In this document: positions 1-64,000 of the stretch, piece after piece
How positions within the stretch are numbered: the stretch's first letter is position 1
Layout of the letters: every line of letters starts with the position of its first letter
Virus record (IMG/VR): IMGVR_UViG_3300042090_002000
Span: 13,725 to 77,724 of that record
Length of the DNA stretch: 64,000 nucleotides
Reading direction: 5' to 3' (one strand)
Origin: a virus
Program-made: the position numbers and the translations under genes
Notes under the pieces: generated by a model
Seen by the model: the letters and a program-made list of their open reading frames with translations, nothing else
The model's database searches: none
What the model was told of the DNA's origin: nothing

Positions 1-1
1 T

Positions 2-796
2 GCGGCAAATCTCAAAGCGAGGGAAGCCCGTTTGGTGCAGATTGCGAATGCGGGCGATCCGAAATTAGCAGGACGTATGCTGGCAGATCGAACTTTGACT
101 CTCGCCGAATTGAAAACCCGATTTACAAGGCCGGAAGATATCGAGACTGCTGTTGCAGCGGCTCAGAAAATCGATCCAAATTACAAACCAGCCATTGCAG
201 ATCGCGAAGCTGATCAAGCAGGGAGTGCTGAAAATACTCGCTTCTTTGGAAACACGGATTCTCTATTGGTCAAGGGTGGTTCGCTGGATCAATTGCAGCA
301 GGCATATAAAAATTTGGGGAATACTGCGATCCCTGCAATCAACGATCTTGAAAATCTGCGCAAGGCCGCATTGGGTAGTGGCCCGATTGCGGACGCTTAT
401 GCGGCGCAGTTGGGTGTCGCCGACGATCTGGCGAAAGTTATCTCTGGCACAGGCGCAGGTTCCGATAAATCGCGCCAAGATGTTTTGAATATCATGAAGG
501 CTGATCTATCTCCCGCAGGGCAGGCGGCATCAATCAACCGTCTTCGGGCAGTCGTGGAGTCGCAGCGAAATGGCCGCATTGGTATCAACCCGTACATGAA
601 AGAACGCTTTCCTGATCCGTCTACGTTGCAAGAAACTCCGGGTGTGGCGGGAACACAGCGAGCCCCGCAGACAAAGGCTCCCAGCGGCAAAGCGGTGAGT
701 TTAGCTGCGGCGCGTGCGCTCCCCATTAATAAGGGCAAGACTGACGCGGAAATTCGAGCACATATTCAGGCTCACGGATATCAGGTAGGAGAATAA
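2..796 (+). CDS. Virion/internal (ejection-type) protein, 5' end outside the window
   Basis: The frame is open from position 2. The protein is Ala/Gln-rich and helical, and it abuts the next large ORF. Function is inferred from composition and context. Confidence 0.45.
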   Translation, partial: AANLKAREARLVQIANAGDPKLAGRMLADRTLTLAELKTRFTRPEDIETAVAAAQKIDPNYKPAIADREADQAGSAENTRFFGNTDSLLVKGGSLDQLQQAYKNLGNTAIPAINDLENLRKAALGSGPIADAYAAQLGVADDLAKVISGTGAGSDKSRQDVLNIMKADLSPAGQAASINRLRAVVESQRNGRIGINPYMKERFPDPSTLQETPGVAGTQRAPQTKAPSGKAVSLAAARALPINKGKTDAEIRAHIQAHGYQVGE

Positions 797-797
797 A

Positions 798-2537
798 ATG
801 CCGCCTCAAACATCAGCGGCTGCTGATCCGTACGCGAGCATCGCCACTCCGATTCCGGCTGCGGCTCCTGTAGCGGCTCCGACTGCACCATCGGCAGGAG
901 ACTCTGCCGATCCGTACGCTTCAATCGCTCAGCCTATCGCAGATACCACAACCACAACGCCACCTCCAGATCAATCATGGCTGGAACGGGGCGCGAATGC
1001 GATTGGAGAAACCGGCGCGCATGTTGCGACAGGGTTTGCTAAAGGTATGGGAGACACAGTTTCTGGCGTCTCTCATCTGATCAATAAAATTCCGGTTGTC
1101 GGTGAAACCCTTGCGCCATCGCAGGGAATTTCTGCGCTCGATAAAGTCGACACGACCCACGGCACGGCGGAAGCGGCAGGCAAGGGGTTGGAAGGGATTG
1201 CGGAATTTGCAACGGGCGATGAATTGATGGAGGGTTTGTCGAAAGGCGTAAAACTAGTTGCGCTTGCGAAAAAATACCCGGCGGTTGCCGAAGCGTTGGA
1301 TTTGGCAACACGCCATCCATGGCTTGCGAATATGATCACGAAAGGTGGCAAGGGTGCGGTTGTTGGAGGTGTTGAAGGTGCTGTGAAGGGCGCGCAGGAA
1401 GGGAATGTAACAAAAGGCGCGACTACTGGGGCACTGCTGGGCGGCGCGACTGGCGCAATTGAAGGCGGCGTTGACGCGGCGCGCGTAGCGAAAGCCTCGA
1501 AGCTGAACGTCAACCCGTATCGCAATGCCAGCAAGATCGAGCCCGCCATAGACGAGGCGGTAGCGAAAGCAGGCTTGCCCGCAGGAACACAGGGCGTGAC
1601 GGAACAGGCGGCTGCGGAAGCAAACGCGGCGGCTAAGACAGAGGCGCAGGCGGCTACTCAACGCAATGTTGATCAGACGCTTCAGGATATTACCCAACAG
1701 CATTCGACGACGCATGGTTTACCGGCTCCGAAGGCTGGGACGGCATCTCGCGATCTTCTGCAGAATAATGGAAACGCTCTCATCAATTCGGCAAAGAGCG
1801 ACTATGCGGTTTTGGATAAATACACCGATGGGAAATTTACAAATGTCGCCAAAGAATTAAAAAACGCACAGGTCGAGCGTACGATGAATGCAGGCAAAAC
1901 AGGCTTTGACGCGGACACTCTTGATACGAATGTCACGCGCGCTCAAATGAAATTAGATCAATTGTTTGACGACGCCGTGGCGAAAGGTATGCCGAAAGAC
2001 GTGGCAGATACAGCCAAAGCGAAATTCACCGCTGGTAATGCGACGCTGGATATTGCGCACGATGTACGCATGGCGAACAAGATTGCAGGCGACACCACTG
2101 CGAATGCCGGAGAGCGGATAACGAACCTGAGTGCGCTGGAGAACCGATGGCAGGCCCAGTACGATAGCGGACGACTTCAGCAGGCGCTAGGCGGCGAACA
2201 GCAAGCCACCGAAGCCATGAAGGCGCTTTCTTCTGCCCGTGCCACGGCGGAATTGACGGCGCAGATGCCGCCGACAGAGACGCAGGCGTTGCGTCAATTG
2301 ATCGCGGACCACACCACCACAACCAAGGTGGGAGCCAAAACAAATTGGGGCGCGCTACGCGATGACTTCAGCAAGATGTCTGATCGCGGCGCACGATTCT
2401 CTGACGTTGCGAAAGTGGAGAAATTCATTAACGATCAGGCCGCCACACAGAATTTGAAAAAGTGGGCGCTCCGCACGGCAGTTTCTGCGCCGGTAGTTGG
2501 CGGTGGAGTTGCTGCCTATGAGAAATACGGGCACTAA
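798..2537 (+). CDS. Putative internal virion/DNA ejection protein (579 aa)
   Basis: SD GGAG upstream. N-terminal DPYASIA occurs twice in a Pro/Ala linker, followed by Gly/Ala-rich amphipathic segments typical of podovirus-like ejection proteins. Confidence 0.5.
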   Translation: MPPQTSAAADPYASIATPIPAAAPVAAPTAPSAGDSADPYASIAQPIADTTTTTPPPDQSWLERGANAIGETGAHVATGFAKGMGDTVSGVSHLINKIPVVGETLAPSQGISALDKVDTTHGTAEAAGKGLEGIAEFATGDELMEGLSKGVKLVALAKKYPAVAEALDLATRHPWLANMITKGGKGAVVGGVEGAVKGAQEGNVTKGATTGALLGGATGAIEGGVDAARVAKASKLNVNPYRNASKIEPAIDEAVAKAGLPAGTQGVTEQAAAEANAAAKTEAQAATQRNVDQTLQDITQQHSTTHGLPAPKAGTASRDLLQNNGNALINSAKSDYAVLDKYTDGKFTNVAKELKNAQVERTMNAGKTGFDADTLDTNVTRAQMKLDQLFDDAVAKGMPKDVADTAKAKFTAGNATLDIAHDVRMANKIAGDTTANAGERITNLSALENRWQAQYDSGRLQQALGGEQQATEAMKALSSARATAELTAQMPPTETQALRQLIADHTTTTKVGAKTNWGALRDDFSKMSDRGARFSDVAKVEKFINDQAATQNLKKWALRTAVSAPVVGGGVAAYEKYGH

Positions 2538-2624
2538 AATAGTTGGTGGTAAATGTGGTGTATGCAGACCACTATCCATGCCACGAGCGCCAAGGTTCCC
2601 AGCACAATCCCGGCGAATTCCAAT

Positions 2625-2798
2625 TTATAGAGCATCGGGATTAACACTCAGGATCGCAACTTCCGCGCCCTCGTTGGCTGGATCGGCGGCAAGAAAACGG
2701 TTCTCGAACTCTTCCGCGAAATCCCACTCTGCATCGTTGAATAGCGCGGTCTTGATCATCAGGGCCTCATCCACTGTCAATTCAATCTTTCGCTTCAT
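2625..2798 (-). CDS. Small acidic hypothetical protein (57 aa, MKRKIELTVDEALMIK...)
   Basis: Translated by hand. It has SD GGAG and its own sigma70-type promoter (TTGCAC-17-TATTCT). Confidence 0.6.
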   Translation of the reverse strand: MKRKIELTVDEALMIKTALFNDAEWDFAEEFENRFLAADPANEGAEVAILSVNPDAL

Positions 2799-3426
2799 GG
2801 TAACTCCTATGGGTTGAGTTGCAGGGTGAGAATACCGCGAACGCGGAATTTGTGCAATGGTACGAAAGTACTGTTTTTAATTGGGCTCTGAGCCGGTCGT
2901 TTTCTTGTTCTAAAGCTAAAGGATTGCAGCGCGCGTGTGTAAATCCATATATTTCGCCAGTTTCGTGATTATGATGTAGGTGTGGCGTTGTTGATTTGGA
3001 TAAAAGGCTCCATGAGATGGGTTGCTGACATCGAACACACTCTGGTGCGGACATCATCTGGCGGATTATATTATGTGGAGTACTAAGGGCCATAGCCGTA
3101 TATCCCTTGCGATATGCGCTTTTTTGACTGTTGAGCAGAATACTAGACACGCGACACATGAATCCTCGCACACTCCGGCAAGCAAATTGATTGTTGGATC
3201 GCGATTTGGGGAGAATCCCAACGCACCCACACGGAAAGCGGTGCATATCTCCTGCGATTTGCGAATTTCTAGGAGAGACCCCACCAAATCGTCGGGTGTA
3301 CGCCCGCGCGGCTAATATGCAAGATTTACATTGGGTAGTGTGATTATCGCAGGTTTTTATGTTTCTGTAGAAGTGTTTGAGAACCTTTCGTTTATTGCAT
3401 CGGGTGCATATTTTTGTTTTGGGCAC
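2782..3426 (-). CDS. HNH/endonuclease VII-like nuclease
   Basis: N-terminal CxxC pairs, plus CxxC...HLHHNHETGEIYGFTHARCN. Confidence 0.75.
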   Translation of the reverse strand: MPKTKICTRCNKRKVLKHFYRNIKTCDNHTTQCKSCILAARAYTRRFGGVSPRNSQIAGDMHRFPCGCVGILPKSRSNNQFACRSVRGFMCRVSSILLNSQKSAYRKGYTAMALSTPHNIIRQMMSAPECVRCQQPISWSLLSKSTTPHLHHNHETGEIYGFTHARCNPLALEQENDRLRAQLKTVLSYHCTNSAFAVFSPCNSTHRSYHEAKD

Positions 3427-3736
3427 AAGACACCTATAAAATAGATGGTATCATACCCCACTATGAGAAAGCAAGAACTCGTTTCTGACTTTTGCTACTA
3501 TAAGTAGGATAGGTGACGGGCATGGACACTACCGCTTGGCCCAAAGTTTGCCCCGGATGTCTGTCAAAACACGAAGACATTCGAGGGATGATTTATGCTG
3601 ACGGTACTGCTGTTGGTGCTCGTTGTGAAAATGCTTGGCATAAAGGTCCCGGGTATGTGCCGGAAACGCTGAATCTGACAGACGACGACCGCGTATTCTT
3701 GCGGCAGAATCGGATTCGATCTTATTAAGGTGATTT

Positions 3737-4072
3737 ATGATTTCCCCGCAACAGATCGAAACAGTGCAGTGGGTGGACACCGCGATTCGCATTATTGGCT
3801 GGCCGACAGTTTTAGGTATCGTGGTGTGGGTTGTGCGTAAGTGGGACGCCGGGCAGCGCGAATTGAAAGAGTTGCACGTCAATGGCCGGGTGGCGGTCGA
3901 GACGATGAATTTGGTCAAGGCCGAAGTCGATACGATCAAGAATAACCACCTCGCACATCTTCAGACAGGCATCGAGCAGTTGGCGGGTAGTAACGACAAG
4001 GCCGTCGAAGTGCTCCAAGACATCAAAGCCGGAATCGGAATCCTAGTTGATCGCACCCCGCGAAAAGGTTAA
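3737..4072 (+). CDS. Holin-like membrane protein
   Basis: One N-terminal TM helix followed by a coiled coil. Lies downstream of a late-type promoter motif. Confidence 0.45.
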   Translation: MISPQQIETVQWVDTAIRIIGWPTVLGIVVWVVRKWDAGQRELKELHVNGRVAVETMNLVKAEVDTIKNNHLAHLQTGIEQLAGSNDKAVEVLQDIKAGIGILVDRTPRKG

Positions 4073-5457
4073 CTGAGTCGCAGACCCCAGAATTTTCGGT
4101 CAAGCATCGGCACGTTCGAAAGCCGCTTCACGCAAGAGGGATCGGCAGTCACGATAAATTTCTTGCCCGTGGGGAAACTTACTTCGATTGTCAGTTCATC
4201 AGTGCTGGCGTTCATCTTTGTCACAGTCCCGCAATAACGAGCAGCAGGCCCAGTAAGAATTTCCACGAAATCTTGCAGATGCACTACTGGAAGTGGAGGG
4301 GCGTTAGATTTTTTCATCATTTCCTGAATGTCTGCGTGCGGCACAGTTACGGCCTGCACGAAATTCCCTTCGCCGTCGCAGAGAGATGCGATCTCAGAAA
4401 TACCGCGTACGCGGAGCAGTCCACGTACAAGCGGTTGGCGCGAACAACGGGCAAAGATGTAGCCGAATGCGAGTTCGCCATCGTCGGTGACCGGTGCGAA
4501 TATCTGCGCGGGATTTTTGCGGAATAGCTTCTTACCTTGATCGCGCAGAGCCGGGGCGATCTGCAGCATTCTGTGGTCTGATGAAATTTCCAGCATGCAC
4601 CATGGCGTGTCTTGCAGATGACCTACAGGCCCGAACGAAAGGATCGGCGAGTTATCGGCAGGCGGCGCGTCGAAGCGGAAGACTTTGGCGCGATTCAGCC
4701 GGGCCAGATATCGCTTGCCCAGCCCCGCGCCGGTGAGTGACGCTTGGTGGGTGATGCTGCGCAGGTACGCGCCGACCGCCACAGCCTTGACATCTTTGTC
4801 CGCCAGAAGCCGCTTGATCGCGGGCCGGAAAATTTTGCGGATCATGGGTACCGGTGTGTGGAATTTTTCCGCGACTATGGCGTAGCTGCGGGATTCGGCA
4901 TACGCGAAGATCATATCGGTTAAACTACCATGCGGGGTGGTCTCTAATTTAGCTTTGCGGAGAATAGGGCGGATAATCTCCGCATCAGGTGCGGTGCCGA
5001 TTAAGATCATAGAGCCGATGCTTTGCTCGATGATTCGGAGATTTTGCCAGACGCGGGTTTGAATGCAGCCGTGGGTTTTGCCGATGAATGTTTGAGACTT
5101 TTCGAGCAGGTAGTATTCAATGAAGAACTCCGCAAACTCTGGGCGCAGGTGAGCGAGCAGTGGCGCAAGTTTATTAGGATAGTCGTGGGCGAACGCTTTG
5201 AAGTCGATTAGGCTGCTGTTTTCGGGAAGCGCCTCCGCGCTCAACAGTGGATCAACTTCTTTACGGCGGAATGCTTCGAGGCTGGCCGCTTCGGACACAT
5301 GGGTCATATAGTCGTGAATCCCGTGCGTCCGCTCATTGTGGGCGCGGCGTTTTATCTTGCTATGGGCTCCGCAATTGAAACTGCCGCGAGCCCGGCCATA
5401 ACTGCGCCTGCCAAGATTATGCGCCAGAGTTCTCCAACCACACGATTTAATCTTCAT
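4069..5457 (-). CDS. Transcription regulator: sigma70 region-4-like HTH domain(s) fused to a NusG-family NGN+KOW domain
   Basis: Sigma4-like segment LAHLRPEFAEFFIEYYLLEKSQTFIGKTHGCIQTRVWQNL. Second HTH SRSYAIVAEKFHTPVPMIRKIF. NGN segment WCMLEI...IFAP...LAFGYIFA...LRVRGISEI. KOW segment LQDFVEILTGPAARYCGTV. Confidence 0.75.
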   Translation of the reverse strand: MKIKSCGWRTLAHNLGRRSYGRARGSFNCGAHSKIKRRAHNERTHGIHDYMTHVSEAASLEAFRRKEVDPLLSAEALPENSSLIDFKAFAHDYPNKLAPLLAHLRPEFAEFFIEYYLLEKSQTFIGKTHGCIQTRVWQNLRIIEQSIGSMILIGTAPDAEIIRPILRKAKLETTPHGSLTDMIFAYAESRSYAIVAEKFHTPVPMIRKIFRPAIKRLLADKDVKAVAVGAYLRSITHQASLTGAGLGKRYLARLNRAKVFRFDAPPADNSPILSFGPVGHLQDTPWCMLEISSDHRMLQIAPALRDQGKKLFRKNPAQIFAPVTDDGELAFGYIFARCSRQPLVRGLLRVRGISEIASLCDGEGNFVQAVTVPHADIQEMMKKSNAPPLPVVHLQDFVEILTGPAARYCGTVTKMNASTDELTIEVSFPTGKKFIVTADPSCVKRLSNVPMLDRKFWGLRLS

Positions 5458-5767
5458 GGATTTTTTTAAGCCCCCTGATGTTTTTGCGAGCGAGTCGCAG
5501 GTAGCGTCGCACTAAAATCTCAAATAGCGCGCCGTGGTTGAGTTCTGGTTCAGCAACGTGAAGCATTTCGTGGATTAATGTTTTGTCGTAACCTTTGTCG
5601 CGTTTGTTCAACACGATGATCGGTTTCGCGAACGGCACCGCATGAACAGTCATGCCGTAGTCGGTGGGAAGGGTTTCGTTGTCTACAAACTTCAACACGC
5701 CGGGTTCAGGAAGCCGGTCGTGCCAAATCAACGTGTTGACTCGTTTGTACGCCGTCGCCAGCCTCAT
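5447..5767 (-). CDS. SprT-like zinc metalloprotease
   Basis: TLIHEMLH (HExxH) plus a downstream HG..F. Confidence 0.7.
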   Translation of the reverse strand: MRLATAYKRVNTLIWHDRLPEPGVLKFVDNETLPTDYGMTVHAVPFAKPIIVLNKRDKGYDKTLIHEMLHVAEPELNHGALFEILVRRYLRLARKNIRGLKKIHED

Positions 5768-6254
5768 GGGGTGCTCCCAAAAGAAGGGTACCCCAACGAC
5801 TAGAAGTTGTCAATCTTTTTTCTCCCAGCAATCGTGAATCGTGTTGACATACCCTCGCGCGATCAGGTCGCGTTCAAGTTCCGCTATATCCATTTGGGCA
5901 TATTGCATTTGTGCGTAATACTCCCGTGAAAACAAACGCACAGGCACTGACCGCTCTGCCCAGTGGCGTTGAATCGCGTCGCGGAACTGTTTTTCGCGCA
6001 CGTTCCCGGCCCAGCCTTGTTCATCTGTCCGCTGTTCGACACGTTCGTGCCAGTCGCGCACTTTGCCGGGCAGGCCCGGCGGGAATAAAATTGAAAGAAG
6101 CCAATTCATAAAACTCTCCTCAGTCGCTTTGGCCATGACATCCTCCATGACGCGAGAATAGCAGGATTTGGTTTTGATTGCAATAGACCGCAGGTACTAG
6201 TACTGCATGGTTTTAATTAAGACTTTCGGTTACCAAATAGGGAGGATTTTTCCT

Positions 6255-6536
6255 ATGTCACACACAATCGCATTGAGTTGGACTGCAAGCACTGACGCAG
6301 TTCAAGGCTACAATGTTTATGAAGGAACCGCCGCCGGAAATGAGTCATCGACGCCGGTGAATGGAACAACACTGATCACGGGAACCACTTACACTGTGAC
6401 GGTTGCAGGGCCGGGGGTGTACAGCTTTGTGGTCAAGTCGGTCGAGAACGGTGCAGATTCCGTCAACTCGAACGAAGTGATCGCAACTGTACCTCCGTTT
6501 CCCCCAACCGGACTCACTGTGGGAGCGATTAATTAA
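6255..6536 (+). CDS. Single fibronectin type III domain virion protein
   Basis: LSWTAS...GYNVY...YSFVVKSV...SNEV...PPTGL. SD GGAGG upstream. Confidence 0.75.
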   Translation: MSHTIALSWTASTDAVQGYNVYEGTAAGNESSTPVNGTTLITGTTYTVTVAGPGVYSFVVKSVENGADSVNSNEVIATVPPFPPTGLTVGAIN

Positions 6537-6591
6537 TTCCCTATGGTCCGCGTGGTATTCAGTAACACACATGTTTTAGGGAGATGCTGCC

Positions 6592-8070
6592 ATGGCGACA
6601 TACTATATTTCGTACTCTGCAGGTTCCGATAGCAACAACGGATTGTCGAAAACAACGCCGTGGCAGCGTCACCCATACATGCGCAAATTTGCAGGCAAGT
6701 ACACGCACGCTGCAGGTGACGTTTTTATTTTCAAGATGGGTGATAGCTGGCCGAACGCTTGCTTCGATATGGTGATCGGCGCAGGCGGAACGAGCAGCAC
6801 TCCTGATCAGTACACCTTCGATCCGACGTGGGGCACAAATCCCGGGACAGTTGGTAACACCGGGCAGACAGTCGGGGCTTACCAGTTCACCGCAGGCGGA
6901 GCCGCCATATCCGGCGGCGACGGATACAACAAATTTATTTTCAACGATGATGTGAACTACGTGACGTTCAATGGAATCGAGTTCACGGGCATGGTGTGGA
7001 CCGGGTCGCCCGCGTTCGGGAATCCGGCGATGATCGACTTGCAGCAGAGCACCAACGTGATTATCTCGAATTGCTATTTTCACGGGTGGGCGCACTCCAA
7101 CACAACATCGGACGCGCTGCTCTGTGTGCTGGGAAACGGGAACTCGCCGTACAACGCAGGCTGTCGCGTGACGGGCTGCGTATTCGATGGATTGAATTCC
7201 GGCGGCCCGGGCATCTCTGACAGCGGGTCGGCCACGTTTGCGATTCCTCTGTCCGACAACAACATCATTCGGAATATGTCCAACGGACTTCTGTTGAATG
7301 CCAACGGAGTGGCCCATGACAATCTGATCGGGCCGATCAACCAGTCTTTCGATTCCACGAATCATGAGAATTGCATTGAGCCCATCGACATGATCCCCGG
7401 GGGAACGTCGACGGTTTATATTTATAACAACGTGATTCATGACGCAACAGCCGCGATGATTTTGTGCCAAGGTGCGGCTCCGAACAATGGCGCGGAGATC
7501 GACTACGTTTGGAATAACGTGTTTTACGTGGGGACGGATGCCAATCCACCGATCCCACTGCAGTTCGATTCTATATCCACGAACATGGCGAACTGTCAAG
7601 TCCACGCATGGAACAACACCATCGTGGGCGGCGCAGGTGCGTGCATGCGTACTGTCAGTCGCGGCAATGGAAATTTCGGAGTGCTGGATATTCAGAATAA
7701 CCACTGCATCTCCGACACGGCAGCGCCCGGGGGCATCATCGAATTGGGCGTGACAGGTACCACCCTGAAAAATAACAACAACGTCCTGCAGACGCAGAAG
7801 GCAGCGGCTGCGCAGGGATACAGCAACACAGAGAAATTTTTCTACAGTCCGACTGCGGGCGGCGCAACGATTGGTGCGGGCGCGAACCTAGAAAGTCTGG
7901 CGACCGGCGCACTGGCTTCGTTGGCGCAGGACACAGGATACGCCGGAGAGCGCACTACTGTTGCCCGACCGACAAGTGGGGCGTGGGATGCTGGCGCATA
8001 TCAATTCGCGGCGGGTACAGGTACCGCACCAACACCGCCGACAAATCTTGAAATTGAGAACGTCGCTTAA
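6592..8070 (+). CDS. Right-handed parallel beta-helix protein (tailspike/depolymerase-like)
   Basis: Starts TYYIS...GSDSNNGLSKTTPW, has repeated I.NN.I/YNN beta-helix rungs, and ends with WDAGAYQF. Confidence 0.7.
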   Translation: MATYYISYSAGSDSNNGLSKTTPWQRHPYMRKFAGKYTHAAGDVFIFKMGDSWPNACFDMVIGAGGTSSTPDQYTFDPTWGTNPGTVGNTGQTVGAYQFTAGGAAISGGDGYNKFIFNDDVNYVTFNGIEFTGMVWTGSPAFGNPAMIDLQQSTNVIISNCYFHGWAHSNTTSDALLCVLGNGNSPYNAGCRVTGCVFDGLNSGGPGISDSGSATFAIPLSDNNIIRNMSNGLLLNANGVAHDNLIGPINQSFDSTNHENCIEPIDMIPGGTSTVYIYNNVIHDATAAMILCQGAAPNNGAEIDYVWNNVFYVGTDANPPIPLQFDSISTNMANCQVHAWNNTIVGGAGACMRTVSRGNGNFGVLDIQNNHCISDTAAPGGIIELGVTGTTLKNNNNVLQTQKAAAAQGYSNTEKFFYSPTAGGATIGAGANLESLATGALASLAQDTGYAGERTTVARPTSGAWDAGAYQFAAGTGTAPTPPTNLEIENVA

Positions 8071-8076
8071 AAAGGC

Positions 8077-8105
8077 TTGACACCTTTTCGTGGATGTAGT
8101 AGGAT
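8077..8105 (+). promoter_or_regulatory. Sigma70-type promoter for the structured RNA/tmRNA locus
   Basis: TTGACA(8077)-17 nt-TAGGAT(8100). The predicted start near 8112 coincides with the first hairpin. Confidence 0.65.
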
Positions 8106-8111
8106 CGCGGT

Positions 8112-8332
8112 GTCGGACCTACTCACGGGGATGCCACCGCCATCAGGACGTGCATAACGACCGGATGGCAAGCGTACCGTTAACTGCGACTTGAAGGTGT
8201 CTCCCTGAGTAGGCCTGACTGGTGGAGGTGAAATGGTTCCACTGGGATGTTCGTCGGTCACTGAACCAAGCCATGCATGCATGAAACTCATCCGGTCTGC
8301 TGCCGAACATCCCAGTGGGGCCGTTTCGCTCC
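8112..8332 (+). ncRNA. Structured RNA domain (two long hairpins with complementary loops), 5' of the tmRNA acceptor piece
   Basis: 8112-8138 pairs with 8196-8219 and 8224-8253 pairs with 8304-8332. Loop GACCGGATG (8159-8167) is the exact complement of loop CATCCGGTC (8289-8297). Confidence 0.7.
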
Positions 8333-8342
8333 GAAAGTTACG

Positions 8343-8682
8343 CTCGTAGAAAGGTCATGACTGCCTAAGTGGAAGGGAGTTCAACTCTCCCCCGATCCAC
8401 CCGATGAGTGATGCGCCATGGGTTTCGTGAAACCCGCCATCTGTTTGTGATCACTCATTCGGTGGGTCGGACGGGTTTCGACACATAGGTCGAGAAGTGA
8501 CGCTAGTTCGAGTCGAAGTGAACGCGACGTAATCGCGTATCAAACGATAGACGCCAAAACTAAAATGGCTAAGGTCCTTGCGTTCCCAGCAATGCGAACT
8601 GTGGCTCCGGCCCGACAGTTTGCGCTGGCTGCGTAAGAGCCGCCCGGGAGTGGCCGAAAGCTGCTCCCGGGATTTTAATTTT
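8343..8682 (+). ncRNA. ssrA: Circularly permuted (two-piece) tmRNA
   Basis: The T-arm GGGAG-TTCAACT-CTCCC and CCGATCC-A (8375-8399) precede the 5' end GGGTCGG-ACGGGTTTCGAC (8464). The acceptor stem has G3:U70 and A73. P2 helix pairings are present. The resume motif ATAGAC-GCC opens the tag AKTKMAKVLAFPAMRTVAPARQFALAA* (8553-8636). Confidence 0.92.
8643..8682 (+). terminator. Intrinsic terminator after the tmRNA coding piece
   Basis: CCCGGGAG...CTCCCGGG hairpin followed by ATTTTAATTTT. Confidence 0.7.
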
Positions 8683-9183
8683 ATGACAAAAAGTCTTGCA
8701 AAACAGAAAGAGTACCGCGACCGGCGAACTGCTGCCGGAATTTGCGTTGCTTGTGGTGGGTTATTATCAAGGAAGACCGTGATTTGTGCATCGTGTCAAG
8801 AAACACGCAATACGTATCGTCGTACTCGTCGAGCAGATCGCAAGAAAAAAGGGTTGTGTCCAGAATGTGGTGAGGTTGCTCCTAATGGGCGCACATACTG
8901 TTTGGATTGTGTTTTTCTGCATAGACTGGATTTATTAAAATTATCGCCTGAAGAGACGGAGCGAGCCGTTAAGGCATGGAATTCATTTCAGGGCGCATGC
9001 GAGTGTTGTGGGACTACTCAACCGCCAAAGCGGGGCTGGTTTATGGATCACGATCACAAAGCGAAAAAATTTCGAGGGATTATATGTCAATTTTGTAATA
9101 CAGGATTAGGGTATTTTTTCGACGATGTGACCAAACTTCACGCCGCAATCGAATATATAAAAAGGAGTCAAAATCGTGCCTAG
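8683..9183 (+). CDS. Endonuclease VII-like HNH nuclease
   Basis: CECCG...MDHDHKAKKFRGIICQFCNTGLG, with N-terminal CxxC repeats. Confidence 0.8.
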   Translation: MTKSLAKQKEYRDRRTAAGICVACGGLLSRKTVICASCQETRNTYRRTRRADRKKKGLCPECGEVAPNGRTYCLDCVFLHRLDLLKLSPEETERAVKAWNSFQGACECCGTTQPPKRGWFMDHDHKAKKFRGIICQFCNTGLGYFFDDVTKLHAAIEYIKRSQNRA

Positions 9184-9409
9184 TCATCGTTTCGAGGGCT
9201 TTACGCCGGTTACTGATAGCACGCACATGGATGGGTACAAGTATGATCCGGTGGGAAAAAAACTCACGGTGCGATTCAAGAACGGTTACGTTTACGAGGC
9301 CAGCGGCGTGTCGTCGGAGACGCATCAAGCATTCGTGTCTGCGCCATCACAGGGCACGCACTGGCATTGGGTCATCAAGGATAATCACAACATCACACGG
9401 GTAAAGTAG
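9176..9409 (+). CDS. KTSC domain protein
   Basis: STHMDGYKYDP...LTVRFKNGYVYE..GV......FVSAPSQG. Confidence 0.8.
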   Translation: MPSHRFEGFTPVTDSTHMDGYKYDPVGKKLTVRFKNGYVYEASGVSSETHQAFVSAPSQGTHWHWVIKDNHNITRVK

Positions 9410-9845
9410 GGCGTTCGTTCTCGAACGGCGCGAAACCATCCATTGTTATGTCTATATCGGCATCGGCGGCGTCATGACACTCTTCGTGCATACGCCAATT
9501 TTGAAATTCGCTCTCCCACATCCCGACAAACTGATAGTGAACCTCTCCCGCCGGAATGGATTGGCCACACCACGCGCAGCGATAGTTTTTCATTGCCCGT
9601 GGGTGTGACGATCTTCCGAAGTCGCTCATCAGTCGTTCTCCGGGCGCGCGAGTTCTCCGTAGATAACGGTTGGCTCTGGTGGTTGTGCCGGACGGTAGAA
9701 TGGCAAGCTGGCGCGGAACGAGTAGACCACCATTTGATCCCCTTCCAAACTAGAGAGCATCTTCGCCAGTCGTCTGCGCATGTCATGCACAGAGACGAGA
9801 GTTCCTTCACAATCCACATTGATGTTCAGTTGAGCCATATTCTCC

Positions 9846-10865
9846 TCATTCCATTGATTTGATGATGTCCGAAAGTTCTTGCCGACCTGCAGAAGTCAGA
9901 GAATAACCCCACCGTTTCTCGAATTGCTTCAGACGCTCAACCGGCGACTCGTGATTCGGAATGAACCATGAGCCCACGCGCGTCAGAAGGTCTTTCACTT
10001 TTTCGGGCACGAGAACCCACTTGACCCCGGCGACCGTGGCACGCTTGATTTCTTCCTGTGTGGTTACGGGCACCGCGTCATATCCATTACGCGCCACATA
10101 ATAGTTGTAGTGGCGATTCACGAAGTCCGATCCGGCATAGGTATGCGACGAGACGTACTCGACATCCGGGGCTCCAGCCTCCATCAGTTCGGAACAACGC
10201 TCATCATGGCCGCGCAGAATCCAAAGCTGCGAAGTCTCCCATGCGAGATCGAAGCCGTCGACCATGCCGCGATCCCTGTCGAGTTTGATTCGTCCCGGGC
10301 GAAACGCATAGCCGCATTTGAATCCCTTGACCGTTGCCACGTAGAGGCCGCCCACGTAGATGCGCCCGCGCTGCGCCGGTTCATCCAGAATCATATTAGG
10401 AGCGTCGGGTGTGAAGATGTTCGGGGTGATTGTTCTCCACGTCTCTTCGGAGATGTCAGAAATGTAGAAGTGAACACCTGTGATTGATTTGGCTGCCATG
10501 ACGTGGACGCACAGCACAGTTGCGTCGAAGGTGATATCGTGTTCCAGTTTGGCTATCCAGATGGTGTCGCCGGTGTGGATGACGACTTTATATTTCATGC
10601 GGGTGAGGGCAAGTAACGCGATCTTGTACCCCTCGCCGAATTTGCCGCGCTTGGATAGATCATCTCGTTTTGACGATGTACCCAGCACGAGCGACGACGG
10701 CGTGAGTTGGCCGGTTGCGGACGAAATCTCGATGCGTTTTGCGGCGGGGTTGTATTGGATCGAGGCCCCGCCTTCGTCGAGGGCGTTCTGGTAAATTTCG
10801 CGCACGGCTTCCCAGAGGCCCCAGTGAGCGCAGTACGTCTCCGCGATAGGAAGCGTATACTTCAC
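9846..10865 (-). CDS. GHKL-type ATPase domain protein
   Basis: AVREIYQNALD, LGTSSK, GKFGEGYKIA. Confidence 0.75.
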   Translation of the reverse strand: MKYTLPIAETYCAHWGLWEAVREIYQNALDEGGASIQYNPAAKRIEISSATGQLTPSSLVLGTSSKRDDLSKRGKFGEGYKIALLALTRMKYKVVIHTGDTIWIAKLEHDITFDATVLCVHVMAAKSITGVHFYISDISEETWRTITPNIFTPDAPNMILDEPAQRGRIYVGGLYVATVKGFKCGYAFRPGRIKLDRDRGMVDGFDLAWETSQLWILRGHDERCSELMEAGAPDVEYVSSHTYAGSDFVNRHYNYYVARNGYDAVPVTTQEEIKRATVAGVKWVLVPEKVKDLLTRVGSWFIPNHESPVERLKQFEKRWGYSLTSAGRQELSDIIKSME

Positions 10866-11428
10866 AGTGAGAATTCTCCCATGACGTTCTCCGCCAGATC
10901 GCGGGCTTGTTCGAGTAGATCATCATCTTCCGCCGGTGAGTCGGCTTCGGAATCTTCCGGCACATCGGAGTCGGTTGACGACTCTTCGAGCCCGCGAACT
11001 TCTTGCGCCGCGTTGTTGAGGGTGTCGACGTATTCCGTGAGCCCGTCGATTTTTTCTTGGATATTTGATCCCTGATCCCCTTCCTGAAAGCCTTGGGGCA
11101 GGTTGTCGAAAGATTCCTGATATTCGTCGCGGACGCTTTCGATATCGCTGGCTGTCTCTTCGAGAGCCACGGCGATATCTTCGATGGTGATCTTCTCTTC
11201 GGCGATCCGGTCTTCGAGGGACTCGTTTGCAGCGTACGCGCTGGACATTTTGGAACCTGTTAGCTCGCTCTGCCGGGGGTGATGATCTTTACACCGAATC
11301 TGTTTTGCGCCCCGGAAGCCAACGGCGAAATAAAAATATTTGTCGCCGGGCTGGATCACTGCTTGGCAGCGTCCGCACTTGATTTCGTTACCGGCTTTCG
11401 ACTTTTTTGCTTCGAAACATTTAGCCAC
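10862..11428 (-). CDS. Hypothetical protein (Zn-ribbon plus acidic coiled coil)
   Basis: CxxC...CxxH at the N-terminus. Coupled to the next gene by a GTGA overlap. Confidence 0.55.
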   Translation of the reverse strand: MAKCFEAKKSKAGNEIKCGRCQAVIQPGDKYFYFAVGFRGAKQIRCKDHHPRQSELTGSKMSSAYAANESLEDRIAEEKITIEDIAVALEETASDIESVRDEYQESFDNLPQGFQEGDQGSNIQEKIDGLTEYVDTLNNAAQEVRGLEESSTDSDVPEDSEADSPAEDDDLLEQARDLAENVMGEFSL

Positions 11429-11470
11429 GTTTCACCTCGCTGGGAAGAGTCCCATAGATTTACTTTTGTG

Positions 11471-12028
11471 TCAAGCAAAAACTAGACTGTTCATCGCGTC
11501 TTGCGCAAGCACATTATCATTCTCGCGAAGATATACGAAAGCCGACGCAGCGGATTTGTGTGCCAGAAACTCAGTGACTGCGCCGATGCGTTGTGTTGCG
11601 TCGAAGATGGCCATCGCGGCGCTGTGGCGGAACATGTGCGAGTGCGCGAAGCTGGTGTGGATTCCCGCAAGCACGCATGCCTTCTCAATCATCGCGTTGA
11701 AGTAGTCGCGCGACAGGCCGTCGAAGAGTCGCGAGGTACGCTTGATCTGAGCCATGGTGATCATTGGCGTCATATCGAATGCCGGGTCGTCGCAGATATG
11801 GAGCGCCCGCACGACTTTCTTGCCGCGCTTTGCCGCCGGAACCAAGATCACCCACTTACCGTCGATCTGACAAACATCTTCGCCGCAGAGAGACAACATT
11901 TGCGAGACGCGGGTCCCCGTAAAAAACATCGTCAACATGGCCATGTGGTGCAGGCGGCTTTTGAGTGTGTCTGCATCGTACGCGGCCCGGAAGACTTTCG
12001 CAAGATCACTGATCGGCAGATATTCCAT
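11471..12028 (-). CDS. Tyrosine recombinase, catalytic domain only (185 aa)
   Basis: TGTRVSQ (R), AKRGK (K), HMFRH (HxxR), LAHKS (H), FVYL (Y). SD GAGGAG upstream. Confidence 0.85.
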   Translation of the reverse strand: MEYLPISDLAKVFRAAYDADTLKSRLHHMAMLTMFFTGTRVSQMLSLCGEDVCQIDGKWVILVPAAKRGKKVVRALHICDDPAFDMTPMITMAQIKRTSRLFDGLSRDYFNAMIEKACVLAGIHTSFAHSHMFRHSAAMAIFDATQRIGAVTEFLAHKSAASAFVYLRENDNVLAQDAMNSLVFA

Positions 12029-12508
12029 GTCCGCTATCTCCTCTCTACGCGATCAGAATAGCAAGAACCTAATCCTATTTGCAATGGTACTTTCGGTTCG
12101 TTTTTGCGATGGTACTTCAACTTCGAGATTGATGGCGGCCTCAACCATTCGCATGGTGTTGCGCAGGCCGCAGGTGCAGAACTCCGTCATTTCGATTTCA
12201 CAACTTGCGCGATGCTCCCGAAAAGCGGCGAGGACGTTGATTACTTGTTCGAGTTTTTCAATCTTCACTTCGGCGGTCACTTTCATAGGTGCTCCCTTGG
12301 AGTGCTGATCACGACACCAATCAGCACCAGCATTACGAATGTGCAAATCCAGAAACCGATCATATAATTCGGACCGCGATCATGATACCTGTCGCGGATA
12401 CCCAGTACAAGGTTCGCTTCCAATCCCCCTGCAGCGCGTAGCCGACGACCGCCATCACGTCGACGCCGATACCGATGTTCACGGCGATCTGGCCCCAGTT
12501 GCGATGCA

Positions 12509-13096
12509 CTATCGCCTCCCAGCCAGCGCGAGAATCTTCGGGACGTAGAAGTCATCGCACGTCGCGCAGCCCACGCCGTCACCTTGGTAGCGCCGGACGC
12601 CTTCGAGCGTGCCGTATTGTTTGATGAGGCTCCCCAGAATTGTGGCCCCGGCATGCAGGTTGTCGGCAGGATTGAGCAGGTTTGTCTTGCCCGCAAAGTC
12701 GAATTTATCTTTCCAGACTTTCGCGCGAACTTGCGTCAAGCCGATAGCGCCCCGATTGCTCACGGCCATGGGATCGCAGGATGACTCGACTGCGACAAGT
12801 GCCGCGAGGATACGCGGATCGGTGTTTGAGGCGATGGCTTCGGCTGCAATATCATTGATCAACTTCGGGTCTGCATCTGCGCAGCCTTGCGAGCGACCGA
12901 ACACGCGGGCAACATCGAGAGACGCGGCGAACTGTTTTGTCTGGTACATCGGCTGGTCAGCGGCAGCCGCATGAATAATGGGAGCCATCGGGCGTACGTG
13001 TGGATCAGTTTTCGCGGCATAGAAGACGATGCTGCCCAACATCACCAGAATCATTGGAAGTGCAATTGCGCGAGCCGTGCTTTTTGAGAGTGTCAT
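12509..13096 (-). CDS. Lytic transglycosylase (SLT) with N-terminal TM/signal anchor; endolysin candidate
   Basis: VAVESS...AVSNRGAIGLTQV...NLHAGATIL...RRYQG. ATG at 13096 with SD GGAGG. Confidence 0.85.
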   Translation of the reverse strand: MTLSKSTARAIALPMILVMLGSIVFYAAKTDPHVRPMAPIIHAAAADQPMYQTKQFAASLDVARVFGRSQGCADADPKLINDIAAEAIASNTDPRILAALVAVESSCDPMAVSNRGAIGLTQVRAKVWKDKFDFAGKTNLLNPADNLHAGATILGSLIKQYGTLEGVRRYQGDGVGCATCDDFYVPKILALAGRR

Positions 13097-14351
13097 TGTT
13101 TCCTCCGGCACGCATAATCTCATGATTGCGACTAGAACACAATGGTACGAACGTACCAGTACCAAAATTTCGCTTGACAGAAAATCCAGATATGATAAAG
13201 TGGCTGCACGGTGGCTCGACTGAGCCCGGCAGCACCACCCTGTAGCCAGCATGGCCGGGGAGGCAGGCACCGGGCTCCAGCGGCCTTCGTGGGGAAGCCA
13301 CTAATCTAATGAACTCCAATGGATCGCTGCTTCCTTAATTCGAGGAGACAATGTGGATATGTTAGATTGGGGTCTTTTGTTGGGCGGTATCTGGCTCTTA
13401 GGGGCCGCAGTGCTGGCGTTGCTGATTGGGCCGGTGATGCGCGAAGACAAATATCTTTTCGGTTTCTGCATTCGGAGGGATCGTGACGATTCCTAAGTTC
13501 GAGCCGGGCGATCTGAATTCTATTATGGCGTGGTATCTGACGGGCAAGGTTACCATGTCTCAACTGTGTGATGAATTGAACGCCCGCCTGCAAGAAAAAG
13601 CGGAACGCGAACACGACGCAGCGTTGGCCGACGCGCGCCGACGAGGTTTCCGACCCAATTGTTATTAGAGGAGAGTGTTATGAGCGATCAATGCCAAAGC
13701 TGCGGCTCGTACCAGAATCTGAAAATTTGTGCGCTGTGCGCCGCCTCGCTGATCTGTGATCGCTGTCGTGGGCATCACGAGTTCGGCTGCAAGGAAGCCC
13801 AAGAAAAGAAGGCGCGCGGACAGGGAAAAACTGTGCGCGAGATCGGGCGGTCCGACGTAGTGATTCCGCCGATGGCTGGTCGACAGATTCAATCTCCAGA
13901 AGCAACTCGTCCCGGCAATATGAATCCCGGGATTGGCGAGACGAGGCAGCTATCCGTTTCAGCACGGTTGCCGGAACCAATCAAGGTTGCAAGTCAGATT
14001 CAGGACCCGGTCGACGAGACCGCGCAGAATGAGGCATTCAACGCGGCGATGGATGTCGCGCGGCAACTGCAGATCGATATCGCGGCGAGCATGATCGGCG
14101 CGGAAGTTGTCTTGCCCGCTGGACCGGAGCCGGATGTCGACGAAATCAACATGCAGATCGCGGAAGCGGTCGCCGCTGATGATGGGATGCCACTGCCAAA
14201 TTTCGAAGAGATTGATGCTGTGATTGCAGAAGCTGAACAGGCTGCAGCGTCCAGCACGAACGAGAATTGAGTCGAACCAGACGAGGAGTGAAATCCAAGC
14301 GGCATATGTTTGGCTCAAGAGTTTTTGTTAAATCTACGTTTGGAGGAAACA

Positions 14352-15068
14352 ATGAGAGGCCGTAAACTTCTGAGCATTTTATTTTTGATGATGGCGCTTC
14401 TGTTCGTGATCCCGGTGCATGCGCAGACGCGCGTGCTGCTGGGTGTGAACGGCGGGCAAGATTTTGACAACTCGAACGTCGGCGGCACGCTGGGCTTCGA
14501 AGTTCCGTTCCTGCATCATTACGAGTTGGATTTGACCGACACATTCTCGCCGATTGAGTCCCACGTTTCGCTGGGCGGTGGGCGCGCTAATATCGTGAGT
14601 GCAGGCGGCCATATTTGGTTGACGAAGTCGTTCGGTCTCGTCGGTAGCGCGGAAGATTCTGCGTACAACGTGACGAAGGTTTCGAAGGATGACGACTACG
14701 CGCTGGGCGGCTTCGCATGGCGCGGGCTCGTTGGTGGCGCGCCAACGCGCTTCCAGCTTCAGTTCATAGACGAGTTCAACAACGGCATCAACTCGACCGG
14801 GCTTGAGACTCCGCATCTGCAGGGCGTCGACTTCGGATTTACGATGCGCTTCGGCTGCGTCAGTTTCTTCTGTGTCCGCAACTCCGAAGACTTTGTTGCT
14901 GGGGCTGTCAAAACCCAATCAAATCCCGCCTGTGATGGAACATACGGGATTACGGGGGGACCAAATGGTGGGCCTTGCCCTCGTGCTACGGCCTTTGGTG
15001 GAGGGGTAACAGGCTCTGTGGTTTTTGAGTTTCCGCGCCATCGCGCTATTGAAAATGATGCCTTCTAA
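14352..15068 (+). CDS. Secreted/outer-membrane beta-barrel-like protein
   Basis: Signal peptide ending VHA-Q, followed by alternating amphipathic beta strands. Confidence 0.5.
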   Translation: MRGRKLLSILFLMMALLFVIPVHAQTRVLLGVNGGQDFDNSNVGGTLGFEVPFLHHYELDLTDTFSPIESHVSLGGGRANIVSAGGHIWLTKSFGLVGSAEDSAYNVTKVSKDDDYALGGFAWRGLVGGAPTRFQLQFIDEFNNGINSTGLETPHLQGVDFGFTMRFGCVSFFCVRNSEDFVAGAVKTQSNPACDGTYGITGGPNGGPCPRATAFGGGVTGSVVFEFPRHRAIENDAF

Positions 15069-15636
15069 GATCACTCGCGCGCATAACTATCAAGACTGGA
15101 CAGGGCGGGTTGTAGGCCACGTCACGGTGTTGGAACGCGGACCCAATGACGCACACGGGTCCGCGCAGTGGTGGGTCAAGAACGCTCTGAATGTGAATCC
15201 CGACGAAGCATATTTGCTGCCACGGCGCACACTTTGGCGAAAGTGTACTGGACGGCGTCCGCGAGTGGGAGACGGTTTTCAAAAGAAACATGCGGCGGTC
15301 TATCGGTCGGTCATAAACCATTTCAAGTGGATTTATAATCCACACAACCCGGCAAGGTATCACGGGTACAAAGGAATGCCCGCATACAGTCCATGGAATC
15401 CGGCAGGCGGGCCGTTGGCCATCGCAAAAGCCGTGCGGGCCATTCTTACGGAGATCGGTGATAAACCGGGACGAGACTACAATCTACACATCATTGACAA
15501 ACGTGTGGGGTTCTGGCCCGGGAATCTGATGTGGATTCCGGTAGTAGAGCACAAGCGGGCAGAGTTATTGAACCGATTGATTGAAGAGAACCGTCGGCTG
15601 CGGAAAGAAATTGCGGTTTTGCGAGGTGATCAGTGA
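15025..15636 (+). CDS. Degenerate HNH-related protein (start uncertain)
   Basis: DWTGRVVGHVTVL N-terminus. LHIIDKRVGFWPGNLMW resembles the DRID..GY.PGN..W HNH core. Confidence 0.5.
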   Translation: MSFRAIALLKMMPSKITRAHNYQDWTGRVVGHVTVLERGPNDAHGSAQWWVKNALNVNPDEAYLLPRRTLWRKCTGRRPRVGDGFQKKHAAVYRSVINHFKWIYNPHNPARYHGYKGMPAYSPWNPAGGPLAIAKAVRAILTEIGDKPGRDYNLHIIDKRVGFWPGNLMWIPVVEHKRAELLNRLIEENRRLRKEIAVLRGDQ

Positions 15637-18401
15637 GCGCGCTACCTTTTTCTGAGAGAACAACGTCTTCCGTAGCGGTTTTCGCGTGCATCTTCATTGC
15701 TTCGCCGCAGGGCGCGCAGTCTTTGTCACCATCTGTGCCGTTGCTGAGCGCGCTGGCTCTGGAGTACGCGCAGCTTACGAACATATACCCCACGCTCATA
15801 CACCAAGACGTTGCGAACCAGCAAGTGAAGCTGCAGGCTGCGATCACGTCGGCAATCGCCATAGTCACGTCGCTGGTCACAACTCTGCTGAATATGACGG
15901 CCACCGGCGACAATCTTTTTGTGCTGGAACATTACCAGATCGTCGCGACAAACGCACTGACGAATCTAAAAGCGGCGCTGGTTGTCGGAACGGAGTAGGG
16001 GATGAACGCCACGACAGGTTCTATCTGCCCGCACTGCAACTATCATGTGTTCCTGAGTGAGCGTGAGATTTTTCTGAACGTATGTTATGTGTGCCGTCGG
16101 TATGGCCTGTTATTGGGCCGCTGGCCAAATCCATTGGAGGCAAAAAACATGGTAATCCAATTGACAGACGAACAAATTTCTCGCGTGTTGTTTTTATGCA
16201 ATTTGATCGGAGCCATCTACTATTCGGTGCCACAGCCGCCGAAGGGTGTCGGCATGGCCGCGACCTCTGATCTCGAAATTGCCAAGATCGTTCGTGCCAG
16301 CCTTGAACACGAGAACGACGCCCTGCTTGAACTTGGCGCGCTGCTACGGTAATGCTGTGTTCTTCAGGCAAGGTTCTTTATGGCAATCAGGCCGCAGCAT
16401 GGAATGCGGCGGCGGTCTGCATTTCGAAGGGGGTTTTGTCGGACATGCAGATTTACGTCTGTCCGTTTTGTAGACACTATCATTTGCGAACGGCTAAGGT
16501 ACAATTGCATGAATGGTGGTGGCGGCCCGCGTCTTGGGTAATGCGCCCAAAGATTCGGAACTGGTTTCGTCAACGAGGCACTATTGATCAATGGGATAAC
16601 GATTGACATGTTTTGCTTGACAAACCACCCACGATAGTGCAGTATATCTGAGAGGAGAACATATATGTTTCAGTTTTTCAAGGATGTGTGGGAGGCTGTC
16701 CGTGAGTGTCGAATCACTCATGAACAGATTTTGTGGGAAGACGCTGTGAAGCAATTTCTGCTGAACGATGGTGCGGACTGGCCGGGCGGTGATGAAATGA
16801 AGATTGCGCTGGGAGAGACCATCTATATGATGAGACTGCATGAGTCACCCTGCAAAGAGCGGGCGCTGGCGCGCTCGAACCTGTCATACAGGTGGGTGCT
16901 TGGATGATTGTGGCGATCACGACTGTCTCGCATTCCGCGATGCGGCATACGAGTTGCTGGCTGCAGTCGATCTCGCGAAAACTCGCTCTCTAAAAAACCC
17001 CATCACAAGGGATGAGTTGCGCGAGGAACTTACGAAAGCTGGTCGATCTTTTGATGGTCGCGTCACGAATGGGAGCTTGGCGGCACAGATGCGCGTGCTT
17101 GAAACGCGCCCAGTTTGAAGGCTCATCCCACCCAAAAAATTCAATGAGAAAAATTGAAAAGTGAATTTCCTTTTTTACTTTTTTCAAAACGGACTTATCT
17201 CCTTGAAATTTCCCGGCGTGGTTCAGTACCGGTACTCCTGCACGTCGAGGGCCGTTTTTTCGCAAGCATTTTCAGGGCCAATCCGCAAATCCTTGATTCG
17301 GCGCATGTTAGCCCAAATGCGCCCGCGCGCCCGCTCCGCCGGGCTTCAAACCGCGTTTAGACAGACTCCCAGAGCGGGCGGAATTCGCGAGGATACCGGG
17401 TGCGGCGCGTACTTCGGCGCGCGTCTGGGCTTCCAGCCCATACCGCTAGGTTTCGATGCGCCTAGCAGGCTGCAAACGCGAAATGCCACCCCGCCGGGCT
17501 GCTGGGAGTCCGCCGGGCCATTGTATCGAGTCCAATCATCTGTGCCCGAAAAATCGGGAGTCTGGGTTTCGCAGTCTTCCGCATGGGCTCGATCAATTGA
17601 AAACGGGGATGTCGCATGCTGGGAGTACTCCCCTAAATCCGATGTGTCTGGGCTTTCATCACACTGTGAAATGATTTGTACTGATATGATGCGTTTGCCG
17701 TTTTTCATGGCGCGTCTGTCCCTTCTTAGTCGAATTGGAGCGGGTGTGCTCCGCAAGGGACTCCAGAGAGTCCGATGCGCAGAACATCACGCGGGGTTAA
17801 TTTCTTTGCCCGTTTCCACAGAATAGACGGGGTACGGCGCGCGGGTCTCTTCGAACCAATCATGGCCCAGACAAAAAGTTTTGATTCCATCGGGCATGGG
17901 GTTATCAAGGTTACCCGCGCCGGGCACGCACGGGGAGCAAAATTGCGCAAACGTGTAGTATGGGGATTTGATAACGAAGACATCACTATCAAGACAGTCG
18001 CATAATTGGTAACCCCCGGATTCATAGGAAAAGCCTAGCAATTCATCTGAGAATACCTCGGATGAATCAAGGTACATTTTACAGGATTCGCAAGCGTAAT
18101 CTGCACACGCGTGTCGATCACTATCATACCCGTAATGTTTTTCTTCCTCGAATGTTACCGCGTTATTGCCACAGTACGGACAGTGTGGAGTCCCATAATC
18201 TTGCTCGAATGTGTCCATGCATTCCGCCATGATGGAATGCAGAGAGATTACCCCGTAGCGGATACCGCTTGCTGTGTCAATATTGCTCTGGCCCCGGCCA
18301 TAATCAATTCCAGCATATGCCGTGTTAGGTACCCCGTTAGATTAGATGTGTGCTCCGCGATTGGCACGGAAGGGTCCGCACCGCACGCGCAACACACTAG
18401 G

Positions 18402-19205
18402 TTAATTGTGATTCTCAGCTTCAATCCGCGTAAGATAAAAATGAATTCCACCTGCGCATTCTTGCCAGCGATCATTACACCATTTATCACAGGTGACCGT
18501 CTGTCCTTTGGTATAGGTTACGGATGAGTCATGTTGAGATATTCCTATGGTAGCGCCGAATACCTCTACAACGCGAACCGATTGGGCGCGGCATTTTCGG
18601 CTGGTTGCGTTAGAGCGGGGAGTTTTTGCGGAGATTAACAATTTGACAATAACATTGTTTCGGCATTTTTTCCACCCAATGATTACCCCTTCGGGCAAAA
18701 TGTTAGATTGTGCATCAGCAAGAGCGGAAATATTTTTCGCGCCGTACAGGTTCGCGCGGTTCAGGTTCGCGTCGCTCAGGTCCGCGCGGCTCAGGTTCGC
18801 GCCGATCAGGTCCGCGCCGTACAGGTTCGCGCGGTTCAGGTTCGCGTCGCTCAGGTCCGCGCGGCTCAGGTTCGCGCCGATCAGGTCCGCGCGGCTCAGG
18901 TTCGCGCCGATCAGGTCCGCGTCGCTCAGGTCCGCGCGGCTCAGGTTCGCGCCGATCAGGTCCGCGCGGCTCAGGTTCGCGCCGATCAGGTCCGCGCCGA
19001 TCAGGTTCGCGCCGTTCAGGTTCGCGTCGCTCAGGTCCGCGTCGCTCAGGTCCGCGCCGATCAGGTTCGCGCCGATCAGGTTCGCGCCGTTCAGGTTCGC
19101 GCCGTTCAGGTTCGCGCTAGATTTGATTGCTTCTATCAATAGATCTTTAATTGTGGTAACTGCCGCTGAAAAAACAATGGTTCCATAAACATTTTGTAAA
19201 TCCAT
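18402..19205 (-). CDS. Pentapeptide repeat protein with a C-terminal phage domain (DUF5758-like)
   Basis: About 25 A(N/D)Lxx repeats, then GWKKC...KCRA...ECAGGIHFYLTR.EA. Confidence 0.85.
   Translation of the reverse strand: MDLQNVYGTIVFSAAVTTIKDLLIEAIKSSANLNGANLNGANLIGANLIGADLSDADLSDANLNGANLIGADLIGANLSRADLIGANLSRADLSDADLIGANLSRADLIGANLSRADLSDANLNRANLYGADLIGANLSRADLSDANLNRANLYGAKNISALADAQSNILPEGVIIGWKKCRNNVIVKLLISAKTPRSNATSRKCRAQSVRVVEVFGATIGISQHDSSVTYTKGQTVTCDKWCNDRWQECAGGIHFYLTRIEAENHN
18738..19117. repeat. 15-bp-period tandem repeat encoding the pentapeptide repeats
   Basis: Recurring TCAGGT(T/C)CGC units every 15 nt. Confidence 0.9.
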
Positions 19206-19276
19206 TTGGTGTCCTCTTTTCTGAAACGCCGTGCGTTTCGGGAAACCCTCATAGACTGAGGGAAACCCGGAAAGCA

Positions 19277-20296
19277 TTACGCTTCCGTTTCTTCACAGTC
19301 CGCCGGTATATTCAAGGCTTCCAATTCGGGCGCGATGCGTTCAATTTCCGAATAGGGGATGACATGGCATCCGGCATGTAGAGTCCCGTCTGCATCGATT
19401 CGATCAATCGGATAGTGGACCAAATGCAGAGTGTGGCCGTTCCGCACATACGGGACTTGCTTCGCCATAACGGCGCGCACGAATCGCAACCCGCGCGCCG
19501 CGTGTTCAATCGGCACCTGTGCGCCGAGCGAAGTTTCGACAACGGATGTTTGCGCCGTTTCTCCATATGCAATGCGGAGCATTACCGGGAGTCCGCCTAG
19601 ACAGCTTGAAACGTGCGCGCCGTTTCGCCATTCTTGCGCACATTCCGCCCTGCGTTTCTCACGCGCGATATTTTCCTGCTTGGTTTGTTCCGCACGTTCG
19701 GCGGATTTTTTCGCCTCTCTAGCCTTGACCGCTTCCAATTCTTTGGAGTCCAGAGCGGGCACAACTGGCAAGGCGGGTAGTGCAAGCCCGAAAAACTGAG
19801 CGTATGCGGTCACTTCCGAAACGAGTTTTTCTGCCGTGTCGTGTGCCCATTGTTTGTTCCAAGACGAGCGGGCGCGCGCCGAAGTGACTATTTCCGTTTC
19901 GATACGCTTCAGGTAGTCCGCGATATTTTCATCATGGCGGAATTTCGCTGGCCCGTTGTTAGAAACCATAACATTAGGGACATGGAAGCGGATAGTAGAT
20001 TCTGGAATAGCGGAGCGGACCGCCGATTGATGCCCGGAAGTGGTAACGCTGTATGATGCCGTGTTTATCGTGACCGCAGTCCGGCCCGCTTCGTTTGTGA
20101 CGTGGTGTGCGATTGGGAAGTGTGAGCCATATGAAAAAATGGTTTCATTTTCGAAGTACAGCGAACGATTCGAATTGCGCCCGCTCGCCTGTGTCTTGTG
20201 GAACCACAGGTGCGGAATTTCGCCAGATGCGAATACTTGCTTTCCGCGCGGGCTTGCTACCGGGGGATTCTCTGATCGTCTACGCTTTATGCTCAT
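19277..20296 (-). CDS. Hypothetical early protein (339 aa)
   Basis: Long ORF with SD GGAG in the minus-strand early block. Confidence 0.6.
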   Translation of the reverse strand: MSIKRRRSENPPVASPRGKQVFASGEIPHLWFHKTQASGRNSNRSLYFENETIFSYGSHFPIAHHVTNEAGRTAVTINTASYSVTTSGHQSAVRSAIPESTIRFHVPNVMVSNNGPAKFRHDENIADYLKRIETEIVTSARARSSWNKQWAHDTAEKLVSEVTAYAQFFGLALPALPVVPALDSKELEAVKAREAKKSAERAEQTKQENIAREKRRAECAQEWRNGAHVSSCLGGLPVMLRIAYGETAQTSVVETSLGAQVPIEHAARGLRFVRAVMAKQVPYVRNGHTLHLVHYPIDRIDADGTLHAGCHVIPYSEIERIAPELEALNIPADCEETEA

Positions 20297-20977
20297 TGTT
20301 CATTTGCTCCGATGTGAATTTTTACTCTCAGCTACCAGCAATTCAAATGCCAAGCACATGATTTGTATCATCGAACGCAACGCGCGAGGATTCTACCCAT
20401 AACTGGCCCTGCCCGTCTACGGGCGTCACCTGAAAGTCTGTGCGCCCGAATGTAACGCGCACGTCCATGACTGTGACGCGCACGCGCAAAGTCTGAATGG
20501 TTAAGAGTCCCGTTTTGCCAATGTTAACGGCCATCTCACGTACGCTCACTATCGCACCGCCTTGGAGAATTTTTTGGGAACGCGAAACCCGAAAAGCGTA
20601 CGCGGCATAACTGGCCCATGCGCAATGTTGGCCAGCATGATAAACGGCAGGCCGGTAAAGACAAGCCCAAGGCATAGCGCCGCGCGGACTGTGAAACGCG
20701 GGCGCGCGATAGGCGCGGAAGGAATCGCTGATAGGGTTTCCGCTTCGTCCATCTCGCACGCGGCGCGGAACAAATCCAACGCGCGATTAGGTTCCGTTTG
20801 AATCAAGTCTATTGCGTGGCGAGTGATAAAATCCTTGCGCCGTTCCGTTCCCTTATAGGTGTCCATTAGATAAGCTCCAATCCTTTGAGTATGCAGAACA
20901 AAAACCAACTGATTGCCGCACCGATGAGAATGTATTCCATGTTGCTTGTGCTCCCTTGCGTTTCTTATTACTCTACC

Positions 20978-21021
20978 AGTATAAGTATGTGGCTAATGAA
21001 ACGCAATAGTACCAAGGTACT
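20978..21021 (-). promoter_or_regulatory. Early sigma70 promoter with an adjacent AGTAC-N4-GTACT box
   Basis: Minus strand: AGTACcttgGTACT-A-TTGCGT-17-TATACT. Confidence 0.75.
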
Positions 21022-22323
21022 GATTTTTAGCCTAACTTAGTCCGGCAAACTCTCGATTGCATCCCAGACGAGGGTAACAATCCCTTCCGCGTTGCTGGCC
21101 ACCCATCGCAGATGTTCGGCGCGGGCTTCCGCGTCTACTATGGCGTTTTGAATGGACACGCGCAAGGCGCGGGCGGGCGCGGATTCGTACTCTTTTTCTG
21201 TGACCGTCTGACACTGCCCGAAGGATTCATCCAATGCGTGCTTTAGATTCCACATACGGGACATATCATGCCGGGCGCATTTGATGGCCACTTCTAGCGC
21301 GCGGATAATCTGCTCGCCTTGCCTTGCTGATTTGATTCTAATGGGATTGCTCATTATCTTTTTCTCCCGATTTGATTTTACTCTCTGCTACCGGGCGCGC
21401 GTGCTAGACCGCTTGAAGATTCGATGTGTGAATTTGAACGGACCGATTCGTCCCATCCCACAAAACGCGGACATATACATACCATTGCGCGTATCCGCCG
21501 GTATCAATGGCCGTGACTGTCCCCCGTTTTTCAGGGTAGAGCGGATGACAAACTCGCGCACCTAGTTGGAATTTTCGCATCGTATTTTCCCTCTCTCTCT
21601 CTCTCTGGGCGGTCTTAAACCCGCTCCGCATAGTTGGCCGCTAGGTATTGGTAGGTTTCGGATTCGCGCATCTCATTGCAAATCGTTGACGAAAAATTGC
21701 ACGGGCCCAGACGGCAGAGCAGGCGGTACCCCCTGCTCCATTGTCCCCCGTGATAATCCATTAGAAAAACGGCCAATTCAGAGTAATTTTCCTTCCGAAT
21801 TTTTCGCATATCGTTTCCTTTCTTCGTGCGGTCCGCTTTCCAGTTGGTCCGCTCCGATTGCATTCAAAATGCGCGCTTCGAATTCAAACCGCATCCCGCC
21901 ACAGTTGGACAGGGTTAATACTTGACACATGGCGGGCCGGTATATTGGTTGCGCCCGCAGTATGGACAGATAGCTACCGCTTGCCGGGCTTGTTCGGCAC
22001 GTTTCGCGATCGCAGAGAAGAGGGTTTCCAATGCTTGATAGATTCGAATTTTCATGGTTTCATCTCCTCAGTGTCGGGCAGGTTGTGCCGTTGATAGGTT
22101 AAGCCAATGCGCTCCGCTTGTGGGGGCCGATTGCCATTAGCCCATATAACATCTGAGTTTCCGGCCCTATAGCCCGTCAAGTAATCGAAGGCATAAATGC
22201 CAACTACACCTACCGGGCCGGGTTCATACTTCCGCTCTCTATGGGCTTTGGCATCCGCATACCCCGCTTGCCATGCTGCGTTCATTTTTGTATCCTCTCA
22301 ATTGGCGTTCCTATTACTCTGCT

Positions 22324-22367
22324 AGTGTACGTTTGCCTGTAATGAATTGCAATAGTACTTTGGTACT
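22324..22367 (-). promoter_or_regulatory. Early sigma70 promoter with an adjacent AGTAC-N4-GTACT box (paralog of the 21.0-kb promoter)
   Basis: Minus strand: AGTACcaaaGTACT-A-TTGCAA-17-TACACT. About 65 bp is an imperfect repeat of the region near 20962-21027. Confidence 0.75.
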
Positions 22368-23045
22368 GATTTTCGATAGTACTCGCTGGCCCAGCGCATC
22401 GCGCGGTCCGCGTTCCATAGGGGATGCCGGGCGCGCTGGGAATGTCGCGCTATCGAAGCCACGCGCCGCGCCACAGTTGGGCACACAAGGTTAATCCTCA
22501 TGCCCGCACAGACAGAGTTAGTAGAGAGCACAGGACAGGTACAGCAGATAGGTTAGGGTAAAGGGATAGGTGAATGGGTTTGTGAGTGTGGCTAGGCTGC
22601 TATTCGCAGTGCGGGCCATTTGTGGCAGGTGTTGCGAGTCTGTGGGACAGACTACCGTGCGTTTGTCGCACGGCGGACCGATAGTGCGGACTCATACCGG
22701 TATCGGTGGGATGCGCCGTGGTGCGCACGACACCACATAGCTATAGACGGGTTTGCACTGCGATAGCAGGTGCGGCGTGTAATTTTTGCGTGGTGCGGCA
22801 TGATGCGGAGTTCCACACTTTTGTGTCTAAATGATACAAAATTGTGTCTTTTTTGCCTATGAAAATCCATATATTTCCGAAATCACCTATGATTTTTCAT
22901 ATATTCTATGGTTTTTCATAGATTGCGTGGTTTGCTAAGTCTTCTATCATCATGAAACTATTACAATTCTCTTTTTTGTCGTACTTTTGTGGGAATACAT
23001 CGGCACAAACTAATAGACTTAGCGTTTCATAAACAGAGGGGATTT

Positions 23046-23372
23046 ATGAGAGCGAAATGTTTGCACACCGTTGACCGCGTTCCCGATTCCAAGGGCGCGA
23101 TGATATGCCCGCAATGTCGGAGCATTTGGCGTAGACAGCGCCGCAATCAAAAGACAGGCTTTGCGGCGATATGGGATGCCCAGCACGGCCTGTGCGCGTT
23201 CTGCGGGCTTTTGTTGGCCGACAATCGCACCACGCATCGAGACCATAATCATGTGACCGGTGCAACGCGCGGGCTTGTGCATAGTGAATGTAATCAGATG
23301 ATTGGCAGGATTGAGAATGCTGTGGCGCAAGTCGGATGGGCTCGCATCAAGGCATACATCGGGCGCGCATAG
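23046..23372 (+). CDS. Endonuclease VII-like HNH nuclease
   Basis: QHGLCAFC...HRDHNHVTGATRGLVHSECN. Confidence 0.75.
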   Translation: MRAKCLHTVDRVPDSKGAMICPQCRSIWRRQRRNQKTGFAAIWDAQHGLCAFCGLLLADNRTTHRDHNHVTGATRGLVHSECNQMIGRIENAVAQVGWARIKAYIGRA

Positions 23373-24332
23373 ACTTTGCTCGCTGCTCCACCCAGCGCCC
23401 GCGTTGCGTGTTCGATGTGTACTGATTACAAAGCACTTAGTGATGGCTATTCGATTGCAGGGCGGAGTTTGGCAGGGAAATTGCAGGGGGTCCCTTGGGG
23501 TACTAGTACGGGATAAAAACGCCCCAAGGTCCCCGGGTGCCCAGCGTAGCTTGACTACACCCCCCTTACACATACACTTACAGTCGGTTACATTTTTTCC
23601 TTGACAATTTCCGCAGGGACCCGCATAATCCCACATGTTGCATGGGTCCCATCTGAAGGGTCCCATCTCGCACCGTAAGGAGCACGCACATGATCAGAAG
23701 ATTCTTGGATTGGCTGGAAACATGGGCATTCGATGAAGACAACATCTTCATTGGATGCGGGAAGATTTTATTGATTTGCACTATCGTGATTGCGATCATC
23801 GCTGTTCCGTTGGTCATTTGGGATGACAGTCGGCCCTCGTTCACTCTGCAGAAAAGGGAATGGTCCTGCACAGAGTCGCATGAAGAGTGGCGCGATGTTC
23901 CGATGGGCCGAACAGTGGTACCACAAGTCGTTTCGGTGTGTGACAACTATCGTCGAGTGAGGTGATCTATGCATATTGGGAGTAATCTCAACGCCCCGGC
24001 GCAAGTTTTGGCTGCGCGCTTGCAGGTTTTATATAACGATCAAAATAATGCCAAGCAGACTTTGATGGACCAAGAGAAGCGACTTGCAAAGATCAATGCC
24101 GAAATTGAGGGAACGAATCGAGCGATCAAAATTTTGAATGATGCGTCTCATCAGGAGAAACCATGAACGACGTGGCGGTGTTCAACGCGGAAGATGGCCT
24201 GTGGTATAAGCAAGGCACCAATTATGGTGGCGTGAAGGCGGCCACTTACCCCGACGCTGTCGAACAACTCTACGGCCATGCTCCGGTGATCCCACCGGTC
24301 AAGCGCGAGGCCCGGCGAAAGGAAGAGGCAGC

Positions 24333-24698
24333 ATGAAAGTTTATTACGCACACTGCATGGCGCTCTACAACACCCCGCAGGAACGCCGCGATCTGGAAAC
24401 ACTGGCGGCGATGGGCTTCGAGGTTGTCAACCCCAACTCTCCGTGGATCGAAGCGGAGATGGCGAAACTGACGCCGGACGCGCGCATGTTTTGGTTCGAG
24501 CGTTTCGCGGACGAGTGTGACGCTATCGCGTTTCGCGGTCTACCTTCGTCGGACAAGATTCCTTCTGGCGTCGCGACGGAAATTAATTGGTTCTACCGCC
24601 GCCAGAAACCAGTGATCGAATTGCCGTCGCTGGCGGGAGCGCGCGTCATGACTCTCGAAGATACGCGAATCTATTTGCGAGAGGTAGGACAGCGATGA
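24333..24698 (+). CDS. Nucleoside deoxyribosyltransferase-like Rossmann protein
   Basis: KVYYAH...GFEVVNP...CDAIAF...GVATEI. Confidence 0.45.
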   Translation: MKVYYAHCMALYNTPQERRDLETLAAMGFEVVNPNSPWIEAEMAKLTPDARMFWFERFADECDAIAFRGLPSSDKIPSGVATEINWFYRRQKPVIELPSLAGARVMTLEDTRIYLREVGQR

Positions 24699-26699
24699 CG
24701 CCGGAAGAAATTCAACGTAATCCTGATAGCGACGCCCTCATCTTCTGGCTCAAAGAGATCGCGTATCAACTCGCGGTTATGAATGAGCGAAATGCGCCGC
24801 CTGCGAACAATGTTGTCTGGCCCGGGACAACTACCTCAATGCAGCCCGGCGAGACTTTCGAAGTCAAAATTACTTCAGTGGGTACCGAAGAACCGATTCA
24901 CGACTGCCGCTGGCACACGTCGCCAGAACCTGTCGATGACCGATGTAGGGGTGTAGCATTCCGCCTTAACACGTCGGCGTATGAATTTCCCCCTTGTATT
25001 CACATGCCCATGGGTGGTAGAGTGCAATGCGCCGTCTGCTACAAGATGAAAGGGCACGCATGATTTTGTTTCTCCAGTCGGAAACGCTTTGGTCGATCCT
25101 CTGCAGCCCGGCGCATTGGATCGCGGAGATCGTGATTACCGTTCTCATTGACGGCGTGCTGCTGGGTTTATTCTGGCCAGTGGTTCGCAACTGCTGGCTG
25201 GTGTGGCGCGGACAGGATTGGGCCAAACGGGTACGTGCGACTGACGAACAGATGCTGTATAATTTTAAGAACAGTGCAGTCTCAACGCATTGCGACAAGC
25301 CGCGCGTGCATCTCGATACGTCGGTCGACATCTGCACCGGCTGCGGTGATGTGAAAGTTGCGCCCAGCCGAAAATCTATGGACACGTACGGAGCGAGAAA
25401 TGATTACTAAGCTGCTGGTTTACTTCTTTAGCAAGACTGAACCCATCGAGATCGTATCGACGCCGGACAAGAACATCGTCAATGCGTGCGAGCGTGGGTC
25501 GTTCTACACGGTGTTGTTCAGCAACGACGAGTCGTACGCATTTCCGATCCAGCACATCTACCGCATCAAGACATTTCGCGCAAAGAACTTTCCGCCGGTT
25601 CGTTCGTGACATCGGCGTTACTCATTGTTACAAAAGTGACTTTTCATTTCCAAGCATGCGCCGATTCCTGATGGAGTTGGCGGGAGCAAGCCAGTGAGCA
25701 GACTGCGCGAGTTATTTAATTGCGGGTGGTTCAAATCACAACCCCAAGGCATTGAGAAGCCCGCACCCACATTTGCCGATCTTCAGCAACACCTGAGCGT
25801 GAATCAGTACCTGCGCGATTCGCTGGCCGAAGCCAACGTCACCATCGCCCAGTTATCGTTTCTATTGTCCGCCGCTCCGATGATCGACATGTTCCCTTAC
25901 GATTGGACTGGACAAACGCGCATGGCTACGGTACAATCCCCCTTCGCGTACGTTCATCCCAAAACACTGGCTCCGTTCGTGCAGGGCAACCCGCCCAGCC
26001 GGTGGTACAGTTTCTCCGGGTCGCGGACGAAATGGATTCCCATGTCGAGCATGCCGGAGGGCCGGGTGATCTTCTCCCCGTCATCAATTCCGGGGGTAAC
26101 AGTCTGATGTGGCACGGACCACTTTTCGTGAGTAAGCGCCGCGATCCTGTGTTCTCTGCGGTGTTGAAATCGGATGTGGTGTTCGAGAACAACTACATCT
26201 ATGATGAGCGACAAGTGTTGATCGAGGCTATTGAGAAATGGCTGGCAACACCAGCGGAGCAATGGATTGTATGCGGCGATCAAAATATCGTATCGTGGTC
26301 GACGGTGAGTCATACTTTGTGACAGAGCGCCCCGGCTATTTGAAAGCGGATTTGGATGGATTCGGCGGCTGGACTTCCGTCTGGTCCGACACCGTTCCTA
26401 ATCTCATGCGACGCATTCGGCAGGCGCGACGAGGCGGACAATGATCATCCATAAGTACGGCACCGTGACCTTGCGGGAGGGATTACCGCCGCTGGTCGAG
26501 AACTGGAACGTCGAGCGCGAGCCGGAAGACCCGACCGACGCCACGGACGAACAGTTGCTGCTGGGCTTCGCTATCACATGGGCGAAAGAAAGATTTCAGG
26601 CTGCAGTCAACATGGCCGTTCTGGATGTATTCCGCCAGCGCGCGGCTAAGCAGGCCGCCGACAAAGCGGCTTCAAATCCGACAACGAAGGGGAATTAAA

Positions 26700-26942
26700 A
26701 TGGCATTCAAAACCGGCGATATAGTACAACTGAAAAGCGGCGGTCCGGCGATGACGGTTGAACAGGTCGTGAACAGAACCGTTGACGCAGTTTGGTTCTT
26801 CAAGGGTGAGCGTCGCAGAACAATGTTTCACGAAGACACACTGATGCGGCTGCCTTCGCTCAATGGCGGCCTTGTCCCTGCGGAGAGTGCCGACCTGTAC
26901 AAAAAGGCGCAGGAGCAGGCTGACCAACAGCCATCTTTCTAA
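26700..26942 (+). CDS. DUF2158/YodC-like protein
   Basis: FKTGDIVQLKSGGPAMTV...WF. Confidence 0.7.
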   Translation: MAFKTGDIVQLKSGGPAMTVEQVVNRTVDAVWFFKGERRRTMFHEDTLMRLPSLNGGLVPAESADLYKKAQEQADQQPSF

Positions 26943-27769
26943 TGAAATACATCGTGCGGCTCAACCCGAAGGCGATCAATCCGCTGACGCACAAACTCAC
27001 TTTGGCACGCCTTTGGGAAGTTGAGCAGTGCGAGAGTACAGGCCGCAGCGGACGGGTCGACAGCGAGAAAGTTATCTGGCACTGCGCGGACGTGAGGATC
27101 GACGACAAACCGATCCGCGAGTTGTTCACCTTGCCCGCGCCCGGCAGCACAGAGCCTTGGAAGGTTGAGTGTCACGGAATTGTAGTTCGAGGCCAAGACA
27201 ACGCGATTGAAATACACACGGGAGCCCACGATGCGAGCGGCAATTAAGCGATTAAAACTACGGATTCGAAAGTGGCCGAAGCGGTGTTTAGCACTGCTGG
27301 ACAAAGTGATTGTTATTCGATTGCCTAAACGACATGCCGATTTCGTTAAGGCCGCTGCACTGATTGATCGTATCTGCCCGAATGCGTCCCCTACGGAGAT
27401 CATGGTCACATGGCGCGATATAATGTTGCGGCGTGGGAAGTGCGGAAGTGATGAATTTCGGAAGTGATGAATTTCGGAAGGCTTTGGATACCTCGTGGGA
27501 TAACAGTTTGCAGGGGGATTGGTGGTATAAGCGTTTCGGACGTTCAATTCACAACGCGGGCGTGGCAGAGACCATCGCTGCGCATATGCAACACTTTCAA
27601 ACGGAAGAACAGATCGCGCAAGCCGAAAATCAATCGAGAGATCGAGTGCGAGGGTCTGCCGCGCGCGCCTTGTATTTTGAGATGCAGAAGGTTCCGGCGA
27701 ATATTCGTCCTCAAGTCATTCAAGGCGTTTTGGAAGAACTGGACCGGCGCAGTCAAACAGGAGCGTAAC

Positions 27770-28090
27770 ATGTTTGGGGCACTTGCACGGATGGCGAAAG
27801 CCGATATTCGTAAGGCGCGTGATGCCTACAACGGGTTGGGTATAGTGGCCTCATTCTTCTCGTTCTTGCAGGGCCGCGCCACAGCGTTCGCCATCATCTT
27901 CACGGTTTGTGGTCTGATTGGATTCTTCAAAAAGTACGATCTCACGTCGTATGCGCTGTTCGTTGGCGCAATTTTTACCGGCGTAGTCGGGCACAGTTTG
28001 AAGGAAGATTATTTTGAGTATCGGCATCGCGTTTTGGATTTGCAGCAAACCCCGCCAGCGCCAACACCGCCAGCGGCATCTGACAAGTGA
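27770..28090 (+). CDS. Small two-TM membrane protein (holin-like)
   Basis: Two hydrophobic helices. SD GGAG upstream. Confidence 0.4.
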   Translation: MFGALARMAKADIRKARDAYNGLGIVASFFSFLQGRATAFAIIFTVCGLIGFFKKYDLTSYALFVGAIFTGVVGHSLKEDYFEYRHRVLDLQQTPPAPTPPAASDK

Positions 28091-29070
28091 GGTGCTTTAT
28101 GAAGAGACTGTTCGGTCTGATGTTGGTGGCAGTACTGCTATTTCGGGCCGGATCGGTGACCGGAGTGATCGGTCAGACCGTGCCTGAAGTGAAAAAGATC
28201 ACGCATTTTCTCGCGTTTGATCTTGACAAGCAGGATTTTGCGCCATACGATAGTACGGAAGAGAAACAGATTTACGTGGTGACGCCGGAAGGTATTCAGC
28301 CGGGGGTTGTCGTCGGCGAGTCAGATGATAGCAAGGGTGTGTTGGTAGTATGGCCTGAACTGGCGACCAAAATATTGCACAAGGGTGCGCCGGATGATCC
28401 TCTCGCGACTCCTGCAGAACCAACAGAGCCGTTGAAACAAACGGAGAAGTAAATGACATTCGAGAACATCAATCGGTCGTGGGAAGCGCCAGTAGGATTC
28501 GAGTTTGATGGCGTGTGGCCATCTGGCGCTTTCTTGAAAGTTGTTTTCCGGCGGGTAGACGAATGCTCGCAGGTGACGCGGAAATTCTCCCTGATCGAAA
28601 TTTACATCAACGATATGGGGCGCGAAGTGTTCCGCACTGACCACACAGAAACGTACTATTCTGATCCGCCAGCACCGCCTGCTTGCGAGCCGGTTCGTTC
28701 GTGGTTTCGATTTAAGGCGGCATTCGAATTGGTCCTACTGGGCCTACAGGAGATGGGAAAATGTCTCAGCAAGTCCTAAGCCAAAAGATTGAACGCACCT
28801 GCGAAGGGTGCGGAGTGACAGTCGTATTCGAAATGGTCAACCCGACGGATGACGCAGTCACCGCCATGACCCGCTGGTACACCATCGTGCGGGAAATCGC
28901 GGATTCTGCGACCGGACGATTCCAGAAGCTGATGGTGCAAGCCTGCTCGCTGCCTTGCGTCAACGTCGCCGCACTAAAGTTGGAAGTGATTCCTTCGAAT
29001 GCCCCGGACGACATTGATTTGAGCGCGTTGCGGCAATCCAGCGATCCATCTGCGAACTAACGAGGAGACC

Positions 29071-30669
29071 ATGAGCAAACACACTCAGTACGGCGCGGAC
29101 GCGCGAGACGCGATCCTGCGTGGCGTGGATTTCCTTGTTGACGCTGTTGCATTGACTGAAGGGCCGCGTGGAAGAAATGTCATCATGGGGCAACGCGCGT
29201 TGGGTCAAACGCCGAAAGTTTCGCGCGACGGCGTGACCGTTGCGAACTATGTCGATCCGGTTGACCCCACTGAACAGATGGGCGCTGATCTGATCCGCGA
29301 GGCTTGCCAGAAAACCGACAACGTCGTTGGCGACGGCACGACCTGCACGGCTGTTCTTGCCCGCGCTATGATTCACGCTGGCTTTGATTTGATCACCAAG
29401 GGTGCGAACCCTTTGGCCATGGAGCGCGGCATTCATAAGGCCACGGCGCTTGTGATTGACCGGCTGCGCAAGATGGCTGTAGAAGTCTCCGGGGACAAAG
29501 TCTTTCAAGTTGCCACGGTGTCTGCGCACGGGGACACGGAGATCGGATGGCTTGTCGCGGAGGCTGTTGAGAAAGCGGGCAAGGATGGAATTGTGACGGC
29601 GGAACCATCCGTGACAGCGAAGACGTTTGTTGAGAACGCGCCCGGGCTGGAGTTGGAAAAATCGAATCTGCTTTCGCCGGTGTTCATCACGCACCCAGAG
29701 GAAATGAAAGCGGAGTTGCCGAATTGTCGCATCCTGTTGTGGGAAGGTGTGATCTCGTCTGCCAAGGCGGTTGTGCCGATCTTGTCGCAAGTCAAGGCCG
29801 ATAACACCCCGCTGCTGATCATTGCCGGAGGATACGAGGCCGAAGCATTGGCGTGCATCATCAAGAACAAGGCCGCGTTGGCGCTGCCAGTGAACGCAGT
29901 GCGCATGGAAGCCTACGGTGACCGGCGCAAGGAAGTGATGCGCGATATTGCCGCGCTAGTCGGCGGCACCGCGTACACGGAAGACATGGGAATGAAAATC
30001 GAAACGGTCGATCTGAAAAAGCTGGGTGTGGCGCGCAAGGTTGTCACCACCATGGCCAAAACGCAGATCATCGACGGCAAGGGCAGCCAAGTGGAATTGG
30101 CCGGGCGCATTGCCCATATCCGTACCGCTATCGAAGCGGCGGCTCCGGCGGAGCAACCCCCGCTGAAAACGCGACTGGCGGCGCTGCTGGGCGGCATCAC
30201 GATCATCAAAGTGGGCGGCACGACCGTCACGGAGATGGAAGAGAAGCGCGACCGTGTTGTCGATGCACTATCGGCGGCGAAGGCTGCGGTTGAGTCTGGC
30301 GTGGTCGCGGGCGGTGGCACTGCCATCTTCAATGCGGCATTTGGATTGAGTGAACGTACTCCACCCGTAGCGAGCGAAGAGGGACCCGGATTTTCTGTTG
30401 TGGCCAGCGCAGGGCGCGCGGTGGTCCGGCAGATCGCAGAGAACGCGGGCGTCAACGCGAACGAGATAATCGGTACTCTTTTATCAAGTCATGAGGGGCT
30501 GGGCTACAATGCGGTGACCGGAGAATTTGAAAATTTGGTTAACGCAGGAATTATCGATCCCGTGAAAGTTGTGATCGAAGCCCTGAAGAACGCGGCAGCG
30601 GTGGCTTGCAGCATCCTCACCATGGGAGCCACGGTGAGCGAAATTAAACAGGAGAAACAAAATGGATAG
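29071..30669 (+). CDS. groL: Chaperonin GroEL (divergent, phage-encoded)
   Basis: GPRGRNV, DGVTVA, GDGTT, GDRRK, RVVDAL, GVVAGGG, GIIDPVKV. No GGM tail. Confidence 0.95.
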   Translation: MSKHTQYGADARDAILRGVDFLVDAVALTEGPRGRNVIMGQRALGQTPKVSRDGVTVANYVDPVDPTEQMGADLIREACQKTDNVVGDGTTCTAVLARAMIHAGFDLITKGANPLAMERGIHKATALVIDRLRKMAVEVSGDKVFQVATVSAHGDTEIGWLVAEAVEKAGKDGIVTAEPSVTAKTFVENAPGLELEKSNLLSPVFITHPEEMKAELPNCRILLWEGVISSAKAVVPILSQVKADNTPLLIIAGGYEAEALACIIKNKAALALPVNAVRMEAYGDRRKEVMRDIAALVGGTAYTEDMGMKIETVDLKKLGVARKVVTTMAKTQIIDGKGSQVELAGRIAHIRTAIEAAAPAEQPPLKTRLAALLGGITIIKVGGTTVTEMEEKRDRVVDALSAAKAAVESGVVAGGGTAIFNAAFGLSERTPPVASEEGPGFSVVASAGRAVVRQIAENAGVNANEIIGTLLSSHEGLGYNAVTGEFENLVNAGIIDPVKVVIEALKNAAAVACSILTMGATVSEIKQEKQNG

Positions 30670-30860
30670 GCTAGGATTCGGCGACAATAAAATTCCAAAT
30701 GTTCGCCCCGGGCAGACTGTGTACTTCTGGTCAGTTTTATTGCCCAGCGGCGAAGAACTACAGATAGTAACGCAGCGGCCTATTCCAACTGATGTGTGCG
30801 ATGACATCAACTCCCGCGAAATCCTTGCGGCGCAAATATATCCCCGGAGGCTAGACGCCA

Positions 30861-31142
30861 ATGTCTAAGACTCGATTAGAACCAATGGGTGATTATTTAT
30901 TGGTGACGGACAATAAGAGAACCACCACTCTGGATGGGATCGAATTGCCGGACAACGTCAGGCAACAGGAGATGTGCTTTGGATTTGTGGTGGCAGTTGG
31001 CCCGCTTTGTGGTACACTAAAACAGCAGGATCGCATCTGCTACGGACCCTACGCGGGAAAGACGGTGGCACTCGATGGATTCGAATTTAGACTTTTGCGA
31101 GAAGGTCAAGTTGAAGGGCGGCTCATCACCGCAGACGAATAG
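30861..31142 (+). CDS. groS: Co-chaperonin GroES
   Basis: LEPMGDYLLV...TTLDGIELPD...GFVVAVGP...YAG. Confidence 0.9.
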   Translation: MSKTRLEPMGDYLLVTDNKRTTTLDGIELPDNVRQQEMCFGFVVAVGPLCGTLKQQDRICYGPYAGKTVALDGFEFRLLREGQVEGRLITADE

Positions 31143-31635
31143 GTGCGCCAATCCTTTGTGTTCTAATGGGGTGGTGCCAAATAAATATCACCCAACTAGG
31201 ACAAAATATTGCACGCCTGTTTGTCGCATGCAACATCGTAATAGAGTGTTTGGACAACAGGATCGAGAAAAATGGAAACGTGATCATCCAGAAAACTACA
31301 AGGCATCCATGAGTCGGCGCAAACAAAAAGAAAAAGATGATCCAGAAACCAAATTGGTTCGGTCTCGCGCAAATCGTGATAGTAAATGCAAAAAGGCGTA
31401 TGGAATTACGCTGGAACAAAAAGAACAGCGGATTGCGGCCCAAGATTTTCGATGTGCAAATCCGGGTTGTCGTTCCACTGATCCCCATGGAAAGGGTTGG
31501 GTTTCGGATCATTCGCACAAGACAGGAAAGTTGCGCGGTGAACTTTGCAACTGCTGTAATGTGGCGCTTGGGATGGTACACGATGATCTTGTAGTTCTAG
31601 ACGGGCTGATGAGGTATTTAAGATTTTATGAATAA
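31075..31635 (+). CDS. Endonuclease VII-like HNH nuclease (start uncertain)
   Basis: YGITLEQ...DHSHKTGKLRGELCNCCNVALG. Confidence 0.8.
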   Translation: MDSNLDFCEKVKLKGGSSPQTNRCANPLCSNGVVPNKYHPTRTKYCTPVCRMQHRNRVFGQQDREKWKRDHPENYKASMSRRKQKEKDDPETKLVRSRANRDSKCKKAYGITLEQKEQRIAAQDFRCANPGCRSTDPHGKGWVSDHSHKTGKLRGELCNCCNVALGMVHDDLVVLDGLMRYLRFYE

Positions 31636-32134
31636 CGAATTGAGACGAAAGCTAACTTTGGATGAAGTTATGGAGACGCCTGAATATCGCGCGCTCACAC
31701 CCAAACAACAGCTTTTTTGTGCAACTTATATTGCCGGAGGATTGGCCACGGGGGTTTATGATCGCCTCGACGCGACGCAGAAGGCGTACGTCTGCAAAGA
31801 CGCGGAATCGGTGCGCGTGATGTCCTACGCGATGATGGGAAACATCCGGGTGATCGAAGCGTTGAATAGGCATTTCAATACAGATCCAGTCGAAGAGTTT
31901 TTGCAAGAGGTGTCCCGCGCCATTCACAATCGTCGGCTCTCTATTGCGCAGGTGCAGGCCCTGAAGATCAAGGCTGACCTATTGGGATACGCCGCAAAGC
32001 TGCCCGGCGCGACGCCTAATGTTCCGTCCGCCAGCGCCATGATGGACGCGGCCAAGAATCCGCGCAAAGCCAAGAGCAAACCTTCCGCCCGCAAACCAAC
32101 CCCCGCCAAAATCAACCACGATTACGAATTTTAA
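31628..32134 (+). CDS. Terminase small subunit
   Basis: LTPKQQLFCATY...DATQKAY, the HTH pattern of TerS. Confidence 0.65.
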   Translation: MNNELRRKLTLDEVMETPEYRALTPKQQLFCATYIAGGLATGVYDRLDATQKAYVCKDAESVRVMSYAMMGNIRVIEALNRHFNTDPVEEFLQEVSRAIHNRRLSIAQVQALKIKADLLGYAAKLPGATPNVPSASAMMDAAKNPRKAKSKPSARKPTPAKINHDYEF

Positions 32135-32167
32135 GACTTTCCTTTTCTCAAATAGGGGAGTCTTGTT

Positions 32168-32569
32168 GTGAACACATCCCATCCATATTCTAAGAAAAAA
32201 GCGAAGTATGATAAACAGTGGCGACAAAATCATAAGCCTGAGCGGATTGCTTATCGAAAAGCGTATGATCCTCTTTGGCGCACCACTGCGGCTGGTCGCT
32301 GGTCTATTTTTAGAGCCCGCGCAAAACAGCGAAAGTTGCGAGTGGGTATATCTCTAGAAGAATTTCTAGGTCTTGCGCCCGATCCCTGTTTTTATTGTGG
32401 CAGAGACCGCAGCGATACATGGGGACTGGACCGGATTGATAGTGCTGGGGAATACACGCTGAATAATGTGCGTCCATGTTGTCGAACCTGCAACTTAGCA
32501 AAAAACGATATGACTGTGGAAGAGTTTAGAACATGGGCCACTGCTTTGGCAAGACACTGGAATTTATGA
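32168..32569 (+). CDS. HNH endonuclease
   Basis: CFYCG...GLDRIDSAGEYTLNNVRPCCRTCNLAK. Confidence 0.85.
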   Translation: MNTSHPYSKKKAKYDKQWRQNHKPERIAYRKAYDPLWRTTAAGRWSIFRARAKQRKLRVGISLEEFLGLAPDPCFYCGRDRSDTWGLDRIDSAGEYTLNNVRPCCRTCNLAKNDMTVEEFRTWATALARHWNL

Positions 32570-33148
32570 CTTTTTGTTCACAAGTATGGACTTCACTATA
32601 CCCGGAACGGATATGCTGGGACAGCCGCGTCATGGGTCGATCTATGACGAGACTGGGACTCCCGAATCTGGATACGGCGAATGCGGGCCGTACCATTGTG
32701 AAGATTGCGTTCACAAGCCCGCGCCGGATGAACCTTATTGTATCCACCCGCGCGTGGTTGACGATTTTTGTATGCAGGATAAGTTGGTTATGATCGGCGG
32801 ACGACCGGCTATCAAGATCAATCTGGAGCATGGGTGCTGCCGTTTCGTACGACCCCCTGCTGAGAAATGTGAGGATCACGAACATGGCAACAATTGAAGA
32901 TTCCATCGCGCAGTTGCAATCTGAAGTGGCGGATTTGAAAGCACAGGTTGCTGAACTTCAAAATCATCTAGGTGCGCAACAGATCGGACTCGAATCCGCG
33001 CAGAATACTCTTCACGATCATGCGCAGCAAATCGCCGCGATTGCCGCGACACCAGCAGCAAAGCCAATTAATATCGTGACGAAGCCTTTGGGAGAAGTTC
33101 CTTCCCGCAGTCCGCTACAACCACTGGCGAGGTAATGTCGTGGCCGAC

Positions 33149-33304
33149 ATGTCTAAAGCACAGGCGTTTCATGAAGTCTATGCAAAGACGCCAAAGACGG
33201 TCACGGCCACAGGCAAGACTGGTGAAGCGAGGCGGAAGATGATGATCGCTGTTGCGCTCAGCAAGGCGGGGCTCTCGAAGCCCGGGAAGAACCACAAGGG
33301 GTAA
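33149..33304 (+). CDS. Small basic protein (51 aa)
   Basis: Hand translation: MSKAQAFHEVYAK...IAVALSKAGLSKPGKNHKG. Confidence 0.6.
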   Translation: MSKAQAFHEVYAKTPKTVTATGKTGEARRKMMIAVALSKAGLSKPGKNHKG

Positions 33305-33309
33305 TTGAC

Positions 33310-34440
33310 ATGCGTACCCATATGCACACATTTTCGTCGGGTGGCGGCTCTGGAAGCGGCTCGTCCTCTTCGGTCATGTCCGAAGTTTCCGCGGCGTCTG
33401 TTGCGACTCGTGCGATTGGCACCGTTTATCAAAACACAACAGGCAAGCCTTTGCTTGTGAGCGTAGCCGCGCAAAATAGCGGCACCAATGGATGTATTAC
33501 CGCGAACACCGGCGCAACATCATCTCCCGCAACTCCAGTTGCGCAAATGTCGGGACAGCAAAACGGCGATGGTTTGACGAACTTGCAGTTTTTTGTACTC
33601 CTCGGAAATTATTACGAAGTGGTGGCGACAAACGGCACACAAACGCTTTTGATCTGGCGCGAATACGAACTTGCTTCTGGCACGTTCCTTGACAGCGGAG
33701 ATATCGTTGGGACTCGTGTTTCTGGCACGATCTATCAGAACACTGGTGCGACTACGTTGTTTGTGGTGGCCCAATCGAACACTCTATCGACAGGCGATGA
33801 GATTAATTGCGTGTGCGATGGGAATGCGTCTCCGACTACAGTCGTGGATCAGCAAGTTATTTCAACCTACGGTGCTTACGGCGGCCCGCTCGCGATTTAC
33901 TCCATGTTTCCTGTGCCTGCTGGGTATTATTACAAAGTTACGGTTACCACAAGTGGGTCGGGTGTTTTGGCACACTGGCATGAATACTCATGGGCTGTTC
34001 CTTGCTTGCAGTCTTTGAATTTACTTGGAGCTAATCCCGGGTCACTTCCAGCTACTGGCCAGCCCTATTCTGCGGGACCTTATGCCCCGACAGTTCCACG
34101 AACACTCTTCGGTCCGACTGGTATTTCTACCCCATCGTTGGAGTCGAACGGCACAACGACTCAATGGGAGAACGCTTTCGGACTTCAGTCATGGCAAAAT
34201 GGTTCAAAAATGACTTGGGTTGCAGTCATCAGTCAAGTGGCTGTTGGCGGCAACGCGGCTGCAATCTTGTCGGACAATGGAATCCCTGCGTATCGGCCTG
34301 TGACGCTGGTCGGGGCGGGAAACGGTCTCTCTAAAACGCTGCGCGCGCCGGTGCTGCCAAATCAGTTTTACACATACTGGGATTATTCATCATCCAACAA
34401 CATCACAGGAATCGCGTGGATTGAGTACACGCTGGGGTAA
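33310..34440 (+). CDS. Virion protein with tandem beta-rich repeats
   Basis: TR..GT(V/I)YQNT motif repeated, as seen in phage fiber/decoration domains. Confidence 0.55.
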   Translation: MRTHMHTFSSGGGSGSGSSSSVMSEVSAASVATRAIGTVYQNTTGKPLLVSVAAQNSGTNGCITANTGATSSPATPVAQMSGQQNGDGLTNLQFFVLLGNYYEVVATNGTQTLLIWREYELASGTFLDSGDIVGTRVSGTIYQNTGATTLFVVAQSNTLSTGDEINCVCDGNASPTTVVDQQVISTYGAYGGPLAIYSMFPVPAGYYYKVTVTTSGSGVLAHWHEYSWAVPCLQSLNLLGANPGSLPATGQPYSAGPYAPTVPRTLFGPTGISTPSLESNGTTTQWENAFGLQSWQNGSKMTWVAVISQVAVGGNAAAILSDNGIPAYRPVTLVGAGNGLSKTLRAPVLPNQFYTYWDYSSSNNITGIAWIEYTLG

Positions 34441-34444
34441 GCAT

Positions 34445-35746
34445 ATGGCACACGATATTCACGGTGCATTGGCGGGATTAAAGAAGCCCGGCCAAGGCCA
34501 CAAACCGAAGGGAGCCCACGGGCGCGCGGCAGTTCACGCGCTGGGGCGTACGAAGACCACGGGGAATTTTGCTAAGATCGAGAAGGCCAAAGGTAAGGGC
34601 GCGGCAATCGCGGCCTACCAAAACGCGCTAAAGGCGCACAAGGGGTAATACCATGCCGCAGTCCAATGATCCAGTTGCCAAGGCGCTGGCCGGAGCCAAG
34701 GCCACACTCGCACACGCGAACGCTACATTCCCAAGCTCAGGAGCCCCGAAAGCTGCAGCTACGCCTGCCCCAGCAGTGGCTCCAAAAAAGGCTTCGATGA
34801 GTATCGGCGAGCCCGAAAAAGGGACCGCGAACGAATTGAAATCGAAAGCTGAAATGGTCGGCAAAGCCAAGACTGCGCTGGGTGATGCTCCCAAGATGCA
34901 CAAGGGTGGCCCGGTAAAGAAAAGCGGAACCTACCAACTGCAGGCCGGGGAACACGTCCTCACCGCTCCTGAAGCCAAGACGGCCCGCAAACATGCGCTG
35001 ATGATGTCCGGTATGAAGTCGCTCGCCAAGGCCGCGAAGTAATCTTGCCCGCAAATTAAGACTTCGGTTTCCATAAGTAGGAGACTATTGGTCATGGCAA
35101 AAGATATGGGGAAGGCTCTCTCTGGGCTCTCGAAGCCCGGCAAGACAGCGTCCGCCAAGCGCGGTACCGCGACTATGACTATCGAGGCGATGCCTGCCAA
35201 ACCGAAGACTTTTACAGATACGAATCTGGATGGCCGGTCGGCTCCGGGCGCGGCTACTGGCGAACAAACCATCGCACCGAAGGCCAAACCGGGCGGATCG
35301 ATCAAACCGGAAATGAACGCGACACCGAAGATGGGCGCGGGGTTTAAGGCCGCATCTGCGATTACAAAAGCATAAGAGAGGAAATTCCCATGGTTGCCAA
35401 AGGATCACCCAAACCAGTTGTGACAGGCCGCAAAGGTAACGTCGGAGGGGTTTCTACCCCCGGGCGTCGCGGCGATCATAAAGCCGCGATGATGGCGGGT
35501 ATCAAGAATCTTGTTGCGCCGGGGCCGGGAACGGTCAAGACCGCGAAAATTTCGAACCTGTTGCGCAAAGACACGAACCCCAAAATTGATGCGGGAAATG
35601 TGAAACCTGCGACCGGCACTTCGAAGCCTGCCGCTGGATCACCAAAAGATTTATCGCGTGGCTCTGGCCATGCTGGCGTCCATATGGGCGTAGGGACCGA
35701 TCCTGCCACGAAACGGGATTCCGCGAGCGTCGCGAAGCCGAACTAA
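34445..35746 (+). other. Cluster of four small Lys/Ala/Pro/Gly-rich basic ORFs (34445-34648, 34653-35042, 35088-35375, 35390-35746)
   Basis: Low-complexity basic composition, tightly packed in the late region. Confidence 0.6.
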
Positions 35747-35768
35747 GATTTGAAGAGGGGATTTTACA

Positions 35769-36440
35769 ATGGGAACACCACGAACTCTTGGAGCCGTCAC
35801 GATCTCTTCCTCGCCGATCCCGGCGATGTTGGCGGCATCGGGTTACACAGGCACAGTTATTGCCGCAGCTTCGTTTACGATTACGAACGGAATTGCGACG
35901 ATTTTCTTGGGCAGCACTCTGCCGACTGATGGATACAACGGACCGAATGGATACCCCACTTCGAATCCGACCACACACTCTGCGTTTGATATTTATGGTG
36001 GCGTCAGCGGACACAACAACGCCGGAGGCAACAATCAAGGCGGTAATGCAGCGGGCGGCCAGCAAGTTTGTTTGTGGGGTTTTGCAACAGCCACATATTT
36101 TAACGGATGCACGATCATTGTTCTTGATTGCAACCCGGCAACGAAATCATTTCGGTTTTATTTCAATCACGCGAATGTCGCGAACACAGCGGACACCGGC
36201 AATACTGCGCCGACACCCAAGCAGTCGTACCGTGCTATTCGTATTGAGTGCAGCCAGACTATTGGCACCGACTTTATTTACGTCGGCGATCTGAACGTAT
36301 CCTCTTCGCGCTATATCGCGGCGCTGTCTTTGGCCGGTCAGATTGCGATTGAGATTTCGTCAGACAACTTGCGCGCAGATCGCATCATGCTCGCAAGCAC
36401 TAGTACGTCGGACACGGCGCAGGTTTCTGTGATCTATTAA
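35769..36440 (+). CDS. Putative virion structural protein
   Basis: Thr/Gly/Asn-rich beta protein in the late operon, with SD. Confidence 0.5.
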   Translation: MGTPRTLGAVTISSSPIPAMLAASGYTGTVIAAASFTITNGIATIFLGSTLPTDGYNGPNGYPTSNPTTHSAFDIYGGVSGHNNAGGNNQGGNAAGGQQVCLWGFATATYFNGCTIIVLDCNPATKSFRFYFNHANVANTADTGNTAPTPKQSYRAIRIECSQTIGTDFIYVGDLNVSSSRYIAALSLAGQIAIEISSDNLRADRIMLASTSTSDTAQVSVIY

Positions 36441-36635
36441 AGGTGACGGATGCCTCTGATACCGGAAATTGAATTTATTTTTCATCCACCAACGCCACCA
36501 CCGCCATCCTCGGGAAAAGTGGTTGTGGTGAAGTATGGAACGAATCGATTCACGCCCCGGGTTATGTCTCCGCAGACGGCGGAAATTGATACGGGACAGG
36601 ATAATGGAACGAAGTCGTAAATTGGAGACTTAATC

Positions 36636-38387
36636 ATGTCGAATAATTATGTGCAGGTCCCTCCCAACAGTACTGGAGTGAAGCTGCAGACTTTTGAAAA
36701 TACGATTGGTGGAAACGCTGTTGATGCTGAAGCTGTCTCTCTTGTAGACACTGCAGGTGCGTCGATACTTGGAACGGCGGGTTCTGCTAATGCAGATGTG
36801 CTAACAGTGCAGGGTATCACTGGAGCCACTGCTATTCCCATTACTGGAGCCAATGCTGCTGGAACTCAAGTCTCTCTCGCTACTCCGGTTTTAATAGCCG
36901 GAGGAGACGGTACAGATATTCGTACACTGTTGACCACCAGTAATGGTTCGCCCATTGTGGTAGGTGCGGGTAGCGCAGGAACTCCCAGTGGCGGTGTTAT
37001 CACTGTTCAAGGTGTTACGAGTGGAACAGCTTTAAATACACAGGGTTTGGGAACTGCTGGTACATCTACAGGTGGTGTGCTGTCAGTTCAAGGTGTTTCC
37101 GGCGGAACCGCTGTTCCAGTCTCTGGAACTATCAGCACGATCACAAATCCAGTGACTGTAGTTGGTGATGCCGCGAATGGTGCGGCTGTTGCGGGTAATC
37201 CGGTTCTTGTAGCTGGATCAGATGGAACTGACGCTCGTACTTTGGCAACTAATACATCCGGTCAAGCAGTTGTTGTGGGCGCTGGAACCGCAGGCTCTGC
37301 ATCCGGCGGTGTTCTAACTGTTCAGGGCAGCGCTTCAGGCACTGCTATTCCTGTCGCTAACACTCCGGCATCCGGTGCGATTTTTGAAGTCTCTCCGACC
37401 ACGGCTGCGAACACGACGACCAATCCGTTCTTTAATGCTGCGGGGACATTAGCTGAATCCACCGCAGCGTGGACGAGTGCGACGACTGTTAACACTGCGC
37501 TGCAAGTAAATACTGCAGGGTATACTACAATCGTTGTGACTTTGAGTCAGGGAACTACACTTACGGGCGGTGTAGTGACATTTGAAGCATCAGACACTAC
37601 GGCATTTACAAACGCATATCCTGTCACTGCTATACAACTCGGATTAACTTCTGCGACGCCTACTTTAACATATACACTAACAGCTTCTAGTAACGTATCT
37701 TTTGCTATACCTACAGCAGCCTGGGCAGCTGTAAGAGTTCGATTATCTACAGTCATTTCAGGCACAGGAACAGTTAATATCGGAATGACGGCATCAGCTG
37801 CTCAAGATGGTGCAATTGTACAGGTAATACCGCTTCTAGTAAACACGAAAGTTAGTTCAGGTACATCTGCTACTGCAATTGCTGATAACCTAGCTAATGT
37901 CGATATTTTTCAATCTTCTACAAATCAAATTTTCGGTCTATATGTTGCTGATTCTGTCTATGGCGGTGCATTCAGTGGTACGGCCAACACCGCGCTCCAA
38001 GGTTGGAGTAAAGAACGTACTCCGACAGTCTTCAAAACGGTTCAAGCAACTGCGTCAGGTAACACTGCTGTCTGGACTCCCGGTACAGGAAATAAGTTTC
38101 GTTTACTAAAGTTGTTTGTTGAAGTCACAGATAACGCATCATTGGCTTCCGGTGGAGTTCTGACGATCAACTTCCAAGATGCTACAACCTCAATTAACAT
38201 TTCGTTCGATGTCTTTGTTCCAAGTACTGCTGTTACTACAGTTATTGGAGATGGACTTGAACAAGAGTTAGATTTGGGTAAGTTCGGAATTCTATCGGCA
38301 GCCGCTAATAATGCCTTAAATGTTAACTTATCCTCTGCCCTAGCTACGGGAAATGTCCGAGTTATCGCAATGGGAACTGAGGAATAG
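36636..38387 (+). CDS. Virion fiber-like protein with internal repeats
   Basis: GAG(S/T)AG..SGGV(I/L)(T/S)VQG occurs about four times and PVL.AG.DGTD.RTL twice. Confidence 0.55.
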   Translation: MSNNYVQVPPNSTGVKLQTFENTIGGNAVDAEAVSLVDTAGASILGTAGSANADVLTVQGITGATAIPITGANAAGTQVSLATPVLIAGGDGTDIRTLLTTSNGSPIVVGAGSAGTPSGGVITVQGVTSGTALNTQGLGTAGTSTGGVLSVQGVSGGTAVPVSGTISTITNPVTVVGDAANGAAVAGNPVLVAGSDGTDARTLATNTSGQAVVVGAGTAGSASGGVLTVQGSASGTAIPVANTPASGAIFEVSPTTAANTTTNPFFNAAGTLAESTAAWTSATTVNTALQVNTAGYTTIVVTLSQGTTLTGGVVTFEASDTTAFTNAYPVTAIQLGLTSATPTLTYTLTASSNVSFAIPTAAWAAVRVRLSTVISGTGTVNIGMTASAAQDGAIVQVIPLLVNTKVSSGTSATAIADNLANVDIFQSSTNQIFGLYVADSVYGGAFSGTANTALQGWSKERTPTVFKTVQATASGNTAVWTPGTGNKFRLLKLFVEVTDNASLASGGVLTINFQDATTSINISFDVFVPSTAVTTVIGDGLEQELDLGKFGILSAAANNALNVNLSSALATGNVRVIAMGTEE

Positions 38388-38693
38388 TCATGGCTGCAAC
38401 ACACACGTATGATGTCACAACAGCCAGTTATGTTGGCGATGTATGCACTATTGTAGGAACGGTCGATACAATTCCGTCAACGGGGCCTATAGCTGTCACC
38501 GTTGTACTAAATTATTCAGCAGTTACGCAAGCATGGGCCATTAGCGTGGCAAACGTAGAGGCATTAGTCGGTCGGGCTATGCTGAACGCCGCAGTTGCGA
38601 ATGGGCTCCCGAATCCGAACCCACCGGCGACCGCGACGCAATTGCCGACAGGTTCATTCACGCTGTAGGGTAACAACATCGGGGAGCAGCCCC

Positions 38694-40643
38694 ATGGACA
38701 ATCCAGCAACATTCGATTTCGATTCAGACATACCGCTCATCAAAAAATACCGCGAGTCCGTAGACCTTACGAACTTCCCCAAATGCTTTCTACAGGTATT
38801 CAATGATAACTGGGATCAGAAGACCCGCGACCGTTGGTATGCGGATCGATTCAAGTGTCTGAAGTACCATCTCTATTTGGCCGGGTTCGCCGAAGAAACA
38901 AAAGACGGCGCTCCTGATCTTCCGCCGACGTACGTGCCGATCCTTGGCATGGACTTCCAGAAAAATCCTCATGAGCGTCTGTTCGCCCAGTATCTGCTGA
39001 AGCGACCCGGCGAGAACATTGTCTTGTCCGATCTCGATACGCTCACTAAGAAACGCATGATTCTGTGGCCTCGCGGTCTGTTCAAAACATCGTCGATCAT
39101 CGTCGAGATTGTGCAAGACATTCTCAACTATCCGAACATCCGTATTTGCTTTTTGACCGGCGGAGACAACTTAGCAAAGCGTCAACTCTCGCGCGTGCGC
39201 CGCGTGTTCGAACGCCCCACTAAGCGATTCAAACTATTGTTCCCTGAGTTCTGTTTGGTGAGCAGGCCGCTGAAAAAACGTGGAAAGAAAAAATCGGAAG
39301 ACGGTCTCGAAGATGTTGATGATATCGAGTACGATGATGTGACGCCGAAGTTTGGTACGGCGCACGAGTTCACTGTTCCGGCGCGGACAAACGACACTTT
39401 TGCTGAGCCGACGTTCGCGATTTCCACAGCGAAATCAGTTAAGGCCGGATCGCACTTTGACATGATCTTCATTGACGACCTTGTGAACGATCAAAACTAC
39501 CGCAGCGTCAAACTGCTGGAGAAGTGCTATCAGGACTATCTCGACATATGTCCGTTGCTGGAGCCCGCCGGATTCATGATCATCACCGGAACGCGGTATT
39601 CATTCGGCGACACGTACGAGCGGTTGCAGGAGATGGCCAAGCAGGAAGAGAAAGAGCGCGGGCGCACGATTTGGAAATTCTCTATTCGCGATTGCTGGAG
39701 CATGGGTTGCCAGAACTGCGTTCACACCGACGCGTATCATGATTACAGCATCAATGTGCTGGAGCCACCTTGCGTTGACCTGAATTGCAAGTGCCCGGGG
39801 TTTAAGGCGCGTGGAGATAAGGGCGTGCTGTTCCCGATGACCCGCACGCATGATGGACGTGAGATCGGGCACACTGTAGAATTCCTTGAGAATGCTCGAC
39901 TGCAGTTGGGCGCGGAGTTTTTCGCGAACCAATATGAGAACAAACCAATCGCGACAGGCACCCAGACGTTCACAGAGGCGTTGCTGGGGAGACAAACGCT
40001 GCACCATGATGAGCAGTTGCCCACTTTTCATCAGGCGCGAACCTACGTCATCGGTGATCTGGCGTACGTGGGGCAGGAAGGGCGCGACTACTCCGTCATT
40101 TTCATTGTCCGCGTGTTCCAAGGGCAGATTTTTGTGGTCGATTGTTTCTTCGGGAACTGGGATTCGAACGCGGTCGCCGAAAATACGTTCCGAATTTTAA
40201 TGAAACACCGCCCGGAGAAACTTTTTTACGAAAAATTCAATGGTTGGGAGGCATACAACAACGTCATCACGGCCTACTGCAAGGAAAAAGGGCTTGATTC
40301 TGTGCCGCTGGAGTGGCTGAAAGGCTCGCAAGCGAACAACGCGAAGCTGATTCGGATTGGGGCCGCGAAGGGACCGCTGCAGCAACGGCGGCTTTGGTTG
40401 TTTGCCCTCATGCCGGGGTACTCAATCCTGTCAAACCAGCTTATTAAGTGGCCAAAGTTGGGGCGACACGATGATTTTGCGGACTGTCTGGGCATGGTGG
40501 TGGCCGCGCCAACGGGATACGAACAACAAAACCCACCGCAGATAGAAAATCCTCTGCATTGGCTCAATAGGTTACACCAAGTCCAGCCCCTTGACGACTC
40601 CTACGGAGATTCTGGCTGCGGCACGGGCATCAATTGCGGGTAG
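38694..40643 (+). CDS. Terminase large subunit
   Basis: Walker A-like WPRGLFKTS, Walker B FDMIFIDD, coupling motif GTRY, nuclease acids GDLA...DYS and HDDFAD. Confidence 0.9.
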   Translation: MDNPATFDFDSDIPLIKKYRESVDLTNFPKCFLQVFNDNWDQKTRDRWYADRFKCLKYHLYLAGFAEETKDGAPDLPPTYVPILGMDFQKNPHERLFAQYLLKRPGENIVLSDLDTLTKKRMILWPRGLFKTSSIIVEIVQDILNYPNIRICFLTGGDNLAKRQLSRVRRVFERPTKRFKLLFPEFCLVSRPLKKRGKKKSEDGLEDVDDIEYDDVTPKFGTAHEFTVPARTNDTFAEPTFAISTAKSVKAGSHFDMIFIDDLVNDQNYRSVKLLEKCYQDYLDICPLLEPAGFMIITGTRYSFGDTYERLQEMAKQEEKERGRTIWKFSIRDCWSMGCQNCVHTDAYHDYSINVLEPPCVDLNCKCPGFKARGDKGVLFPMTRTHDGREIGHTVEFLENARLQLGAEFFANQYENKPIATGTQTFTEALLGRQTLHHDEQLPTFHQARTYVIGDLAYVGQEGRDYSVIFIVRVFQGQIFVVDCFFGNWDSNAVAENTFRILMKHRPEKLFYEKFNGWEAYNNVITAYCKEKGLDSVPLEWLKGSQANNAKLIRIGAAKGPLQQRRLWLFALMPGYSILSNQLIKWPKLGRHDDFADCLGMVVAAPTGYEQQNPPQIENPLHWLNRLHQVQPLDDSYGDSGCGTGINCG

Positions 40644-40696
40644 TCCAGTTTTAAGTTCAACTTTAAGACTTCTTTCATCATAAGTAGAGGTGTACG

Positions 40697-41215
40697 ATGG
40701 CGTCTTTTTACGCATATCTATGGCTCCGTGAAGATCGGACGCCTTACTATGCGGGCAAAGGATGCGGCAATCGTGCGTTTATCAAAGGAATTGGACACCG
40801 GCAGTACCCGCCGGAGGATCGTTCCCGTATTCTCATATTTCCGACTGTATCTGAGGCCGCCGCATTTGCATTAGAGCGCGCGCTGATTCGCTTTTTTGGT
40901 CGTAAAGATCGGTCTGCCGGATGTTTACGCAACGTCACGAACGGTGGTGAGGGGATTAGCGGTTACAAGCATCGCCCAGAAGCGCGCATGCGCATGGCGC
41001 AGTCCCGCATCGGCAATACATGCGGCGTCGGGTCGGTGCGATCCGACGAGTTTAAACAAAATCTTTCCGCGCTGCATCAAGGGCGCAAATGGTCGGCGGA
41101 CGCGATTGCAAAAAGAGTGGCTACACGCCGCGCAAGAGGCGGTTTTGCCTTATCCGCTGAATCACGAGCGAAGGAATCGCTTACGAAATTTCTGAAAACG
41201 GTTGCGTGGGGATAA
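40697..41215 (+). CDS. GIY-YIG-like/NUMOD3 homing endonuclease
   Basis: FYAYL...PYYAGKG...E..LI...LRNVTNGGEG.SGYKH. Confidence 0.75.
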   Translation: MASFYAYLWLREDRTPYYAGKGCGNRAFIKGIGHRQYPPEDRSRILIFPTVSEAAAFALERALIRFFGRKDRSAGCLRNVTNGGEGISGYKHRPEARMRMAQSRIGNTCGVGSVRSDEFKQNLSALHQGRKWSADAIAKRVATRRARGGFALSAESRAKESLTKFLKTVAWG

Positions 41216-41216
41216 T

Positions 41217-43451
41217 ATGGCTGACGGGAACAACTCCGATATCAAAAAAACCACCCATTTTGAAAACATGGGACAGATGTCAATTCAAGAACTCCCCGGA
41301 GCCGTGCCTTACGGAGAGACTGCACTTCCGATTGGACAAACAGAGGTCGCTTTTGAGGATCAAAGCCGGTCAGATTTAAGCCTTATGAAAGAGGCAAATC
41401 TGAACCGCGAGGAATCAGAGAGTTTCATCGCCACTCGCGGGTTGATCGGACGTTGGAACACTGCCGAATTGATGTTGCGGGCATGGGTGGAGCCGGTTAA
41501 GTGGAAGGGTAGCGAGCAGTTCCGATCTCATCTTGGAATTCCTCTCGTCGCGGAGCAATTTTACAGCATTCACAGCGTTGTGAACCAGACTTTGTTCGGG
41601 GGATACAAAATTTTTCAGGTCGACCCGACTTCTGGCACCGATATAAAGTGTGCCGAAGCGCAACAGGCGATTTTGAACGCACAGTTGAAGACGTGCGGTT
41701 ACAAAGGCGTGTCCGCGAAGACGGAATTCCGCGAGATCACATACGACGGACTTTTTTACGGCTTCGGTGTTGCCCATTACGGTTGGACGAAGATCAAAAA
41801 GACCACGATTAAGCGCGTGCAGAAGATGCACATGCAGACAATCTCTGTTAACGGAAATTTGGTGCAGATTCCGGTCGCTGAAGACGAAGATGATATCGAG
41901 GAAGTGCCCCACATCGTTGAAATCAATCAACCGAAACTCGAACATGTGCCGATTCGCCGCGCGCGTTACGCGCCGGACCTTCGCCGGGCTGATCCGCGCG
42001 TTGCGGAGTGGTTCGGACGCATAATTTATTGCACTGGATACGATCTCGATGCGTTGCGGAACACCGCTGGATGGAAAATTCCGTCACGCGAGGATTTGGT
42101 GAAGATCACCACGCCGCAAATGCAGTCACAGTCGGCGACGAACCCACTGGAGACGATGGGATCGAACACAGGCAACCCAATTTTTCAGCAAACTACTACG
42201 CCGCAGAAGGCGTATCCTGAAAATTACACTGAACGCACACAGCACGATCCGCTGGGCCGCAAATTCGAACTATTCGATTACTGGACCGGCTTCAGGCATG
42301 TGATCGTGCTCAATAAAGAATACCCGATTCTGAACGAGACGCACAAATTCGGGCGTCCGCCGTTTTTGGGCTTCGCTTTTCGCAGCGCGCCCGACTCCGC
42401 GCATGGTTACGGCATCGCATACTGGCTGACAGACTTCCAGCGCGTGTGCCAAGGCATCATCAACGCTTATTTCGACGATTTGAACTTGAATTTGATGGGG
42501 ACTTACACATCACCCGCTGGGACAAACAACACGGCGCAGGCGCAGTGGATTTTCCCGGGAAAAGTCTTCAAAAACGACGGCGCGAACAAGGTCGAAGCCC
42601 TTACCCGCAATTCGATTGATGCGAAAGAGCCGTTGACGATCATCGGGCAGATAAAAGCATGGGCTTCCATGATCAGTGGCGCAGGCCCGGGCACTTTGGG
42701 CTCGAATCCCGGCGCGGCTGGGGATATGCGCACTCCCGGTGGCGTCGAAGCGATTACCGGTGGCGAAAACACCAAGCTATCTGATTTGATCGACGTAATT
42801 TCGGAACAAGTGTTCGTTCCGTTCCTCGAATTCTGCATCGACGAGAATCAGAAGCTGAAGCCGTCGCAAATTCGCTCGATGCTTTCCGAAGCGTTGGGAG
42901 ATGCGTTCAAAGCGACGCCGCTGGACATCATCAACGGCCAATACAAGGTGGATATTTCCGCCGGAGCGAAACTCGCGGCGCGCGAAAACATCAACAAGTT
43001 GCTGATGCTGCTGTCGTCTATTTTGCAGTCACCCAATACCGTGGAAGCCCTCGCGGTGCAGGCCATGAAGATTGATTTCAACGCGATGTACTCCGCGATG
43101 TGCGATTCGTTCAACATTCCGTACCGCGAACAAATTTTCGTGGCACAGAACGACGAAGATAAGGCTCGCGCAGCGGCGGAGACACAACAGGCCGCAATGC
43201 AGGGCAAGGCCGGGATCGTGCAATTGCAGGGTCAAGTGAAAAAGGATATCGACAACAACCAGTCTGAAAATCGTATGCTATTGGAGACTGGCAAACATAC
43301 GTTGAAAGAGCAGGGCAAGGGATCGGACCAGCAAAACGATTTGGAACTGCAGCGCGAGAAGGCCGCAGCCCAAACGCCGGTGGCGCAGGGATTGGACCGC
43401 GCGACCAAAGGTGAGTTTGCCTCCCTTGACAAGACGGCGTTCGGACAATAA
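41217..43451 (+). CDS. Portal protein
   Basis: About 745 aa between TerL and scaffold/capsid. YGFGVAH, FELFDYW, PFLGF and HGYGI motifs, with a Gln-rich C-terminal helix. Confidence 0.8.
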   Translation: MADGNNSDIKKTTHFENMGQMSIQELPGAVPYGETALPIGQTEVAFEDQSRSDLSLMKEANLNREESESFIATRGLIGRWNTAELMLRAWVEPVKWKGSEQFRSHLGIPLVAEQFYSIHSVVNQTLFGGYKIFQVDPTSGTDIKCAEAQQAILNAQLKTCGYKGVSAKTEFREITYDGLFYGFGVAHYGWTKIKKTTIKRVQKMHMQTISVNGNLVQIPVAEDEDDIEEVPHIVEINQPKLEHVPIRRARYAPDLRRADPRVAEWFGRIIYCTGYDLDALRNTAGWKIPSREDLVKITTPQMQSQSATNPLETMGSNTGNPIFQQTTTPQKAYPENYTERTQHDPLGRKFELFDYWTGFRHVIVLNKEYPILNETHKFGRPPFLGFAFRSAPDSAHGYGIAYWLTDFQRVCQGIINAYFDDLNLNLMGTYTSPAGTNNTAQAQWIFPGKVFKNDGANKVEALTRNSIDAKEPLTIIGQIKAWASMISGAGPGTLGSNPGAAGDMRTPGGVEAITGGENTKLSDLIDVISEQVFVPFLEFCIDENQKLKPSQIRSMLSEALGDAFKATPLDIINGQYKVDISAGAKLAARENINKLLMLLSSILQSPNTVEALAVQAMKIDFNAMYSAMCDSFNIPYREQIFVAQNDEDKARAAAETQQAAMQGKAGIVQLQGQVKKDIDNNQSENRMLLETGKHTLKEQGKGSDQQNDLELQREKAAAQTPVAQGLDRATKGEFASLDKTAFGQ

Positions 43452-43475
43452 GAAAAAGTAGGGTAATTTTTCTTA

Positions 43476-43868
43476 GTGGAGGGAGCAATGAGCAGTCGAG
43501 CGGCGTATGACCATGCCAAATATATTCTCAGAAAAGCCATGCCCGGATATAAGGAACAGCGCGCGGCTGCGTTTGCGCGTTGGGCCGCAAAAGGTGGTCG
43601 AGCCCAAATAAAAATCGAAGTTCTCTCGCACTACGGCCCAGACGGGAAACTGCAGTGCTGTTGGCCGGGCTGCGAAGTCGCCGACATCGACATGCTATCT
43701 CTCGATCATGTCCGCAACGATGGCGCGAAAGACAGAAACACGCATCGCGGAGCCGGAGGAGTTGTGCTTTATCAACGACTGCTTCGTGCAGGTTTCCCTG
43801 ACGGATTTCAGACGTTGTGTCATAATCATCAATGGAAGAAAGAATTGATGCGGCGTAGAGGAGAATAA
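43476..43868 (+). CDS. HNH-like nuclease
   Basis: LSHYG...CCWPGC...LSLDHV.NDG...GFQTLCHNH. Confidence 0.7.
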   Translation: MEGAMSSRAAYDHAKYILRKAMPGYKEQRAAAFARWAAKGGRAQIKIEVLSHYGPDGKLQCCWPGCEVADIDMLSLDHVRNDGAKDRNTHRGAGGVVLYQRLLRAGFPDGFQTLCHNHQWKKELMRRRGE

Positions 43869-43870
43869 GT

Positions 43871-44341
43871 ATGTCCAGCAATCCAATTCCGGTCGAGCCG
43901 GAACGCGCACCATTTGTTCCTACGACTACCCCCGCGATTGATCGTGCAAATCGTTTGATGGGCCTTCGGTCTCACCCGGGGTACATGGACCTTGTCCGCA
44001 TCATCAATGAGATTGTGCAAGACTCCGTTGATGCCACGTCGGACTATCCCGGCTGGGATTCCCAGATCATTGTCATTTTGAAAGTAAAACAACAGGCGGC
44101 TAAGGAATTCCCAATAGCTTTGGCGAAGCGAATCAACCAAGCGATTGAGGAAGGAATTAGCGACGCGCGTACGCAGGCCGAAGCCCAGATTAATCCACCC
44201 AAGTCTGCCGAAGACGCGGTTGATCAAGGTGACTTCGTGCGCCAGCGCGTGCTTCAGAATTTCGAAGAAATGGAGTCGCGGATCGCCGGGTCTTATGAGG
44301 CGAAGCCGGACGATCCCAATCCATACAGCTTCGAACAGTAG
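43871..44341 (+). CDS. Hypothetical head-module protein
   Basis: SD GAGGAG. Small helical ORF between portal and scaffold. Confidence 0.55.
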   Translation: MSSNPIPVEPERAPFVPTTTPAIDRANRLMGLRSHPGYMDLVRIINEIVQDSVDATSDYPGWDSQIIVILKVKQQAAKEFPIALAKRINQAIEEGISDARTQAEAQINPPKSAEDAVDQGDFVRQRVLQNFEEMESRIAGSYEAKPDDPNPYSFEQ

Positions 44342-44416
44342 CTGCTGACATCTTATTACATGTTTTTGACTTCCTGTTTCATAAGTGTATGTTGATTTTG
44401 AATTGAGGAGCATTCG

Positions 44417-45499
44417 ATGAGCACAACTCCGGCACCACTCAACGTTGAGATGAACGAAGAACTGCTGAAAGCGATCAATGCGTCGCTGGACCCAGAGCAG
44501 TTGAAGTCTTCTATTTTGGCTGAAGCCCAGAAACAGCTTGCCGCCAATGAAGCCGCCAACGCAACCCACAAAGCGGAGCAGGAAGCTGCTGCCGCCCGAT
44601 TGGCTGAAGCCCAGCGCGCGGCGGCTGCAGAACCCACGCAGTTCAGCCACACAGAGAATATCGCGGGCAAGGATTTTATCTTTACCGGTGCATCGCAGGC
44701 TGAGATCGACTCGCAAGTCGCTGCGGCCTATCGCGTGGCTTTTGCGATTCAGCAACCCACAGAGCAGGCTGAACCAACCGTTGACCCTGCGGTCGCGGCT
44801 GCTGCTGCGGAAGCTGAAGCTGCCGCAAAGATTGCGCTGCAGGAACAGTTCAGGAACGGTACCATCTCCGCCGAAGAGTACCTTGAAAAATCAGGCGCGA
44901 TCAACAACTATCTCGAAAGACAGGGGCTTTCCGTCGAAACCCTCAAAGCCACTGTCGAGCATTCGCAACTGGACCCATGGGTTCACGCCACCGATCAGTT
45001 CCTGCAAGGCGCTGGTGCGGACTGGCCGGGCGGTGACAAGAATCGCGAAATCTTGGGCCTGCGCATTCAGGCACTGGGGCTTGTCGACGCCGAAGACAAA
45101 GTTGCTGCCATGTCGCAAGCGTGGAATGACATGAAGCGTGACAAGATGTATTTCCCGGCAGGACACCCGCTGGCTGCTGCAGCGGCTCCTGAAGTCGTGA
45201 CTGATTCTGCCGCTGCTCCTGTTGTTCCGCCTGCTGCGGTTCCGGCCCCGGTTGTTCCGACGGCTCCGCCAGCGCCCCCGGCACCGCCCGCTCGCGCCGC
45301 CGCATCGTCGTCTTCGCTCTTTGATCGAAGCACCGGCGTCGCTGATTTCGTCGCGCAACCAGACAAAGCCAAACCGGCAGAGTTTGTCGTGCCCGATAGC
45401 GCCACGCCCCAGCAAATCATGGATGCGTACAAAAAGTTTCAAGTTGCAAACGGCCTCGATCCAAACTCTGCGTTCATGCAGCAATATCGCGGCAAGTAA
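44417..45499 (+). CDS. Capsid scaffolding protein
   Basis: Ala/Glu-rich helical protein with a Pro-rich linker, located just before the capsid gene. Confidence 0.6.
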   Translation: MSTTPAPLNVEMNEELLKAINASLDPEQLKSSILAEAQKQLAANEAANATHKAEQEAAAARLAEAQRAAAAEPTQFSHTENIAGKDFIFTGASQAEIDSQVAAAYRVAFAIQQPTEQAEPTVDPAVAAAAAEAEAAAKIALQEQFRNGTISAEEYLEKSGAINNYLERQGLSVETLKATVEHSQLDPWVHATDQFLQGAGADWPGGDKNREILGLRIQALGLVDAEDKVAAMSQAWNDMKRDKMYFPAGHPLAAAAAPEVVTDSAAAPVVPPAAVPAPVVPTAPPAPPAPPARAAASSSSLFDRSTGVADFVAQPDKAKPAEFVVPDSATPQQIMDAYKKFQVANGLDPNSAFMQQYRGK

Positions 45500-45684
45500 G
45501 CCACCCCTTGGTATTTCTCTCCGTTAGGCGCGTGAAGGGGTCGTGAAATAGCGACCCCCGCGCAGCCCCTCCCAAAAAAAGTTTTTGACTAACGAATCCA
45601 TAAGTGTAGGGCATTGACGAATGCTTTGCACGGTGCGGAAGGTGCCTATCACACCTTCCAAAACCAACTCTGATAGGGGGTCTG

Positions 45685-46062
45685 ATGCCAAAACCGATTA
45701 GCCGATATCGAGAGACTCGACAACGATATAAGGCGCAAGACCCTGAACGATGGAAGCGATATTCTAGGGAGTATGGTTGGCGGCATCGGGAAGCCCTTCG
45801 AGTTGAAGTATTGACTCAGTACAGCCCGCAACAGATTTTAGGGTGTTCTTGGGCAGATTGTTTTGTAACAGACTCAGACATGTTGGTTCTTGACCATGTG
45901 GCTGATGACGGGGCTCAACAAAGACGGATGTTGAGTTTGCGGGGCTGGAATTTTTATCGGTGGCTCAAAAGCCACAAATTTCCAGTTGGATATCAAACCC
46001 TCTGTTGCAATCATAATCATAAAAAAGAAATGGTTCGGCAAAGAACCCAACGAGTTTCATAG
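45685..46062 (+). CDS. HNH-like nuclease inserted in the capsid gene leader
   Basis: LVLDHVADDG...GYQTLCCNHN. Paralog of the ORFs at 43476 and 62178. Confidence 0.7.
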   Translation: MPKPISRYRETRQRYKAQDPERWKRYSREYGWRHREALRVEVLTQYSPQQILGCSWADCFVTDSDMLVLDHVADDGAQQRRMLSLRGWNFYRWLKSHKFPVGYQTLCCNHNHKKEMVRQRTQRVS

Positions 46063-46092
46063 AACCGATTACGGTTCAAGAGGAGAACGACC

Positions 46093-47088
46093 ATTATTCT
46101 ACCCCCCGGAGTTCAGAGTACCACACTTGCTGCGTTTCCGCAGATTGCCTATGATCGTCAAGCCATCATGGAATGGCAATTCAACACACCGTTCCTTGAG
46201 GAACTGTGCGATTTTCGTCCTCTGCCGCGTCGGTCTGGCCGGACACTTCAGTTCTACGGACAAACTCCGTACGCTGCCGCGACCTATGACCTGTCAGAAG
46301 GAATTCCGGGTCCGTCGCTCCAGTTGACCCAAGTTTTCAGCGACGCTTTCGCCGACGAATACGGCGACTGGATCGGCATTTCGAATGTGGCTCAGCAAAT
46401 GTTCCTCGCGGACATTACGCTGGATGCCAGCCGCAACTTGTCTTATCGCGGCGCGCTGACCAGCAACCTGATCGCGATCAACGGCTTTGAAGCCGCTGCT
46501 ACCGCGCAGGCTTCGGCCCGCATCGATTTGCTCGACAACGAGTTCATGCTGTCCAACACGATCCGCAAGAGCGAGTCCCAGTTGATGGGCAACGCTGTTC
46601 CGGGCCGCGACGGCGGGCTCTACACGTCGGCCATGCACCCGTACGTTGTGTACGACTTCATGTCGGACAACAGCGCAGGGTCGGCTGTCGACACACTCAA
46701 GCGGTCCACCGAAGGCGCGTCGGTTCTCAAGTCCGACATGACTCGCGGCTACACCGTTCTGGAATGGGCCGGTGTTCGCATTATCCGCACCCAGACCGTG
46801 CCGACGTACTCCAACTATCCTTCCGTCGGTAAGACGGGATACGCGACCTATATCGTTGGTCGCGAGGCAATGATGGCCTCTGAATTGCTGGGCAACCGCG
46901 TTCCGCGCAACCCCAGTTTCAAGGTGAACGTCAAGACCTTCGGCGATAACGACATTGATCTCTCGAACCCAATGCTCCAGACTCGCGCCATCGTGAGTTA
47001 TGACTGGTTCTTGGGAGTTGTGGCGCGCCCCAACACCAATAATACCGCAGGCTTTAGGCGCGTAAGAGGTGAAGTTTCAGCGGTTTAA
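46093..47088 (+). CDS. Major capsid protein (N4-gp56-like HK97 fold); predicted ATT start
   Basis: YDR...NTPF...RPLP..SG.T.QFY...LSEG, EYGDW, HPYVVYD and GVRIIRT. SD GAGGAG sits 7 nt before an in-frame ATT at 46093. Confidence 0.85.
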   Translation: MILPPGVQSTTLAAFPQIAYDRQAIMEWQFNTPFLEELCDFRPLPRRSGRTLQFYGQTPYAAATYDLSEGIPGPSLQLTQVFSDAFADEYGDWIGISNVAQQMFLADITLDASRNLSYRGALTSNLIAINGFEAAATAQASARIDLLDNEFMLSNTIRKSESQLMGNAVPGRDGGLYTSAMHPYVVYDFMSDNSAGSAVDTLKRSTEGASVLKSDMTRGYTVLEWAGVRIIRTQTVPTYSNYPSVGKTGYATYIVGREAMMASELLGNRVPRNPSFKVNVKTFGDNDIDLSNPMLQTRAIVSYDWFLGVVARPNTNNTAGFRRVRGEVSAV

Positions 47089-47107
47089 CGAACTTTGAAC
47101 TTTTCGC

Positions 47108-47136
47108 TTGACAAGTTTCTTGGTGTTGTTTAGAAT
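47108..47136 (+). promoter_or_regulatory. Sigma70 promoter of the downstream HNH gene
   Basis: TTGACA-17-TAGAAT. Confidence 0.7.
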
Positions 47137-47153
47137 GGGTCTTGGAGGCAATC

Positions 47154-47786
47154 ATGCCATACAAGGACCCACAGAAACAAAAAGAATACCAAGAGCGCTG
47201 GAAGGCCGCACACCCGGATAAAGTTCGGGAGTATGGACAAGAATCGGAAAAAAGGGAGTCCATTAAGGAAACCCGAAAACGATACCAGCAAAGCGAAGCG
47301 GGAAAAGAAAGTTCAAAACGCAGGCAAGAAAAGTATCGCGGGACCGAAAAGTCAAAAGAACGGTTCAAGCGGTATCGGGAACGGCACCCCGGCTTAGGAC
47401 GCGAGAACTGGTATAAAGGCCAGTACGGCGTTACGCCAGAAGAGTTTGAAGCACAGGTTGCGAAGCAAAACAATCTGTGCCCCATAGGAAACCATCCCTT
47501 TGGGCCTCGTGGCAGACAGGCAGATTCACCCTGTCAAGACCACGACCACAGGACCGGCGAGAATCGAGCCATCTTGTGCAAGAATCACAACTCGATGCTC
47601 GGTTTGGCTAACGACTCGGTTGATGATTTAGAATCAGCAATTTCGTACTTGAATTTGTTTAAAAAGGAAAACGACAATGTCCAACGCTTCAACAATTCGA
47701 CGGCAGATCGCGGGAACTCAGCAACTGACGCTGGCTCCTCTTTCTGGAACGACGATCACGACAACTCCGACCGCGTTCCAACTTAA
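47154..47786 (+). CDS. Endonuclease VII-like HNH nuclease
   Basis: YGVTPEEF...QDHDHRTGENRAILCKNHNSMLG. Confidence 0.8.
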   Translation: MPYKDPQKQKEYQERWKAAHPDKVREYGQESEKRESIKETRKRYQQSEAGKESSKRRQEKYRGTEKSKERFKRYRERHPGLGRENWYKGQYGVTPEEFEAQVAKQNNLCPIGNHPFGPRGRQADSPCQDHDHRTGENRAILCKNHNSMLGLANDSVDDLESAISYLNLFKKENDNVQRFNNSTADRGNSATDAGSSFWNDDHDNSDRVPT

Positions 47787-48300
47787 CAACAACGGGCTGA
47801 CGCTGACTGGCGGGGGCGTTATTCCTCTGTCCGCCGGTGTGACTGGGCTGTATGCGGGTACTGGACAGGTTCTTTGGGTCCATGCCGCTGGCCAGTTAAC
47901 TGGCGGGACGGTTAGCTCCACCACTCTGATCATCAAGCTGTATCAAGTTCCTGCGTCTTTGCTCCCGATTGCCAATACACTCTCTGGCGCACAGACGTTC
48001 ACGAACTGGAACCTGCTTGCCACGGGACCAACGGGTACGCTGGGCTCCACTGAAACACAAGGGTCGTTCACTCTTGACGCATATCTTCAGTTGGATGGCC
48101 AAGGAAATTTGGACGGCAACTTCCAGGCCCTGAGTTTGAACAATTTCGGGACTTCGGCAGGCGCGGTGCCTACCAAGACGACATTGGCCACAGGTTTGGT
48201 CGGCGAAGCCGATCTGAACTTCGTGATCGTGGCTGTTCTTGGGGGAACGGAAACCGGCGTCGTGCTGACGCTCGATGAATTCTCGCTGAACTACGTGTAA
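47677..48300 (+). CDS. Putative capsid decoration/structural protein
   Basis: Thr/Gly-rich beta protein after the major capsid gene, followed by a terminator. Confidence 0.55.
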   Translation: MSNASTIRRQIAGTQQLTLAPLSGTTITTTPTAFQLNNNGLTLTGGGVIPLSAGVTGLYAGTGQVLWVHAAGQLTGGTVSSTTLIIKLYQVPASLLPIANTLSGAQTFTNWNLLATGPTGTLGSTETQGSFTLDAYLQLDGQGNLDGNFQALSLNNFGTSAGAVPTKTTLATGLVGEADLNFVIVAVLGGTETGVVLTLDEFSLNYV

Positions 48301-48339
48301 TCGTCCGCGAACAACATTTTCGGGCGAAAGCCCAAATCA

Positions 48340-48376
48340 CCCCTTGGGCTGGAAGGCTCAAGGGGTTTTCTTTTTC
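48340..48376 (+). terminator. Intrinsic terminator
   Basis: CCCCTTGGGC...GCTCAAGGGG hairpin followed by TTTTCTTTTT. Confidence 0.8.
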
Positions 48377-48456
48377 TTGGGTATTACACCCACGGGCGGC
48401 GCGCGGCGGCATGAACAGGCTTCGGTAACCGGGCCGTCGCGCAGACCGTCAAATTT

Positions 48457-48530
48457 AGATCGGTAAGATAGTGGAAGTCTAGCCGCCTCCAAATCGGCGA
48501 GCGGAGGTTCGATTCCTCCCTGATCTGCCA
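48457..48530 (+). tRNA. tRNA-Trp(CCA)
   Basis: Acceptor AGATCGG/CTGATCT, anticodon loop CTCCAAA, T arm GGAGG-TTCGATT-CCTCC, G73 and encoded CCA. Confidence 0.9.
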
Positions 48531-48532
48531 AC

Positions 48533-48589
48533 GGCGGGACATCAGTCGGGCTTTGAAACCCGGCGTCGGCTAGACCGACCCCGCCACCA
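48533..48589 (+). ncRNA. D-armless minimal tRNA-like RNA (57 nt) ending ACCA
   Basis: GGCGGG/CCCGCC acceptor, GTCGGG-CTTTGAAA-CCCGGC arm and GTCGG-CTAGA-CCGAC arm. Confidence 0.65.
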
Positions 48590-48639
48590 ATTTTGCAAAC
48601 GCATCGCCGTCGCGTGAATGCAGGAGTTTACGGCGCAGA

Positions 48640-48711
48640 GCGGGCACGCACTTGGGTGTAGTTCGGGCGGCCACCCGGATGGCGGTTCGAATCCGCGAGA
48701 AGCCCGCTCCA
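48640..48711 (+). ncRNA. Aberrant tRNA-like RNA ending CCA
   Basis: GCGGGC/GCCCGC stem, small D-like arm, 6-nt anticodon-position loop, GCGG-TTCGAAT-CCGC T arm and a GAGAA insertion. Confidence 0.55.
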
Positions 48712-48716
48712 TTTTT

Positions 48717-49224
48717 GGGAATTATATAGTTGACTCCCTCATGAAAACAGGAGATTTATGAACGAAACGAAATCATTACGACAACATCCCTTTGTGCTGG
48801 CATGGATAGCTGAATTCCAGAAAGATCCTTGGCATACTAAGTATCCCGATTGTCGCCGCTGTGGGTTTCCGCACAGCGATGTTCTGCTTTGCAACGGAGC
48901 ACCCTTCGGTTGTCTTTACATTGGAGGAGAGCCCTACTCTGTTGATATTTCAAATGTTGCTTGGATGGTGCAGTTCAGAGAGCAGAGTAGGCCCGGATTT
49001 CATCGGCGAGACGATATTTATTTTCAAAGGATGGATGACGGCAGTGTTCGCGTTACATCCTTTTGGCAGTATAACAACTGCCCGCAAGAAAAGGTGTGGA
49101 CAATCCCCAGTTCCGAATGGGCGTCTATAGTAAGTTCGGTGAGTACGGCGGGAGAAACCACTGAATCCTATCAACAGGCGTTGGAGTTTCACGGCAAATC
49201 GAGGGATTCATCTATATAATTCCC
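48717..49224. mobile_element. Non-autonomous IS1595-like (ISNwi1-type ends) cassette carrying a 153-aa passenger gene (48758-49219)
   Basis: 24-bp terminal inverted repeats (22/24 match) starting GGGAATTATATAG. 8-bp direct repeat CCATTTTT at 48709-48716 and 49225-49232. Confidence 0.75.
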
Positions 49225-49266
49225 CCATTTTTTGCTTGACGGCATGCCATGAGCGTGCTATGATTC

Positions 49267-49341
49267 GCAGGGCTGGCTCAATGGCACAGCAGGAGTTTTG
49301 TAAACTCCCATTTCGCGGTTCAAGTCCGCGGCCCTGCCCCA
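49267..49341 (+). tRNA. tRNA-Thr(TGT)
   Basis: Acceptor GCAGGGC/GCCCTGC, anticodon arm GGAGT-TTTGTAA-ACTCC, T arm CGCGG-TTCAAGT-CCGCG, CCA. Confidence 0.9.
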
Positions 49342-49353
49342 GATCGAGGGAGC

Positions 49354-49836
49354 ATGATTCGAGTGAATCTGTTGCGGCGAGTGAAAGCGATCAAATATCG
49401 CGGACACCATAAACGAGACGCGGTAGGGAATGTCGTCTCCCGCGCGGCGGAAACGCGCAGACACCGCCTCGCGCACCCCGGGCAGCGAAAAAGATGGGAT
49501 ACAACCTATCGGCAATCGGAAGCTGGGGAAGCCAGCCATCAAAAATATAACGATTCAGAGAAAGGCCAGCGCGCGGCTCAGAATCAATATCTGCAATGGA
49601 AGTATGGTAAAGGATTGGCAGATAAAGCGGAGCAGCATGAAAAACAACAGGGTTTGTGTGGCGTTTGTGGCAAGCCGCTTTCTGTGAATTTGGATGAATG
49701 CCACTGGGACCACAACCATAAAACAGGGGAGCTACGCGACGTGGTGCATCCTCGATGCAACATCGCTATAGGGTTCATTGAAAGTGAGTTGTTGACGCCT
49801 GTTTTAACGTATTTGAAGAGGCACGATAATGTATGA
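49354..49836 (+). CDS. Endonuclease VII-like HNH nuclease
   Basis: QQGLCGVC...HWDHNHKTGELRDVVHPRCNIAIG. Confidence 0.8.
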   Translation: MIRVNLLRRVKAIKYRGHHKRDAVGNVVSRAAETRRHRLAHPGQRKRWDTTYRQSEAGEASHQKYNDSEKGQRAAQNQYLQWKYGKGLADKAEQHEKQQGLCGVCGKPLSVNLDECHWDHNHKTGELRDVVHPRCNIAIGFIESELLTPVLTYLKRHDNV

Positions 49837-50443
49837 CTTTGATCCAAAGAAACAGCTAATTGCCTACCTTGTAAGACATGGCGAGTTAGTCAATATGCGT
49901 TGCTGGGATGGGTGGGGTAACTACGAATTATCGGACGAAGGTCACCAGCAGGCCGAACGCGCCGCGCAATGGCTCTCTTTCGAGCGCATAGGCCGGGTCA
50001 TCTCCTCCGACGTACCGCGCACCATGCAGACAGCGCAATACCTCATGAACACGGGTTGTGTTCTTTGCCCGTTCCTCAGTACTGATCCGAATTTGCGCCC
50101 ATGGAACGTCGCAGGTTTCACAGGCAAGCAAAAGACGCCGGAGCGCATCGCGGAGTTCGCGAAATACATGGTCGACCCGACGCTCGTAATTCCCGATGGC
50201 GAGAGCCGCCAGCAGTTGGATCAGCGTGTTCAGGTCATCTACCAGTACGCCACGGTGCCTTATAAGGGGTGCCCGACCGCTTTTTTCATTCACAATTCCG
50301 TTATCAAGGCCTTGATGGGGATCGATGATATCAAGGATGCTTGTTCGCCGGGTGGGATCGTCGGCATGTTCATGGATGAACAAGGGAAAATTTTCTTTGA
50401 GATTCTACTTGGAAAAGTAGAAACAGAAATCGGAGTTTCGTAA
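49829..50443 (+). CDS. Histidine phosphatase (phosphoglycerate mutase superfamily)
   Basis: LVRHGE, LSDEG, SSDVPRTMQTA, GES, FIHNSVIKAL. Confidence 0.85.
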   Translation: MYDFDPKKQLIAYLVRHGELVNMRCWDGWGNYELSDEGHQQAERAAQWLSFERIGRVISSDVPRTMQTAQYLMNTGCVLCPFLSTDPNLRPWNVAGFTGKQKTPERIAEFAKYMVDPTLVIPDGESRQQLDQRVQVIYQYATVPYKGCPTAFFIHNSVIKALMGIDDIKDACSPGGIVGMFMDEQGKIFFEILLGKVETEIGVS

Positions 50444-51368
50444 TGAGCACAACACCGCAACCTTTTCTCGATCACGCCCGCCCGATTCTGGACGGCGACC
50501 CGGCCTTGTCCGACGAGCATAAGGCCGACCTGTGGGACATCTTTCATAATTCGAAATCGTCCGACGAACTGGCCCATCATTTGCAGCCGCTGTCGGTGTC
50601 CGACGAAACCAAACAGGCGTTGCACGAAGCCAAGCAGAAATCTACCCCGGAACCCGCACCGGCGGATCATATCGTGGACGCCCTTACCCGGCTCTCCAAT
50701 ATGGACCCCAAGATTGTCGAACTGGCCGAATCTCATCCAAACATCTTAAAGGCCATCGTGGGCACCGTTGCCGCCGGGCACAAAGCGGCTGGGAAGGCTT
50801 CTGGCGCATCAAAAGGCGGGGATAAGGGTAAAACACCATCTGCTGCCGGATCGTCGTCCAGTGCCTCGCCAGAGGCGGCTCCGGCCCCTCATGTCGTTGT
50901 CGTGGCTCCCCAAGTGACTCCCAATACACCCGACGCCGCTGCGCCAACTGCGGCATAAAAATTGCTGGACATCCCCGGGAATCGGGTGTAGAGTCGGCAA
51001 TCGGAGACCCACCATGACAAAAGAAATTATTTTCGATTTGGAGTTTACTGCGTCCGGTCACGTCGCTCCGATATCTCACCGGGGACGCGGATTTCTCTTA
51101 GCGGTTGCGGATCGTTGCGTTGACGCGCGCGAAATATACCAACGCGCGATGCGCATGGGCCTGCACGCGCGTTTTGAAAACGCCACGGCTCGCGATCTAA
51201 TTGCCGCTGTCTAATTTCGCAACATCGAGGTGGTCCCATGTTCGACCGTCTGCTGATGGTATTGGAGATTCTACTTTTGATTTGGATTGTGATTCAAGGC
51301 GAGTACGTTCGATTCTATGAACGAGAAGTTTTTCGCATGAACAAAGACCGGTACGAGGAGCGCGCAAA

Positions 51369-51857
51369 ATGGCGGAAAGAAAAGCAAGAACAGACGCGCA
51401 AAAAGACCGCGCAAAAGACATCCGACTCCAGCGTAAATACGGTATTACCCTCGCCGACCGCGTGAGGCGGGCAGAGGAACAGAAGCATCTCTGCGCGATG
51501 TGTGGCGGGCCTCTCGAAGCGCACGGGCCTGCGCAAGTGGACCACTTTCATTTTCGCATGCGCACCGACCGCATCTACGACACGGTTCTCAACACTTTCA
51601 CCGAATGGGAAACCAGAGGCTACGATGAACTGGACCGGGTTATTTGTGTCCGCCGGGCTCCCACGAGGAAGTCTGCAGAACAGGCCGTGAAAGCTGCTAT
51701 GCTTCCATGGGCTGTGCGGGCGTTGTTGTGCGCGAAGTGCAATCGCGGGGCAGGGATCAACGAGAGATTTTTCGATGTGGCGCGGCATCCGAATAATTTG
51801 ATGATGCTGATCCACTATTTTCAAGCACGTCTCGAAAAACCCTTGACACAACTGTAG
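51369..51857 (+). CDS. Endonuclease VII-like nuclease with an internal insertion
   Basis: KYGIT...LCAMC...VDHFH, then an insert of about 55 aa, then VRALLCAKCNRG. Confidence 0.7.
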   Translation: MAERKARTDAQKDRAKDIRLQRKYGITLADRVRRAEEQKHLCAMCGGPLEAHGPAQVDHFHFRMRTDRIYDTVLNTFTEWETRGYDELDRVICVRRAPTRKSAEQAVKAAMLPWAVRALLCAKCNRGAGINERFFDVARHPNNLMMLIHYFQARLEKPLTQL

Positions 51858-51895
51858 GACTTTAGTACCATAACTTTCGATTGAGGAGACCCACC

Positions 51896-52705
51896 ATGGC
51901 CACAACCCCAGCACCAGTACCTGCAACTCCCGTTCCGGCAGCCGTTGCTAAACCAGCTACCCCAGCGGTCGTCTCGCCGTTTGTTGCCATTGAAAACGAT
52001 GTGGTGTGGATTCGCACGCATGTGCTCGCGATCCTTTTCGCCGTGGCGTTGATCGGTGGACTCACTTTGGGCGGAATCACGCTGACAGAGAATTTAATTG
52101 AACGGCATGACGCGCGAGTCGCTGCTGCGCAGCAACAGAAGGAAGGGGTCGACACCGCAACGCAACAGGCTCTGCTGGCGCAACTGACACAGGATCGCGC
52201 AGCGGACGCGGCTCGTGACGCAGCCCAGACGACCTTGATTCAGACGTTGGTCGCACAGATGGCGCAGCAACGCGCCGCGACGGCGAAGCAAGTGGCAACG
52301 GACTCCACTCTTGACGCACAATCTGCTGCAGCCCGGCTTACAACGCAGACGAAAGCAAACCCGGGAGACATTACGGTCTCTGGAAACAACATCATCATGC
52401 CGCTCCCCATTACGCGCACGGTTGTGGCCGATCTCGATCTCTTGCCGCAAGCGCAAAGCGACGTGAACAATCTACAGGCGCAACTGACAGCGCAGCAGAC
52501 GTTGACGACTGACGCCAAGTCGGAATTGGCTGACGACAACAAGGTGATCGCAGCGGACAAGGATGAATTGATCGCGACGATCAAGGCCGACAATGCGGCC
52601 TGCAAAGTGCAGGTGGACGCGCAGGCTAAGAAAGATAGAAAAAGAGGGATGTGGGTATCCTTCGCAAGTTTCGTAGGCGGCTTAGTGGTGCGGAGTATGA
52701 TTTAG
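51896..52705 (+). CDS. Membrane-anchored coiled-coil protein (spanin-like)
   Basis: N-terminal TM, long Ala/Gln coiled coil and a C-terminal hydrophobic segment. Confidence 0.4.
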   Translation: MATTPAPVPATPVPAAVAKPATPAVVSPFVAIENDVVWIRTHVLAILFAVALIGGLTLGGITLTENLIERHDARVAAAQQQKEGVDTATQQALLAQLTQDRAADAARDAAQTTLIQTLVAQMAQQRAATAKQVATDSTLDAQSAAARLTTQTKANPGDITVSGNNIIMPLPITRTVVADLDLLPQAQSDVNNLQAQLTAQQTLTTDAKSELADDNKVIAADKDELIATIKADNAACKVQVDAQAKKDRKRGMWVSFASFVGGLVVRSMI

Positions 52706-52706
52706 A

Positions 52707-53117
52707 ATGACGCGACAATATTATTTGGGACATCGAAGTAAAATTCTAGCATCCGAAAAGCGGCGGTATGCGAAAAATAGGACTGCCATTCTACATCGAA
52801 TCAAAACCAGAACAGCGCAAGACCCTGAATATCAAGCAGCAGTTCGCGCGGGAAAAAGGAAAGCTAAATATGGAATCACTCCCGAACAGGTTCAAGACCT
52901 TTTGAGAAAGCAGAATGGGGTTTGCGCAATTTGCGAGCGACCAGAGAGCAGGCAACAGAACGGACGCGCTCAAGCGTTGGCGGTAGACCACGATCACGAG
53001 ACGGGACGTGTGCGGGGGTTGCTTTGCAGTGCATGTAATAATGCGATAGGGTTGATGCAAGAAGATATAGCCATATTTCAAAACGCTATTGTGTATATTC
53101 TATCTCATCGACATTAG
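52707..53117 (+). CDS. Endonuclease VII-like HNH nuclease
   Basis: QNGVCAIC...LAVDHDHETGRVRGLLCSACNNAIG. Confidence 0.9.
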   Translation: MTRQYYLGHRSKILASEKRRYAKNRTAILHRIKTRTAQDPEYQAAVRAGKRKAKYGITPEQVQDLLRKQNGVCAICERPESRQQNGRAQALAVDHDHETGRVRGLLCSACNNAIGLMQEDIAIFQNAIVYILSHRH

Positions 53118-53417
53118 GAGTGAACATGCCGCTACCGAAAGGCTTCAAAGTAGACGGAAGTGTACCCGGTGCGCAGGGGTCGAAATTGGTCCCCCCGCGC
53201 GTTAAGAAAATCATGGCTTCGTTGGATGTTTTACCGTTCGGAGAATTACTCACATCGACTGAGTTGGGACAGCGGGTGAACCTCAGTTTTGGGGGCGCGT
53301 GGACGGCTCATCCTGCCGTCATAGACTACCGCCAGAAAGTTGACGGGAAACTGTTTTGGGGCAGTCGTAAGAGCATTGCGAACCTTCGCAAACAACTTCA
53401 GGAGAATGAGGAATCCG

Positions 53418-54473
53418 ATGGCGAAAATTAAAGACGTGGTGCAGAAAAATAAGCCCCTTTCTGAAAAAGCGAAAATTGATATCGCGCTGCAGAATTTGAA
53501 AGATAAGCGCGACGGCAAGGATCGGCAGATCAGCGAACTCACGCAACGCGTGCTGAATTTGCAGAACGAACTCGATCTCGTGACGTACATGAAGGACCAG
53601 ACGCCACAGGCCATCGACATTTTACCGCGCACAGGCAACGGGCAGAGCGAATCTGCCGCCGTGGTTGTCTGGTCGGATCACCACAGCGAAGAACTCGTGC
53701 TCCCCGGCCAAGTCGGCGGACGCAACGAGCACAACTTGGAAGTGAACGACCGACGTTTTCAGCAAATGGTGCATGGCACGCTCGCGTGGTTCAACATCGA
53801 GAGTGCGAAGACGACGATCAAGAGTCTCACCATCGCTCTGCTGGGAGATCACATCACCGGCAGCATTCACGCCGATCTCGCGGAAGGAAATCTACTCCCG
53901 CCGACCGAAGCGATCTATCGCGCGCAGAATCAAATCATTGGCGGACTGGAACACATTCGCGACAACACACCGGATGATGTCAAGCTGCTGATCGTGTGCC
54001 ACGGCGGAAACCACGGGCGCATGACGAAGGATCAGCGCATTGCCACAGAGACCGGGAACTCTCTGGAGCAGTACATGTTCTACACGATCCGCGACTTTTT
54101 CAAGGGCGATCCCCGATTCGAATTCCTGATCGCAACCGGCTACCATTCGTACGTGAACTACTTCGGCACATTTCCTGTCCGATATCATCACGGGCACCAG
54201 ATCAATTATCAGGGTGGTGTCGGCGGGATCACGATTCCGGTCAACAAAGCTATCGCGCAGTGGAACAAAGCGAACCCGGTGAAACTCGATGTGTTCGGCC
54301 ACTTCCATATGAAATTTGACGGCGGAAACTTCATTTGCAACGGCAGCTTAATCGGGTACAATGCGTATGCGGTATCCATCAAGGCGTCGTTCGAGAAGCC
54401 CAGCCAGACATTCTTTTTGATCAACAAAGAATACAACGAGAAAACGATGGTCGCACCGATTTTCGTTAACTAA
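53418..54473 (+). CDS. Calcineurin-like metallophosphoesterase
   Basis: SDHH, LGD, GNHGR, HHGH, GHFH. Confidence 0.85.
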
Positions 54474-54492
54474 TTTTCGTTCGGAGCATCCA

Positions 54493-55497
54493 ATGAAAAA
54501 GGAAGACGCTGCTGCTTTGCAGACAGTGGTAGAGGGTATTGAGAAAGACTACGGCGCGGGTGCCATTATGCGGCTGGGGAGCAAAAAATTTACCCCAGTC
54601 GAAGTGGTGCCCACCGTATCACTCGCGCTTGACATTGCGTTGGGTGTTGGCGGGCTCCCCAAGGGTCGGATCATCGAAATCTATGGGCCGGAGTCCGGCG
54701 GTAAGACGACGTTGTGTCTTCAGCAGATCGCACAGACGCAGAAGTTTGGAGCCAACGCCGCATTCATTGACGCAGAACACTCCCTCGATCCGGCCTACGC
54801 CGCACGGCTGGGCGTCAACATCGACGATTTGTTCGTAGCGCAACCCGATAACGGGGAACAGGCTCTGGAGATCGTCAAAAAACTCGTCGACTCCCACAAG
54901 ATCGGAATCATCGTGGTGGACTCTGTCGCGGCACTGGTTCCCCGGGCGGAACTCGAAGGCGACATGGGTGATCCGCAGATGGGTCTGCAGGCGCGCATGA
55001 TGTCGCAGGCGATGCGCAAACTCACCGCGATCACCAAGCAGGCCAACACCCAGATTATTTTCATCAACCAAATCCGCGAGAAAATTGGCGTGATGTTCGG
55101 CAATCCAGAAACCACGACCGGGGGCCGGGCACTCAAATTCTACGCCTCTGTCCGCCTCGACATTCGCAAACTAAAACCCATTAAGGTTGGTGATGTGACA
55201 ATTGGCACGACCACTCGCATCAAAGTGGTCAAGAACAAAGTTGCACCGCCGTATACCGAAGCGGAAGTTGATCTGTTGTACGGTTATGGCATCTCACGCG
55301 AGATTGATCTTCTCCGCATTGGCGAAGAACAAGGCGTGCTTGAAAAATCAGGATCGTGGTTCGCCTACGGCGGTGAAAAAATTGGGCAAAGTGAAGAGAA
55401 GGCCCGCGTGTTTCTTGTTGAGCACCCGGAGATCGCCAACAAAATTGATGCAGAACTACGGAGTAAACTCTTCAAAAAGGAAGAAAAACATGCCTGA
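54493..55497 (+). CDS. recA: RecA recombinase
   Basis: [64 protein letters not shown]. Confidence 0.98.
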
Positions 55498-55891
55498 GAA
55501 GATCACCATCAAAGTTGCTGAAGCGATCCAAGAACTGAAGGATCGTGCAGTGTTGCCGACTGACGCCGCTGCGCGGAAACTGATTCCCCTATGCACCGGT
55601 TTGTTGGACTATTTCCCGGCGGCGCTGGCTGAAGTGGCCAAGGTGTCGTTGCAGGGGAATATCCAGCACAACGGGCCGGACTCGCCGTTATTTTGGGCAC
55701 GCGGCAAGTCAATGGATCAATCCGATACGATTCTTCGCCATCTTGCGGAGCGCGGGAAGATCGATACGGATGGCATGCGGCATTCCGCCAAGGTTGCGTG
55801 GCGGGCGCTGGCGCTATTGCAACTCGAACTCGAAGAGGCAGGCGCACCGCTTGCGCGTGGAGCAAAACTACCGGAGGAGCCCAAAAAGTAA
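55490..55891 (+). CDS. dATP/dGTP diphosphohydrolase-like (DUF5664) protein
   Basis: [17 protein letters not shown]...W.RGKS...RHL...[14 protein letters not shown]. Confidence 0.75.
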
Positions 55892-56400
55892 TGTTCACTG
55901 AGCAGAAATTGCGGGACCTGTCTTTCCTTGCGGCATTCCAAGAGTTTCAAAAGGACGCCGCCGACATCAATCGTGACAAGGGTTTCAGTGCCGATGATGA
56001 ACTGATCAACGAATTCGAGCAGTGGTTTGTGAACCGGATTATTGACGACGACTCGTCCAACACCCCAGCCGGTATTGGCTCGACTCTGGCGTTCCATAGA
56101 TACAGGCCGTTGTTCCAATCATTTCGCAACGCTCGCATTGGCCTCAAGCTGATGCTGGCGACTGGTGAACTGGGTGAGACTCTGGAAGCCGTGCGCAAGA
56201 ACATCGACAAGGATGACCACTGTCCCCAATTTTCCGCTGAAGAGGTTGAAATTGCCGATGCCATGCTTCGCTTGATGAACTATGCCACAGATCGCAATCT
56301 GCGCCTCGCGGAAGCCATGATTGCGAAGCAAGAGTACAACCGGACCCGGCACGACCATAGCAAAGAAGCCCGCGCTTCTGAGCATGGCAAACGATTCTAA
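55891..56400 (+). CDS. MazG-like NTP pyrophosphohydrolase
   Basis: GELGETLEAVRK...EEVEIADAMLRL...K.EYN..R. Confidence 0.75.
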   Translation: MFTEQKLRDLSFLAAFQEFQKDAADINRDKGFSADDELINEFEQWFVNRIIDDDSSNTPAGIGSTLAFHRYRPLFQSFRNARIGLKLMLATGELGETLEAVRKNIDKDDHCPQFSAEEVEIADAMLRLMNYATDRNLRLAEAMIAKQEYNRTRHDHSKEARASEHGKRF

Positions 56401-56414
56401 CGGAGGGAGCACCC

Positions 56415-56867
56415 GTGAAAGTCTACATCGCCGCACCGTATTCGAGAAAAGAAGAAATGAACGTGTATGCCGCAAAGCTGCGCGAACTGGGTATCGAAGT
56501 CACTTCGCGCTGGTTGAACGAACCCCACAAGTCATCCATCCAGATGCCTGATCTGACGCATGAGCAGCACCTAGAGTACGCGATGCAGGACGTAAACGAC
56601 ATCATGGACTCTGATGCCATGGTGTTTTTCACTGATCCCACCAAAACCATCCTGCGCGCCGGTCGGCACGTCGAGTTCGGGATGGTTCTCGCCTTGAATC
56701 ATATGTTGACCGAAGACCCGCTTCCGATTTTTGTGGTGGGCTTGGAGTTCGAAAACATTTTTCATCACATGCCGAACGTCTCCCATTTTCAAGAATGGGA
56801 TTTGGCGCTCGATGCGGTATGCCGATTCGCAATCAAATTCGATCACGACATGGCTGCTGGCCTATAA
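56415..56867 (+). CDS. Nucleoside 2-deoxyribosyltransferase-like protein
   Basis: KVYIAAPY, DVNDIMDSDAMV, GRHVEFG. Confidence 0.7.
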   Translation: MKVYIAAPYSRKEEMNVYAAKLRELGIEVTSRWLNEPHKSSIQMPDLTHEQHLEYAMQDVNDIMDSDAMVFFTDPTKTILRAGRHVEFGMVLALNHMLTEDPLPIFVVGLEFENIFHHMPNVSHFQEWDLALDAVCRFAIKFDHDMAAGL

Positions 56868-56870
56868 TCC

Positions 56871-59189
56871 TTGCGAATTGTATACATCCACGGTGACTTT
56901 GAGACGTTTAGTCTCATTGATCTAACGGAAGTCGGTCTTGACAACTACGCCAAGCACCCATCCACGGGTGTGAGTATGCTGTGCTGGTCAATTGATGACG
57001 AGGAAGAAATTAACGTCTGGCTTCCTCGACCCGACTACCCAGCAATTGGCCAGTTACCAAAGCGGTTGCTGGAAGCAATTCTTGATCAGGAGACCATCAT
57101 TGTTGCGTGGAACGCGCAGTTCGAACACGCCATTTTCAACTACGTCTTGAAAATCCCAATAGAGATTCAACGCTTCCGCGACCCCATCGTGCTGGCGCAC
57201 AACTTGTCGCTTCCCGGGAAACTGGACACTGTTGCCGAAGTTTTGAAGATGGCGAACCAGAAAGACCCGCGCGGGGATGAGTTGAAAAAGATGTTCTGCA
57301 TGCCTGTCAGCAAGGGTGGCGAGATGACGTTGTTCGGCATCACAGAGCCGCTATTTCGGACACAGGAAAGTCACCCGCGAGAGTTCGCCGAATATATCGA
57401 GTATTGCAAACAGGACGTGCGGGCCTCGCGCGATCTGTGGAACCGGCTCTCCAAAATCCCGTTTCCCGAACACGAATGGCGCGGGTGGTTTCTGGATCAC
57501 AAGATCAACACGTTTGGGATTCCCACACGCCGCGATTTGGCGGAAAAGGGCTGGCGGCTGGCTAATCGCTTCATTGAGGAACAACGCGCGCTATTGAAGA
57601 AAATCACTGGGTTGGAAAATCCCAACTCCGATGTGCAGATGAAAAAGTGGGTGACTGAGCGCGGTTATCCGTGGAATTCGATGCGCGCCCCCACGGTGAA
57701 AGCGGAGATCAAAAACCCCAACTCACCGATCACCGCAGAGTGCCGCGAGGCGCTGAAAATTCGGTCGTCGGCGCGTAAATCTTCGTACACCAAGATCGAA
57801 AAGTTGTTGTTGCTCCTGTCGACCGATGACCGGATTCGCTATCAGTTTCGATTCATGGGCGCGCCCCGCACAGGCCGCTGGGCCAGCGGCGGCGGCGAAG
57901 AGGCGTCGATGCAGGTGCAGAACTTGCCGCGCGGGGAAAAAGCAGTCAAGAAAAAATTGATGCTGGCGCTCGATCTTCTCATGAAAGAAGATTATGACGG
58001 GATAAAAAAAGAATTCACCGAAACGAAGGATGAAAAAGATTCGCTCACAGTTGTTGAGTTCGTCATCACGCTGTTGCGGTCGCTGTTCCAAGCGAAGCCC
58101 GGCAAAGTGTTTCATGTGGCCGACAAAAACGCTATTGAAAATCGCGTGCTGGGGTGGGTCGCGGGATGCAAGGCGATTCTCGATGTCTTCCGCACATGCA
58201 CGAACTGCGGCTTTATCGTGGAGGATTTGGACGGCGTATTCGCCTGTCCAAAGTGCGGCGGCAAAAAATCACGATGCCCTTATATATCGTTTGGCACAAA
58301 GCTGTACAACAAGCCGTATGAACAGATGTGGTCCGAATATCTCGCAGGAAACGAAGATGAGCGGCAGAACTCGAAGCCCGCTGTGCTGGGTGGTGGATAT
58401 GGCCTTGGCGGCGGCGAGATGTTCTTCAATGAATACGGTGACGAGGTTCGCGGCGGCTTGTGGGGATACGCGCTAACGGTCTGTGGTGTGGACATGCCGA
58501 AAGATTTGGCTCACAAAGCCGTGGCCATTTTGCGCGAAGCATGGCCGGAAGTGCCTGTACTCTGGACTGATTTGGAAGAGGCATTTAAGCAGGTGCTTCG
58601 GCGCGGCGGCGTGATCAAGGTCGGCGAAGTTACTTGGAACCGGCAAGACAAAGAGTGGGTCGAGCACCCGACTAAAGGTAAGCAGTGCGTGCTGACATTC
58701 AGCCGCATCAAAATGAGCGACGGCGGTTACACTGTCCGCATGCAGCTACCCTCTGGGCGCGCGTTACACTACTTGAACGCGACTATCGATCAAGAGGAGC
58801 GGACAAGTAAAAAGAACGGGAATCCGTACAAGGTCGACGTGCTGCACTATGATGGGATCGAGCACAGCGCGACGCAGGGCGCAGACGGCAAGAATCAGAA
58901 GAAACATCATAAGTGGGGCCGCGTCAAGACGTATGGCGGGAAGATTTGCGAGAACGCGGTGCAAGCGATTTCGCGCGACGACTTGTTGAACTCGATGTTC
59001 CTTGCCGACGAGATGGGCTTCGATATCTGGGGCTTGTTCCACGACGAAGTTGCCGTCGAAGTCGACGACGATCCGTGGGCACCGGGGTTGTCCGATCTGG
59101 TATGGTGCATGATCCAAGTACCAAGCTGGGCTCCCGGCCTGATTTTGGGCGCAGAGGGATACACCAGCTACGTCTATAAGAAGGGGTGA
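56871..59189 (+). CDS. DNA polymerase, family A (phage type)
   Basis: Exonuclease motifs DFETFS, WNAQFE and YCKQDV. Polymerase motifs TGRWAS, ADKNAIENRV, RQNSKPAVLGGGYG, ENAVQ and HDE. Confidence 0.92.
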   Translation: MRIVYIHGDFETFSLIDLTEVGLDNYAKHPSTGVSMLCWSIDDEEEINVWLPRPDYPAIGQLPKRLLEAILDQETIIVAWNAQFEHAIFNYVLKIPIEIQRFRDPIVLAHNLSLPGKLDTVAEVLKMANQKDPRGDELKKMFCMPVSKGGEMTLFGITEPLFRTQESHPREFAEYIEYCKQDVRASRDLWNRLSKIPFPEHEWRGWFLDHKINTFGIPTRRDLAEKGWRLANRFIEEQRALLKKITGLENPNSDVQMKKWVTERGYPWNSMRAPTVKAEIKNPNSPITAECREALKIRSSARKSSYTKIEKLLLLLSTDDRIRYQFRFMGAPRTGRWASGGGEEASMQVQNLPRGEKAVKKKLMLALDLLMKEDYDGIKKEFTETKDEKDSLTVVEFVITLLRSLFQAKPGKVFHVADKNAIENRVLGWVAGCKAILDVFRTCTNCGFIVEDLDGVFACPKCGGKKSRCPYISFGTKLYNKPYEQMWSEYLAGNEDERQNSKPAVLGGGYGLGGGEMFFNEYGDEVRGGLWGYALTVCGVDMPKDLAHKAVAILREAWPEVPVLWTDLEEAFKQVLRRGGVIKVGEVTWNRQDKEWVEHPTKGKQCVLTFSRIKMSDGGYTVRMQLPSGRALHYLNATIDQEERTSKKNGNPYKVDVLHYDGIEHSATQGADGKNQKKHHKWGRVKTYGGKICENAVQAISRDDLLNSMFLADEMGFDIWGLFHDEVAVEVDDDPWAPGLSDLVWCMIQVPSWAPGLILGAEGYTSYVYKKG

Positions 59190-59545
59190 TGTCATGAAAG
59201 TAAAAGAACTGATTGCAGAACTTCAGAAGATCAATGGCGAGAGTCGCGTGTTCATGGGGTATGATGGAGATATCGTGGTCACTCCGGCGCTGACGGTCGA
59301 ATTCATATCCACGGAGCATCAAATCGGGAATTGTTGGTATCAGGTTCAGCCGGGCGACACAGTTATTCTAACTTCATAAGGGGATCGGGCATGGATTGGA
59401 CAAATGAGGAATGTGAAAGTTTCGAGCAGTGGGCGAGGTCTTGGCGGGGCCGAATCGCCATGGCGTGGTGCAACTTTTTGTGGGCAATTCGCCAAAAAAG
59501 GGCTTGACAAAGTTCTAGTACGGAAGTACTCTTGACAGTGAGCAA

Positions 59546-60811
59546 ATGAGTGTCGTAGATCAATCCAAAGTCCTGCAGTTTGCGAAACTGGCTATGGCAG
59601 CAGGCTGGGAGTGGTGTGGGTATCAGGAATCTATTCCTCCACTTTTACCGGAACTTGTAGTTCAGAGAAAATACGCCGGAGCATTACGCATTCCTTTTGA
59701 CCCAGCGGATTTTGAGCCTGAAACACTTGCAAAATTACATCTTTTTCGACAGGAGCGCAAAATGGCGACGACGTTGAGTCTCAAAGAAAAACTGCACACG
59801 ATTTACGAAATGCTGGACCACATCGACAAAGCTGGGCACAATAAAGCCCAGAACTACGACTACATTCAAGCAGCCGATGTCACGCGCGCCATTCGCTCGC
59901 AACTCATCGAGCAGCGCATCTATGCAGAAGTGAATTTCGATTTCGTCGGCGGCCCGTTTACTATTGCCCGTGCGAAGGAACCGACAGCGCCTTTTACGGC
60001 TGTGCTTGTGAAGTGCTCTGTCGTTTTCCACGATCTGGATTCTGATGCCGTCCTTACCGGCAGTGGTTTGGGCACCGGGGCTGATACTGGCGACAAAGCC
60101 GCGTACAAGGCGCAAACTGGCGCGTTCAAATATGCGTTGAAAAACTCCTGCATGGTGCCGGACGAAGCGGACCCAGAAGCCGATGAGAACATCGACGAAG
60201 GGGGCCGTTCGAATCGAGACGAGGAGCCCGACTTCCAAGATGCCAAGAGGCAGCGCGACCGGCAAGAACAAGTTCGCCAGCCCAAGCAGGACGCCCGCCC
60301 TACGCAGACCCCGCCGTCACAGGATGGTGCAACAAGTGCGGCTGGCAAGTCTGCGAATGTCTCAAAATCCAATCCCCCCGCAGAGCCCCCGCCTACAGAA
60401 GCGCGCTCTACGAAATTGCAGGATTCCGCGCCTTCTGCGAAACCTGCGGATGCCCCGTCGACGACCTTGGATGTACTGGATGCGGAGCCTGAGAAGGGCG
60501 ATGCTTTCGAAGGGCCGGACGAAGACCGCATGCCCACGGAAGCGGAATTGGACACGTACCGCAAAGCGTTCAACGCACTGGGCAACGATCTGGCGGACAA
60601 AGGAAAACTCAAGGCGAGCAAGAACCTCCCTGCGCCAGTGAAATTGCGCGTGTTCCTGCTTTCGATCACAGGAGCCAATTCGCCGAAGGAAATGACGAAT
60701 AGCCAGTGGATCGACTTTTTTAACAGGGTGGATAAGGCCGTGGGCCTTGAGACGGGCTATGTCGGTCTTGCGAAACTTGTTAATAAGGCGAACGGGATTG
60801 AGGATAAATAG
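59546..60811 (+). CDS. ERF-family ssDNA annealing protein (probable main start at 59762)
   Basis: IDKAGHN...YDY...GTGADTGDKAAYKAQTGAFKYAL. SD CAGGAG precedes ATG 59762. Confidence 0.8.
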   Translation: MSVVDQSKVLQFAKLAMAAGWEWCGYQESIPPLLPELVVQRKYAGALRIPFDPADFEPETLAKLHLFRQERKMATTLSLKEKLHTIYEMLDHIDKAGHNKAQNYDYIQAADVTRAIRSQLIEQRIYAEVNFDFVGGPFTIARAKEPTAPFTAVLVKCSVVFHDLDSDAVLTGSGLGTGADTGDKAAYKAQTGAFKYALKNSCMVPDEADPEADENIDEGGRSNRDEEPDFQDAKRQRDRQEQVRQPKQDARPTQTPPSQDGATSAAGKSANVSKSNPPAEPPPTEARSTKLQDSAPSAKPADAPSTTLDVLDAEPEKGDAFEGPDEDRMPTEAELDTYRKAFNALGNDLADKGKLKASKNLPAPVKLRVFLLSITGANSPKEMTNSQWIDFFNRVDKAVGLETGYVGLAKLVNKANGIEDK

Positions 60812-61146
60812 TGCGTACCCCTGAACAGAAGGCATACGCCCGCAAGATTTCAAGGAAATATAGGGAGCGTCATCCCGGGGCACATAGAAAAGCACATCGA
60901 CTGAGCCGCTACGGGCTAACGGCGGCAGCTTTTGCTGAACGAGCGCAAGTTCAGAAAAACAGGTGTAAAATCTGCGGCGCGACTAGCGCCCAGAACGCGA
61001 ATAGAGAGTGGTGTGTAGATCACGATCATCAAACAGGGCGTGTACGGGGCCTTTTGTGCCTTCACTGTAACTCTCTTTTGGGTATGGCGCACGATCAAAT
61101 TTCGGTGTTAGAGAATGCAATAAAATACTTGAAAGGGGAACTATAA
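60811..61146 (+). CDS. Endonuclease VII-like HNH nuclease
   Basis: CKICG...VDHDHQTGRVRGLLCLHCNSLLG. Confidence 0.9.
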   Translation: MRTPEQKAYARKISRKYRERHPGAHRKAHRLSRYGLTAAAFAERAQVQKNRCKICGATSAQNANREWCVDHDHQTGRVRGLLCLHCNSLLGMAHDQISVLENAIKYLKGEL

Positions 61147-61490
61147 TGATGGAGAGAGGCCATGTTTATTTCCTGATCGACGGAGAGCGCCGTTATCAGG
61201 ACACAACGTATGATCCGAACAAGTTTGTCGACGACAAGCTGAACATCACGGTCGGCGATCTCGACAAAGACCCGGGACGCGGCATCCTGCTGCTTGATGC
61301 TTATGTCCGCAAGGCGGAATTCGCGTGGGCAGAACAAGAAGGAAATATCCCGGCTCTGCAGTACGTGGCAAAGATTGCAGCTATCGCCGTTCGCATTCTG
61401 GAACGCGCGGAGGGCAGCGACAAGTTGTTGACGACCGGTTTGAGGTAAACTGTACGGCCCGCAAGGGCAAATCCAACAGAGAGGTGATTT

Positions 61491-61934
61491 ATGGCATCAT
61501 CAGTGAATAAAGTAATTCTCATCGGACGACTGGGCCGCGATCCAGAAATTCGAGAGACGAACGGTGGGCAGTCTGTGGCCAACTTCAGCATCGCCACGGA
61601 TGAATCCTACAAAAACAAAGACGGCGAAAAAATCAAGAAGACGGAGTGGCACAACATCGTCGTGTGGGGCGCGGCTGTTGATAACTTCGTTGCAAAGTAC
61701 ATTCATGTCGGCGACATGGTGTACATCGAAGGCCGCCTGCAAACCCGCGAATGGGAAAAAGACGGCGTGAAGCGATACACCACGGAAGTTAACGTGTCCG
61801 ACATCAAGGGACTCGTGACGGGCGGTGGTGAATCGGATTCGCGGTCATCCTCGAAAAACAGGTCCAACAGCAAACCGGCAGGCCGCACGTCGCAAAGACA
61901 GGCGGAACCTGAAGACGAAGACATTCCGTTCTAA
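61491..61934 (+). CDS. ssb: Single-stranded DNA-binding protein
   Basis: VNKVILIGRLGRDPE, TEWHNIV, YIEGRLQTR and C-terminal DEDIPF. Confidence 0.97.
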   Translation: MASSVNKVILIGRLGRDPEIRETNGGQSVANFSIATDESYKNKDGEKIKKTEWHNIVVWGAAVDNFVAKYIHVGDMVYIEGRLQTREWEKDGVKRYTTEVNVSDIKGLVTGGGESDSRSSSKNRSNSKPAGRTSQRQAEPEDEDIPF

Positions 61935-62177
61935 AAGGGGTTGCAATGGTTCGTTATCTCTGGCACCTTGTTGCCACAGGCTTCTGGATGGGTCTGGGCC
62001 AAGGCTTCGGAATCGAATTGTCGTTTCTGGTGCTCTGGGTTGTCTGGCACACTTTCCATGGGAGAGTGGCGCACAGACTTGACCCGGAGCACTGGTTACA
62101 CAGAGTCCACGACTATATCACGAATTGAGGTGTTTTTCCACTTGACTGCGAGGGAAAACAACGGTATATTATGATCT

Positions 62178-62600
62178 ATGGGACTCAAAAAATACTGTCC
62201 GGCATGTGACACTGAAAAATCGGTCAAATTGTTTAGTCGGGCATCGGTGCGAAGCGACGGGTTGTCTGGCTGGTGTAAAAAGTGCATGCAGGAAAAAGCT
62301 GTAAAATATTTAGCCAATAAACGAAAAAGGAGTCGGGAATACCGCGCCTGCATTCGGCTCGAAGTTCTCACACACTATAGCGGTGGGGTACCGAAATGCC
62401 AGTGCTGCGGTATTGAGTTTTTGGAGTTTTTATCTCTCGATCACATCTATGGGGGAGGCACGAAACAGAGGAAACGTGTTGGGGCTCACATCTATATCTG
62501 GGTTAAGAAAAACAACTGGCCAGATGGCTTTCGGGTGCTGTGTTGTAACTGTAATCAATCTCTAGGTGCGTACGGATACTGTCCACATGCCAATCTTTGA
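62178..62600 (+). CDS. HNH-like nuclease, probably leaderless from promoter TTGACT(62142)-17-TATATT
   Basis: CQCCG...LSLDHI.GGG...GFRVLCCNCN. Confidence 0.75.
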   Translation: MGLKKYCPACDTEKSVKLFSRASVRSDGLSGWCKKCMQEKAVKYLANKRKRSREYRACIRLEVLTHYSGGVPKCQCCGIEFLEFLSLDHIYGGGTKQRKRVGAHIYIWVKKNNWPDGFRVLCCNCNQSLGAYGYCPHANL

Positions 62601-64000
62601 TGAGGATCAACAAAGGGTTATCGACGATGAGGGTGGAGCGCGAAGCGTGCTTAGTGGACCGGGGTCGGGTAAAACTACGACCATGGTTGGATTCGTCAAT
62701 CGACTGATTGAGCGCGGCGTACCAGCTTCGACGATTCGCGCGGTGACGTTCTCGAAAGAGATGGCGACCACGCTGGAGAAACGCATTCGCATTCCCGGGG
62801 TCGTGTCCACTTTTCACAGTCTTGGATATTTGATCTCATCCGAAGTGGAGCGCAAGCCCGTGGAGCCTGAACTTCGGTTGCGTCTGATGTTTCGGCTATG
62901 CAAAACTTACAATCTGGAGTACAAGGCTCTCGACGGGTTCATCGCGAAGATGCGCCGCTCGAATATCTCCCCGGAAGATGCCATGCACGGCATCAACGAT
63001 TTTGATTGGGGCGCTACACGCGCATACGCGGAGTATGAGATCACACGCGCTCGCGAGGGCTGGATGGACTTCGACTCCATGCTGGCCGACGCGGTCGTGA
63101 TGTTAGAGAAAAAAGATGTCCGGCGACGCTGGCAGTATCGGTACCTGATCGTCGACGAGGCACAGGACACCGACGATTGCCAATGGCGCATGATGCAGTT
63201 AATGTCAGAACAGTATGGCAACATCACCGTGGTCGGCGATCCGAATCAGGCGATCTACGGATTCCGGGGAGCACAGCCGGAAAACTTGACGAACTTCCAA
63301 AAGTGGTTTCCCGCCGGGCGCTATTTCTATCTGGGCCGGAATTACCGCAGCGCGCGCCACATCGTTCGGTTTGTGCGCGAGAACGCACCACCGGACACAC
63401 CAAAAGAACTGTTGGATCGGATGCAGCCTGCGCGAACTGAGTTCGGCGAACGCATCGCCATGAAAATGTATTGGACACCCGAAGAGGAAGCCGAATCGGC
63501 GCTCACACTCGCCCAGAAAGACCCATTAAACAGTGTTATCCTTGCCCGTACGAATAGCATGGTAGGTCTGCTGGAGCGCATTTGCCAAGATCACCGGGTT
63601 CGGTATCACCTGTTGGGGAAAACAGGGTTTTGGAAACAAACCGAAATTCGCAAAGCGGTAGATGAGTTGAAGAACTTTCCGACATCTGCAACCGAAGCGG
63701 CGATGAATATGGTGTTACCCGGTTTGAAGAAAAAATACGCTGTCGACAATCGGACAGAGCGGGACAATGATGCGCTGCAAAATTTGGAGACGTTGCAGAA
63801 TATTGCGATTTCGCGCGGATTCAAAATGGTGCGGGAGTTTGTAGTCTACGCCAACAAAATGATCCATCGGCGCAACGATCCGAATGGGGTGACGATCTCG
63901 ACGGTCCACCAATCCAAGGGCGGCGAGTGGAAGAACGTCTATCTGATCGGTGCGAATGCGAAGAGTTTCCCGCACCCGAAAGGCGACCTGAAGGAAGAAA
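62587..64000 (+). CDS. UvrD/Rep superfamily 1 helicase (runs off the window end; absent from the ORF track)
   Basis: Hand translation gives GPGSGKT, TFHS, LIVDEAQD, VGDPNQAIYGFRGA, NYRS and STVHQSKGGEW. Confidence 0.9.
   Translation, partial: MPIFDEDQQRVIDDEGGARSVLSGPGSGKTTTMVGFVNRLIERGVPASTIRAVTFSKEMATTLEKRIRIPGVVSTFHSLGYLISSEVERKPVEPELRLRLMFRLCKTYNLEYKALDGFIAKMRRSNISPEDAMHGINDFDWGATRAYAEYEITRAREGWMDFDSMLADAVVMLEKKDVRRRWQYRYLIVDEAQDTDDCQWRMMQLMSEQYGNITVVGDPNQAIYGFRGAQPENLTNFQKWFPAGRYFYLGRNYRSARHIVRFVRENAPPDTPKELLDRMQPARTEFGERIAMKMYWTPEEEAESALTLAQKDPLNSVILARTNSMVGLLERICQDHRVRYHLLGKTGFWKQTEIRKAVDELKNFPTSATEAAMNMVLPGLKKKYAVDNRTERDNDALQNLETLQNIAISRGFKMVREFVVYANKMIHRRNDPNGVTISTVHQSKGGEWKNVYLIGANAKSFPHPKGDLKEE

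Follow-up and report, generated by a model that had tools for sequence, protein, structure and literature searches.

Along the window, by which we mean the whole 64,000-nucleotide stretch of viral DNA under analysis, a short two-part motif recurs ahead of genes, and it raises the question of whether it is a promoter and, if so, what reads it. The source is an uncultured 97-kb wetland phage whose host is probably among the Acidobacteriota; the contig reaches beyond the 64-kb window, 13.7 kb of it falling outside. The original prediction described a GACTT box followed closely by an AAGTAG-like box and took the pair for a phage-specific late promoter, with a downstream element reminiscent of phage T4. 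The evidence set out below makes it likely that the motif is a real phage-specific promoter class, which is probably late, and points to an unusual phage protein as its candidate reader.

GACTT (GACTA at 45587) was confirmed at each of the nine coordinates predicted, with AAGTAG, AAATAG, AAACAG, AAGTAT or AAGTGT following 9-10 nt past GACTW every time, and the placement on the plus strand only and at gene boundaries was borne out for all nine window copies. A test of enrichment, also proposed with the prediction, gave five matches to the strict pattern GACTT-N9/10-AARTAG, where shuffling predicts 0.06 ± 0.24; not one of 100 shuffled sequences had that many, and all five matches are on the plus strand. 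GACTT by itself is not enriched (115 observed, 106 expected), so that the signal resides in the bipartite arrangement. Two further good copies lie on the same contig beyond the window (contig positions 4560 and 10672), and the copies found across the contig with a position weight matrix (PWM) or regular expression are on the plus strand in 11 of 11 cases. The refined consensus reads A/T-rich, GACTW, N7, (C/T)ATAAGT, RKAG; a start codon usually follows after 9-17 nt. The information in the PWM spans position -6 of GACTW to the RKAG run, with about six A/T-rich bases common upstream, and in all strong copies the spacer between GACTW and (C/T)ATAAGT is 7 bp long and pyrimidine-rich. The start codon lies 30-35 nt from the G of GACTT in seven of the nine window copies, a Shine-Dalgarno-like purine run standing immediately 3' of the motif.

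The plus-strand copies and the genes behind them can be followed from left to right. The first, GACTT-N7-TATAAGTAG at 3487-3507 (PWM score 22.3), precedes a 68-aa ORF (ATG at 3522), motif-led also in the orthologues of the relatives G5 and G1, and then a 111-aa ORF (3737-4072), whose one transmembrane segment is the single feature behind the putative lysis label given to this region. At 6221-6240 a pattern match with a spacer one base shorter (GACTT-N9-AAATAG) leads a 93-aa ORF (ATG at 6255) and a 492-aa ORF, with a motif-led orthologue in G5. The CATAAACAG variant at 23016-23036 (PWM 34.3) stands before an EndoVII/HNH-like gene (23046-23372), and a weaker copy with CTCAAATAG at 32135-32155 (PWM 21.3) before an HNH endonuclease gene (32168-32569). 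Close behind, a copy with a shorter spacer and AAGTAT (32568-32587) leads a 103-aa Cys-rich ORF, again motif-led in G5. Two copies follow the consensus: the one at 35060-35080 (PWM 37.6) precedes a 93-aa ORF (ATG at 35094; G5 orthologue motif-led) at the head of a block reaching the large terminase, and the one at 40667-40687 (PWM 36.7; G2 and G4 orthologues motif-led) lies between the large terminase and portal genes, with a homing-endonuclease-like gene (40697-41215) next to it and the portal gene (41202-43451) behind that. The copy at 44368-44388 (CATAAGTGT, PWM 32.9) leads a scaffold-like 360-aa gene (44417-45499) that is motif-led in G5 and G2 as well. Finally, the GACTA copy of the major-capsid unit at 45587-45607, which also carries CATAAGTGT (PWM 36.0), precedes an inserted HNH gene (125 aa, 45685-46062) and then an N4-gp56-type major capsid gene. 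The gene classes named in the prediction need one correction: four copies have as first gene an HNH, EndoVII or homing-endonuclease gene (starting at 23046, 32168, 40697 and 45685). Overall, the replication block has no copy, and the genes that the motif heads are of the virion, scaffold, capsid, portal, tail-fibre and endonuclease classes.

The view that the spacing does not fit sigma70 was upheld. There is no TTGACA-like hexamer 16-18 bp upstream, and GACTW lies just 7 bp from the hexamer-like (C/T)ATAAG; sequence upstream of the motif is not conserved beyond the A/T-rich bases, with no -35 element and no conserved promoter at a fixed distance. The hexamer CATAAG has A at position 2 and G rather than T at position 6, with an invariant T one base later (two G3 copies read TATAAT), and because of this G the box is a doubtful target for host sigma region 2. 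Were the start placed as in a sigma-type -10 element all the same, it would in most copies come out 3' of the Shine-Dalgarno sequence. In the structural block, sigma70-like sites are no commoner than expected (15 vs 13.6), whereas TTGACA-N17-TAnnnT promoters and GTAC-N4-GTAC boxes stand at the early and replication genes. As to the predicted label, its phage-specific part is carried by strand bias, orthologous conservation and RNA contig starts, and its late part is plausible from the genes led: since these are virion, packaging and homing-endonuclease genes, the class is probably late.

Transcript data agree with this picture. Metatranscriptome contigs from three studies start 9-43 nt 3' of the copies at 32568, 35060, 44368 and 45587, namely at 32606, 35105 and 44410 for the first three and at 45616, 45619 and 45650 (three studies) for the last. 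A DNA contig passes through the copies at 32135 and 32568. Contig ends cannot fix a start site, and primary and processed ends are indistinguishable in them; read in this way, the RNA contig starts are a weak but coherent sign that suggests transcript initiation at the motif. The stretches 29500-32100 and 38614-40566 have no RNA cover although the DNA run covers both, a pattern that would suit transcripts starting at the motifs; as lack of cover does not count as evidence, no weight is put on it.

The motif is also conserved in the clade. Relatives were recovered through alignment of capsid homologues, and in six related genomes of about 97 kb, 50 copies of the motif lie on the strand of the genes and 3 on the opposite strand, where chance would give 0.5-1.2 copies per genome; over 78 related loci the counts are 92 and 3. 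DNA identity between the six relatives and this phage is almost nil; with G5 and G3, the part of the present contig that can be aligned comes to no more than about 1-3 kb at the capsid and portal genes. The prediction had proposed a look ahead of structural genes in related phages, and there the motif is indeed present at orthologous genes, with the strand bias just given; for 7 of the 14 motif-led genes of G5 the orthologues in the present contig are also motif-led. The copy at the capsid gene is kept in most relatives despite diverged flanks. Beyond this group, clades with 54-85% capsid identity, represented by contigs 32-44% complete, lack the motif (0-3 matches), and longer-spacer look-alikes 5' of their capsid gene are too few to count. 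The cultured Tunturiibacter phages Tunturi_3 and Tunturi_5 have no copies above chance. Megablast returned no near-identical phage records, and a single-protein search of IMG/VR with the 360-aa scaffold-like protein returned no relatives.

The best candidate for the reader of the motif is a conserved 412-aa protein, P0117, encoded on the minus strand at 4069-5307 within a leftward early-type gene block; the link between the two is one that we infer. P0117 comprises a sigma-region-4-like domain (residues 39-104), a LuxR/GerE-like helix-turn-helix (HTH) domain (about 117-188) and a NusG part with NGN and KOW domains (about 205-412). The sigma-4 fold was recognised with VIA-align against more than 20 sigma factors (Z 8.6-7.0, rmsd 0.9-2.3 Å over 57-65 residues), and Foldseek with the N-terminal domain alone gave nothing significant; residues 205-412 matched NusG, RfaH and Spt5 (Foldseek probability 1.0; VIA Z 8.8-7.2). 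In the complete relatives the sole sigma-related match is this same fusion protein (TIGR02937, sigma-4 part, positions 77-155, E 3.7e-4), and P0117 itself gave matches of the sigma-4 type only, with no region 2 domain (no PF04542 match). Six-frame searches for sigma region 2 (PF04542, E <= 1) and r4_2 gave no match either, although a highly diverged protein could be missed. The putative recognition helix IQTRxWQxLR of the fusion is invariant in 24 homologues, and GACTW is likewise invariant across genomes. Comparison of the CATAAGT and CTATAGGT variants with the factor sequence, by identity only, gave no clear pattern of co-variation. The capsid of Tunturi_3 is 28% identical, and in Tunturi_5 the homologue of the HTH module stands alone; because both phages differ in the factor, their lack of motif copies says nothing on the link between factor and motif.

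On balance, we consider it likely that the motif serves as promoter for a second, probably late transcription class, specific to the phage, in this clade of ~97-kb phages, and that at it host RNA polymerase is redirected by a phage protein, with the fusion as best candidate. Use of the host enzyme is inferred from the lack of a recognisable phage RNA polymerase. The promoter would be a one-strand element of about 30 bp, composed of the A/T-rich stretch, the invariant GACTW, the 7-bp pyrimidine-rich spacer, (C/T)ATAAGT and the purine run, and transcription would start within or just past the last, in which case most messages would have a very short leader beginning at or near the Shine-Dalgarno sequence. 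The sigma-4-type HTH of the fusion may read the double-stranded GACTW box while the NGN domain is seated on the beta-prime clamp helices beside the melted (C/T)ATAAGT region, an arrangement that would account for the short one-turn spacing; the fusion could afterwards travel with the polymerase and act, in the manner of NusG, as a subunit for processivity or antitermination. More tentative, and in our judgement possible rather than probable, is the specific proposal that the fusion is an initiation factor reading the motif directly, with the NGN taking the place of sigma region 2 and reading or holding (C/T)ATAAGT in the non-template strand, much as RfaH treats ops, the sigma-4-type HTH reading GACTW one turn upstream, and the whole serving afterwards as a built-in antiterminator. 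If true, promoter choice and elongation control would be combined in one polypeptide that is no sigma factor.

Among the other explanations, all of them unlikely, the one that survives best is that the motif belongs to an unrecognised phage RNA polymerase with the single-subunit geometry of T7, SP6 or N4 RNAPII, that is, a contiguous site ending at +1 and a purine-rich initial transcript. The conserved block runs unbroken for about 25-30 bp, with TA and then GRGAG at its end, and this shape with its purine run is closer to a single-subunit polymerase promoter, a point against the main reading; the G3 variants CTATAGGTGA and CTATAATTGT resemble T7 or SP6 cores, and a start directly after the box keeps the Shine-Dalgarno sequence within the message. 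The capsid is of the N4-gp56 family, N4-like phages encode their own polymerases, and many ORFs have no known fold and might conceal such an enzyme or another factor. Against it, six-frame searches of this contig and five near-complete relatives gave no PF00940 match, a result to be read with the control genomes, which gave none either. No ORF contains both T7-type motifs B and C by a crude and weak regular expression, and DxDGD is absent from every ORF of at least 150 aa, the latter being the ground on which a phage polymerase of the multisubunit type was rejected. The 20 kb missing from the contig, judged from G5, encode a primase-helicase, a nuclease, and adaptor and tail proteins.

Similarly unlikely is an ops- or Q-type loading site, at which polymerase started upstream would pause, recruit the NusG-like fusion through its HTH and NGN domains and become terminator-resistant. 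Specialised NusG paralogues require a recruitment site in cis, as RfaH does ops, and this phage has a NusG paralogue fused to DNA-binding domains; the box shares GTAG with ops, and 4 of the 24 fusion homologues gave weak matches to Phage_antitermQ (PF06530). On the other side, there is neither a conserved promoter at a fixed upstream distance nor, in the structural block, a surplus of sigma70-like promoters to feed such sites; at four sites the RNA contigs start 3' of the element rather than running through it.

An RNA-level signal, whether for processing or as a translational operator by the Shine-Dalgarno sequence, with the RNA contig starts as cleavage products, is very improbable. The element adjoins the Shine-Dalgarno sequence in most copies, contig ends do not separate primary from processed RNA, and ACTT and AAGT are complementary, but that pairing is broken in the AAAT, AAAC and ATTG variants. 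In the copy at 32135 motif and Shine-Dalgarno sequence could pair into a long hairpin (z -4.8); across the copies z-scores are mostly near zero, and an RNA-structure reading was rejected for want of a shared fold and of any Rfam match. In several copies 87-136 nt separate the motif from the next gene, and an A/T-rich stretch such as that 5' of GACTW is typical of DNA-level signals. Least probable of all, and barely credible, is that the motif belongs to a mobile homing-endonuclease cassette, which would bring it along as a promoter or use it for homing, rather than being a general phage signal: endonuclease genes follow 4 of the 11 contig copies, and free-standing ones in T4-like phages often carry their own promoters, but most copies lead conserved genes of other kinds (tail fibre, scaffold, capsid, portal and small virion-block genes) and do so at orthologous places in relatives, the capsid copy of the relatives stands immediately 5' of the capsid gene with no endonuclease in between, and the flanks have no similarity.

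Phage-specific promoter classes are a means by which phages reprogram host RNA polymerase, and the solved cases (T4 MotA/AsiA and gp55/gp33, lambda Q, P23-45 gp39) each gave general insight into that enzyme. Here, a sharply defined non-sigma70 cis element is accompanied by a conserved candidate reader of undescribed architecture in an abundant clade of uncultured soil and wetland phages, probably infecting Acidobacteriota, in which the motif can serve as an annotation marker of late operons. T4 late promoters, with TATAAATA at -10, are recognised by host core polymerase acting together with gp55, gp33 and the gp45 clamp. The predicted likeness to them proved only loose. Like theirs, the present class would be a phage-specific late one on host polymerase; both have an A/T-rich core with no -35 element at 17 bp, and both serve free-standing endonuclease genes; the T4 signal is an 8-bp core with no upstream element, whereas the present one has (C/T)ATAAGT in place of TATAAATA and requires the invariant GACTW 7 bp upstream, and a gp55-like protein with sigma region 2 was not found, though a diverged one could be missed. 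T4 middle promoters, which combine a MotA box at -30 with a sigma70 -10 element through AsiA and sigma appropriation, are also bipartite, a box for a phage protein replacing the -35 element nearer to -10 than normal. The MotA box lies 11-13 bp from -10, in contrast to the 7-bp gap here, the downstream box here is not TAnnnT, and no MotA or AsiA homologue is known in this phage. The promoters of T7, SP6 and N4 RNAPII share the contiguous block of about 20-25 bp (A/T-rich, GACT, TATA-like part, purine-rich start), with GACT about 5 bp nearer the TATA-like part in T7; unlike in those phages, a cognate polymerase gene was not found. PhiEco32-type phages, which have an ECF-like sigma (gp36) and a single-element middle/late promoter, would be similar in placing a phage-specific class on host core polymerase, and there is a distant flavour of their structural module (a weak SU10 adaptor match), but theirs is a full sigma with region 2, whereas here only sigma-4-like domains occur, fused to NusG. 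Lambdoid Q, a DNA-binding, sigma-4-like protein, binds within the promoter in the interval from -35 to -10 and afterwards rides the polymerase, as the candidate reader would, and weak PF06530 matches were obtained for homologues of the latter; Q acts at a complete sigma70 promoter with a sigma-dependent pause, in contrast to a motif with no -35 element and a protein that has NusG within it. As with RfaH and ops, finally, the candidate reader has full NGN and KOW domains and would be guided to particular operons by an element in cis; RfaH, which has no double-stranded-DNA-binding domains, joins elongating polymerase over a transcribed leader, whereas the fusion has two HTH domains and its candidate element lies at the apparent start of the transcript.

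The nine copies of the bipartite signal reported in the original prediction were all recovered exactly where it had placed them, eight with GACTT (window positions 3487, 6221, 23016, 32135, 32568, 35060, 40667 and 44368) and one with GACTA (45587). The strict pattern GACTT-N9/10-AARTAG gave five matches, all on the plus strand, against 0.06 expected, while GACTT on its own showed no enrichment, and two further strong copies were found on the same contig outside the window (contig positions 4560 and 10672). Alignment of the copies yielded a tighter and longer consensus than the one first proposed, consisting of about six A/T-rich bases, GACTW, seven mostly pyrimidine bases, (C/T)ATAAGT and RKAG. 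The A/T-rich stretch often includes the TAA stop codon of the preceding gene, and in seven of the nine window copies a Shine-Dalgarno-like purine run lies directly 3' of the motif and a start codon is found at a distance of 30-35 nt, counted from the G in GACTT.

The assignment of scaffold, portal and capsid genes to the motif stood, with the correction that four copies immediately precede HNH, EndoVII or homing-endonuclease genes (23046, 32168, 40697 and 45685-46062). The gene of a scaffold-like protein follows at 44417, the portal gene is led via the endonuclease gene at 40697 and the capsid gene via an HNH insert; a 1625-aa tail-fibre-like gene lies behind the copy at contig position 4560, and the remaining copies head small genes of the virion block. 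At the 32135 copy, the motif can pair with the Shine-Dalgarno sequence of the HNH gene in a 12-bp hairpin (window 32130-32170; -13.9 kcal/mol, z -4.8) that could mask the ribosome site of this gene, a hairpin not common to the other copies. The HNH gene at window 45685-46062, which separates the promoter copy at 45587 from the capsid gene, encodes 125 aa with a CCNHNH motif; most relatives have the promoter motif some 85-160 nt ahead of the capsid gene and nothing in the interval, and the capsid leader here looks to have received an endonuclease insertion. The major capsid gene itself (window 46093-47088) has an apparent ATT start where relatives have ATG. From 46093 onwards its reading frame is open, and the initial 25 residues can be aligned to 331-aa homologues; GAGGAG lies about 10 nt upstream, and nothing other than ATT was seen at this position in the RNA or DNA runs. 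Translation starts either at a rare AUU or at the ATG at 46168. In many relatives the capsid-gene motif is followed by a conserved leader element (about CTCCTTGAGCAAGAG; for example L003:9864-9900, L026:9861-9900 and L041:959-1000 among the related loci), which may serve at the 5' end of the capsid message to stabilise or regulate it.

The original prediction would have been refuted by a lack of enrichment in related phages, but the motif was enriched in them. In 78 related IMG/VR loci (996 kb) gathered through capsid homologues, the relaxed pattern GACTW, 6-8 bases, YATWDKT occurred 92 times on the gene strand and three times on the other; the clade with capsids of 90% identity or more accounted for 76 versus one of these matches, and clades further away for essentially none. 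The gene-strand to other-strand counts in six whole genomes of this clade were 8:0, 4:1, 11:0, 8:0, 5:0 and 14:2, for a chance expectation of 0.5-1.2 per genome, both strands together. The contig aligns with two of the related ~97-kb genomes, G5 and G3, over only 1-3 kb of capsid and portal DNA; half of the 14 motif-led G5 genes have an orthologue on the contig that is motif-led too. Relatives retain the motif ahead of the capsid gene, with flanks that vary freely, and in G3 and a third genome, G4, the downstream box takes variant forms (CTATAGGT, TATAATT, TATTAGT) with the GACTW box and the spacing unchanged. Such conservation is what would be expected of a functional, selected DNA signal.

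Parts of the region were present as assembled contigs in three wetland metatranscriptomes from three studies. Among the contigs listed, starts were found at 32606 (19 nt past the motif end at 32587), 35105 (25 nt past the motif), 44410 (22 nt) and, in three different runs, at 45616, 45619 and 45650 (9, 12 and 43 nt past the 45587 copy). One DNA contig spans both the 32135 and the 32568 copy without a break. By rough arithmetic, the positions within 30 nt downstream of six motif sites make up about 0.8% of the stretch, and four of the eight listed contigs of one run, X4, start there, far beyond chance. The full set contains 72 further pieces beyond those listed, and these starts are assembly ends, not mapped 5' ends; they give a coherent but weak hint of transcripts beginning at the motif. 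The nearest of them (9-12 nt) belong to the site with the deepest coverage, which is the outcome to be expected if thin coverage causes ends to be trimmed.

No copy of the motif lies in the replication block (window 47000-64000), where TTGACA-N17-TAnnnT sites are found instead; sigma70-like sites in the structural block showed no excess over shuffles (15 vs 13.6). Promoters of TTGCAA type, preceded by GTAC-N4-GTAC boxes, serve the early-type genes that run leftward. These palindromic boxes, which adjoin TTGCAA/TTGACA-type -35 hexamers at window positions 2860, 13145, 21009, 22355 and 59518 (both strands), are probably the operator of a phage repressor or activator. The leftward early block also encodes a protein with pentapeptide repeats and, C-terminally, a DUF5758 domain (window 18402-19277, minus strand); it may act as a DNA mimic or counter host defences.

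The window comprises bases 13725-77724 of a linear IMG/VR virus contig of 77,724 bp (CheckV completeness 78%) encoding the large terminase, portal, an N4-gp56-family major capsid protein, a family-A-type DNA polymerase, a UvrD-type helicase and two tRNAs, besides a full GroEL-type chaperonin (window 29071-30669), a bacterial-type RecA (54493-55497) and a permuted, two-piece type tmRNA (8342-8636; Rfam RF04321, 57 bits). Complete relatives measure 96-100 kb, one with direct terminal repeats, and the 20 kb absent from the contig carry, as seen in G5, primase-helicase, PD-(D/E)XK nuclease and adaptor or tail proteins. The DNA and RNA runs containing the region come from wetland and soil metagenomes. 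The host is probably an acidobacterium, because the closest cultured phages infect Tunturiibacter (Acidobacteriota), although at a protein identity of only 28-30%, and the phage RecA is nearest to that of Acidobacteriota/Terriglobia, including Acidobacteriota MAGs (61-67% identity).

The only sigma-related signal in the complete genomes was one conserved protein (sigma-4 part of TIGR02937, E 3.7e-4), searches for sigma regions 2 and 4_2 having given no match. This fusion protein, the candidate reader of the motif and 412 aa long as called in the database, is encoded among the leftward early-type genes (window 4069-5307, minus strand). In its AlphaFold model (pLDDT 82), residues 39-104 resemble sigma region 4, with more than 20 sigma factors matched (57-65 residues aligned at rmsd 0.9-2.3 Å, Z 8.6-7.0); a weak match to LuxR/GerE-type HTH domains covers residues 117-188 (Z about 5), and residues 205-412 are predicted to form an entire NusG (VIA Z 8.8-7.2; Foldseek probability 1.0). 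The putative recognition helix is unchanged across 24 homologues. Tunturi_5, a cultured jumbo phage that infects Tunturiibacter (Acidobacteriota), likewise encodes the double-HTH module, as a separate gene (gp346, L091:3827-4561, 244 aa, 30% identity to residues 51-203 of the fusion protein) whose annotation as an exonuclease is probably wrong.

We read the motif as a phage-specific promoter, from which transcription would start either immediately behind the T of ATAAGT or a further 6-8 nt downstream. Reading (C/T)ATAAG as a -10 element of sigma type is disfavoured, since in most copies it would place the start past the Shine-Dalgarno sequence, which would be lost from the message, and leave leaders of 3-11 nt, which seem unlikely for virion genes. 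A start directly after the box would retain the ribosome site and make the motif resemble the promoters of single-subunit polymerases. That an unrecognised phage polymerase reads it is nevertheless unlikely: the contig and five near-complete relatives gave no match to this family, in a search whose control also gave none, and the DxDGD catalytic motif is absent from all ORFs of at least 150 aa. A loading site of the ops/Q type, to which the weak matches to phage antiterminator Q in four of the 24 homologues might be related, is likewise improbable. Action at the RNA level is very doubtful, as the copies share no fold and have no Rfam match, and the motif can hardly be part of an endonuclease cassette, despite the four endonuclease genes it precedes, being conserved before orthologous non-endonuclease genes.

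No description of the motif or of the fusion protein was found in the open literature; the contributions made here are the contig starts in the metatranscriptomes, the limits of the clade that carries the motif, the variant form of the downstream box and the count of orthologous motif-led sites. Since no polymerase gene was recognised, the most economical model is host core polymerase acting with the fusion protein. The clamp helices bound by sigma region 2 are also the binding site of NusG-type NGN domains, and an HTH attached directly to such a domain would extend to the DNA immediately upstream of the transcription bubble, which would explain why GACTW lies only 7 bp from the downstream box, as opposed to 17. 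Should the fusion protein indeed read the motif, this would be a mechanism of a new kind.

Follow-up and report, generated by a model that had tools for sequence, protein, structure and literature searches.

The DNA analyzed here (the window) is a stretch of 64,000 nucleotides from the IMG/VR virus record IMGVR_UViG_3300042090_002000, and the features of the locus are collected in Table 1. The gene of interest is an open reading frame that codes for 462 aa from M1 (P0001). The initial annotation had placed it at 4069–5457, which is exact, and it is on the minus strand. A 412-aa product in the homolog collection, P0002, is identical to residues 51–462, and its start is therefore M51, an alternative start. 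The full-length form is kept in 35 aligned homologs, and the pattern MKxKSCGWR..SLGRRSYG within the basic N-terminal extension is retained in many homologs (alignment A1). The stop of the upstream 106-aa HExxH gene overlaps the fusion ATG by 11 nt, and the two genes are read as a single protein in P0011 and P0061. A 1625-aa ORF upstream of the window had no PHROG match and no informative Atlas match. The virus encoding the fusion is a soil or wetland phage.

Table 1. Coordinates of the fusion gene, its domains and neighbors, and the candidate motif within the window.
Feature	Position	Strand	Basis
Whole ORF, 462 aa, P0001	4069..5457	-	ORF call; 35 aligned full-length homologs
Residues 1-46, basic Arg/Lys-rich extension, predicted disordered	5320..5457	-	pLDDT <50; alignment
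Sigma region 4-like HTH, residues about 91-156	4990..5187	-	VIA-align; invariant columns
Second helical HTH-like domain, residues 157-240, IRKIFRP helix nearly invariant	4738..4989	-	Model, VIA-align
Linker, residues 241-281: helix 248-256 and beta-hairpin (strands 261-264, 272-275)	4615..4737	-	Model secondary structure; alignments A2, A3, A6
NGN domain, residues 282-388	4294..4614	-	Foldseek, VIA-align, alignment A6, hhalign
KOW beta-barrel, residues about 389-447 (DFVEILTGPAARYCGTV)	4117..4293	-	Profile search, VIA-align, hhalign
Upstream co-oriented gene, 106 aa, HExxH motif (LIHEMLHV)	5447..5767	-	Syntenic in 6/7 related loci
First gene of conserved leftward three-gene unit, 112 aa, no known family	5810..6148	-	Locus comparison
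Candidate target motif GACTT-N7-CATAAGTA, example	35060..35079	+	Pattern scan
Other copies of GACTT-N7-CATAAGTA	3487, 23016, 40667, 44368, 45587	+	Pattern scan
N9 variant of the motif	6221	+	Pattern scan

The initial annotation had read this ORF as one polypeptide combining a sigma4-like helix-turn-helix (HTH), a second HTH, and a full NGN+KOW body. This reading was borne out by profile and fold searches, which return both the NGN/KOW and the sigma4/HTH parts. Nor are the two halves separate genes in all homologs: about 140 protein clusters retain the fusion, and among fused homologs both HTH recognition helices and the NGN core are invariant or nearly so. Seven phage contigs of ~97 kb carry the fusion in the conserved three-gene leftward unit. 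In jumbo phages, distant relatives of the halves are encoded separately: class a is a protein of about 250 aa with sigma4 and HTH domains and class b has NGN-KOW at its extreme N-terminus. The linker of the fusion corresponds to the junction, with the tail strand of class a followed by the N-terminal strand of class b, both kept. Class a and class b are both present in all seven complete jumbo genomes (4/4 and 2/2 records at least 90% complete, plus the isolate Tunturi_5), a co-occurrence within related jumbo phages that may partly reflect shared ancestry. On three short contigs the two genes share a strand and are separated by 1–2 kb. The cultured Tunturiibacter phage Tunturi_5 carries the split version as gp346 plus gp25, and its class b gene adjoins a clamp-loader gene. 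The distribution of fused and split forms is a Rosetta-stone pattern. P0211 has another domain order, NGN-KOW followed by C-terminal HTHs, and the C-terminal extension of class b showed no homology to class a (hhalign Prob 0.3). The diversity of alignments A2, A3, and A4 precluded pattern scans. The genomes of 185,579 species yielded no fused homolog and thus no prophage-based host assignment; an Acidobacteriota host is suggested from Tunturi_5 only.

For the C-terminal half, the evidence comes from both fold and profile comparisons. When the AlphaFold model was searched with Foldseek, every match listed down to E 1.1e-3 was NusG, Spt5, or RfaH, at a probability of 1.0. In VIA-align, residues 282–388 gave Z scores of 8.8, 8.5, and 8.1 (rmsd 2.3–3.3 Å) against the NGN domains of NusG and Spt5, including 8.8 for A. 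aeolicus NusG and 8.5 for E. coli NusG (rmsd 2.7 Å over 96 residues), and 7.8 against RfaH. They are predicted to form the alpha/beta fold with a four-stranded sheet that defines the NGN domain of the NusG/Spt5 family. The C-terminal KOW motif and barrel of that family were likewise found by profile matches, by hhalign, and in the model, where the KOW domain is a beta-barrel with a pLDDT of about 90. VIA-align placed this barrel at residues 390–447. A profile of the C-terminal half and its stand-alone relatives matched Spt5 (1.3e-6), A. aeolicus NusG (1.6e-5), full-length T. maritima NusG (8.3e-5), and E. coli NusG (2e-4), and the C-terminal half matched the KOW domains of Spt5, NusG, and uL24 in profile searches. 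Alignment of the family profile to E. coli NusG with hhalign (Prob 88.9, E 2.4e-6) paired F-GYIFAR with FPGYVLVQ, VRGLLRVRGIS with VRSVPRVMGFIG, and DFVEILTGPAARYCGTV with GEMVRVNDGPFADFNGVV. Three of the segments previously matched to NusG by eye (LAFGYIF, VRGI, and KOW) fall inside this alignment; the other two, W..L and IFAP, lie upstream of it and find support only in family conservation (W286, F320, and P322) and the fold. These three residues, together with R337 and G352, are invariant in fused and split forms alike. The FPGY-type strand of the NusG NGN lines the beta' clamp-helix pocket, and at the corresponding position in fused forms Y333 is invariant and G332 nearly so.

The similarity is a distant one. 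A profile of the NGN domain by itself (A7) gave chance-level matches only among solved structures, and the identification of this domain therefore rests on the fold and the full-length profile. No Pfam family, including NusG (PF02357) and KOW, matched the query even at E up to 10, so that detection needs profiles or folds. Curated NusG models were not reached (NCBIfam NusG_myco, 15.3 bits versus a cut-off of 150), matches of the whole protein in Pfam, PHROG, and NCBIfam were absent or sub-threshold, and phmmer against the PDB returned chance matches. By these comparisons, the query is a very divergent NusG/Spt5 relative. Closer kinship with RfaH was not indicated, as hhalign gave a Prob of 2.7 to E. 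coli RfaH versus 88.9 to NusG. In place of the RfaH-type alpha-helical KOW packed on the NGN, the model predicts a beta-barrel, and the domain could still switch folds. The phage family PHROG 6386, annotated as "transcription antiterminator", matched the C-terminal half with E 1.1e-4 over profile positions 62–169 of 179 only, leaving the first part of the NGN unmatched; for class b the values were 2.4e-7 to 1.3e-3, and these proteins are distant relatives.

The N-terminal half is recognized mainly by its predicted fold. Foldseek returned nothing below E 1e-3 for the model of this half, and VIA-align was needed. With it, the top 22 matches of the first HTH domain, covering residues 89–154, were all sigma region 4 (Z 10.4–8.3), including SigF (Z 10.4, rmsd 0.9 Å over 57 residues), SigD4 (Z 10.3), and region 4 of sigmaE on -35 DNA (Z 8.9), and the model accordingly shows the region 4 fold of the sigma-70 family. 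By sequence the match is weak (TIGR02937, E 0.22). Within its recognition helix, IQTRVWQNLR, residues Q133, T134, R135, and W137 are invariant. The second HTH gave weak matches only, to LuxR- and LysR-type domains (Z 5.7), and sub-threshold matches to Sigma70_r4_2 fall on its equivalent in stand-alone relatives. The functional analogy to lambda Q drawn in the initial annotation found some support among such relatives: P0146 matches Phage_antitermQ (PF06530) with 26.9 bits against a cut-off of 26, in the HTH part alone, others score 15–17 bits, and class-a relatives match the "Q-like" PHROG 79 over the sigma4-like HTH. The query itself, on the other hand, reaches neither the gathering score of PF06530 nor the threshold for PHROG 79.

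A candidate target for such a DNA-binding module is the strand-specific 20-bp motif GACTT-N7-CATAAGTA. All seven of its sites are on the plus strand (0.64 expected), and it precedes rightward genes, whereas the fusion gene is in a leftward unit. The GACTT motif of the initial annotation thus proved to be real and conserved in the phage group, but no enrichment accompanies the split genes: in five jumbo genomes carrying them it was no commoner than a control pattern. It is through co-presence in related genomes, and only so, that the motif is tied to the fusion protein as a candidate target. GTAC, the other motif that the initial annotation named as a possible recognition site, is likewise a putative target. 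The motif abuts the ribosome-binding site, with no conserved -35 or -10 around it, and one metatranscriptome contig begins exactly at its first base, although such contigs give neither strand nor true 5' ends. Because of this position and contig start, the motif may represent a leader element or the 5' end of an RNA instead of a protein site on double-stranded DNA. Two other interpretations were set aside. A sigma70-type promoter (-35 xxGACT, with the -10 after the motif) fits only a sub-class with longer leaders, for example 44366–44393, and does not fit the sites that abut the ribosome-binding site. A small ACUU/AAGU hairpin is unsupported because GACTA variants keep AAGT.

The phage was also searched for transcription machinery of its own. 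No Sigma70_r2 domain was detected in the query protein, the genome, or near-complete relatives; a weak match in one genome (G001) is located in a helicase homolog. Likewise, neither an Rpb2 domain nor an NADFDGD-like motif was found in the genome or its near-complete relatives. T7-type RNAP (PF00940) gave no match, but control genomes gave none either, which makes this search uninformative. As far as these searches reach, there is no recognizable phage RNAP or sigma region 2 in the fusion phages, which makes it probable that their late genes are transcribed by a modified host RNAP.

Taking these observations together, we infer RNAP binding, site recruitment, antitermination, and the target motif alike, and see about an even chance that the protein is a DNA-site-recruited elongation/antitermination factor acting on the multisubunit RNAP of the host. 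Its C-terminal NGN would bind as NusG, RfaH, and Spt5 do, spanning the cleft and docking on the beta' clamp helices, and the KOW barrel would stay available to a partner, for instance the ribosome or another factor. The sigma4 and second HTH domains would form a built-in sequence-specific reader of double-stranded DNA, otherwise absent from NusG paralogs, and the N-terminal module could also contact the beta flap, as sigma region 4 does. Recruited at specific promoter-proximal sites on phage DNA, the protein would then travel with the elongating polymerase so that, on the rightward (middle or late) genes, it resists pausing and termination. The logic would be that of lambda Q, realized with a sigma4 reader on a NusG body, and jumbo phages would assemble the same device from two proteins. 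Strong intrinsic terminators were few in a pattern scan of the rightward operons, which counts against a need for antitermination.

The same domains could instead serve initiation, a reading we regard as rather unlikely. As a sigma substitute, the protein would use its sigma4-like domain both to recognize a -35-like element and to grip the beta flap while the NGN takes the beta' clamp-helix site of sigma region 2, so that host core RNAP or holoenzyme is sent to late promoters, comparable to T4 gp55 plus gp33. GACTT does resemble GGAACTT, the -35 element of ECF sigma factors, and region 4 domains of ECF and other sigmas, including that of sigmaE with -35 DNA, head the fold matches; no recognizable sigma region 2 or phage RNAP is encoded, and the 20-bp motif, without conserved -35/-10 nearby, stands directly before genes. 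However, there is no sigma region 2-like domain to melt a -10 element, NGN domains are known to bind elongation complexes and not to melt promoters, the domain order is reversed relative to sigma, and a motif abutting the ribosome-binding site leaves no room for a normal -10-to-start distance. It is improbable, in our estimation, that the protein is a general phage replacement for NusG, acting on all transcription without site-specific loading (for example, by blocking Rho or coupling translation) and using its N-terminal module to bind another protein or RNA. Its C-terminal half aligns better to housekeeping NusG than to RfaH, stand-alone phage NusG-like proteins exist, and the basic disordered N-terminus could bind RNA, but the constant pairing with a sigma4 and HTH module, fused or split, argues that targeting belongs to the function.

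Shut-off of the host is a distinctly improbable role. The protein would occupy the beta flap and beta' clamp helices to block host sigma or displace host NusG, with the HTHs making protein contacts instead of reading DNA. The two modules could plausibly target both docking surfaces, and flap-binding phage inhibitors of initiation are known, namely P23-45 gp39 (PMC3351154) and Xp10 P7 (PMC3985653). Against this, the putative recognition helices of the two HTHs hardly vary and class-a relatives resemble Q-type DNA binders, which exceeds what pure protein–protein contacts would require, and in a phage without a recognizable RNAP of its own a blanket inhibition would halt phage transcription too. 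A role outside transcription, in replication, packaging, or translation, is barely credible: KOW/SH3-like barrels and ferredoxin-like alpha/beta folds do recur elsewhere, the lower rows of the fold search include NdhS and ribosomal proteins, and class b adjoins the clamp-loader gene in Tunturi_5, but the combined NGN+KOW matches full-length NusG end to end and is joined to a sigma region 4 fold.

The proposed site-recruited elongation factor can be compared with several known systems. To our knowledge, no transcription factor other than NusG/Spt5 is conserved across all life. Its specialized paralogs (RfaH, LoaP, UpxY, ActX, and TaA) share with the query the two-domain NGN+KOW body, the expected docking at the beta' clamp helices, and an operon-specific processivity logic that needs a recruitment signal. 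In RfaH, the NGN itself reads the ops element on the non-template strand and the alpha-helical KOW is autoinhibitory, unlike the beta-barrel predicted for the query. No description of these paralogs includes a covalently linked sigma4/HTH module for DNA binding (reviews PMC7819879, PMC6391919). Our literature search, too, found no paper describing the sigma4-HTH plus NusG architecture, in agreement with the initial annotation, which knew of no described sigma4-NusG fusion. The lambdoid Q proteins (PF06530, PHROG 79) would resemble the query as DNA-site-loaded factors that travel with RNAP, with the likeness of its N-terminal relatives falling on the sigma4-like HTH, but they lack NGN and KOW. 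At a sigma-dependent pause, Q works through the beta flap and the RNA-exit channel. Stand-alone phage NusG-like proteins (PHROG 6386 and BFVD entries named NusG or RfaH) are phage-encoded NGN+KOW proteins like the C-terminal half, and provide the best BFVD fold matches (173–241 aa); at only about 180–240 aa they differ from the 462-aa fusion, for whose architecture BFVD gave no match (query TM-score at most 0.21). We found no functional study of them in the literature. With sigma-70 region 4 the N-terminal module shares its predicted fold (rmsd 0.9–1.5 Å), and the two modules could take the same two core-RNAP surfaces as sigma or T4 gp55 plus gp33. Sigma-70 factors differ in having regions 2 and 3, which the query lacks, and the opposite domain order; where they carry region 2, the query has an NGN.

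More tentatively, it is possible that the fused and two-gene forms represent a new class of device, in which a sigma region 4-type DNA reader coupled to a NusG body would occupy both main sigma-docking surfaces of the host core RNAP (the beta flap and the beta' clamp helices) and pass the polymerase from a specific phage DNA site straight into termination-resistant elongation, without a phage sigma or RNAP. How specialized NusG paralogs find their targets is a recognized open question, and according to a review the recruitment mechanism is known for none of them except RfaH (PMC6391919); a sigma4-type reader built into a NusG body would answer it in a new way. If true, the protein would be the first specialized NusG paralog recruited via an attached double-stranded-DNA-binding module, and it would define a new route to reprogramming the host enzyme for phages that have neither a polymerase nor a sigma of their own. 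Because the split version is present in the cultured pair Tunturi_5/Tunturiibacter, the idea can be tested directly, and the fused and two-protein forms lend themselves to a natural comparison.

The open reading frame reported in the initial annotation was recovered on the minus strand at 4069-5457 of the window and encodes 462 aa. A 412-aa product (P0002) is identical to residues 51-462 and thus starts at M51, but we favor the longer M1 form because many homologs conserve its basic N-terminal 46 residues at the protein level, the co-oriented upstream gene stops with an 11-nt overlap at the M1 start codon, and related phages show the same abutment. Direct family searches with the protein were nearly blind: Pfam gave no match, PHROG 6386 ('transcription antiterminator') matched at E 1.2e-3, and NCBIfam returned NusG_myco (E 0.011) and sigma70-ECF (E 0.22). 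An AlphaFold model was examined, with 35 homologs as input (mean pLDDT 79.8; residues 1-46 disordered, 65-67 and 71-81 likewise below 50). Foldseek with this model found NusG, Spt5 or RfaH in all matches listed to E 1.1e-3 (best E 5e-6, probability 1.0), and VIA-align superimposed the NGN domain on that of E. coli NusG (Z 8.5, rmsd 2.7 A, 96/98 residues) and on RfaH (Z 7.8). When the N-terminal half was folded alone on its stand-alone relatives (pLDDT 86.2), the sigma match sharpened, and all top 22 fold matches were to sigma region 4, in keeping with the sigma4-like helix-turn-helix (HTH) originally read there. They included SigF (Z 10.4, rmsd 0.9 A over 57 residues), SigD4 (Z 10.3) and sigmaE region 4 on -35 DNA (Z 8.9), with LuxR-type HTHs lower (Z 7.6). 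The second HTH proposed at the outset is present as an HTH-like domain with weak matches only. A profile of the C-terminal half and its stand-alone relatives matched Spt5 (1.3e-6), A. aeolicus NusG (1.6e-5), T. maritima NusG (8.3e-5, spanning the whole NusG length) and E. coli NusG (2e-4), while the NGN domain alone was not detected by sequence search. In hhalign, kinship to E. coli NusG (Prob 88.9, E 2.4e-6) was far stronger than to RfaH (Prob 2.7). The LAFGYIF, VRGI and KOW segments first matched to NusG by eye lie within this hhalign register; W..L and IFAP fall upstream of the aligned part. Sequence profiles are thus consistent with the predicted folds.

Positions of domains, genes, transcripts and motif copies
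Feature	Position	Strand	Remarks
Sigma region 4	residues 91-156		VIA-align
Second HTH-like domain	residues 157-240		VIA-align, Z 5.7
NGN domain	residues 282-388		VIA-align, Z 8.8 to A. aeolicus NusG
KOW barrel	residues 390-447		VIA-align
106-aa protein	window 5447-5767	-	just upstream of fusion; HExxH motif (LIHEMLHV)
185-aa ORF	window 11471-12028	-	matches only C-terminal part of phage integrase profiles
GroEL-type chaperonin	window 29071-30669	+	PHROG 5725, E 2e-118
1625-aa ORF	G000 4696-9573 (L124)		upstream of window; 1464-1917 aa in relatives
RNA-library contig, X6	window 6221-6746	+	depth 15, deepest in first 20 kb
RNA-library contig, X6	window 8126-8336	+	depth 10.5
RNA-library contig, X8	window 8345-8682	+
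Motif sub-class copies	window 44368, 45587; G001 13914, 46152; G004 34298, 75702, 95704
Tunturi_5 gp346	PP885688.1 301753-302487 (L101)		annotated 'exonuclease'; class a, sigma4 + HTH
Tunturi_5 gp25	PP885688.1 25259-26293 (L103)		annotated 'transcription antiterminator'; class b, NGN-KOW; directly 3' of clamp-loader gene

Misassembly does not explain the fusion: the two halves are joined in about 140 clusters of homologs at 90% identity, with coverage of 83% or more of the protein in each of the best 120, and in seven IMG/VR contigs, mostly of 96-100 kb. One homolog (P0211) has the opposite order, NGN-KOW followed by C-terminal HTHs. The NusG half is already known as an annotation, since stand-alone phage NusG-like proteins are on record (PHROG 6386; BFVD entries of 173-241 aa) and JGI pipelines have named some fused homologs 'NusG'. 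The sigma4/HTH-NusG architecture is absent from the BFVD models, and a full-text literature search found no description of the fusion or a two-gene equivalent; two NusG reviews (PMC7819879, PMC6391919) likewise do not mention the fusion, in line with the initial annotation, whose author knew of none. For each of the sigma, Q and RfaH families, defining features were looked for and not found in the protein, so it is not a member of these families, and we place it among the NusG paralogs.

Two further homolog classes, which represent a split form in jumbo phages, emerged when 1.84 billion representative proteins were scanned. Class a proteins (about 250 aa) stand alone and match residues 50-265 of the fusion, whereas in class b residues 272-457 are matched by the extreme N-terminus of a protein of about 190 aa, or a longer one with an unrelated C-terminal extension. 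Class a matches PHROG 79 ('Q-like'), gives sub-threshold Sigma70_r4 matches and, for one member (P0146), reaches Pfam Phage_antitermQ (26.9 bits, cut-off 26); PHROG 6386 is matched by class b and the C-terminal half alike. The classes are present in the same jumbo-phage records: among those at least 90% complete, class a accompanies class b in 4/4 and an NGN-KOW gene accompanies class a in 2/2, although these phages are mutually related and the counts are not independent events. Both genes are carried by an isolate, Tunturiibacter phage Tunturi_5, and three short contigs have them on one strand, separated by 1-2 kb. The Rosetta-stone argument for linking the halves is that one lineage fuses them and another carries both, at times close together. 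Two successive strands at the fusion junction of the model, which we read as a hairpin, correspond to the tail beta-strand of class a and the strand at the N-terminus of class b; their retention suggests a possible way for the split proteins to associate. Longer homologs of either class (591-785 aa; P0243, P0188; locus L025, 3757-6114) bear intein or LAGLIDADG signatures, suggesting that inteins have inserted into these transcription-factor genes.

The 77.7-kb virus record (estimated 78% complete, from wetland or soil samples) encodes a terminase, portal, GroEL, DNA polymerase, helicase and Erf-like protein. Its large genes run mostly rightward; the fusion is last in a leftward unit of three, after a 112-aa protein and a 106-aa HExxH protein, kept in 6/7 related loci. 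The 106-aa protein lacks a Pfam or PHROG match, looks like a small SprT-type metallopeptidase, and in two homologs (P0011, P0061) is read as a single protein with the fusion. The 185-aa ORF may represent a truncated integrase or the remnant of one. Neither Sigma70_r2 above threshold nor an Rpb2 domain was found in this genome and five near-complete relatives, and no NADFDGD-like catalytic motif in ORFs over 250 aa of the genome and four of the five. One weak sigma region-2 match falls in a helicase and was rejected, and a search for T7-type RNA polymerase (RNAP) was empty, but so were its controls. A 1625-aa ORF without a PHROG or informative Atlas match perhaps encodes an ejection protein or an internal virion protein and could conceivably be a very divergent polymerase. 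Given no recognisable phage RNAP or sigma, the phage probably depends on the RNAP of its host for the whole infection.

The best-supported reading, which we hold with about even confidence, casts the fusion as a NusG-type factor of elongation or antitermination that would be recruited to a site. Among the rival readings, a late initiation factor resembling sigma is unlikely and a NusG replacement without targeting rather improbable. We doubt slightly more strongly that the protein shuts off the host by occupying sigma-docking sites, and a role outside transcription is very improbable.

One candidate site for a recruited NusG-type factor is GACTT-N7-CATAAGTA, with 7 copies in the window at up to 2 mismatches, all on the plus strand, versus 0.64 expected. 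In five genomes of this phage group a slightly degenerate pattern has 40 copies (only that strand scanned), and searching both strands with a looser pattern returned 45 copies on the plus and 4 on the minus strand. The split-gene jumbo phages show no enrichment, which weakens the possible link to the fusion. Every copy takes up the narrow space that separates a stop codon from the next gene's GAGG/GGAG ribosome-binding site (consensus aaAttaA-GACTT-N7-CATAAGTa-nAGGg, ATG 8-16 nt beyond), and the invariant motif cores parallel two invariant recognition helices of the protein. Copies of a sub-class end in GTG-TA and have an extended leader, and most of them also carry a conserved CTTATTACA some 6 nt ahead of GACT; the stretch at 44366-44393 reads as a sigma70-like promoter (TTGACT-16-TATGTT) overlapping the motif. 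GTAC-N4-GTAC boxes are also over-represented (22 versus 8.5 expected at up to 1 mismatch, five exact). The first base (G) of the copy at 6221 is the start of the region's deepest contig in a wetland metatranscriptome (X6), and a contig from a second run begins at 6253, 2 nt ahead of the ATG; such contigs give neither strand nor true ends, and the start at 6221 may mark an RNA 5' end or a leader element. The motif is thus a reasonable candidate loading site, as dsDNA or, in an early paused complex, as non-template strand. In the proposed mechanism the sigma4 and HTH module would locate its site, with a possible hold on the beta flap, the NGN domain would occupy the beta' clamp helices vacated by sigma region 2, and the KOW domain would be free for a partner.

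Follow-up and report, generated by a model that had tools for sequence, protein, structure and literature searches.

A stable double hairpin as the probable 5' leader of a permuted tmRNA gene in a wetland phage

The DNA analyzed here, referred to as the window, is a 64,000-nucleotide stretch of uniform composition that forms part of the 77.7-kb virus record of a wetland phage. The phage hallmark genes found in it include the large terminase, an SU10-type portal, a DNA polymerase, GroEL and endonuclease VII. A circularly permuted tmRNA lies at 8342-8636; it scores 57.1 bits with the Rfam model RF04321 (gathering score 47) and is also predicted by ARAGORN, with a 27-aa tag ending in FALAA. Two-piece tmRNAs of phages are already known (PMC9004378). 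The endonuclease VII gene (PF02945, phrog_2633) stands right behind the tmRNA terminator at 8683-9183, and its protein carries an N-terminal extension of about 90 aa that is rich in CxxC pairs. The subject of this work is the element at 8112-8332, just ahead of the tmRNA, which an initial annotation had read as two long hairpins joined by kissing loops. The features of the locus are as follows.

8077-8105, + strand: sigma-70-type promoter TTGACA-17-TAGGAT, from a consensus scan
8112-8219, + strand: D1, the first hairpin domain; -52.7 kcal/mol, z -6.7 (minus strand -47.4 kcal/mol)
8159-8167, + strand: GACCGGAUG, the D1 partner of a 9-nt complement; 3' strand of an inner 12-bp hairpin in the minimum free energy (MFE) fold
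8219-8228, + strand: linker CUGGUGGAGG, the only leader stretch invariant in all three phages compared
8224-8332, + strand: D2, the second hairpin domain; -59.2 kcal/mol, z -6.5 (minus strand -47.3 kcal/mol)
8272-8283, + strand: self-complementary 12-mer CAUGCAUGCAUG, or (CAUG)3, in the D2 apical loop; CATGCATGCATG as DNA
8289-8297, + strand: CAUCCGGUC, the matching half of the 9-nt complement, in the apical part of D2
8333-8344, + strand: single-stranded junction GAAAGUUACGCU, holding the conserved UUACGC; putative processing site between leader and acceptor piece
8342-8401, + strand: tmRNA acceptor part with the P2 3' strand, T arm and acceptor 3' strand CCGAUCC-ACC (RF04321, ARAGORN)
8402-8462, + strand: intervening segment, a hairpin prolonging the acceptor stem (arms 8392-8412 and 8450-8470), of the kind removed in two-piece tmRNAs
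8463-8682, + strand: tmRNA coding piece with the acceptor 5' strand GGGUCGG and the PK1 region (RF04321, ARAGORN)
8553-8636, + strand: tag frame of 27 aa ending in FALAA, within the coding piece
8643-8671, + strand: intrinsic terminator with U tract after the tag stop (scan); transcript end at about 8682, where an RNA contig of run X5 also ends

Given the position of the promoter, the first base of D1 is likely to be the +1 of the transcript, at about 8112, which agrees with the initial annotation's placing of the element at a transcription start. The same annotation had seen no terminator before helix P2, and the consensus scan of 8112-8342 likewise contains no terminator-like site; the nearest ones are at 8419-8436, inside the intervening segment of the tmRNA, and at 8643-8671. 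Neither a second promoter within D2 nor termination after D2 was seen in the scan. The leader and the permuted tmRNA thus share one transcription unit, as judged from the consensus scan and from RNA contigs that cover both parts, and the positions of promoter and terminator, together with synteny, place the transcript between about 8112 and about 8682.

The element as a whole folds very stably on the + strand, at -113.1 kcal/mol with a z-score of -7.24 (RNAfold), and none of 200 shuffled sequences was equally stable. D1 is a branched hairpin of 108 nt, in which outer stems formed by GUCGG.ACCUACUCAC and GUGAGUAGG.CCUGAC enclose two small inner hairpins. D2, of 109 nt, consists of a stem of about 29 bp with several G:U pairs and one bulge, topped by an apical part of about 50 nt. 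Together they make a set of nested hairpins in which almost every base of the window element is used, and the two long hairpins of the initial annotation are in the sequence exactly as it had described them, with the folding energies listed above. Its argument that G:U pairs favor an RNA of the + strand also holds up: the minus strand of 8112-8332 reaches only -96.6 kcal/mol overall, and as the advantage of the + strand comes from G:U pairs, an RNA read off this strand is the better reading. By these folding calculations, D1 and D2 are two independent, very stable domains of the + strand.

A known RNA family does not explain this element. The Rfam search that had been proposed as a check was run with the Rfam 15 covariance models on 8112-8332 and gave no match reaching a gathering score; in E-value mode the sole match was a spurious 5.8S on the minus strand (E = 1.1). 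A protein gene was considered and rejected, as the open reading frames at 8067-8291 (minus strand), 8143-8310 (minus strand) and 8233-8349 (+ strand) have no Pfam or PHROG match at E <= 1; the start codon of the last is absent from the two related phages, G001 and G006, which are described below. This frame, of 38 codons and not conserved, opens with an AUG that stands four bases behind a Shine-Dalgarno-like GGAGG in the stretch GGAGGUGAAAUGGUU (8224-8246).

Part of the window is present in 13 public sequencing runs, three of which are wetland metatranscriptomes, and their contigs were placed on 7900-8900; runs with small word shares were left out, and the conclusions apply to the parts of 7900-8900 that RNA contigs cover. 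In run X4, a contig of 211 nt lies wholly on 8126-8336 at a depth of 10.5 without overhangs, and a further contig lies on 8432-8582 at a depth of 2.9. In run X5, which belongs to another study, a contig of 338 nt lies wholly on 8345-8682, again without overhangs. Its 3' end coincides with the U tract of the terminator, which suggests that contig ends at this locus track RNA ends. The positions between the two contigs, 8337-8344, are bridged by a DNA contig and by no RNA contig. This break is a weak hint of a leader that is severed in the conserved junction 8333-8344 and then persists, and it has to be read with the limits that these are assembled contigs from different samples, whose ends, strand and level are not provable, and that carry-over of DNA into the RNA libraries is possible, though the contig ends fit RNA boundaries. 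The X4 contig of D1 and D2 spans the linker, so the two domains are not fully separated from each other.

Relatives of the phage were found through a conserved neighboring gene, phrog_6077 (9846-10865, minus strand), whose closest protein relatives are P0001 (98%), P0002 (71%) and P0003 (60%). A permuted tmRNA is present in only two of the roughly 30 related virus records (29-30, including G007-G034), namely G001 and G006, which score 71 and 81 bits with RF04321. Several of the relatives without a tmRNA are rated complete, and the tmRNA is an accessory trait of this phage group. The three tmRNAs of the window, G001 and G006 align well, with compensatory changes in the T arm and the acceptor stem and with a shared tag motif, which makes them functional homologues.

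Several features of these three genes deserve mention in their own right. The tags of the clade are unusually long, at 27 aa in the window (8553-8636), 27 aa in G001 (L011, 1392-1476) and about 24 aa in G006 (L086, about 1733-1807); they have the internal motif (A/L)AKV(L/I)(A/E)F in common and end in LAA or MAA. The tmRNA of G006 appears to resume on GUC, not on GCN. An intrinsic terminator follows directly after the tag stop in all three phages (8637-8682 in the window), and none of them has a PK2 after the tag, unlike the usual description of two-piece tmRNAs (PMC3985003). The acceptor 3' end reads UCCACCA in G001 and G006 and is encoded as UCCACCC in the window (8396-8403), where the terminal A of CCA is absent from the gene; the tmRNA of the window would therefore need CCA repair or addition.

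The stretch upstream of these tmRNAs has the same layout in all three phages: a promoter, a hairpin at +1, the linker (C/A)UGGUGGAGG, a second hairpin, UUACGCNCGU and helix P2. The promoters, TTGACA-17-TATCCT in G001 and TTGACA-17-TATATT in G006, keep the same distance from the first hairpin, the second hairpin sits directly behind GGAGG, and UUACGCNCGU in the A/U-rich junction is invariant. The hairpins themselves are unrelated in sequence among the three leaders (n = 3 distinct leaders readable), and they differ widely in size:

Window: first hairpin 108 nt, second hairpin 109 nt
G001: first hairpin 18 nt, second hairpin 25 nt, with loops of 4-5 nt
G006: first hairpin about 111 nt, second about 115 nt, a multi-helix domain

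As nested hairpins the G006 leader folds weakly (z -1.8 overall and -1.1 for D2), and it may instead form a pseudoknot, which would fit a pseudoknot-like role better. In its second domain (L086, 1416-1494), CUUUCGG pairing with CCGAAGA (1416-1422 with 1449-1456) crosses UGGGGUC pairing with GGGACCCC (1423-1429 with 1487-1494), as drawn by eye on one sequence. Helices crossing in this way would amount to an H-type pseudoknot whose loops contain hairpins.

A closer relative gives a view of the change on a shorter scale. A soil contig of 5,221 nt from run X6 is 86-95% identical to the window in its flanks, and in it 184 letters that cannot be aligned take the place of 232 nt (8083-8314), with 8315-8357 left intact. 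Conversely, nothing comparable to the hairpins was found at the syntenic locus of six relatives that lack the tmRNA. The presence of the same skeleton in the three tmRNA-bearing phages, and the lack of hairpins where the tmRNA is missing, argue that the element belongs to the tmRNA gene. On this comparison, it would be the skeleton of the leader alone that is constrained, with the hairpins free to change in size and sequence.

Other routes added no further leader. A blastn search of 8070-8700 against 50,697 deposited phage records gave no match, the endonuclease VII gene led to no relatives, and an upstream gene of 492 aa led to eight loci with no tmRNA in those tested. Scans of viral, metagenome and genome contigs with DNA patterns of the clade's tmRNA motifs returned only G001 (also L093 and L094) and G006; one match in a genome contig was discarded as a chance match inside a Chamaesiphon coding region. 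None of 36 other viral permuted tmRNAs could be aligned to the leader of the window. When genome contigs were scanned for a tmRNA 5' end resembling the 5' strand of D2, none of the 120 matches was followed by the tmRNA motif UCGAC.

A further claim of the initial annotation was that the loops of the two hairpins kiss through a perfect complement of 9 bp. The complement is exact; one of its partners, 8159-8167, lies in a predicted stem and not in a loop, so that the term "kissing loops" overstates the fold. When the two domains are dinucleotide-shuffled, 71 of 2000 sequence sets contain a complement of this length; when the inner parts alone are shuffled, a choice made after the result had been seen, 13 of 2000 do. 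As a conserved loop-loop helix the claim does not survive: the loops of G001 are 4-5 nt long, and the best complement in G006 is 7 nt, a length equaled in 984 of 2000 shuffles and hence not above chance. The marginal shuffling result, the position in a stem and the absence from G001 and G006 together put loop-loop pairing outside the conserved design. The 9-nt complement of the window is thus real but marginal, and the loop-loop pairing predicted from it is unproven. Of the TGCAT elements noted at the same time, the copy in D2 proves to be part of the 12-nt palindrome CATGCATGCATG (8272-8283), which occurs once in the window, is contained in none of 100 shuffles and is not conserved; judging from its sequence, this (CATG)3 palindrome could enable dimers. 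Also in the D2 loop, ACUCAUCCGGU (8285-8295), overlapping the 9-nt complement, resembles ACUCAUUCGGU (8452-8462) at 10 of 11 positions. The latter lies at the 3' end of the intervening segment and borders on the acceptor 5' strand; the likeness is not significant by shuffling.

The GGUGGA of the linker between the two hairpins is complementary to UCCACC at the acceptor 3' end (8396-8401), and in a search of the whole transcript for partners, the acceptor 3' end UCCACC(A) was the sole Watson-Crick target common to the three phages, with 6, 7 and 8 bp. Two other possible partners of the linker, UUACGC and the 3' tail of the coding piece, were considered as well, and neither pairing is conserved. 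The nascent state, in which the true 5' acceptor strand is still to be made, was modeled by folding each transcript truncated at the CCA position. In this state, the helix between linker and 3' end is part of the MFE fold of the window (p ~0.75) and of G001 (p ~0.6), and for G006 the fold that contains it is 1.3 kcal/mol less stable than the MFE, its ensemble probability being 0.002. In the fold of the complete RNA, it gives way to the genuine acceptor stem and the stem of the intervening segment. No covariation is seen in this pairing, because UCCACCA is held invariant by its function. The modeled folds suggest a role of the linker as a transient clamp on the 3' end of the tmRNA in the nascent RNA. 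A more far-reaching idea, which we hold to be distinctly unlikely, is that UGGUGGA is an "anti-CCA" sequence directed at the universal tmRNA 3' end UCCACCA. It would serve in cis as a co-transcriptional clamp by which the acceptor half of the split tmRNA folds ahead of its partner strand, and the released leader, as a stable double-hairpin RNA, could mask the uncharged 3' ends of phage or host tmRNA in trans; if true, ribosome rescue would be regulated by an RNA that the phage encodes.

Taken together, the common skeleton, the divergent hairpins and the replacement between strains point to a hypervariable 5' leader of the pre-tmRNA, located at the place of PK2-4. We consider it somewhat probable that the element forms such a leader (a "5' protruding region") on the precursor RNA of a permuted two-piece phage tmRNA, and that it is cleaved off and persists. 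The process can be pictured as follows. A single transcript running from about 8112 to about 8682 would carry D1, D2, the acceptor part, the intervening segment and the coding piece. D1 would act as a 5'-terminal stabilizing hairpin. During synthesis the linker would pair with UCCACC(A) and hold the unfinished acceptor part in a compact form; once transcription has advanced by about 65 nt, the genuine 5' acceptor strand would take the linker's place. Cleavage in the conserved A/U-rich junction 8333-8344 would then release the leader, whose nearly complete double-strandedness would let it survive as a stable RNA of about 225 nt. In this model, neither a conserved loop-loop contact nor a substitute role for PK2-4 in the mature RNA is needed for the observations.

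There are other ways to read the element, and they bear on different parts of the evidence. The initial annotation had offered a replacement of the tmRNA pseudoknots 2-4, in which the double hairpin would stay attached to the tmRNA as a functional stand-in and form an arc around the 30S head as in one-piece tmRNA. PK2-4 of tmRNA tolerate replacement by other structures, the element occupies exactly the topological place of PK2-4, the terminator right behind the tag stop leaves the coding piece with no PK2 of its own, and crossing helices can be drawn in D2 of G006. We nonetheless find this reading unlikely. The place stands, but a role in the mature RNA is made doubtful by the RNA contigs, which stop at 8336 and start at 8345, and by G001, in which hairpins of merely 18 and 25 nt show that the bulk is not required; the near-perfect hairpins of the window allow no pseudoknot, and the region has been replaced in a nearly identical strain. 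The other proposal of the initial annotation, an independent non-coding RNA, survives weakly, in the form of a cleaved and persistent leader. As an agent acting in trans, the released D1-D2 would either oligomerize through the 9-nt complement or (CAUG)3, or direct its linker at the 3' ends of host tmRNA or tRNA-Ala. The D1-D2 contig is the deepest one in X4 (10.5 vs 2.5-2.9, although depth is not a good measure), a 9-nt complement is uncommon in shuffled sequences (71 of 2000), the palindrome in the apical loop is unique, and the invariant linker complements UCCACCA. Against this, the element lacks its own promoter and terminator, the loops of G001 are unable to kiss, the complement of G006 is at chance level, and one of the two 9-mers sits in a predicted stem. 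Hypervariability speaks against any sequence-specific target in trans, with the exception of the linker, and half of the linker is itself engaged in the basal pairs of D2. All in all, a trans-acting RNA seems to us quite improbable.

Two more readings concern the origin of the element and its level of action. The leader could be a decayed relic of a duplicated 5' half of the tmRNA, left when the gene became permuted via tandem duplication, with the linker and the 5' strand of D2 descending from a junction of the form UGGU/GGGGNUG AAAUGGUUUCGAC. This is compatible with a 5' leader of the precursor. The stretch 8224-8238 fits the Rfam consensus for the 5' end of permuted tmRNAs at 14 of 15 positions and is the only match with at most one mismatch in the 64 kb; it is preceded by UGGU, as in real pre-tmRNA junctions, and is identical to L043 at 16 of 20 positions. 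A weight matrix built from 23 real junctions, however, leaves the site outside the top ten of the window, so that the relic is only a lead. The local alignment of the leader with its own tmRNA is not significant (p ~0.65), G001 and G006 have only GGAGGYG in common, and a neutral remnant would not hold the linker invariant. We regard it as very improbable. The junction-like stretch at 8224-8246 has an A at position 3. A derivation from the gene's own intervening segment was also tried and rejected, the best local alignment between leader and tmRNA being an 11-mer at the same p of ~0.65. Finally, the long inverted repeats might be thought to act as DNA, as a protein site, an origin or a recombination site. 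This would be extremely improbable for an element whose + strand folds 5-12 kcal/mol better than the minus strand by virtue of G:U pairs, which begins at the +1 of a promoter, which coincides with contigs from RNA libraries and which is not repeated elsewhere in the genome.

Of these readings, the cleaved 5' leader of the pre-tmRNA is the one we retain. What is new here is a leader of a phage clade that combines a fixed 10-nt linker and a fixed junction with hairpins that vary in size from about 20 to about 110 nt and change from one strain to the next. Should the leader indeed be cleaved and persistent, the tmRNA gene would give rise to a second stable RNA; and if the linker does clamp the CCA end, it would offer a testable answer to the question of the folding order of split tmRNAs. 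There is also a practical caution for annotation, as the transcription unit of such genes can start 230 nt upstream of the Rfam match.

The design of the leader has counterparts in several known systems. Stem-loops at +1, such as the 5' hairpin of ompA, hinder 5'-end-dependent decay, and a hairpin at +1 is likewise present in all three phages. D1 differs from the ompA type in being 108 nt long and branched, and a stabilizing role would be by analogy. Kissing-loop complexes have exposed loop bases and a complementarity that is kept in relatives, neither of which was found here. The pseudoknots PK2-PK4 of one-piece tmRNA (RF00023) take up roughly 200 nt, and the element is of similar overall size. 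In topological terms it likewise sits between the tag region, hairpin included, and the P2 3' strand; unlike these pseudoknots, it is made of plain hairpins in the window, without H-type pseudoknots, has no match to RF00023 and shrinks to about 50 nt in G001.

To our knowledge, catalogues of permuted tmRNAs have mostly relied on the tRNA-like core, descriptions of the protruding ends being scarce in general and absent for phages. The closest known system is the 5' protruding region of the permuted tmRNAs of Alpha- and Betaproteobacteria and Cyanobacteria (RF01849, RF01850 and RF01851; core RF04321). As in these RNAs, the element stands between the promoter and the 3' strand of P2, on the same transcript as the tmRNA. 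The RF04321 model covers the tRNA-like core alone, with the clade-specific 5' and 3' protruding regions deliberately omitted (PMC11915505), and our element is likewise clade-specific and outside this core model, next to the tRNA-like domain of a bona fide permuted tmRNA. The clade models for the alpha, beta and cyanobacterial types gave no match to the extension; beta_tmRNA alone responded, at 29.2 bits (gathering score 84) over model positions 76-168, in the tRNA domain. In a phage example of the beta type, an extension of about 59 nt before P2 is unpaired in the covariance model, in which pseudoknot stems are not modeled (PMC11915505), whereas the extension here is about 230 nt long and folds into two self-contained hairpins. 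Unlike the known extensions, it is also hypervariable between close strains, and RNA contigs hint at its cleavage. The whole is best described as a known type of RNA gene in an unusual form, and not as an RNA of a new kind.

Follow-up and report, generated by a model that had tools for sequence, protein, structure and literature searches.

Here we describe a 57-nt tRNA-like element encoded on the plus strand at 48533-48589 of the window, the 64,000-nucleotide stretch of phage DNA analysed as a whole. We read this mini-tRNA, at about even odds (roughly 50 %), as a miniaturised, remodelled and non-decoding descendant of a tRNA gene that would make up the second, downstream part of a dimeric Trp-X precursor and has kept the features recognised by RNase P. 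It is most likely a strain-specific aberrant tRNA gene within a phage tRNA array, which is a known sort of object, and not a new adaptor.

RNAfold returns exactly the anatomy that an initial annotation had drawn from the letters of the sequence: a 6-bp acceptor stem, a 6-bp anticodon-like stem and a 5-bp T-like stem, leaving unpaired a 6-nt linker, an 8-nt anticodon-like loop, a 5-nt T-like loop and the ACCA end. From 5′ to 3′ the mini-tRNA consists of GGCGGG (acceptor 5′ strand, 48533-48538), ACATCA (the linker that replaces the D arm, 48539-48544), GTCGGG CTTTGAAA CCCGGC (the anticodon-like hairpin, 48545-48564, with one G-U pair in its stem and the loop CUUUGAAA), GTCGG CTAGA CCGAC (the T-like hairpin, 48565-48579, whose CUAGA loop is devoid of a TPsiC motif) and CCCGCC ACCA (acceptor 3′ strand, discriminator A and encoded CCA, 48580-48589). 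There is no variable region. All 17 pairs, comprising 15 G-C, one A-U and one G-U, are intact, and the minimum free energy structure (-29.1 kcal/mol, z -4.21) accounts for 91 % of the ensemble. None of 200 shuffled sequences folded as well. The same fold is obtained within a 341-nt context, adjoining an intact tRNA-Trp cloverleaf, while the minus strand folds more weakly (z -2.2) and the sole G-U pair is compatible with the plus strand only. A permissive descriptor of D-armless, NCCA-ended three-way junctions, run over both strands of the window, matched the mini-tRNA site only; in the related loci (564 kb) a single, weaker site came up, against a background of 0.07 sites per random 64-kb sequence. 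The fold is thus real and not due to chance, and the earlier argument that intact pairing speaks against plain decay is accepted, with 17/17 pairs kept.

The window belongs to a 77.7-kb IMG/VR virus record, estimated to be 78 % complete, of an uncultivated tailed phage from a wetland with genes for terminase, portal, major head protein, GroEL, DNA polymerase and helicase. A strong terminator (48339-48366, followed by a T run) closes the upstream structural operon. Downstream of it and upstream of the tRNA array, a GC-rich leader hairpin on the plus strand (48394-48445, GCGCGGCGGC...GCCGTCGCGC) pairs in the 341-nt fold; its stems are common to the relative L043, and the region is matched by blastn in L006, L007, L012, L014, L017 and L039. 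No sigma-70-like promoter was found between the terminator and tRNA-Trp, and the leader hairpin may belong to a phage-specific signal for start or processing. The array opens on the plus strand with tRNA-Trp(CCA) at 48457-48530, called by ARAGORN and scoring 50.3 bits with Rfam RF00005, with an encoded GCCA end. The mini-tRNA begins 2 nt past the end of this gene at 48530, as the initial annotation had noted. The T-like hairpin is complementary to tRNA-Trp at 12/14 positions, a match that we set aside as chance, for within the 341-nt context it is no competitor of the fold.

Behind the mini-tRNA lies a trailer spacer on the plus strand (48590-48639) beginning ATTTTGCAAACG, 41/49 identical to the trailer of tRNA-Ile in L043 and opening in the same way as the sequence after tRNA-Gly in L021. 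It is followed on the same strand by a second non-canonical tRNA-like element (48640-48711) with a 6-bp acceptor stem and a TCCA end, for which there is no Rfam hit and ARAGORN reports only a weak tRNA-Tyr at the 80 % threshold. A MITE-like cassette of 524 bp (48709-49232) comes after this second element. Its 24-nt inverted ends (48717-48740 and 49201-49224) are 92 % complementary, its 8-bp duplication CCATTTTT includes the CCA of the second element, and its one ORF, of 153 aa, has no PHROG match. A promoter-like site (49236-49264, TTGACG-17-TATGAT with a TG extension) lies 2 nt upstream of tRNA-Thr(UGU), and single array members seem to own their promoters. All four RNA elements of the array (4/4) have an encoded NCCA end. 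No further tRNA was found in the first 13.8 kb of the record, and the record holds no gene for a CCA-adding enzyme, RtcB, RNA ligase or tRNA repair.

Sequence comparison shows that the mini-tRNA descends from a phage tRNA gene. Its relatives were taken as 63 IMG/VR loci recovered by their major head protein, at 75-98 % identity. In one of them, L043, the same slot between the shared leader hairpin and the shared trailer is occupied by a full-length tRNA-Ile(GAT), which is the closest match to the mini-tRNA among all array tRNAs. The six acceptor pairs and the ACCA end are identical in the two: GGCGGG equals positions 2-7 of the tRNA-Ile acceptor stem in L043 and L027, the mini-tRNA 3′ end aligns with that of the L043 gene, and the blastn match extends from the final 11 nt of the mini-tRNA through into the trailer. 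The GTCGG of the anticodon-like stem is also the 5′ strand of the anticodon stem of the L043 tRNA-Ile, and GTCGG/CCGAC, the T-like stem, recurs as the T stem of full-length phage tRNAs, namely tRNA-Ala in L041 and tRNA-Asn in L084. A tRNA-derived origin is therefore established by the synteny with L043, the common acceptor and ACCA, and a T-like stem found in full-length phage tRNAs. When full-length tRNAs with the T and acceptor stems of the mini-tRNA were sought, a single one came up, the tRNA-Asn of the unrelated phage L084; the match marks the stems as ordinary tRNA stems and is not taken as a sign of ancestry.

The tRNA-Ile gene of L043 carries two direct repeats, CAGTTGG in the D loop and CAGTCGG in the anticodon stem. 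A single deletion between them would plausibly have removed the D arm and left the junction ...TCA-GTCGG present in the mini-tRNA, whose linker ends in TCA immediately 5′ of GTCGG, like the Ile gene repeats GCTCA-GTTGG and GAGCA-GTCGG. The mini-tRNA and any full-length tRNA are separated by at least four separate length changes, and its interior has diverged from the Ile gene much further than the flanks have (about 84 % identical), with no helix broken. Relative to the Ile gene, the T-like and anticodon-like stems are changed on both strands in a compensated manner. These remaining differences are neither simple nor obviously recent, which is not the picture of a simple recent deletion. Since neutral decay is expected to break helices, their integrity implies that the fold has been under some selection or that there was a closer ancestor, as yet unseen. 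The initial annotation had held that relatives with a full-length tRNA in this place, altered by a simple recent deletion, would speak against its reading; L043 has the full-length tRNA, so that the objection holds in part, and a deletion of that kind is not seen.

The mini-tRNA lacks the body features normally required for decoding or charging, and it is most likely incapable of decoding. Over 47000-50500, Rfam RF00005 (family threshold 29 bits) gave no match to the mini-tRNA at E<=10, with both flanking tRNAs above 50 bits. ARAGORN made no call of it at default, -ps or -ps80 settings, and no call at 48533-48589 in mitochondrial mode (-mt, -mt -ps). Compared with the canonical cloverleaf, the D arm, the 7-bp acceptor, the 7-nt anticodon loop and a GTTCRAnnC-type T loop are all missing. 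With D-armless mitochondrial-type tRNAs it shares a connector in place of the D arm and retained acceptor, anticodon and T arms, and it departs from them in having a loop of 8 nt instead of 7 and in the silence of ARAGORN's mitochondrial mode. It has the extra loop base of a +1 suppressor, without the normal tRNA body. As a tRNA-derived remnant it has its slot, leader, trailer, acceptor pairs and ACCA in common with the L043 tRNA-Ile(GAT). As to selection, the mini-tRNA is conserved nowhere searched, yet 17/17 pairs are intact.

What has been kept is the set of features that RNase P and 3′ trimming would use. G48533-C48585 corresponds to the G+1/C+72 pair, the acceptor is stacked on a T-type stem, the 3′ end is RCCA, and the 11-bp acceptor/T-like stack has a 3′ strand that is continuous through the 5-bp and 6-bp stems. 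Bacterial RNase P requires a stack of acceptor and T stems as well as the RCCA end and cleaves acceptor/T-stem hairpin model substrates made up of these parts alone, and in phage T4 six of the eight tRNAs mature from dimeric precursors (PMC11143913). Given the 2-nt gap, a spacing that is usual for tRNA dimers among these related phages, the mini-tRNA is probably co-transcribed with tRNA-Trp, which we take, at about even odds, to be the upstream half of a dimeric precursor with the mini-tRNA. Because the substrate features are kept and the element sits in the position of the second tRNA of a dimer, we infer that RNase P probably cuts at the 5′ end of the mini-tRNA and so also frees the 3′ end of tRNA-Trp. 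After a history in which the D arm was lost, plausibly by one deletion between direct repeats, the variable region and T-loop motif disappeared as well and the anticodon hairpin was remodelled, the 57-nt product would play no part in translation, being presumably neither charged nor decoding, and any benefit would come from its putative use as a processing handle. Several observations sit awkwardly with this reading. All 17 pairs are intact, 15 of them G-C, despite at least four length changes; a perfect anticodon-like hairpin is superfluous for a processing handle; the stack measures 11 bp, whereas RNase P measures 12 bp; and the metatranscriptome support comes from contigs only, in which DNA carry-over is possible.

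The mini-tRNA appears as a strain-specific singleton among the relatives and collections searched. Blastn found none in the 63 related loci, and a 291-nt stretch around the mini-tRNA gave only tRNA-Trp-like matches in 50,697 phage records. An exact 20-mer of it was absent from IMG/VR. Patterns with fixed loop and free stems found no homologue in IMG/VR or in 185,579 prokaryotic genomes (one genome per species); a looser loop pattern gave 14 matches in IMG/VR, none with the fold, and a pattern with fixed stems and free loops gave six matches in the genomes, all in high-GC coding DNA without acceptor stem or CCA. The homolog search with a custom covariance model that the initial annotation had proposed was equally empty: a single-sequence model, run over the window, 48 relatives (553 kb) and the rest of the record, recovered the mini-tRNA itself and nothing else. 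A pattern spanning the joint of 3′ end and trailer gave only the L043 contig in IMG/VR, and seven JGI metagenome matches that are chance. The tRNA-Trp allele of the window and the second element (48640-48711) are likewise absent from IMG/VR.

The identical mini-tRNA sequence occurs in three runs, including an independent wetland DNA run and a wetland metatranscriptome, so that an assembly artefact is ruled out. In the metatranscriptome, one contig matches 48200-48750 throughout with no mismatch, at a word depth of 12.6 compared with 3.7 and 4.3 for the next contigs. The runs are kept as contigs, in which RNA ends are not visible and DNA carry-over is possible, and the contig is thus weak evidence that the mini-tRNA is transcribed. 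A lack of expression, named beforehand as a finding that would count against the mini-tRNA, is at any rate not what this contig indicates. Array parts without cover in runs X4 and X5 are uninformative either way.

Two alternatives accept the tRNA origin and differ from a processing handle in what the element does. The initial annotation had favoured a tRNA mimic, of which the tRNA-like nature stands; the decoy, aminoacyl carrier and frameshift roles found no direct support, and the mini-tRNA is a singleton. As a mimic, a stable, CCA-ended processed RNA would titrate a host anticodon nuclease, a tRNA-tail nuclease or another tRNA-binding enzyme, a reading that we consider unlikely. It would account for perfect and very stable helices despite heavy remodelling, and for a loop, CUUUGAAA, that resembles a real anticodon loop in its C32-U33-like start and in the purines that follow a UUG/UGA triplet. 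The mini-tRNA also lies within an RNA contig, and other NCCA-ended odd elements recur in the arrays of relatives, that of L043 also being D-armless. Defences that cleave tRNAs are known to be countered by phage tRNAs (PMC10264068, PMC11464382, PMC11555353), and there are nucleases whose target is the tRNA tail (PMC12851939). However, the known phage counter-measures are full-length, chargeable replacement tRNAs and not decoys, the record is without a tRNA repair or CCA-adding gene, and a homologue occurs in no relative or collection searched, so that neither conservation nor covariation backs a mimic. Somewhat more doubtful still is the wider proposal of a functional non-decoding mimic belonging to an undescribed class of compact CCA-ended look-alikes in phage tRNA arrays, whose target would be a host defence or tRNA-directed enzyme; members of that putative class would include the TCCA-ended neighbours in the window and in relatives. 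A dead tRNA pseudogene, neither excised nor useful, recent in the strain and bound to be lost, we hold to be as improbable as the mimic. The mini-tRNA is a singleton within a fast-turnover array, L043 has a full-length tRNA in its slot, and degenerate tRNA remnants occur in relatives, all of which a dead gene would explain. Such a gene would hardly keep 17/17 pairs, the ACCA end and a standard trailer, nor would it be expected to show an interior far more diverged than its flanks with helices unbroken, and the same sequence is found in three runs.

The other two alternatives are far less credible. That the mini-tRNA decodes, as a D-armless tRNA that either reads a triplet (with UUG = Gln or UGA = Ser as anticodon) or takes four bases as a codon and so shifts the frame by +1, is very improbable for an element that is rejected by every tRNA model and finder run, including ARAGORN's mitochondrial mode, and that has neither D arm nor variable region nor T-loop motif on an acceptor of only 6 bp. 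The acceptor-stem identity marks G3:U70, G-1 and U73 are all absent from the mini-tRNA, which also shows no conservation. To our knowledge, armless tRNAs occur only alongside translation factors that have co-evolved with them, and this further weighs against decoding. What remains in its favour is an encoded CCA and an 8-nt loop with a U33-like U and an A37-like A, together with the precedents that D-armless tRNAs function in animal mitochondria (PMC6158502, PMC2797822) and that quadruplets are readable by tRNAs with an extra loop base (10.1101/2020.12.31.424971). The initial annotation had connected the 8-nt loop with +1 frameshifting, which such a loop does not imply alone: yeast mt-tRNA-Thr(UAG) has one, and a frame shift is not obligatory with it (PMC7609411). 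The quadruplets at which a +1 shift would be expected, UCAA or CAAA, are too common to be diagnostic. Least probable of all is that the site is not tRNA-related and consists of a pair of chance hairpins, or acts as a terminator or an attenuator behind tRNA-Trp. GC-rich hairpins and a short U run (AUUUU) 5 nt downstream could suggest as much, but the terminator scan called nothing at the site, the descriptor background is only 0.07 per 64 kb, and the closing 6-bp stem, the ACCA, the shared acceptor and the synteny with tRNA-Ile indicate tRNA origin.

The mini-tRNA resembles several known systems in part. Like the D-armless tRNAs of animal mitochondria (mt-tRNA-Ser(AGY), nematode and mite tRNAs), it has a short connector for the D arm and a length in the range of about 55-60 nt (PMC6158502, PMC2797822, PMC7609411), and both combine a non-canonical T loop with retained acceptor and anticodon arms. 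The mitochondrial tRNAs, however, are conserved, charged and decoding, with 7-nt loops and co-evolved organelle factors, whereas the mini-tRNA, a singleton in a phage, has a loop of 8 nt and an acceptor of 6 bp, lacks a variable region and encodes its CCA. With RNase P model substrates and T4 dimers it shares a G1-C72 acceptor on a T-type stem, ACCA and a position a few nt behind a tRNA (PMC11143913). This likeness is one of predicted fold, and the mini-tRNA differs from the model substrates in a stack of 11 bp, not 12, and in an extra hairpin that branches at the junction. Plant mitochondrial t-elements are likewise tRNA-derived, non-decoding folds, and direct endonucleolytic processing (PMC1920247); they flank mRNAs and are conserved, whereas the mini-tRNA adjoins a tRNA and no conservation is seen.

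Prokaryotic tRNA gene fragments and pseudogenes are also non-canonical derivatives of tRNA genes (bioRxiv 10.1101/2022.07.05.498093). Those known are terminal portions that element integration has left behind or that have entered CRISPR arrays as spacers, whereas the mini-tRNA has both ends, has lost its interior and has re-formed its helices. SufB2 +1 frameshift suppressors have an eight-base loop as well (bioRxiv 10.1101/2020.12.31.424971), but suppressors of this type keep the full cloverleaf and synthetase identity and the mini-tRNA has neither. Phage tRNAs that overcome defences are similar in their location in a phage tRNA array and in their altered anticodon loop; they are full-length and functional, and replace cleaved host tRNAs, with no non-decoding decoy described among them (PMC10264068, PMC11464382, PMC11555353). 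Read as a relic, the mini-tRNA offers a clear single example of a phage tRNA gene that shrinks with every helix kept and shows how quickly such arrays are reshuffled between leader and trailer modules that stay conserved. Should it be excised and stable, its candidate roles would be those of a processing signal or of a mimic directed at host enzymes that act on tRNA. A D-armless RNA working in bacterial-type translation would be a real surprise, and the evidence here is against it.

Turnover is a general property of the array in this phage group. A tRNA array occupies this place in all relatives whose flanks extend far enough, and its content differs almost each time, the tRNAs for Ala, Met, Gly, Thr, Pro, Trp, Asn and Ile being combined in 17 distinct layouts. 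Spacers of 2-10 nt between neighbouring array tRNAs are common among these relatives. The trailer CCA(A)TTTTGCAAACG is common to the mini-tRNA (48586-48601), the L043 tRNA-Ile (9384-9399) and the L021 tRNA-Gly (7309-7323), and the repeated leader and trailer modules are probably recombination substrates that shuffle tRNA-sized cassettes. In the window, endonuclease VII-like ORFs (47142-47786 and 49354-49836, PHROG 2914/2633) lie on either side of the array. Homing-type nucleases in phage tRNA clusters drive local rearrangement (PMC13096335), and the array turnover seen here is consistent with these flanking genes. The array of L039 holds a sub-threshold tRNA remnant (8507-8560, 24.6 bits with RF00005, model positions 6-65), showing that decaying tRNA genes are present in these arrays. 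A fragment resembling a lone T arm lies nearby at 8666-8710, and the two are found between tRNA-Gly and tRNA-Thr.

Besides the mini-tRNA, other non-canonical tRNA-like elements were noted in the arrays: L009 9240-9314, L027 3834-3903, L042 9121-9193, L043 9442-9508 and the second element of the window (48640-48711). They start with GC, end in GC-U-CCA and usually stand before tRNA-Thr or after tRNA-Gly. Their interiors are wholly different while the acceptor pairing is kept, and none matches the Rfam tRNA model at E<=1. The elements of L027 and L042 look homologous, with covarying stems, and that of L043 (9442-9508) is D-armless like the mini-tRNA. Directly 5′ of the TCCA element of L027 (about 3797-3826) stands the same promoter-like module as upstream of tRNA-Thr(UGU) in the window. 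Between the same ends as those of the MITE-like cassette, runs X2 and X4 have different contents, and L043 carries a form of about 190 bp at 9503-9691. Elsewhere, ARAGORN reports a circularly permuted (two-piece) tmRNA at 8310-8727 with the tag AKTKMAKVLAFPAMRTVAPARQFALAA, and the phage encodes its GroEL-type chaperonin at 29071-30669 (PHROG 5725, E 2e-118).
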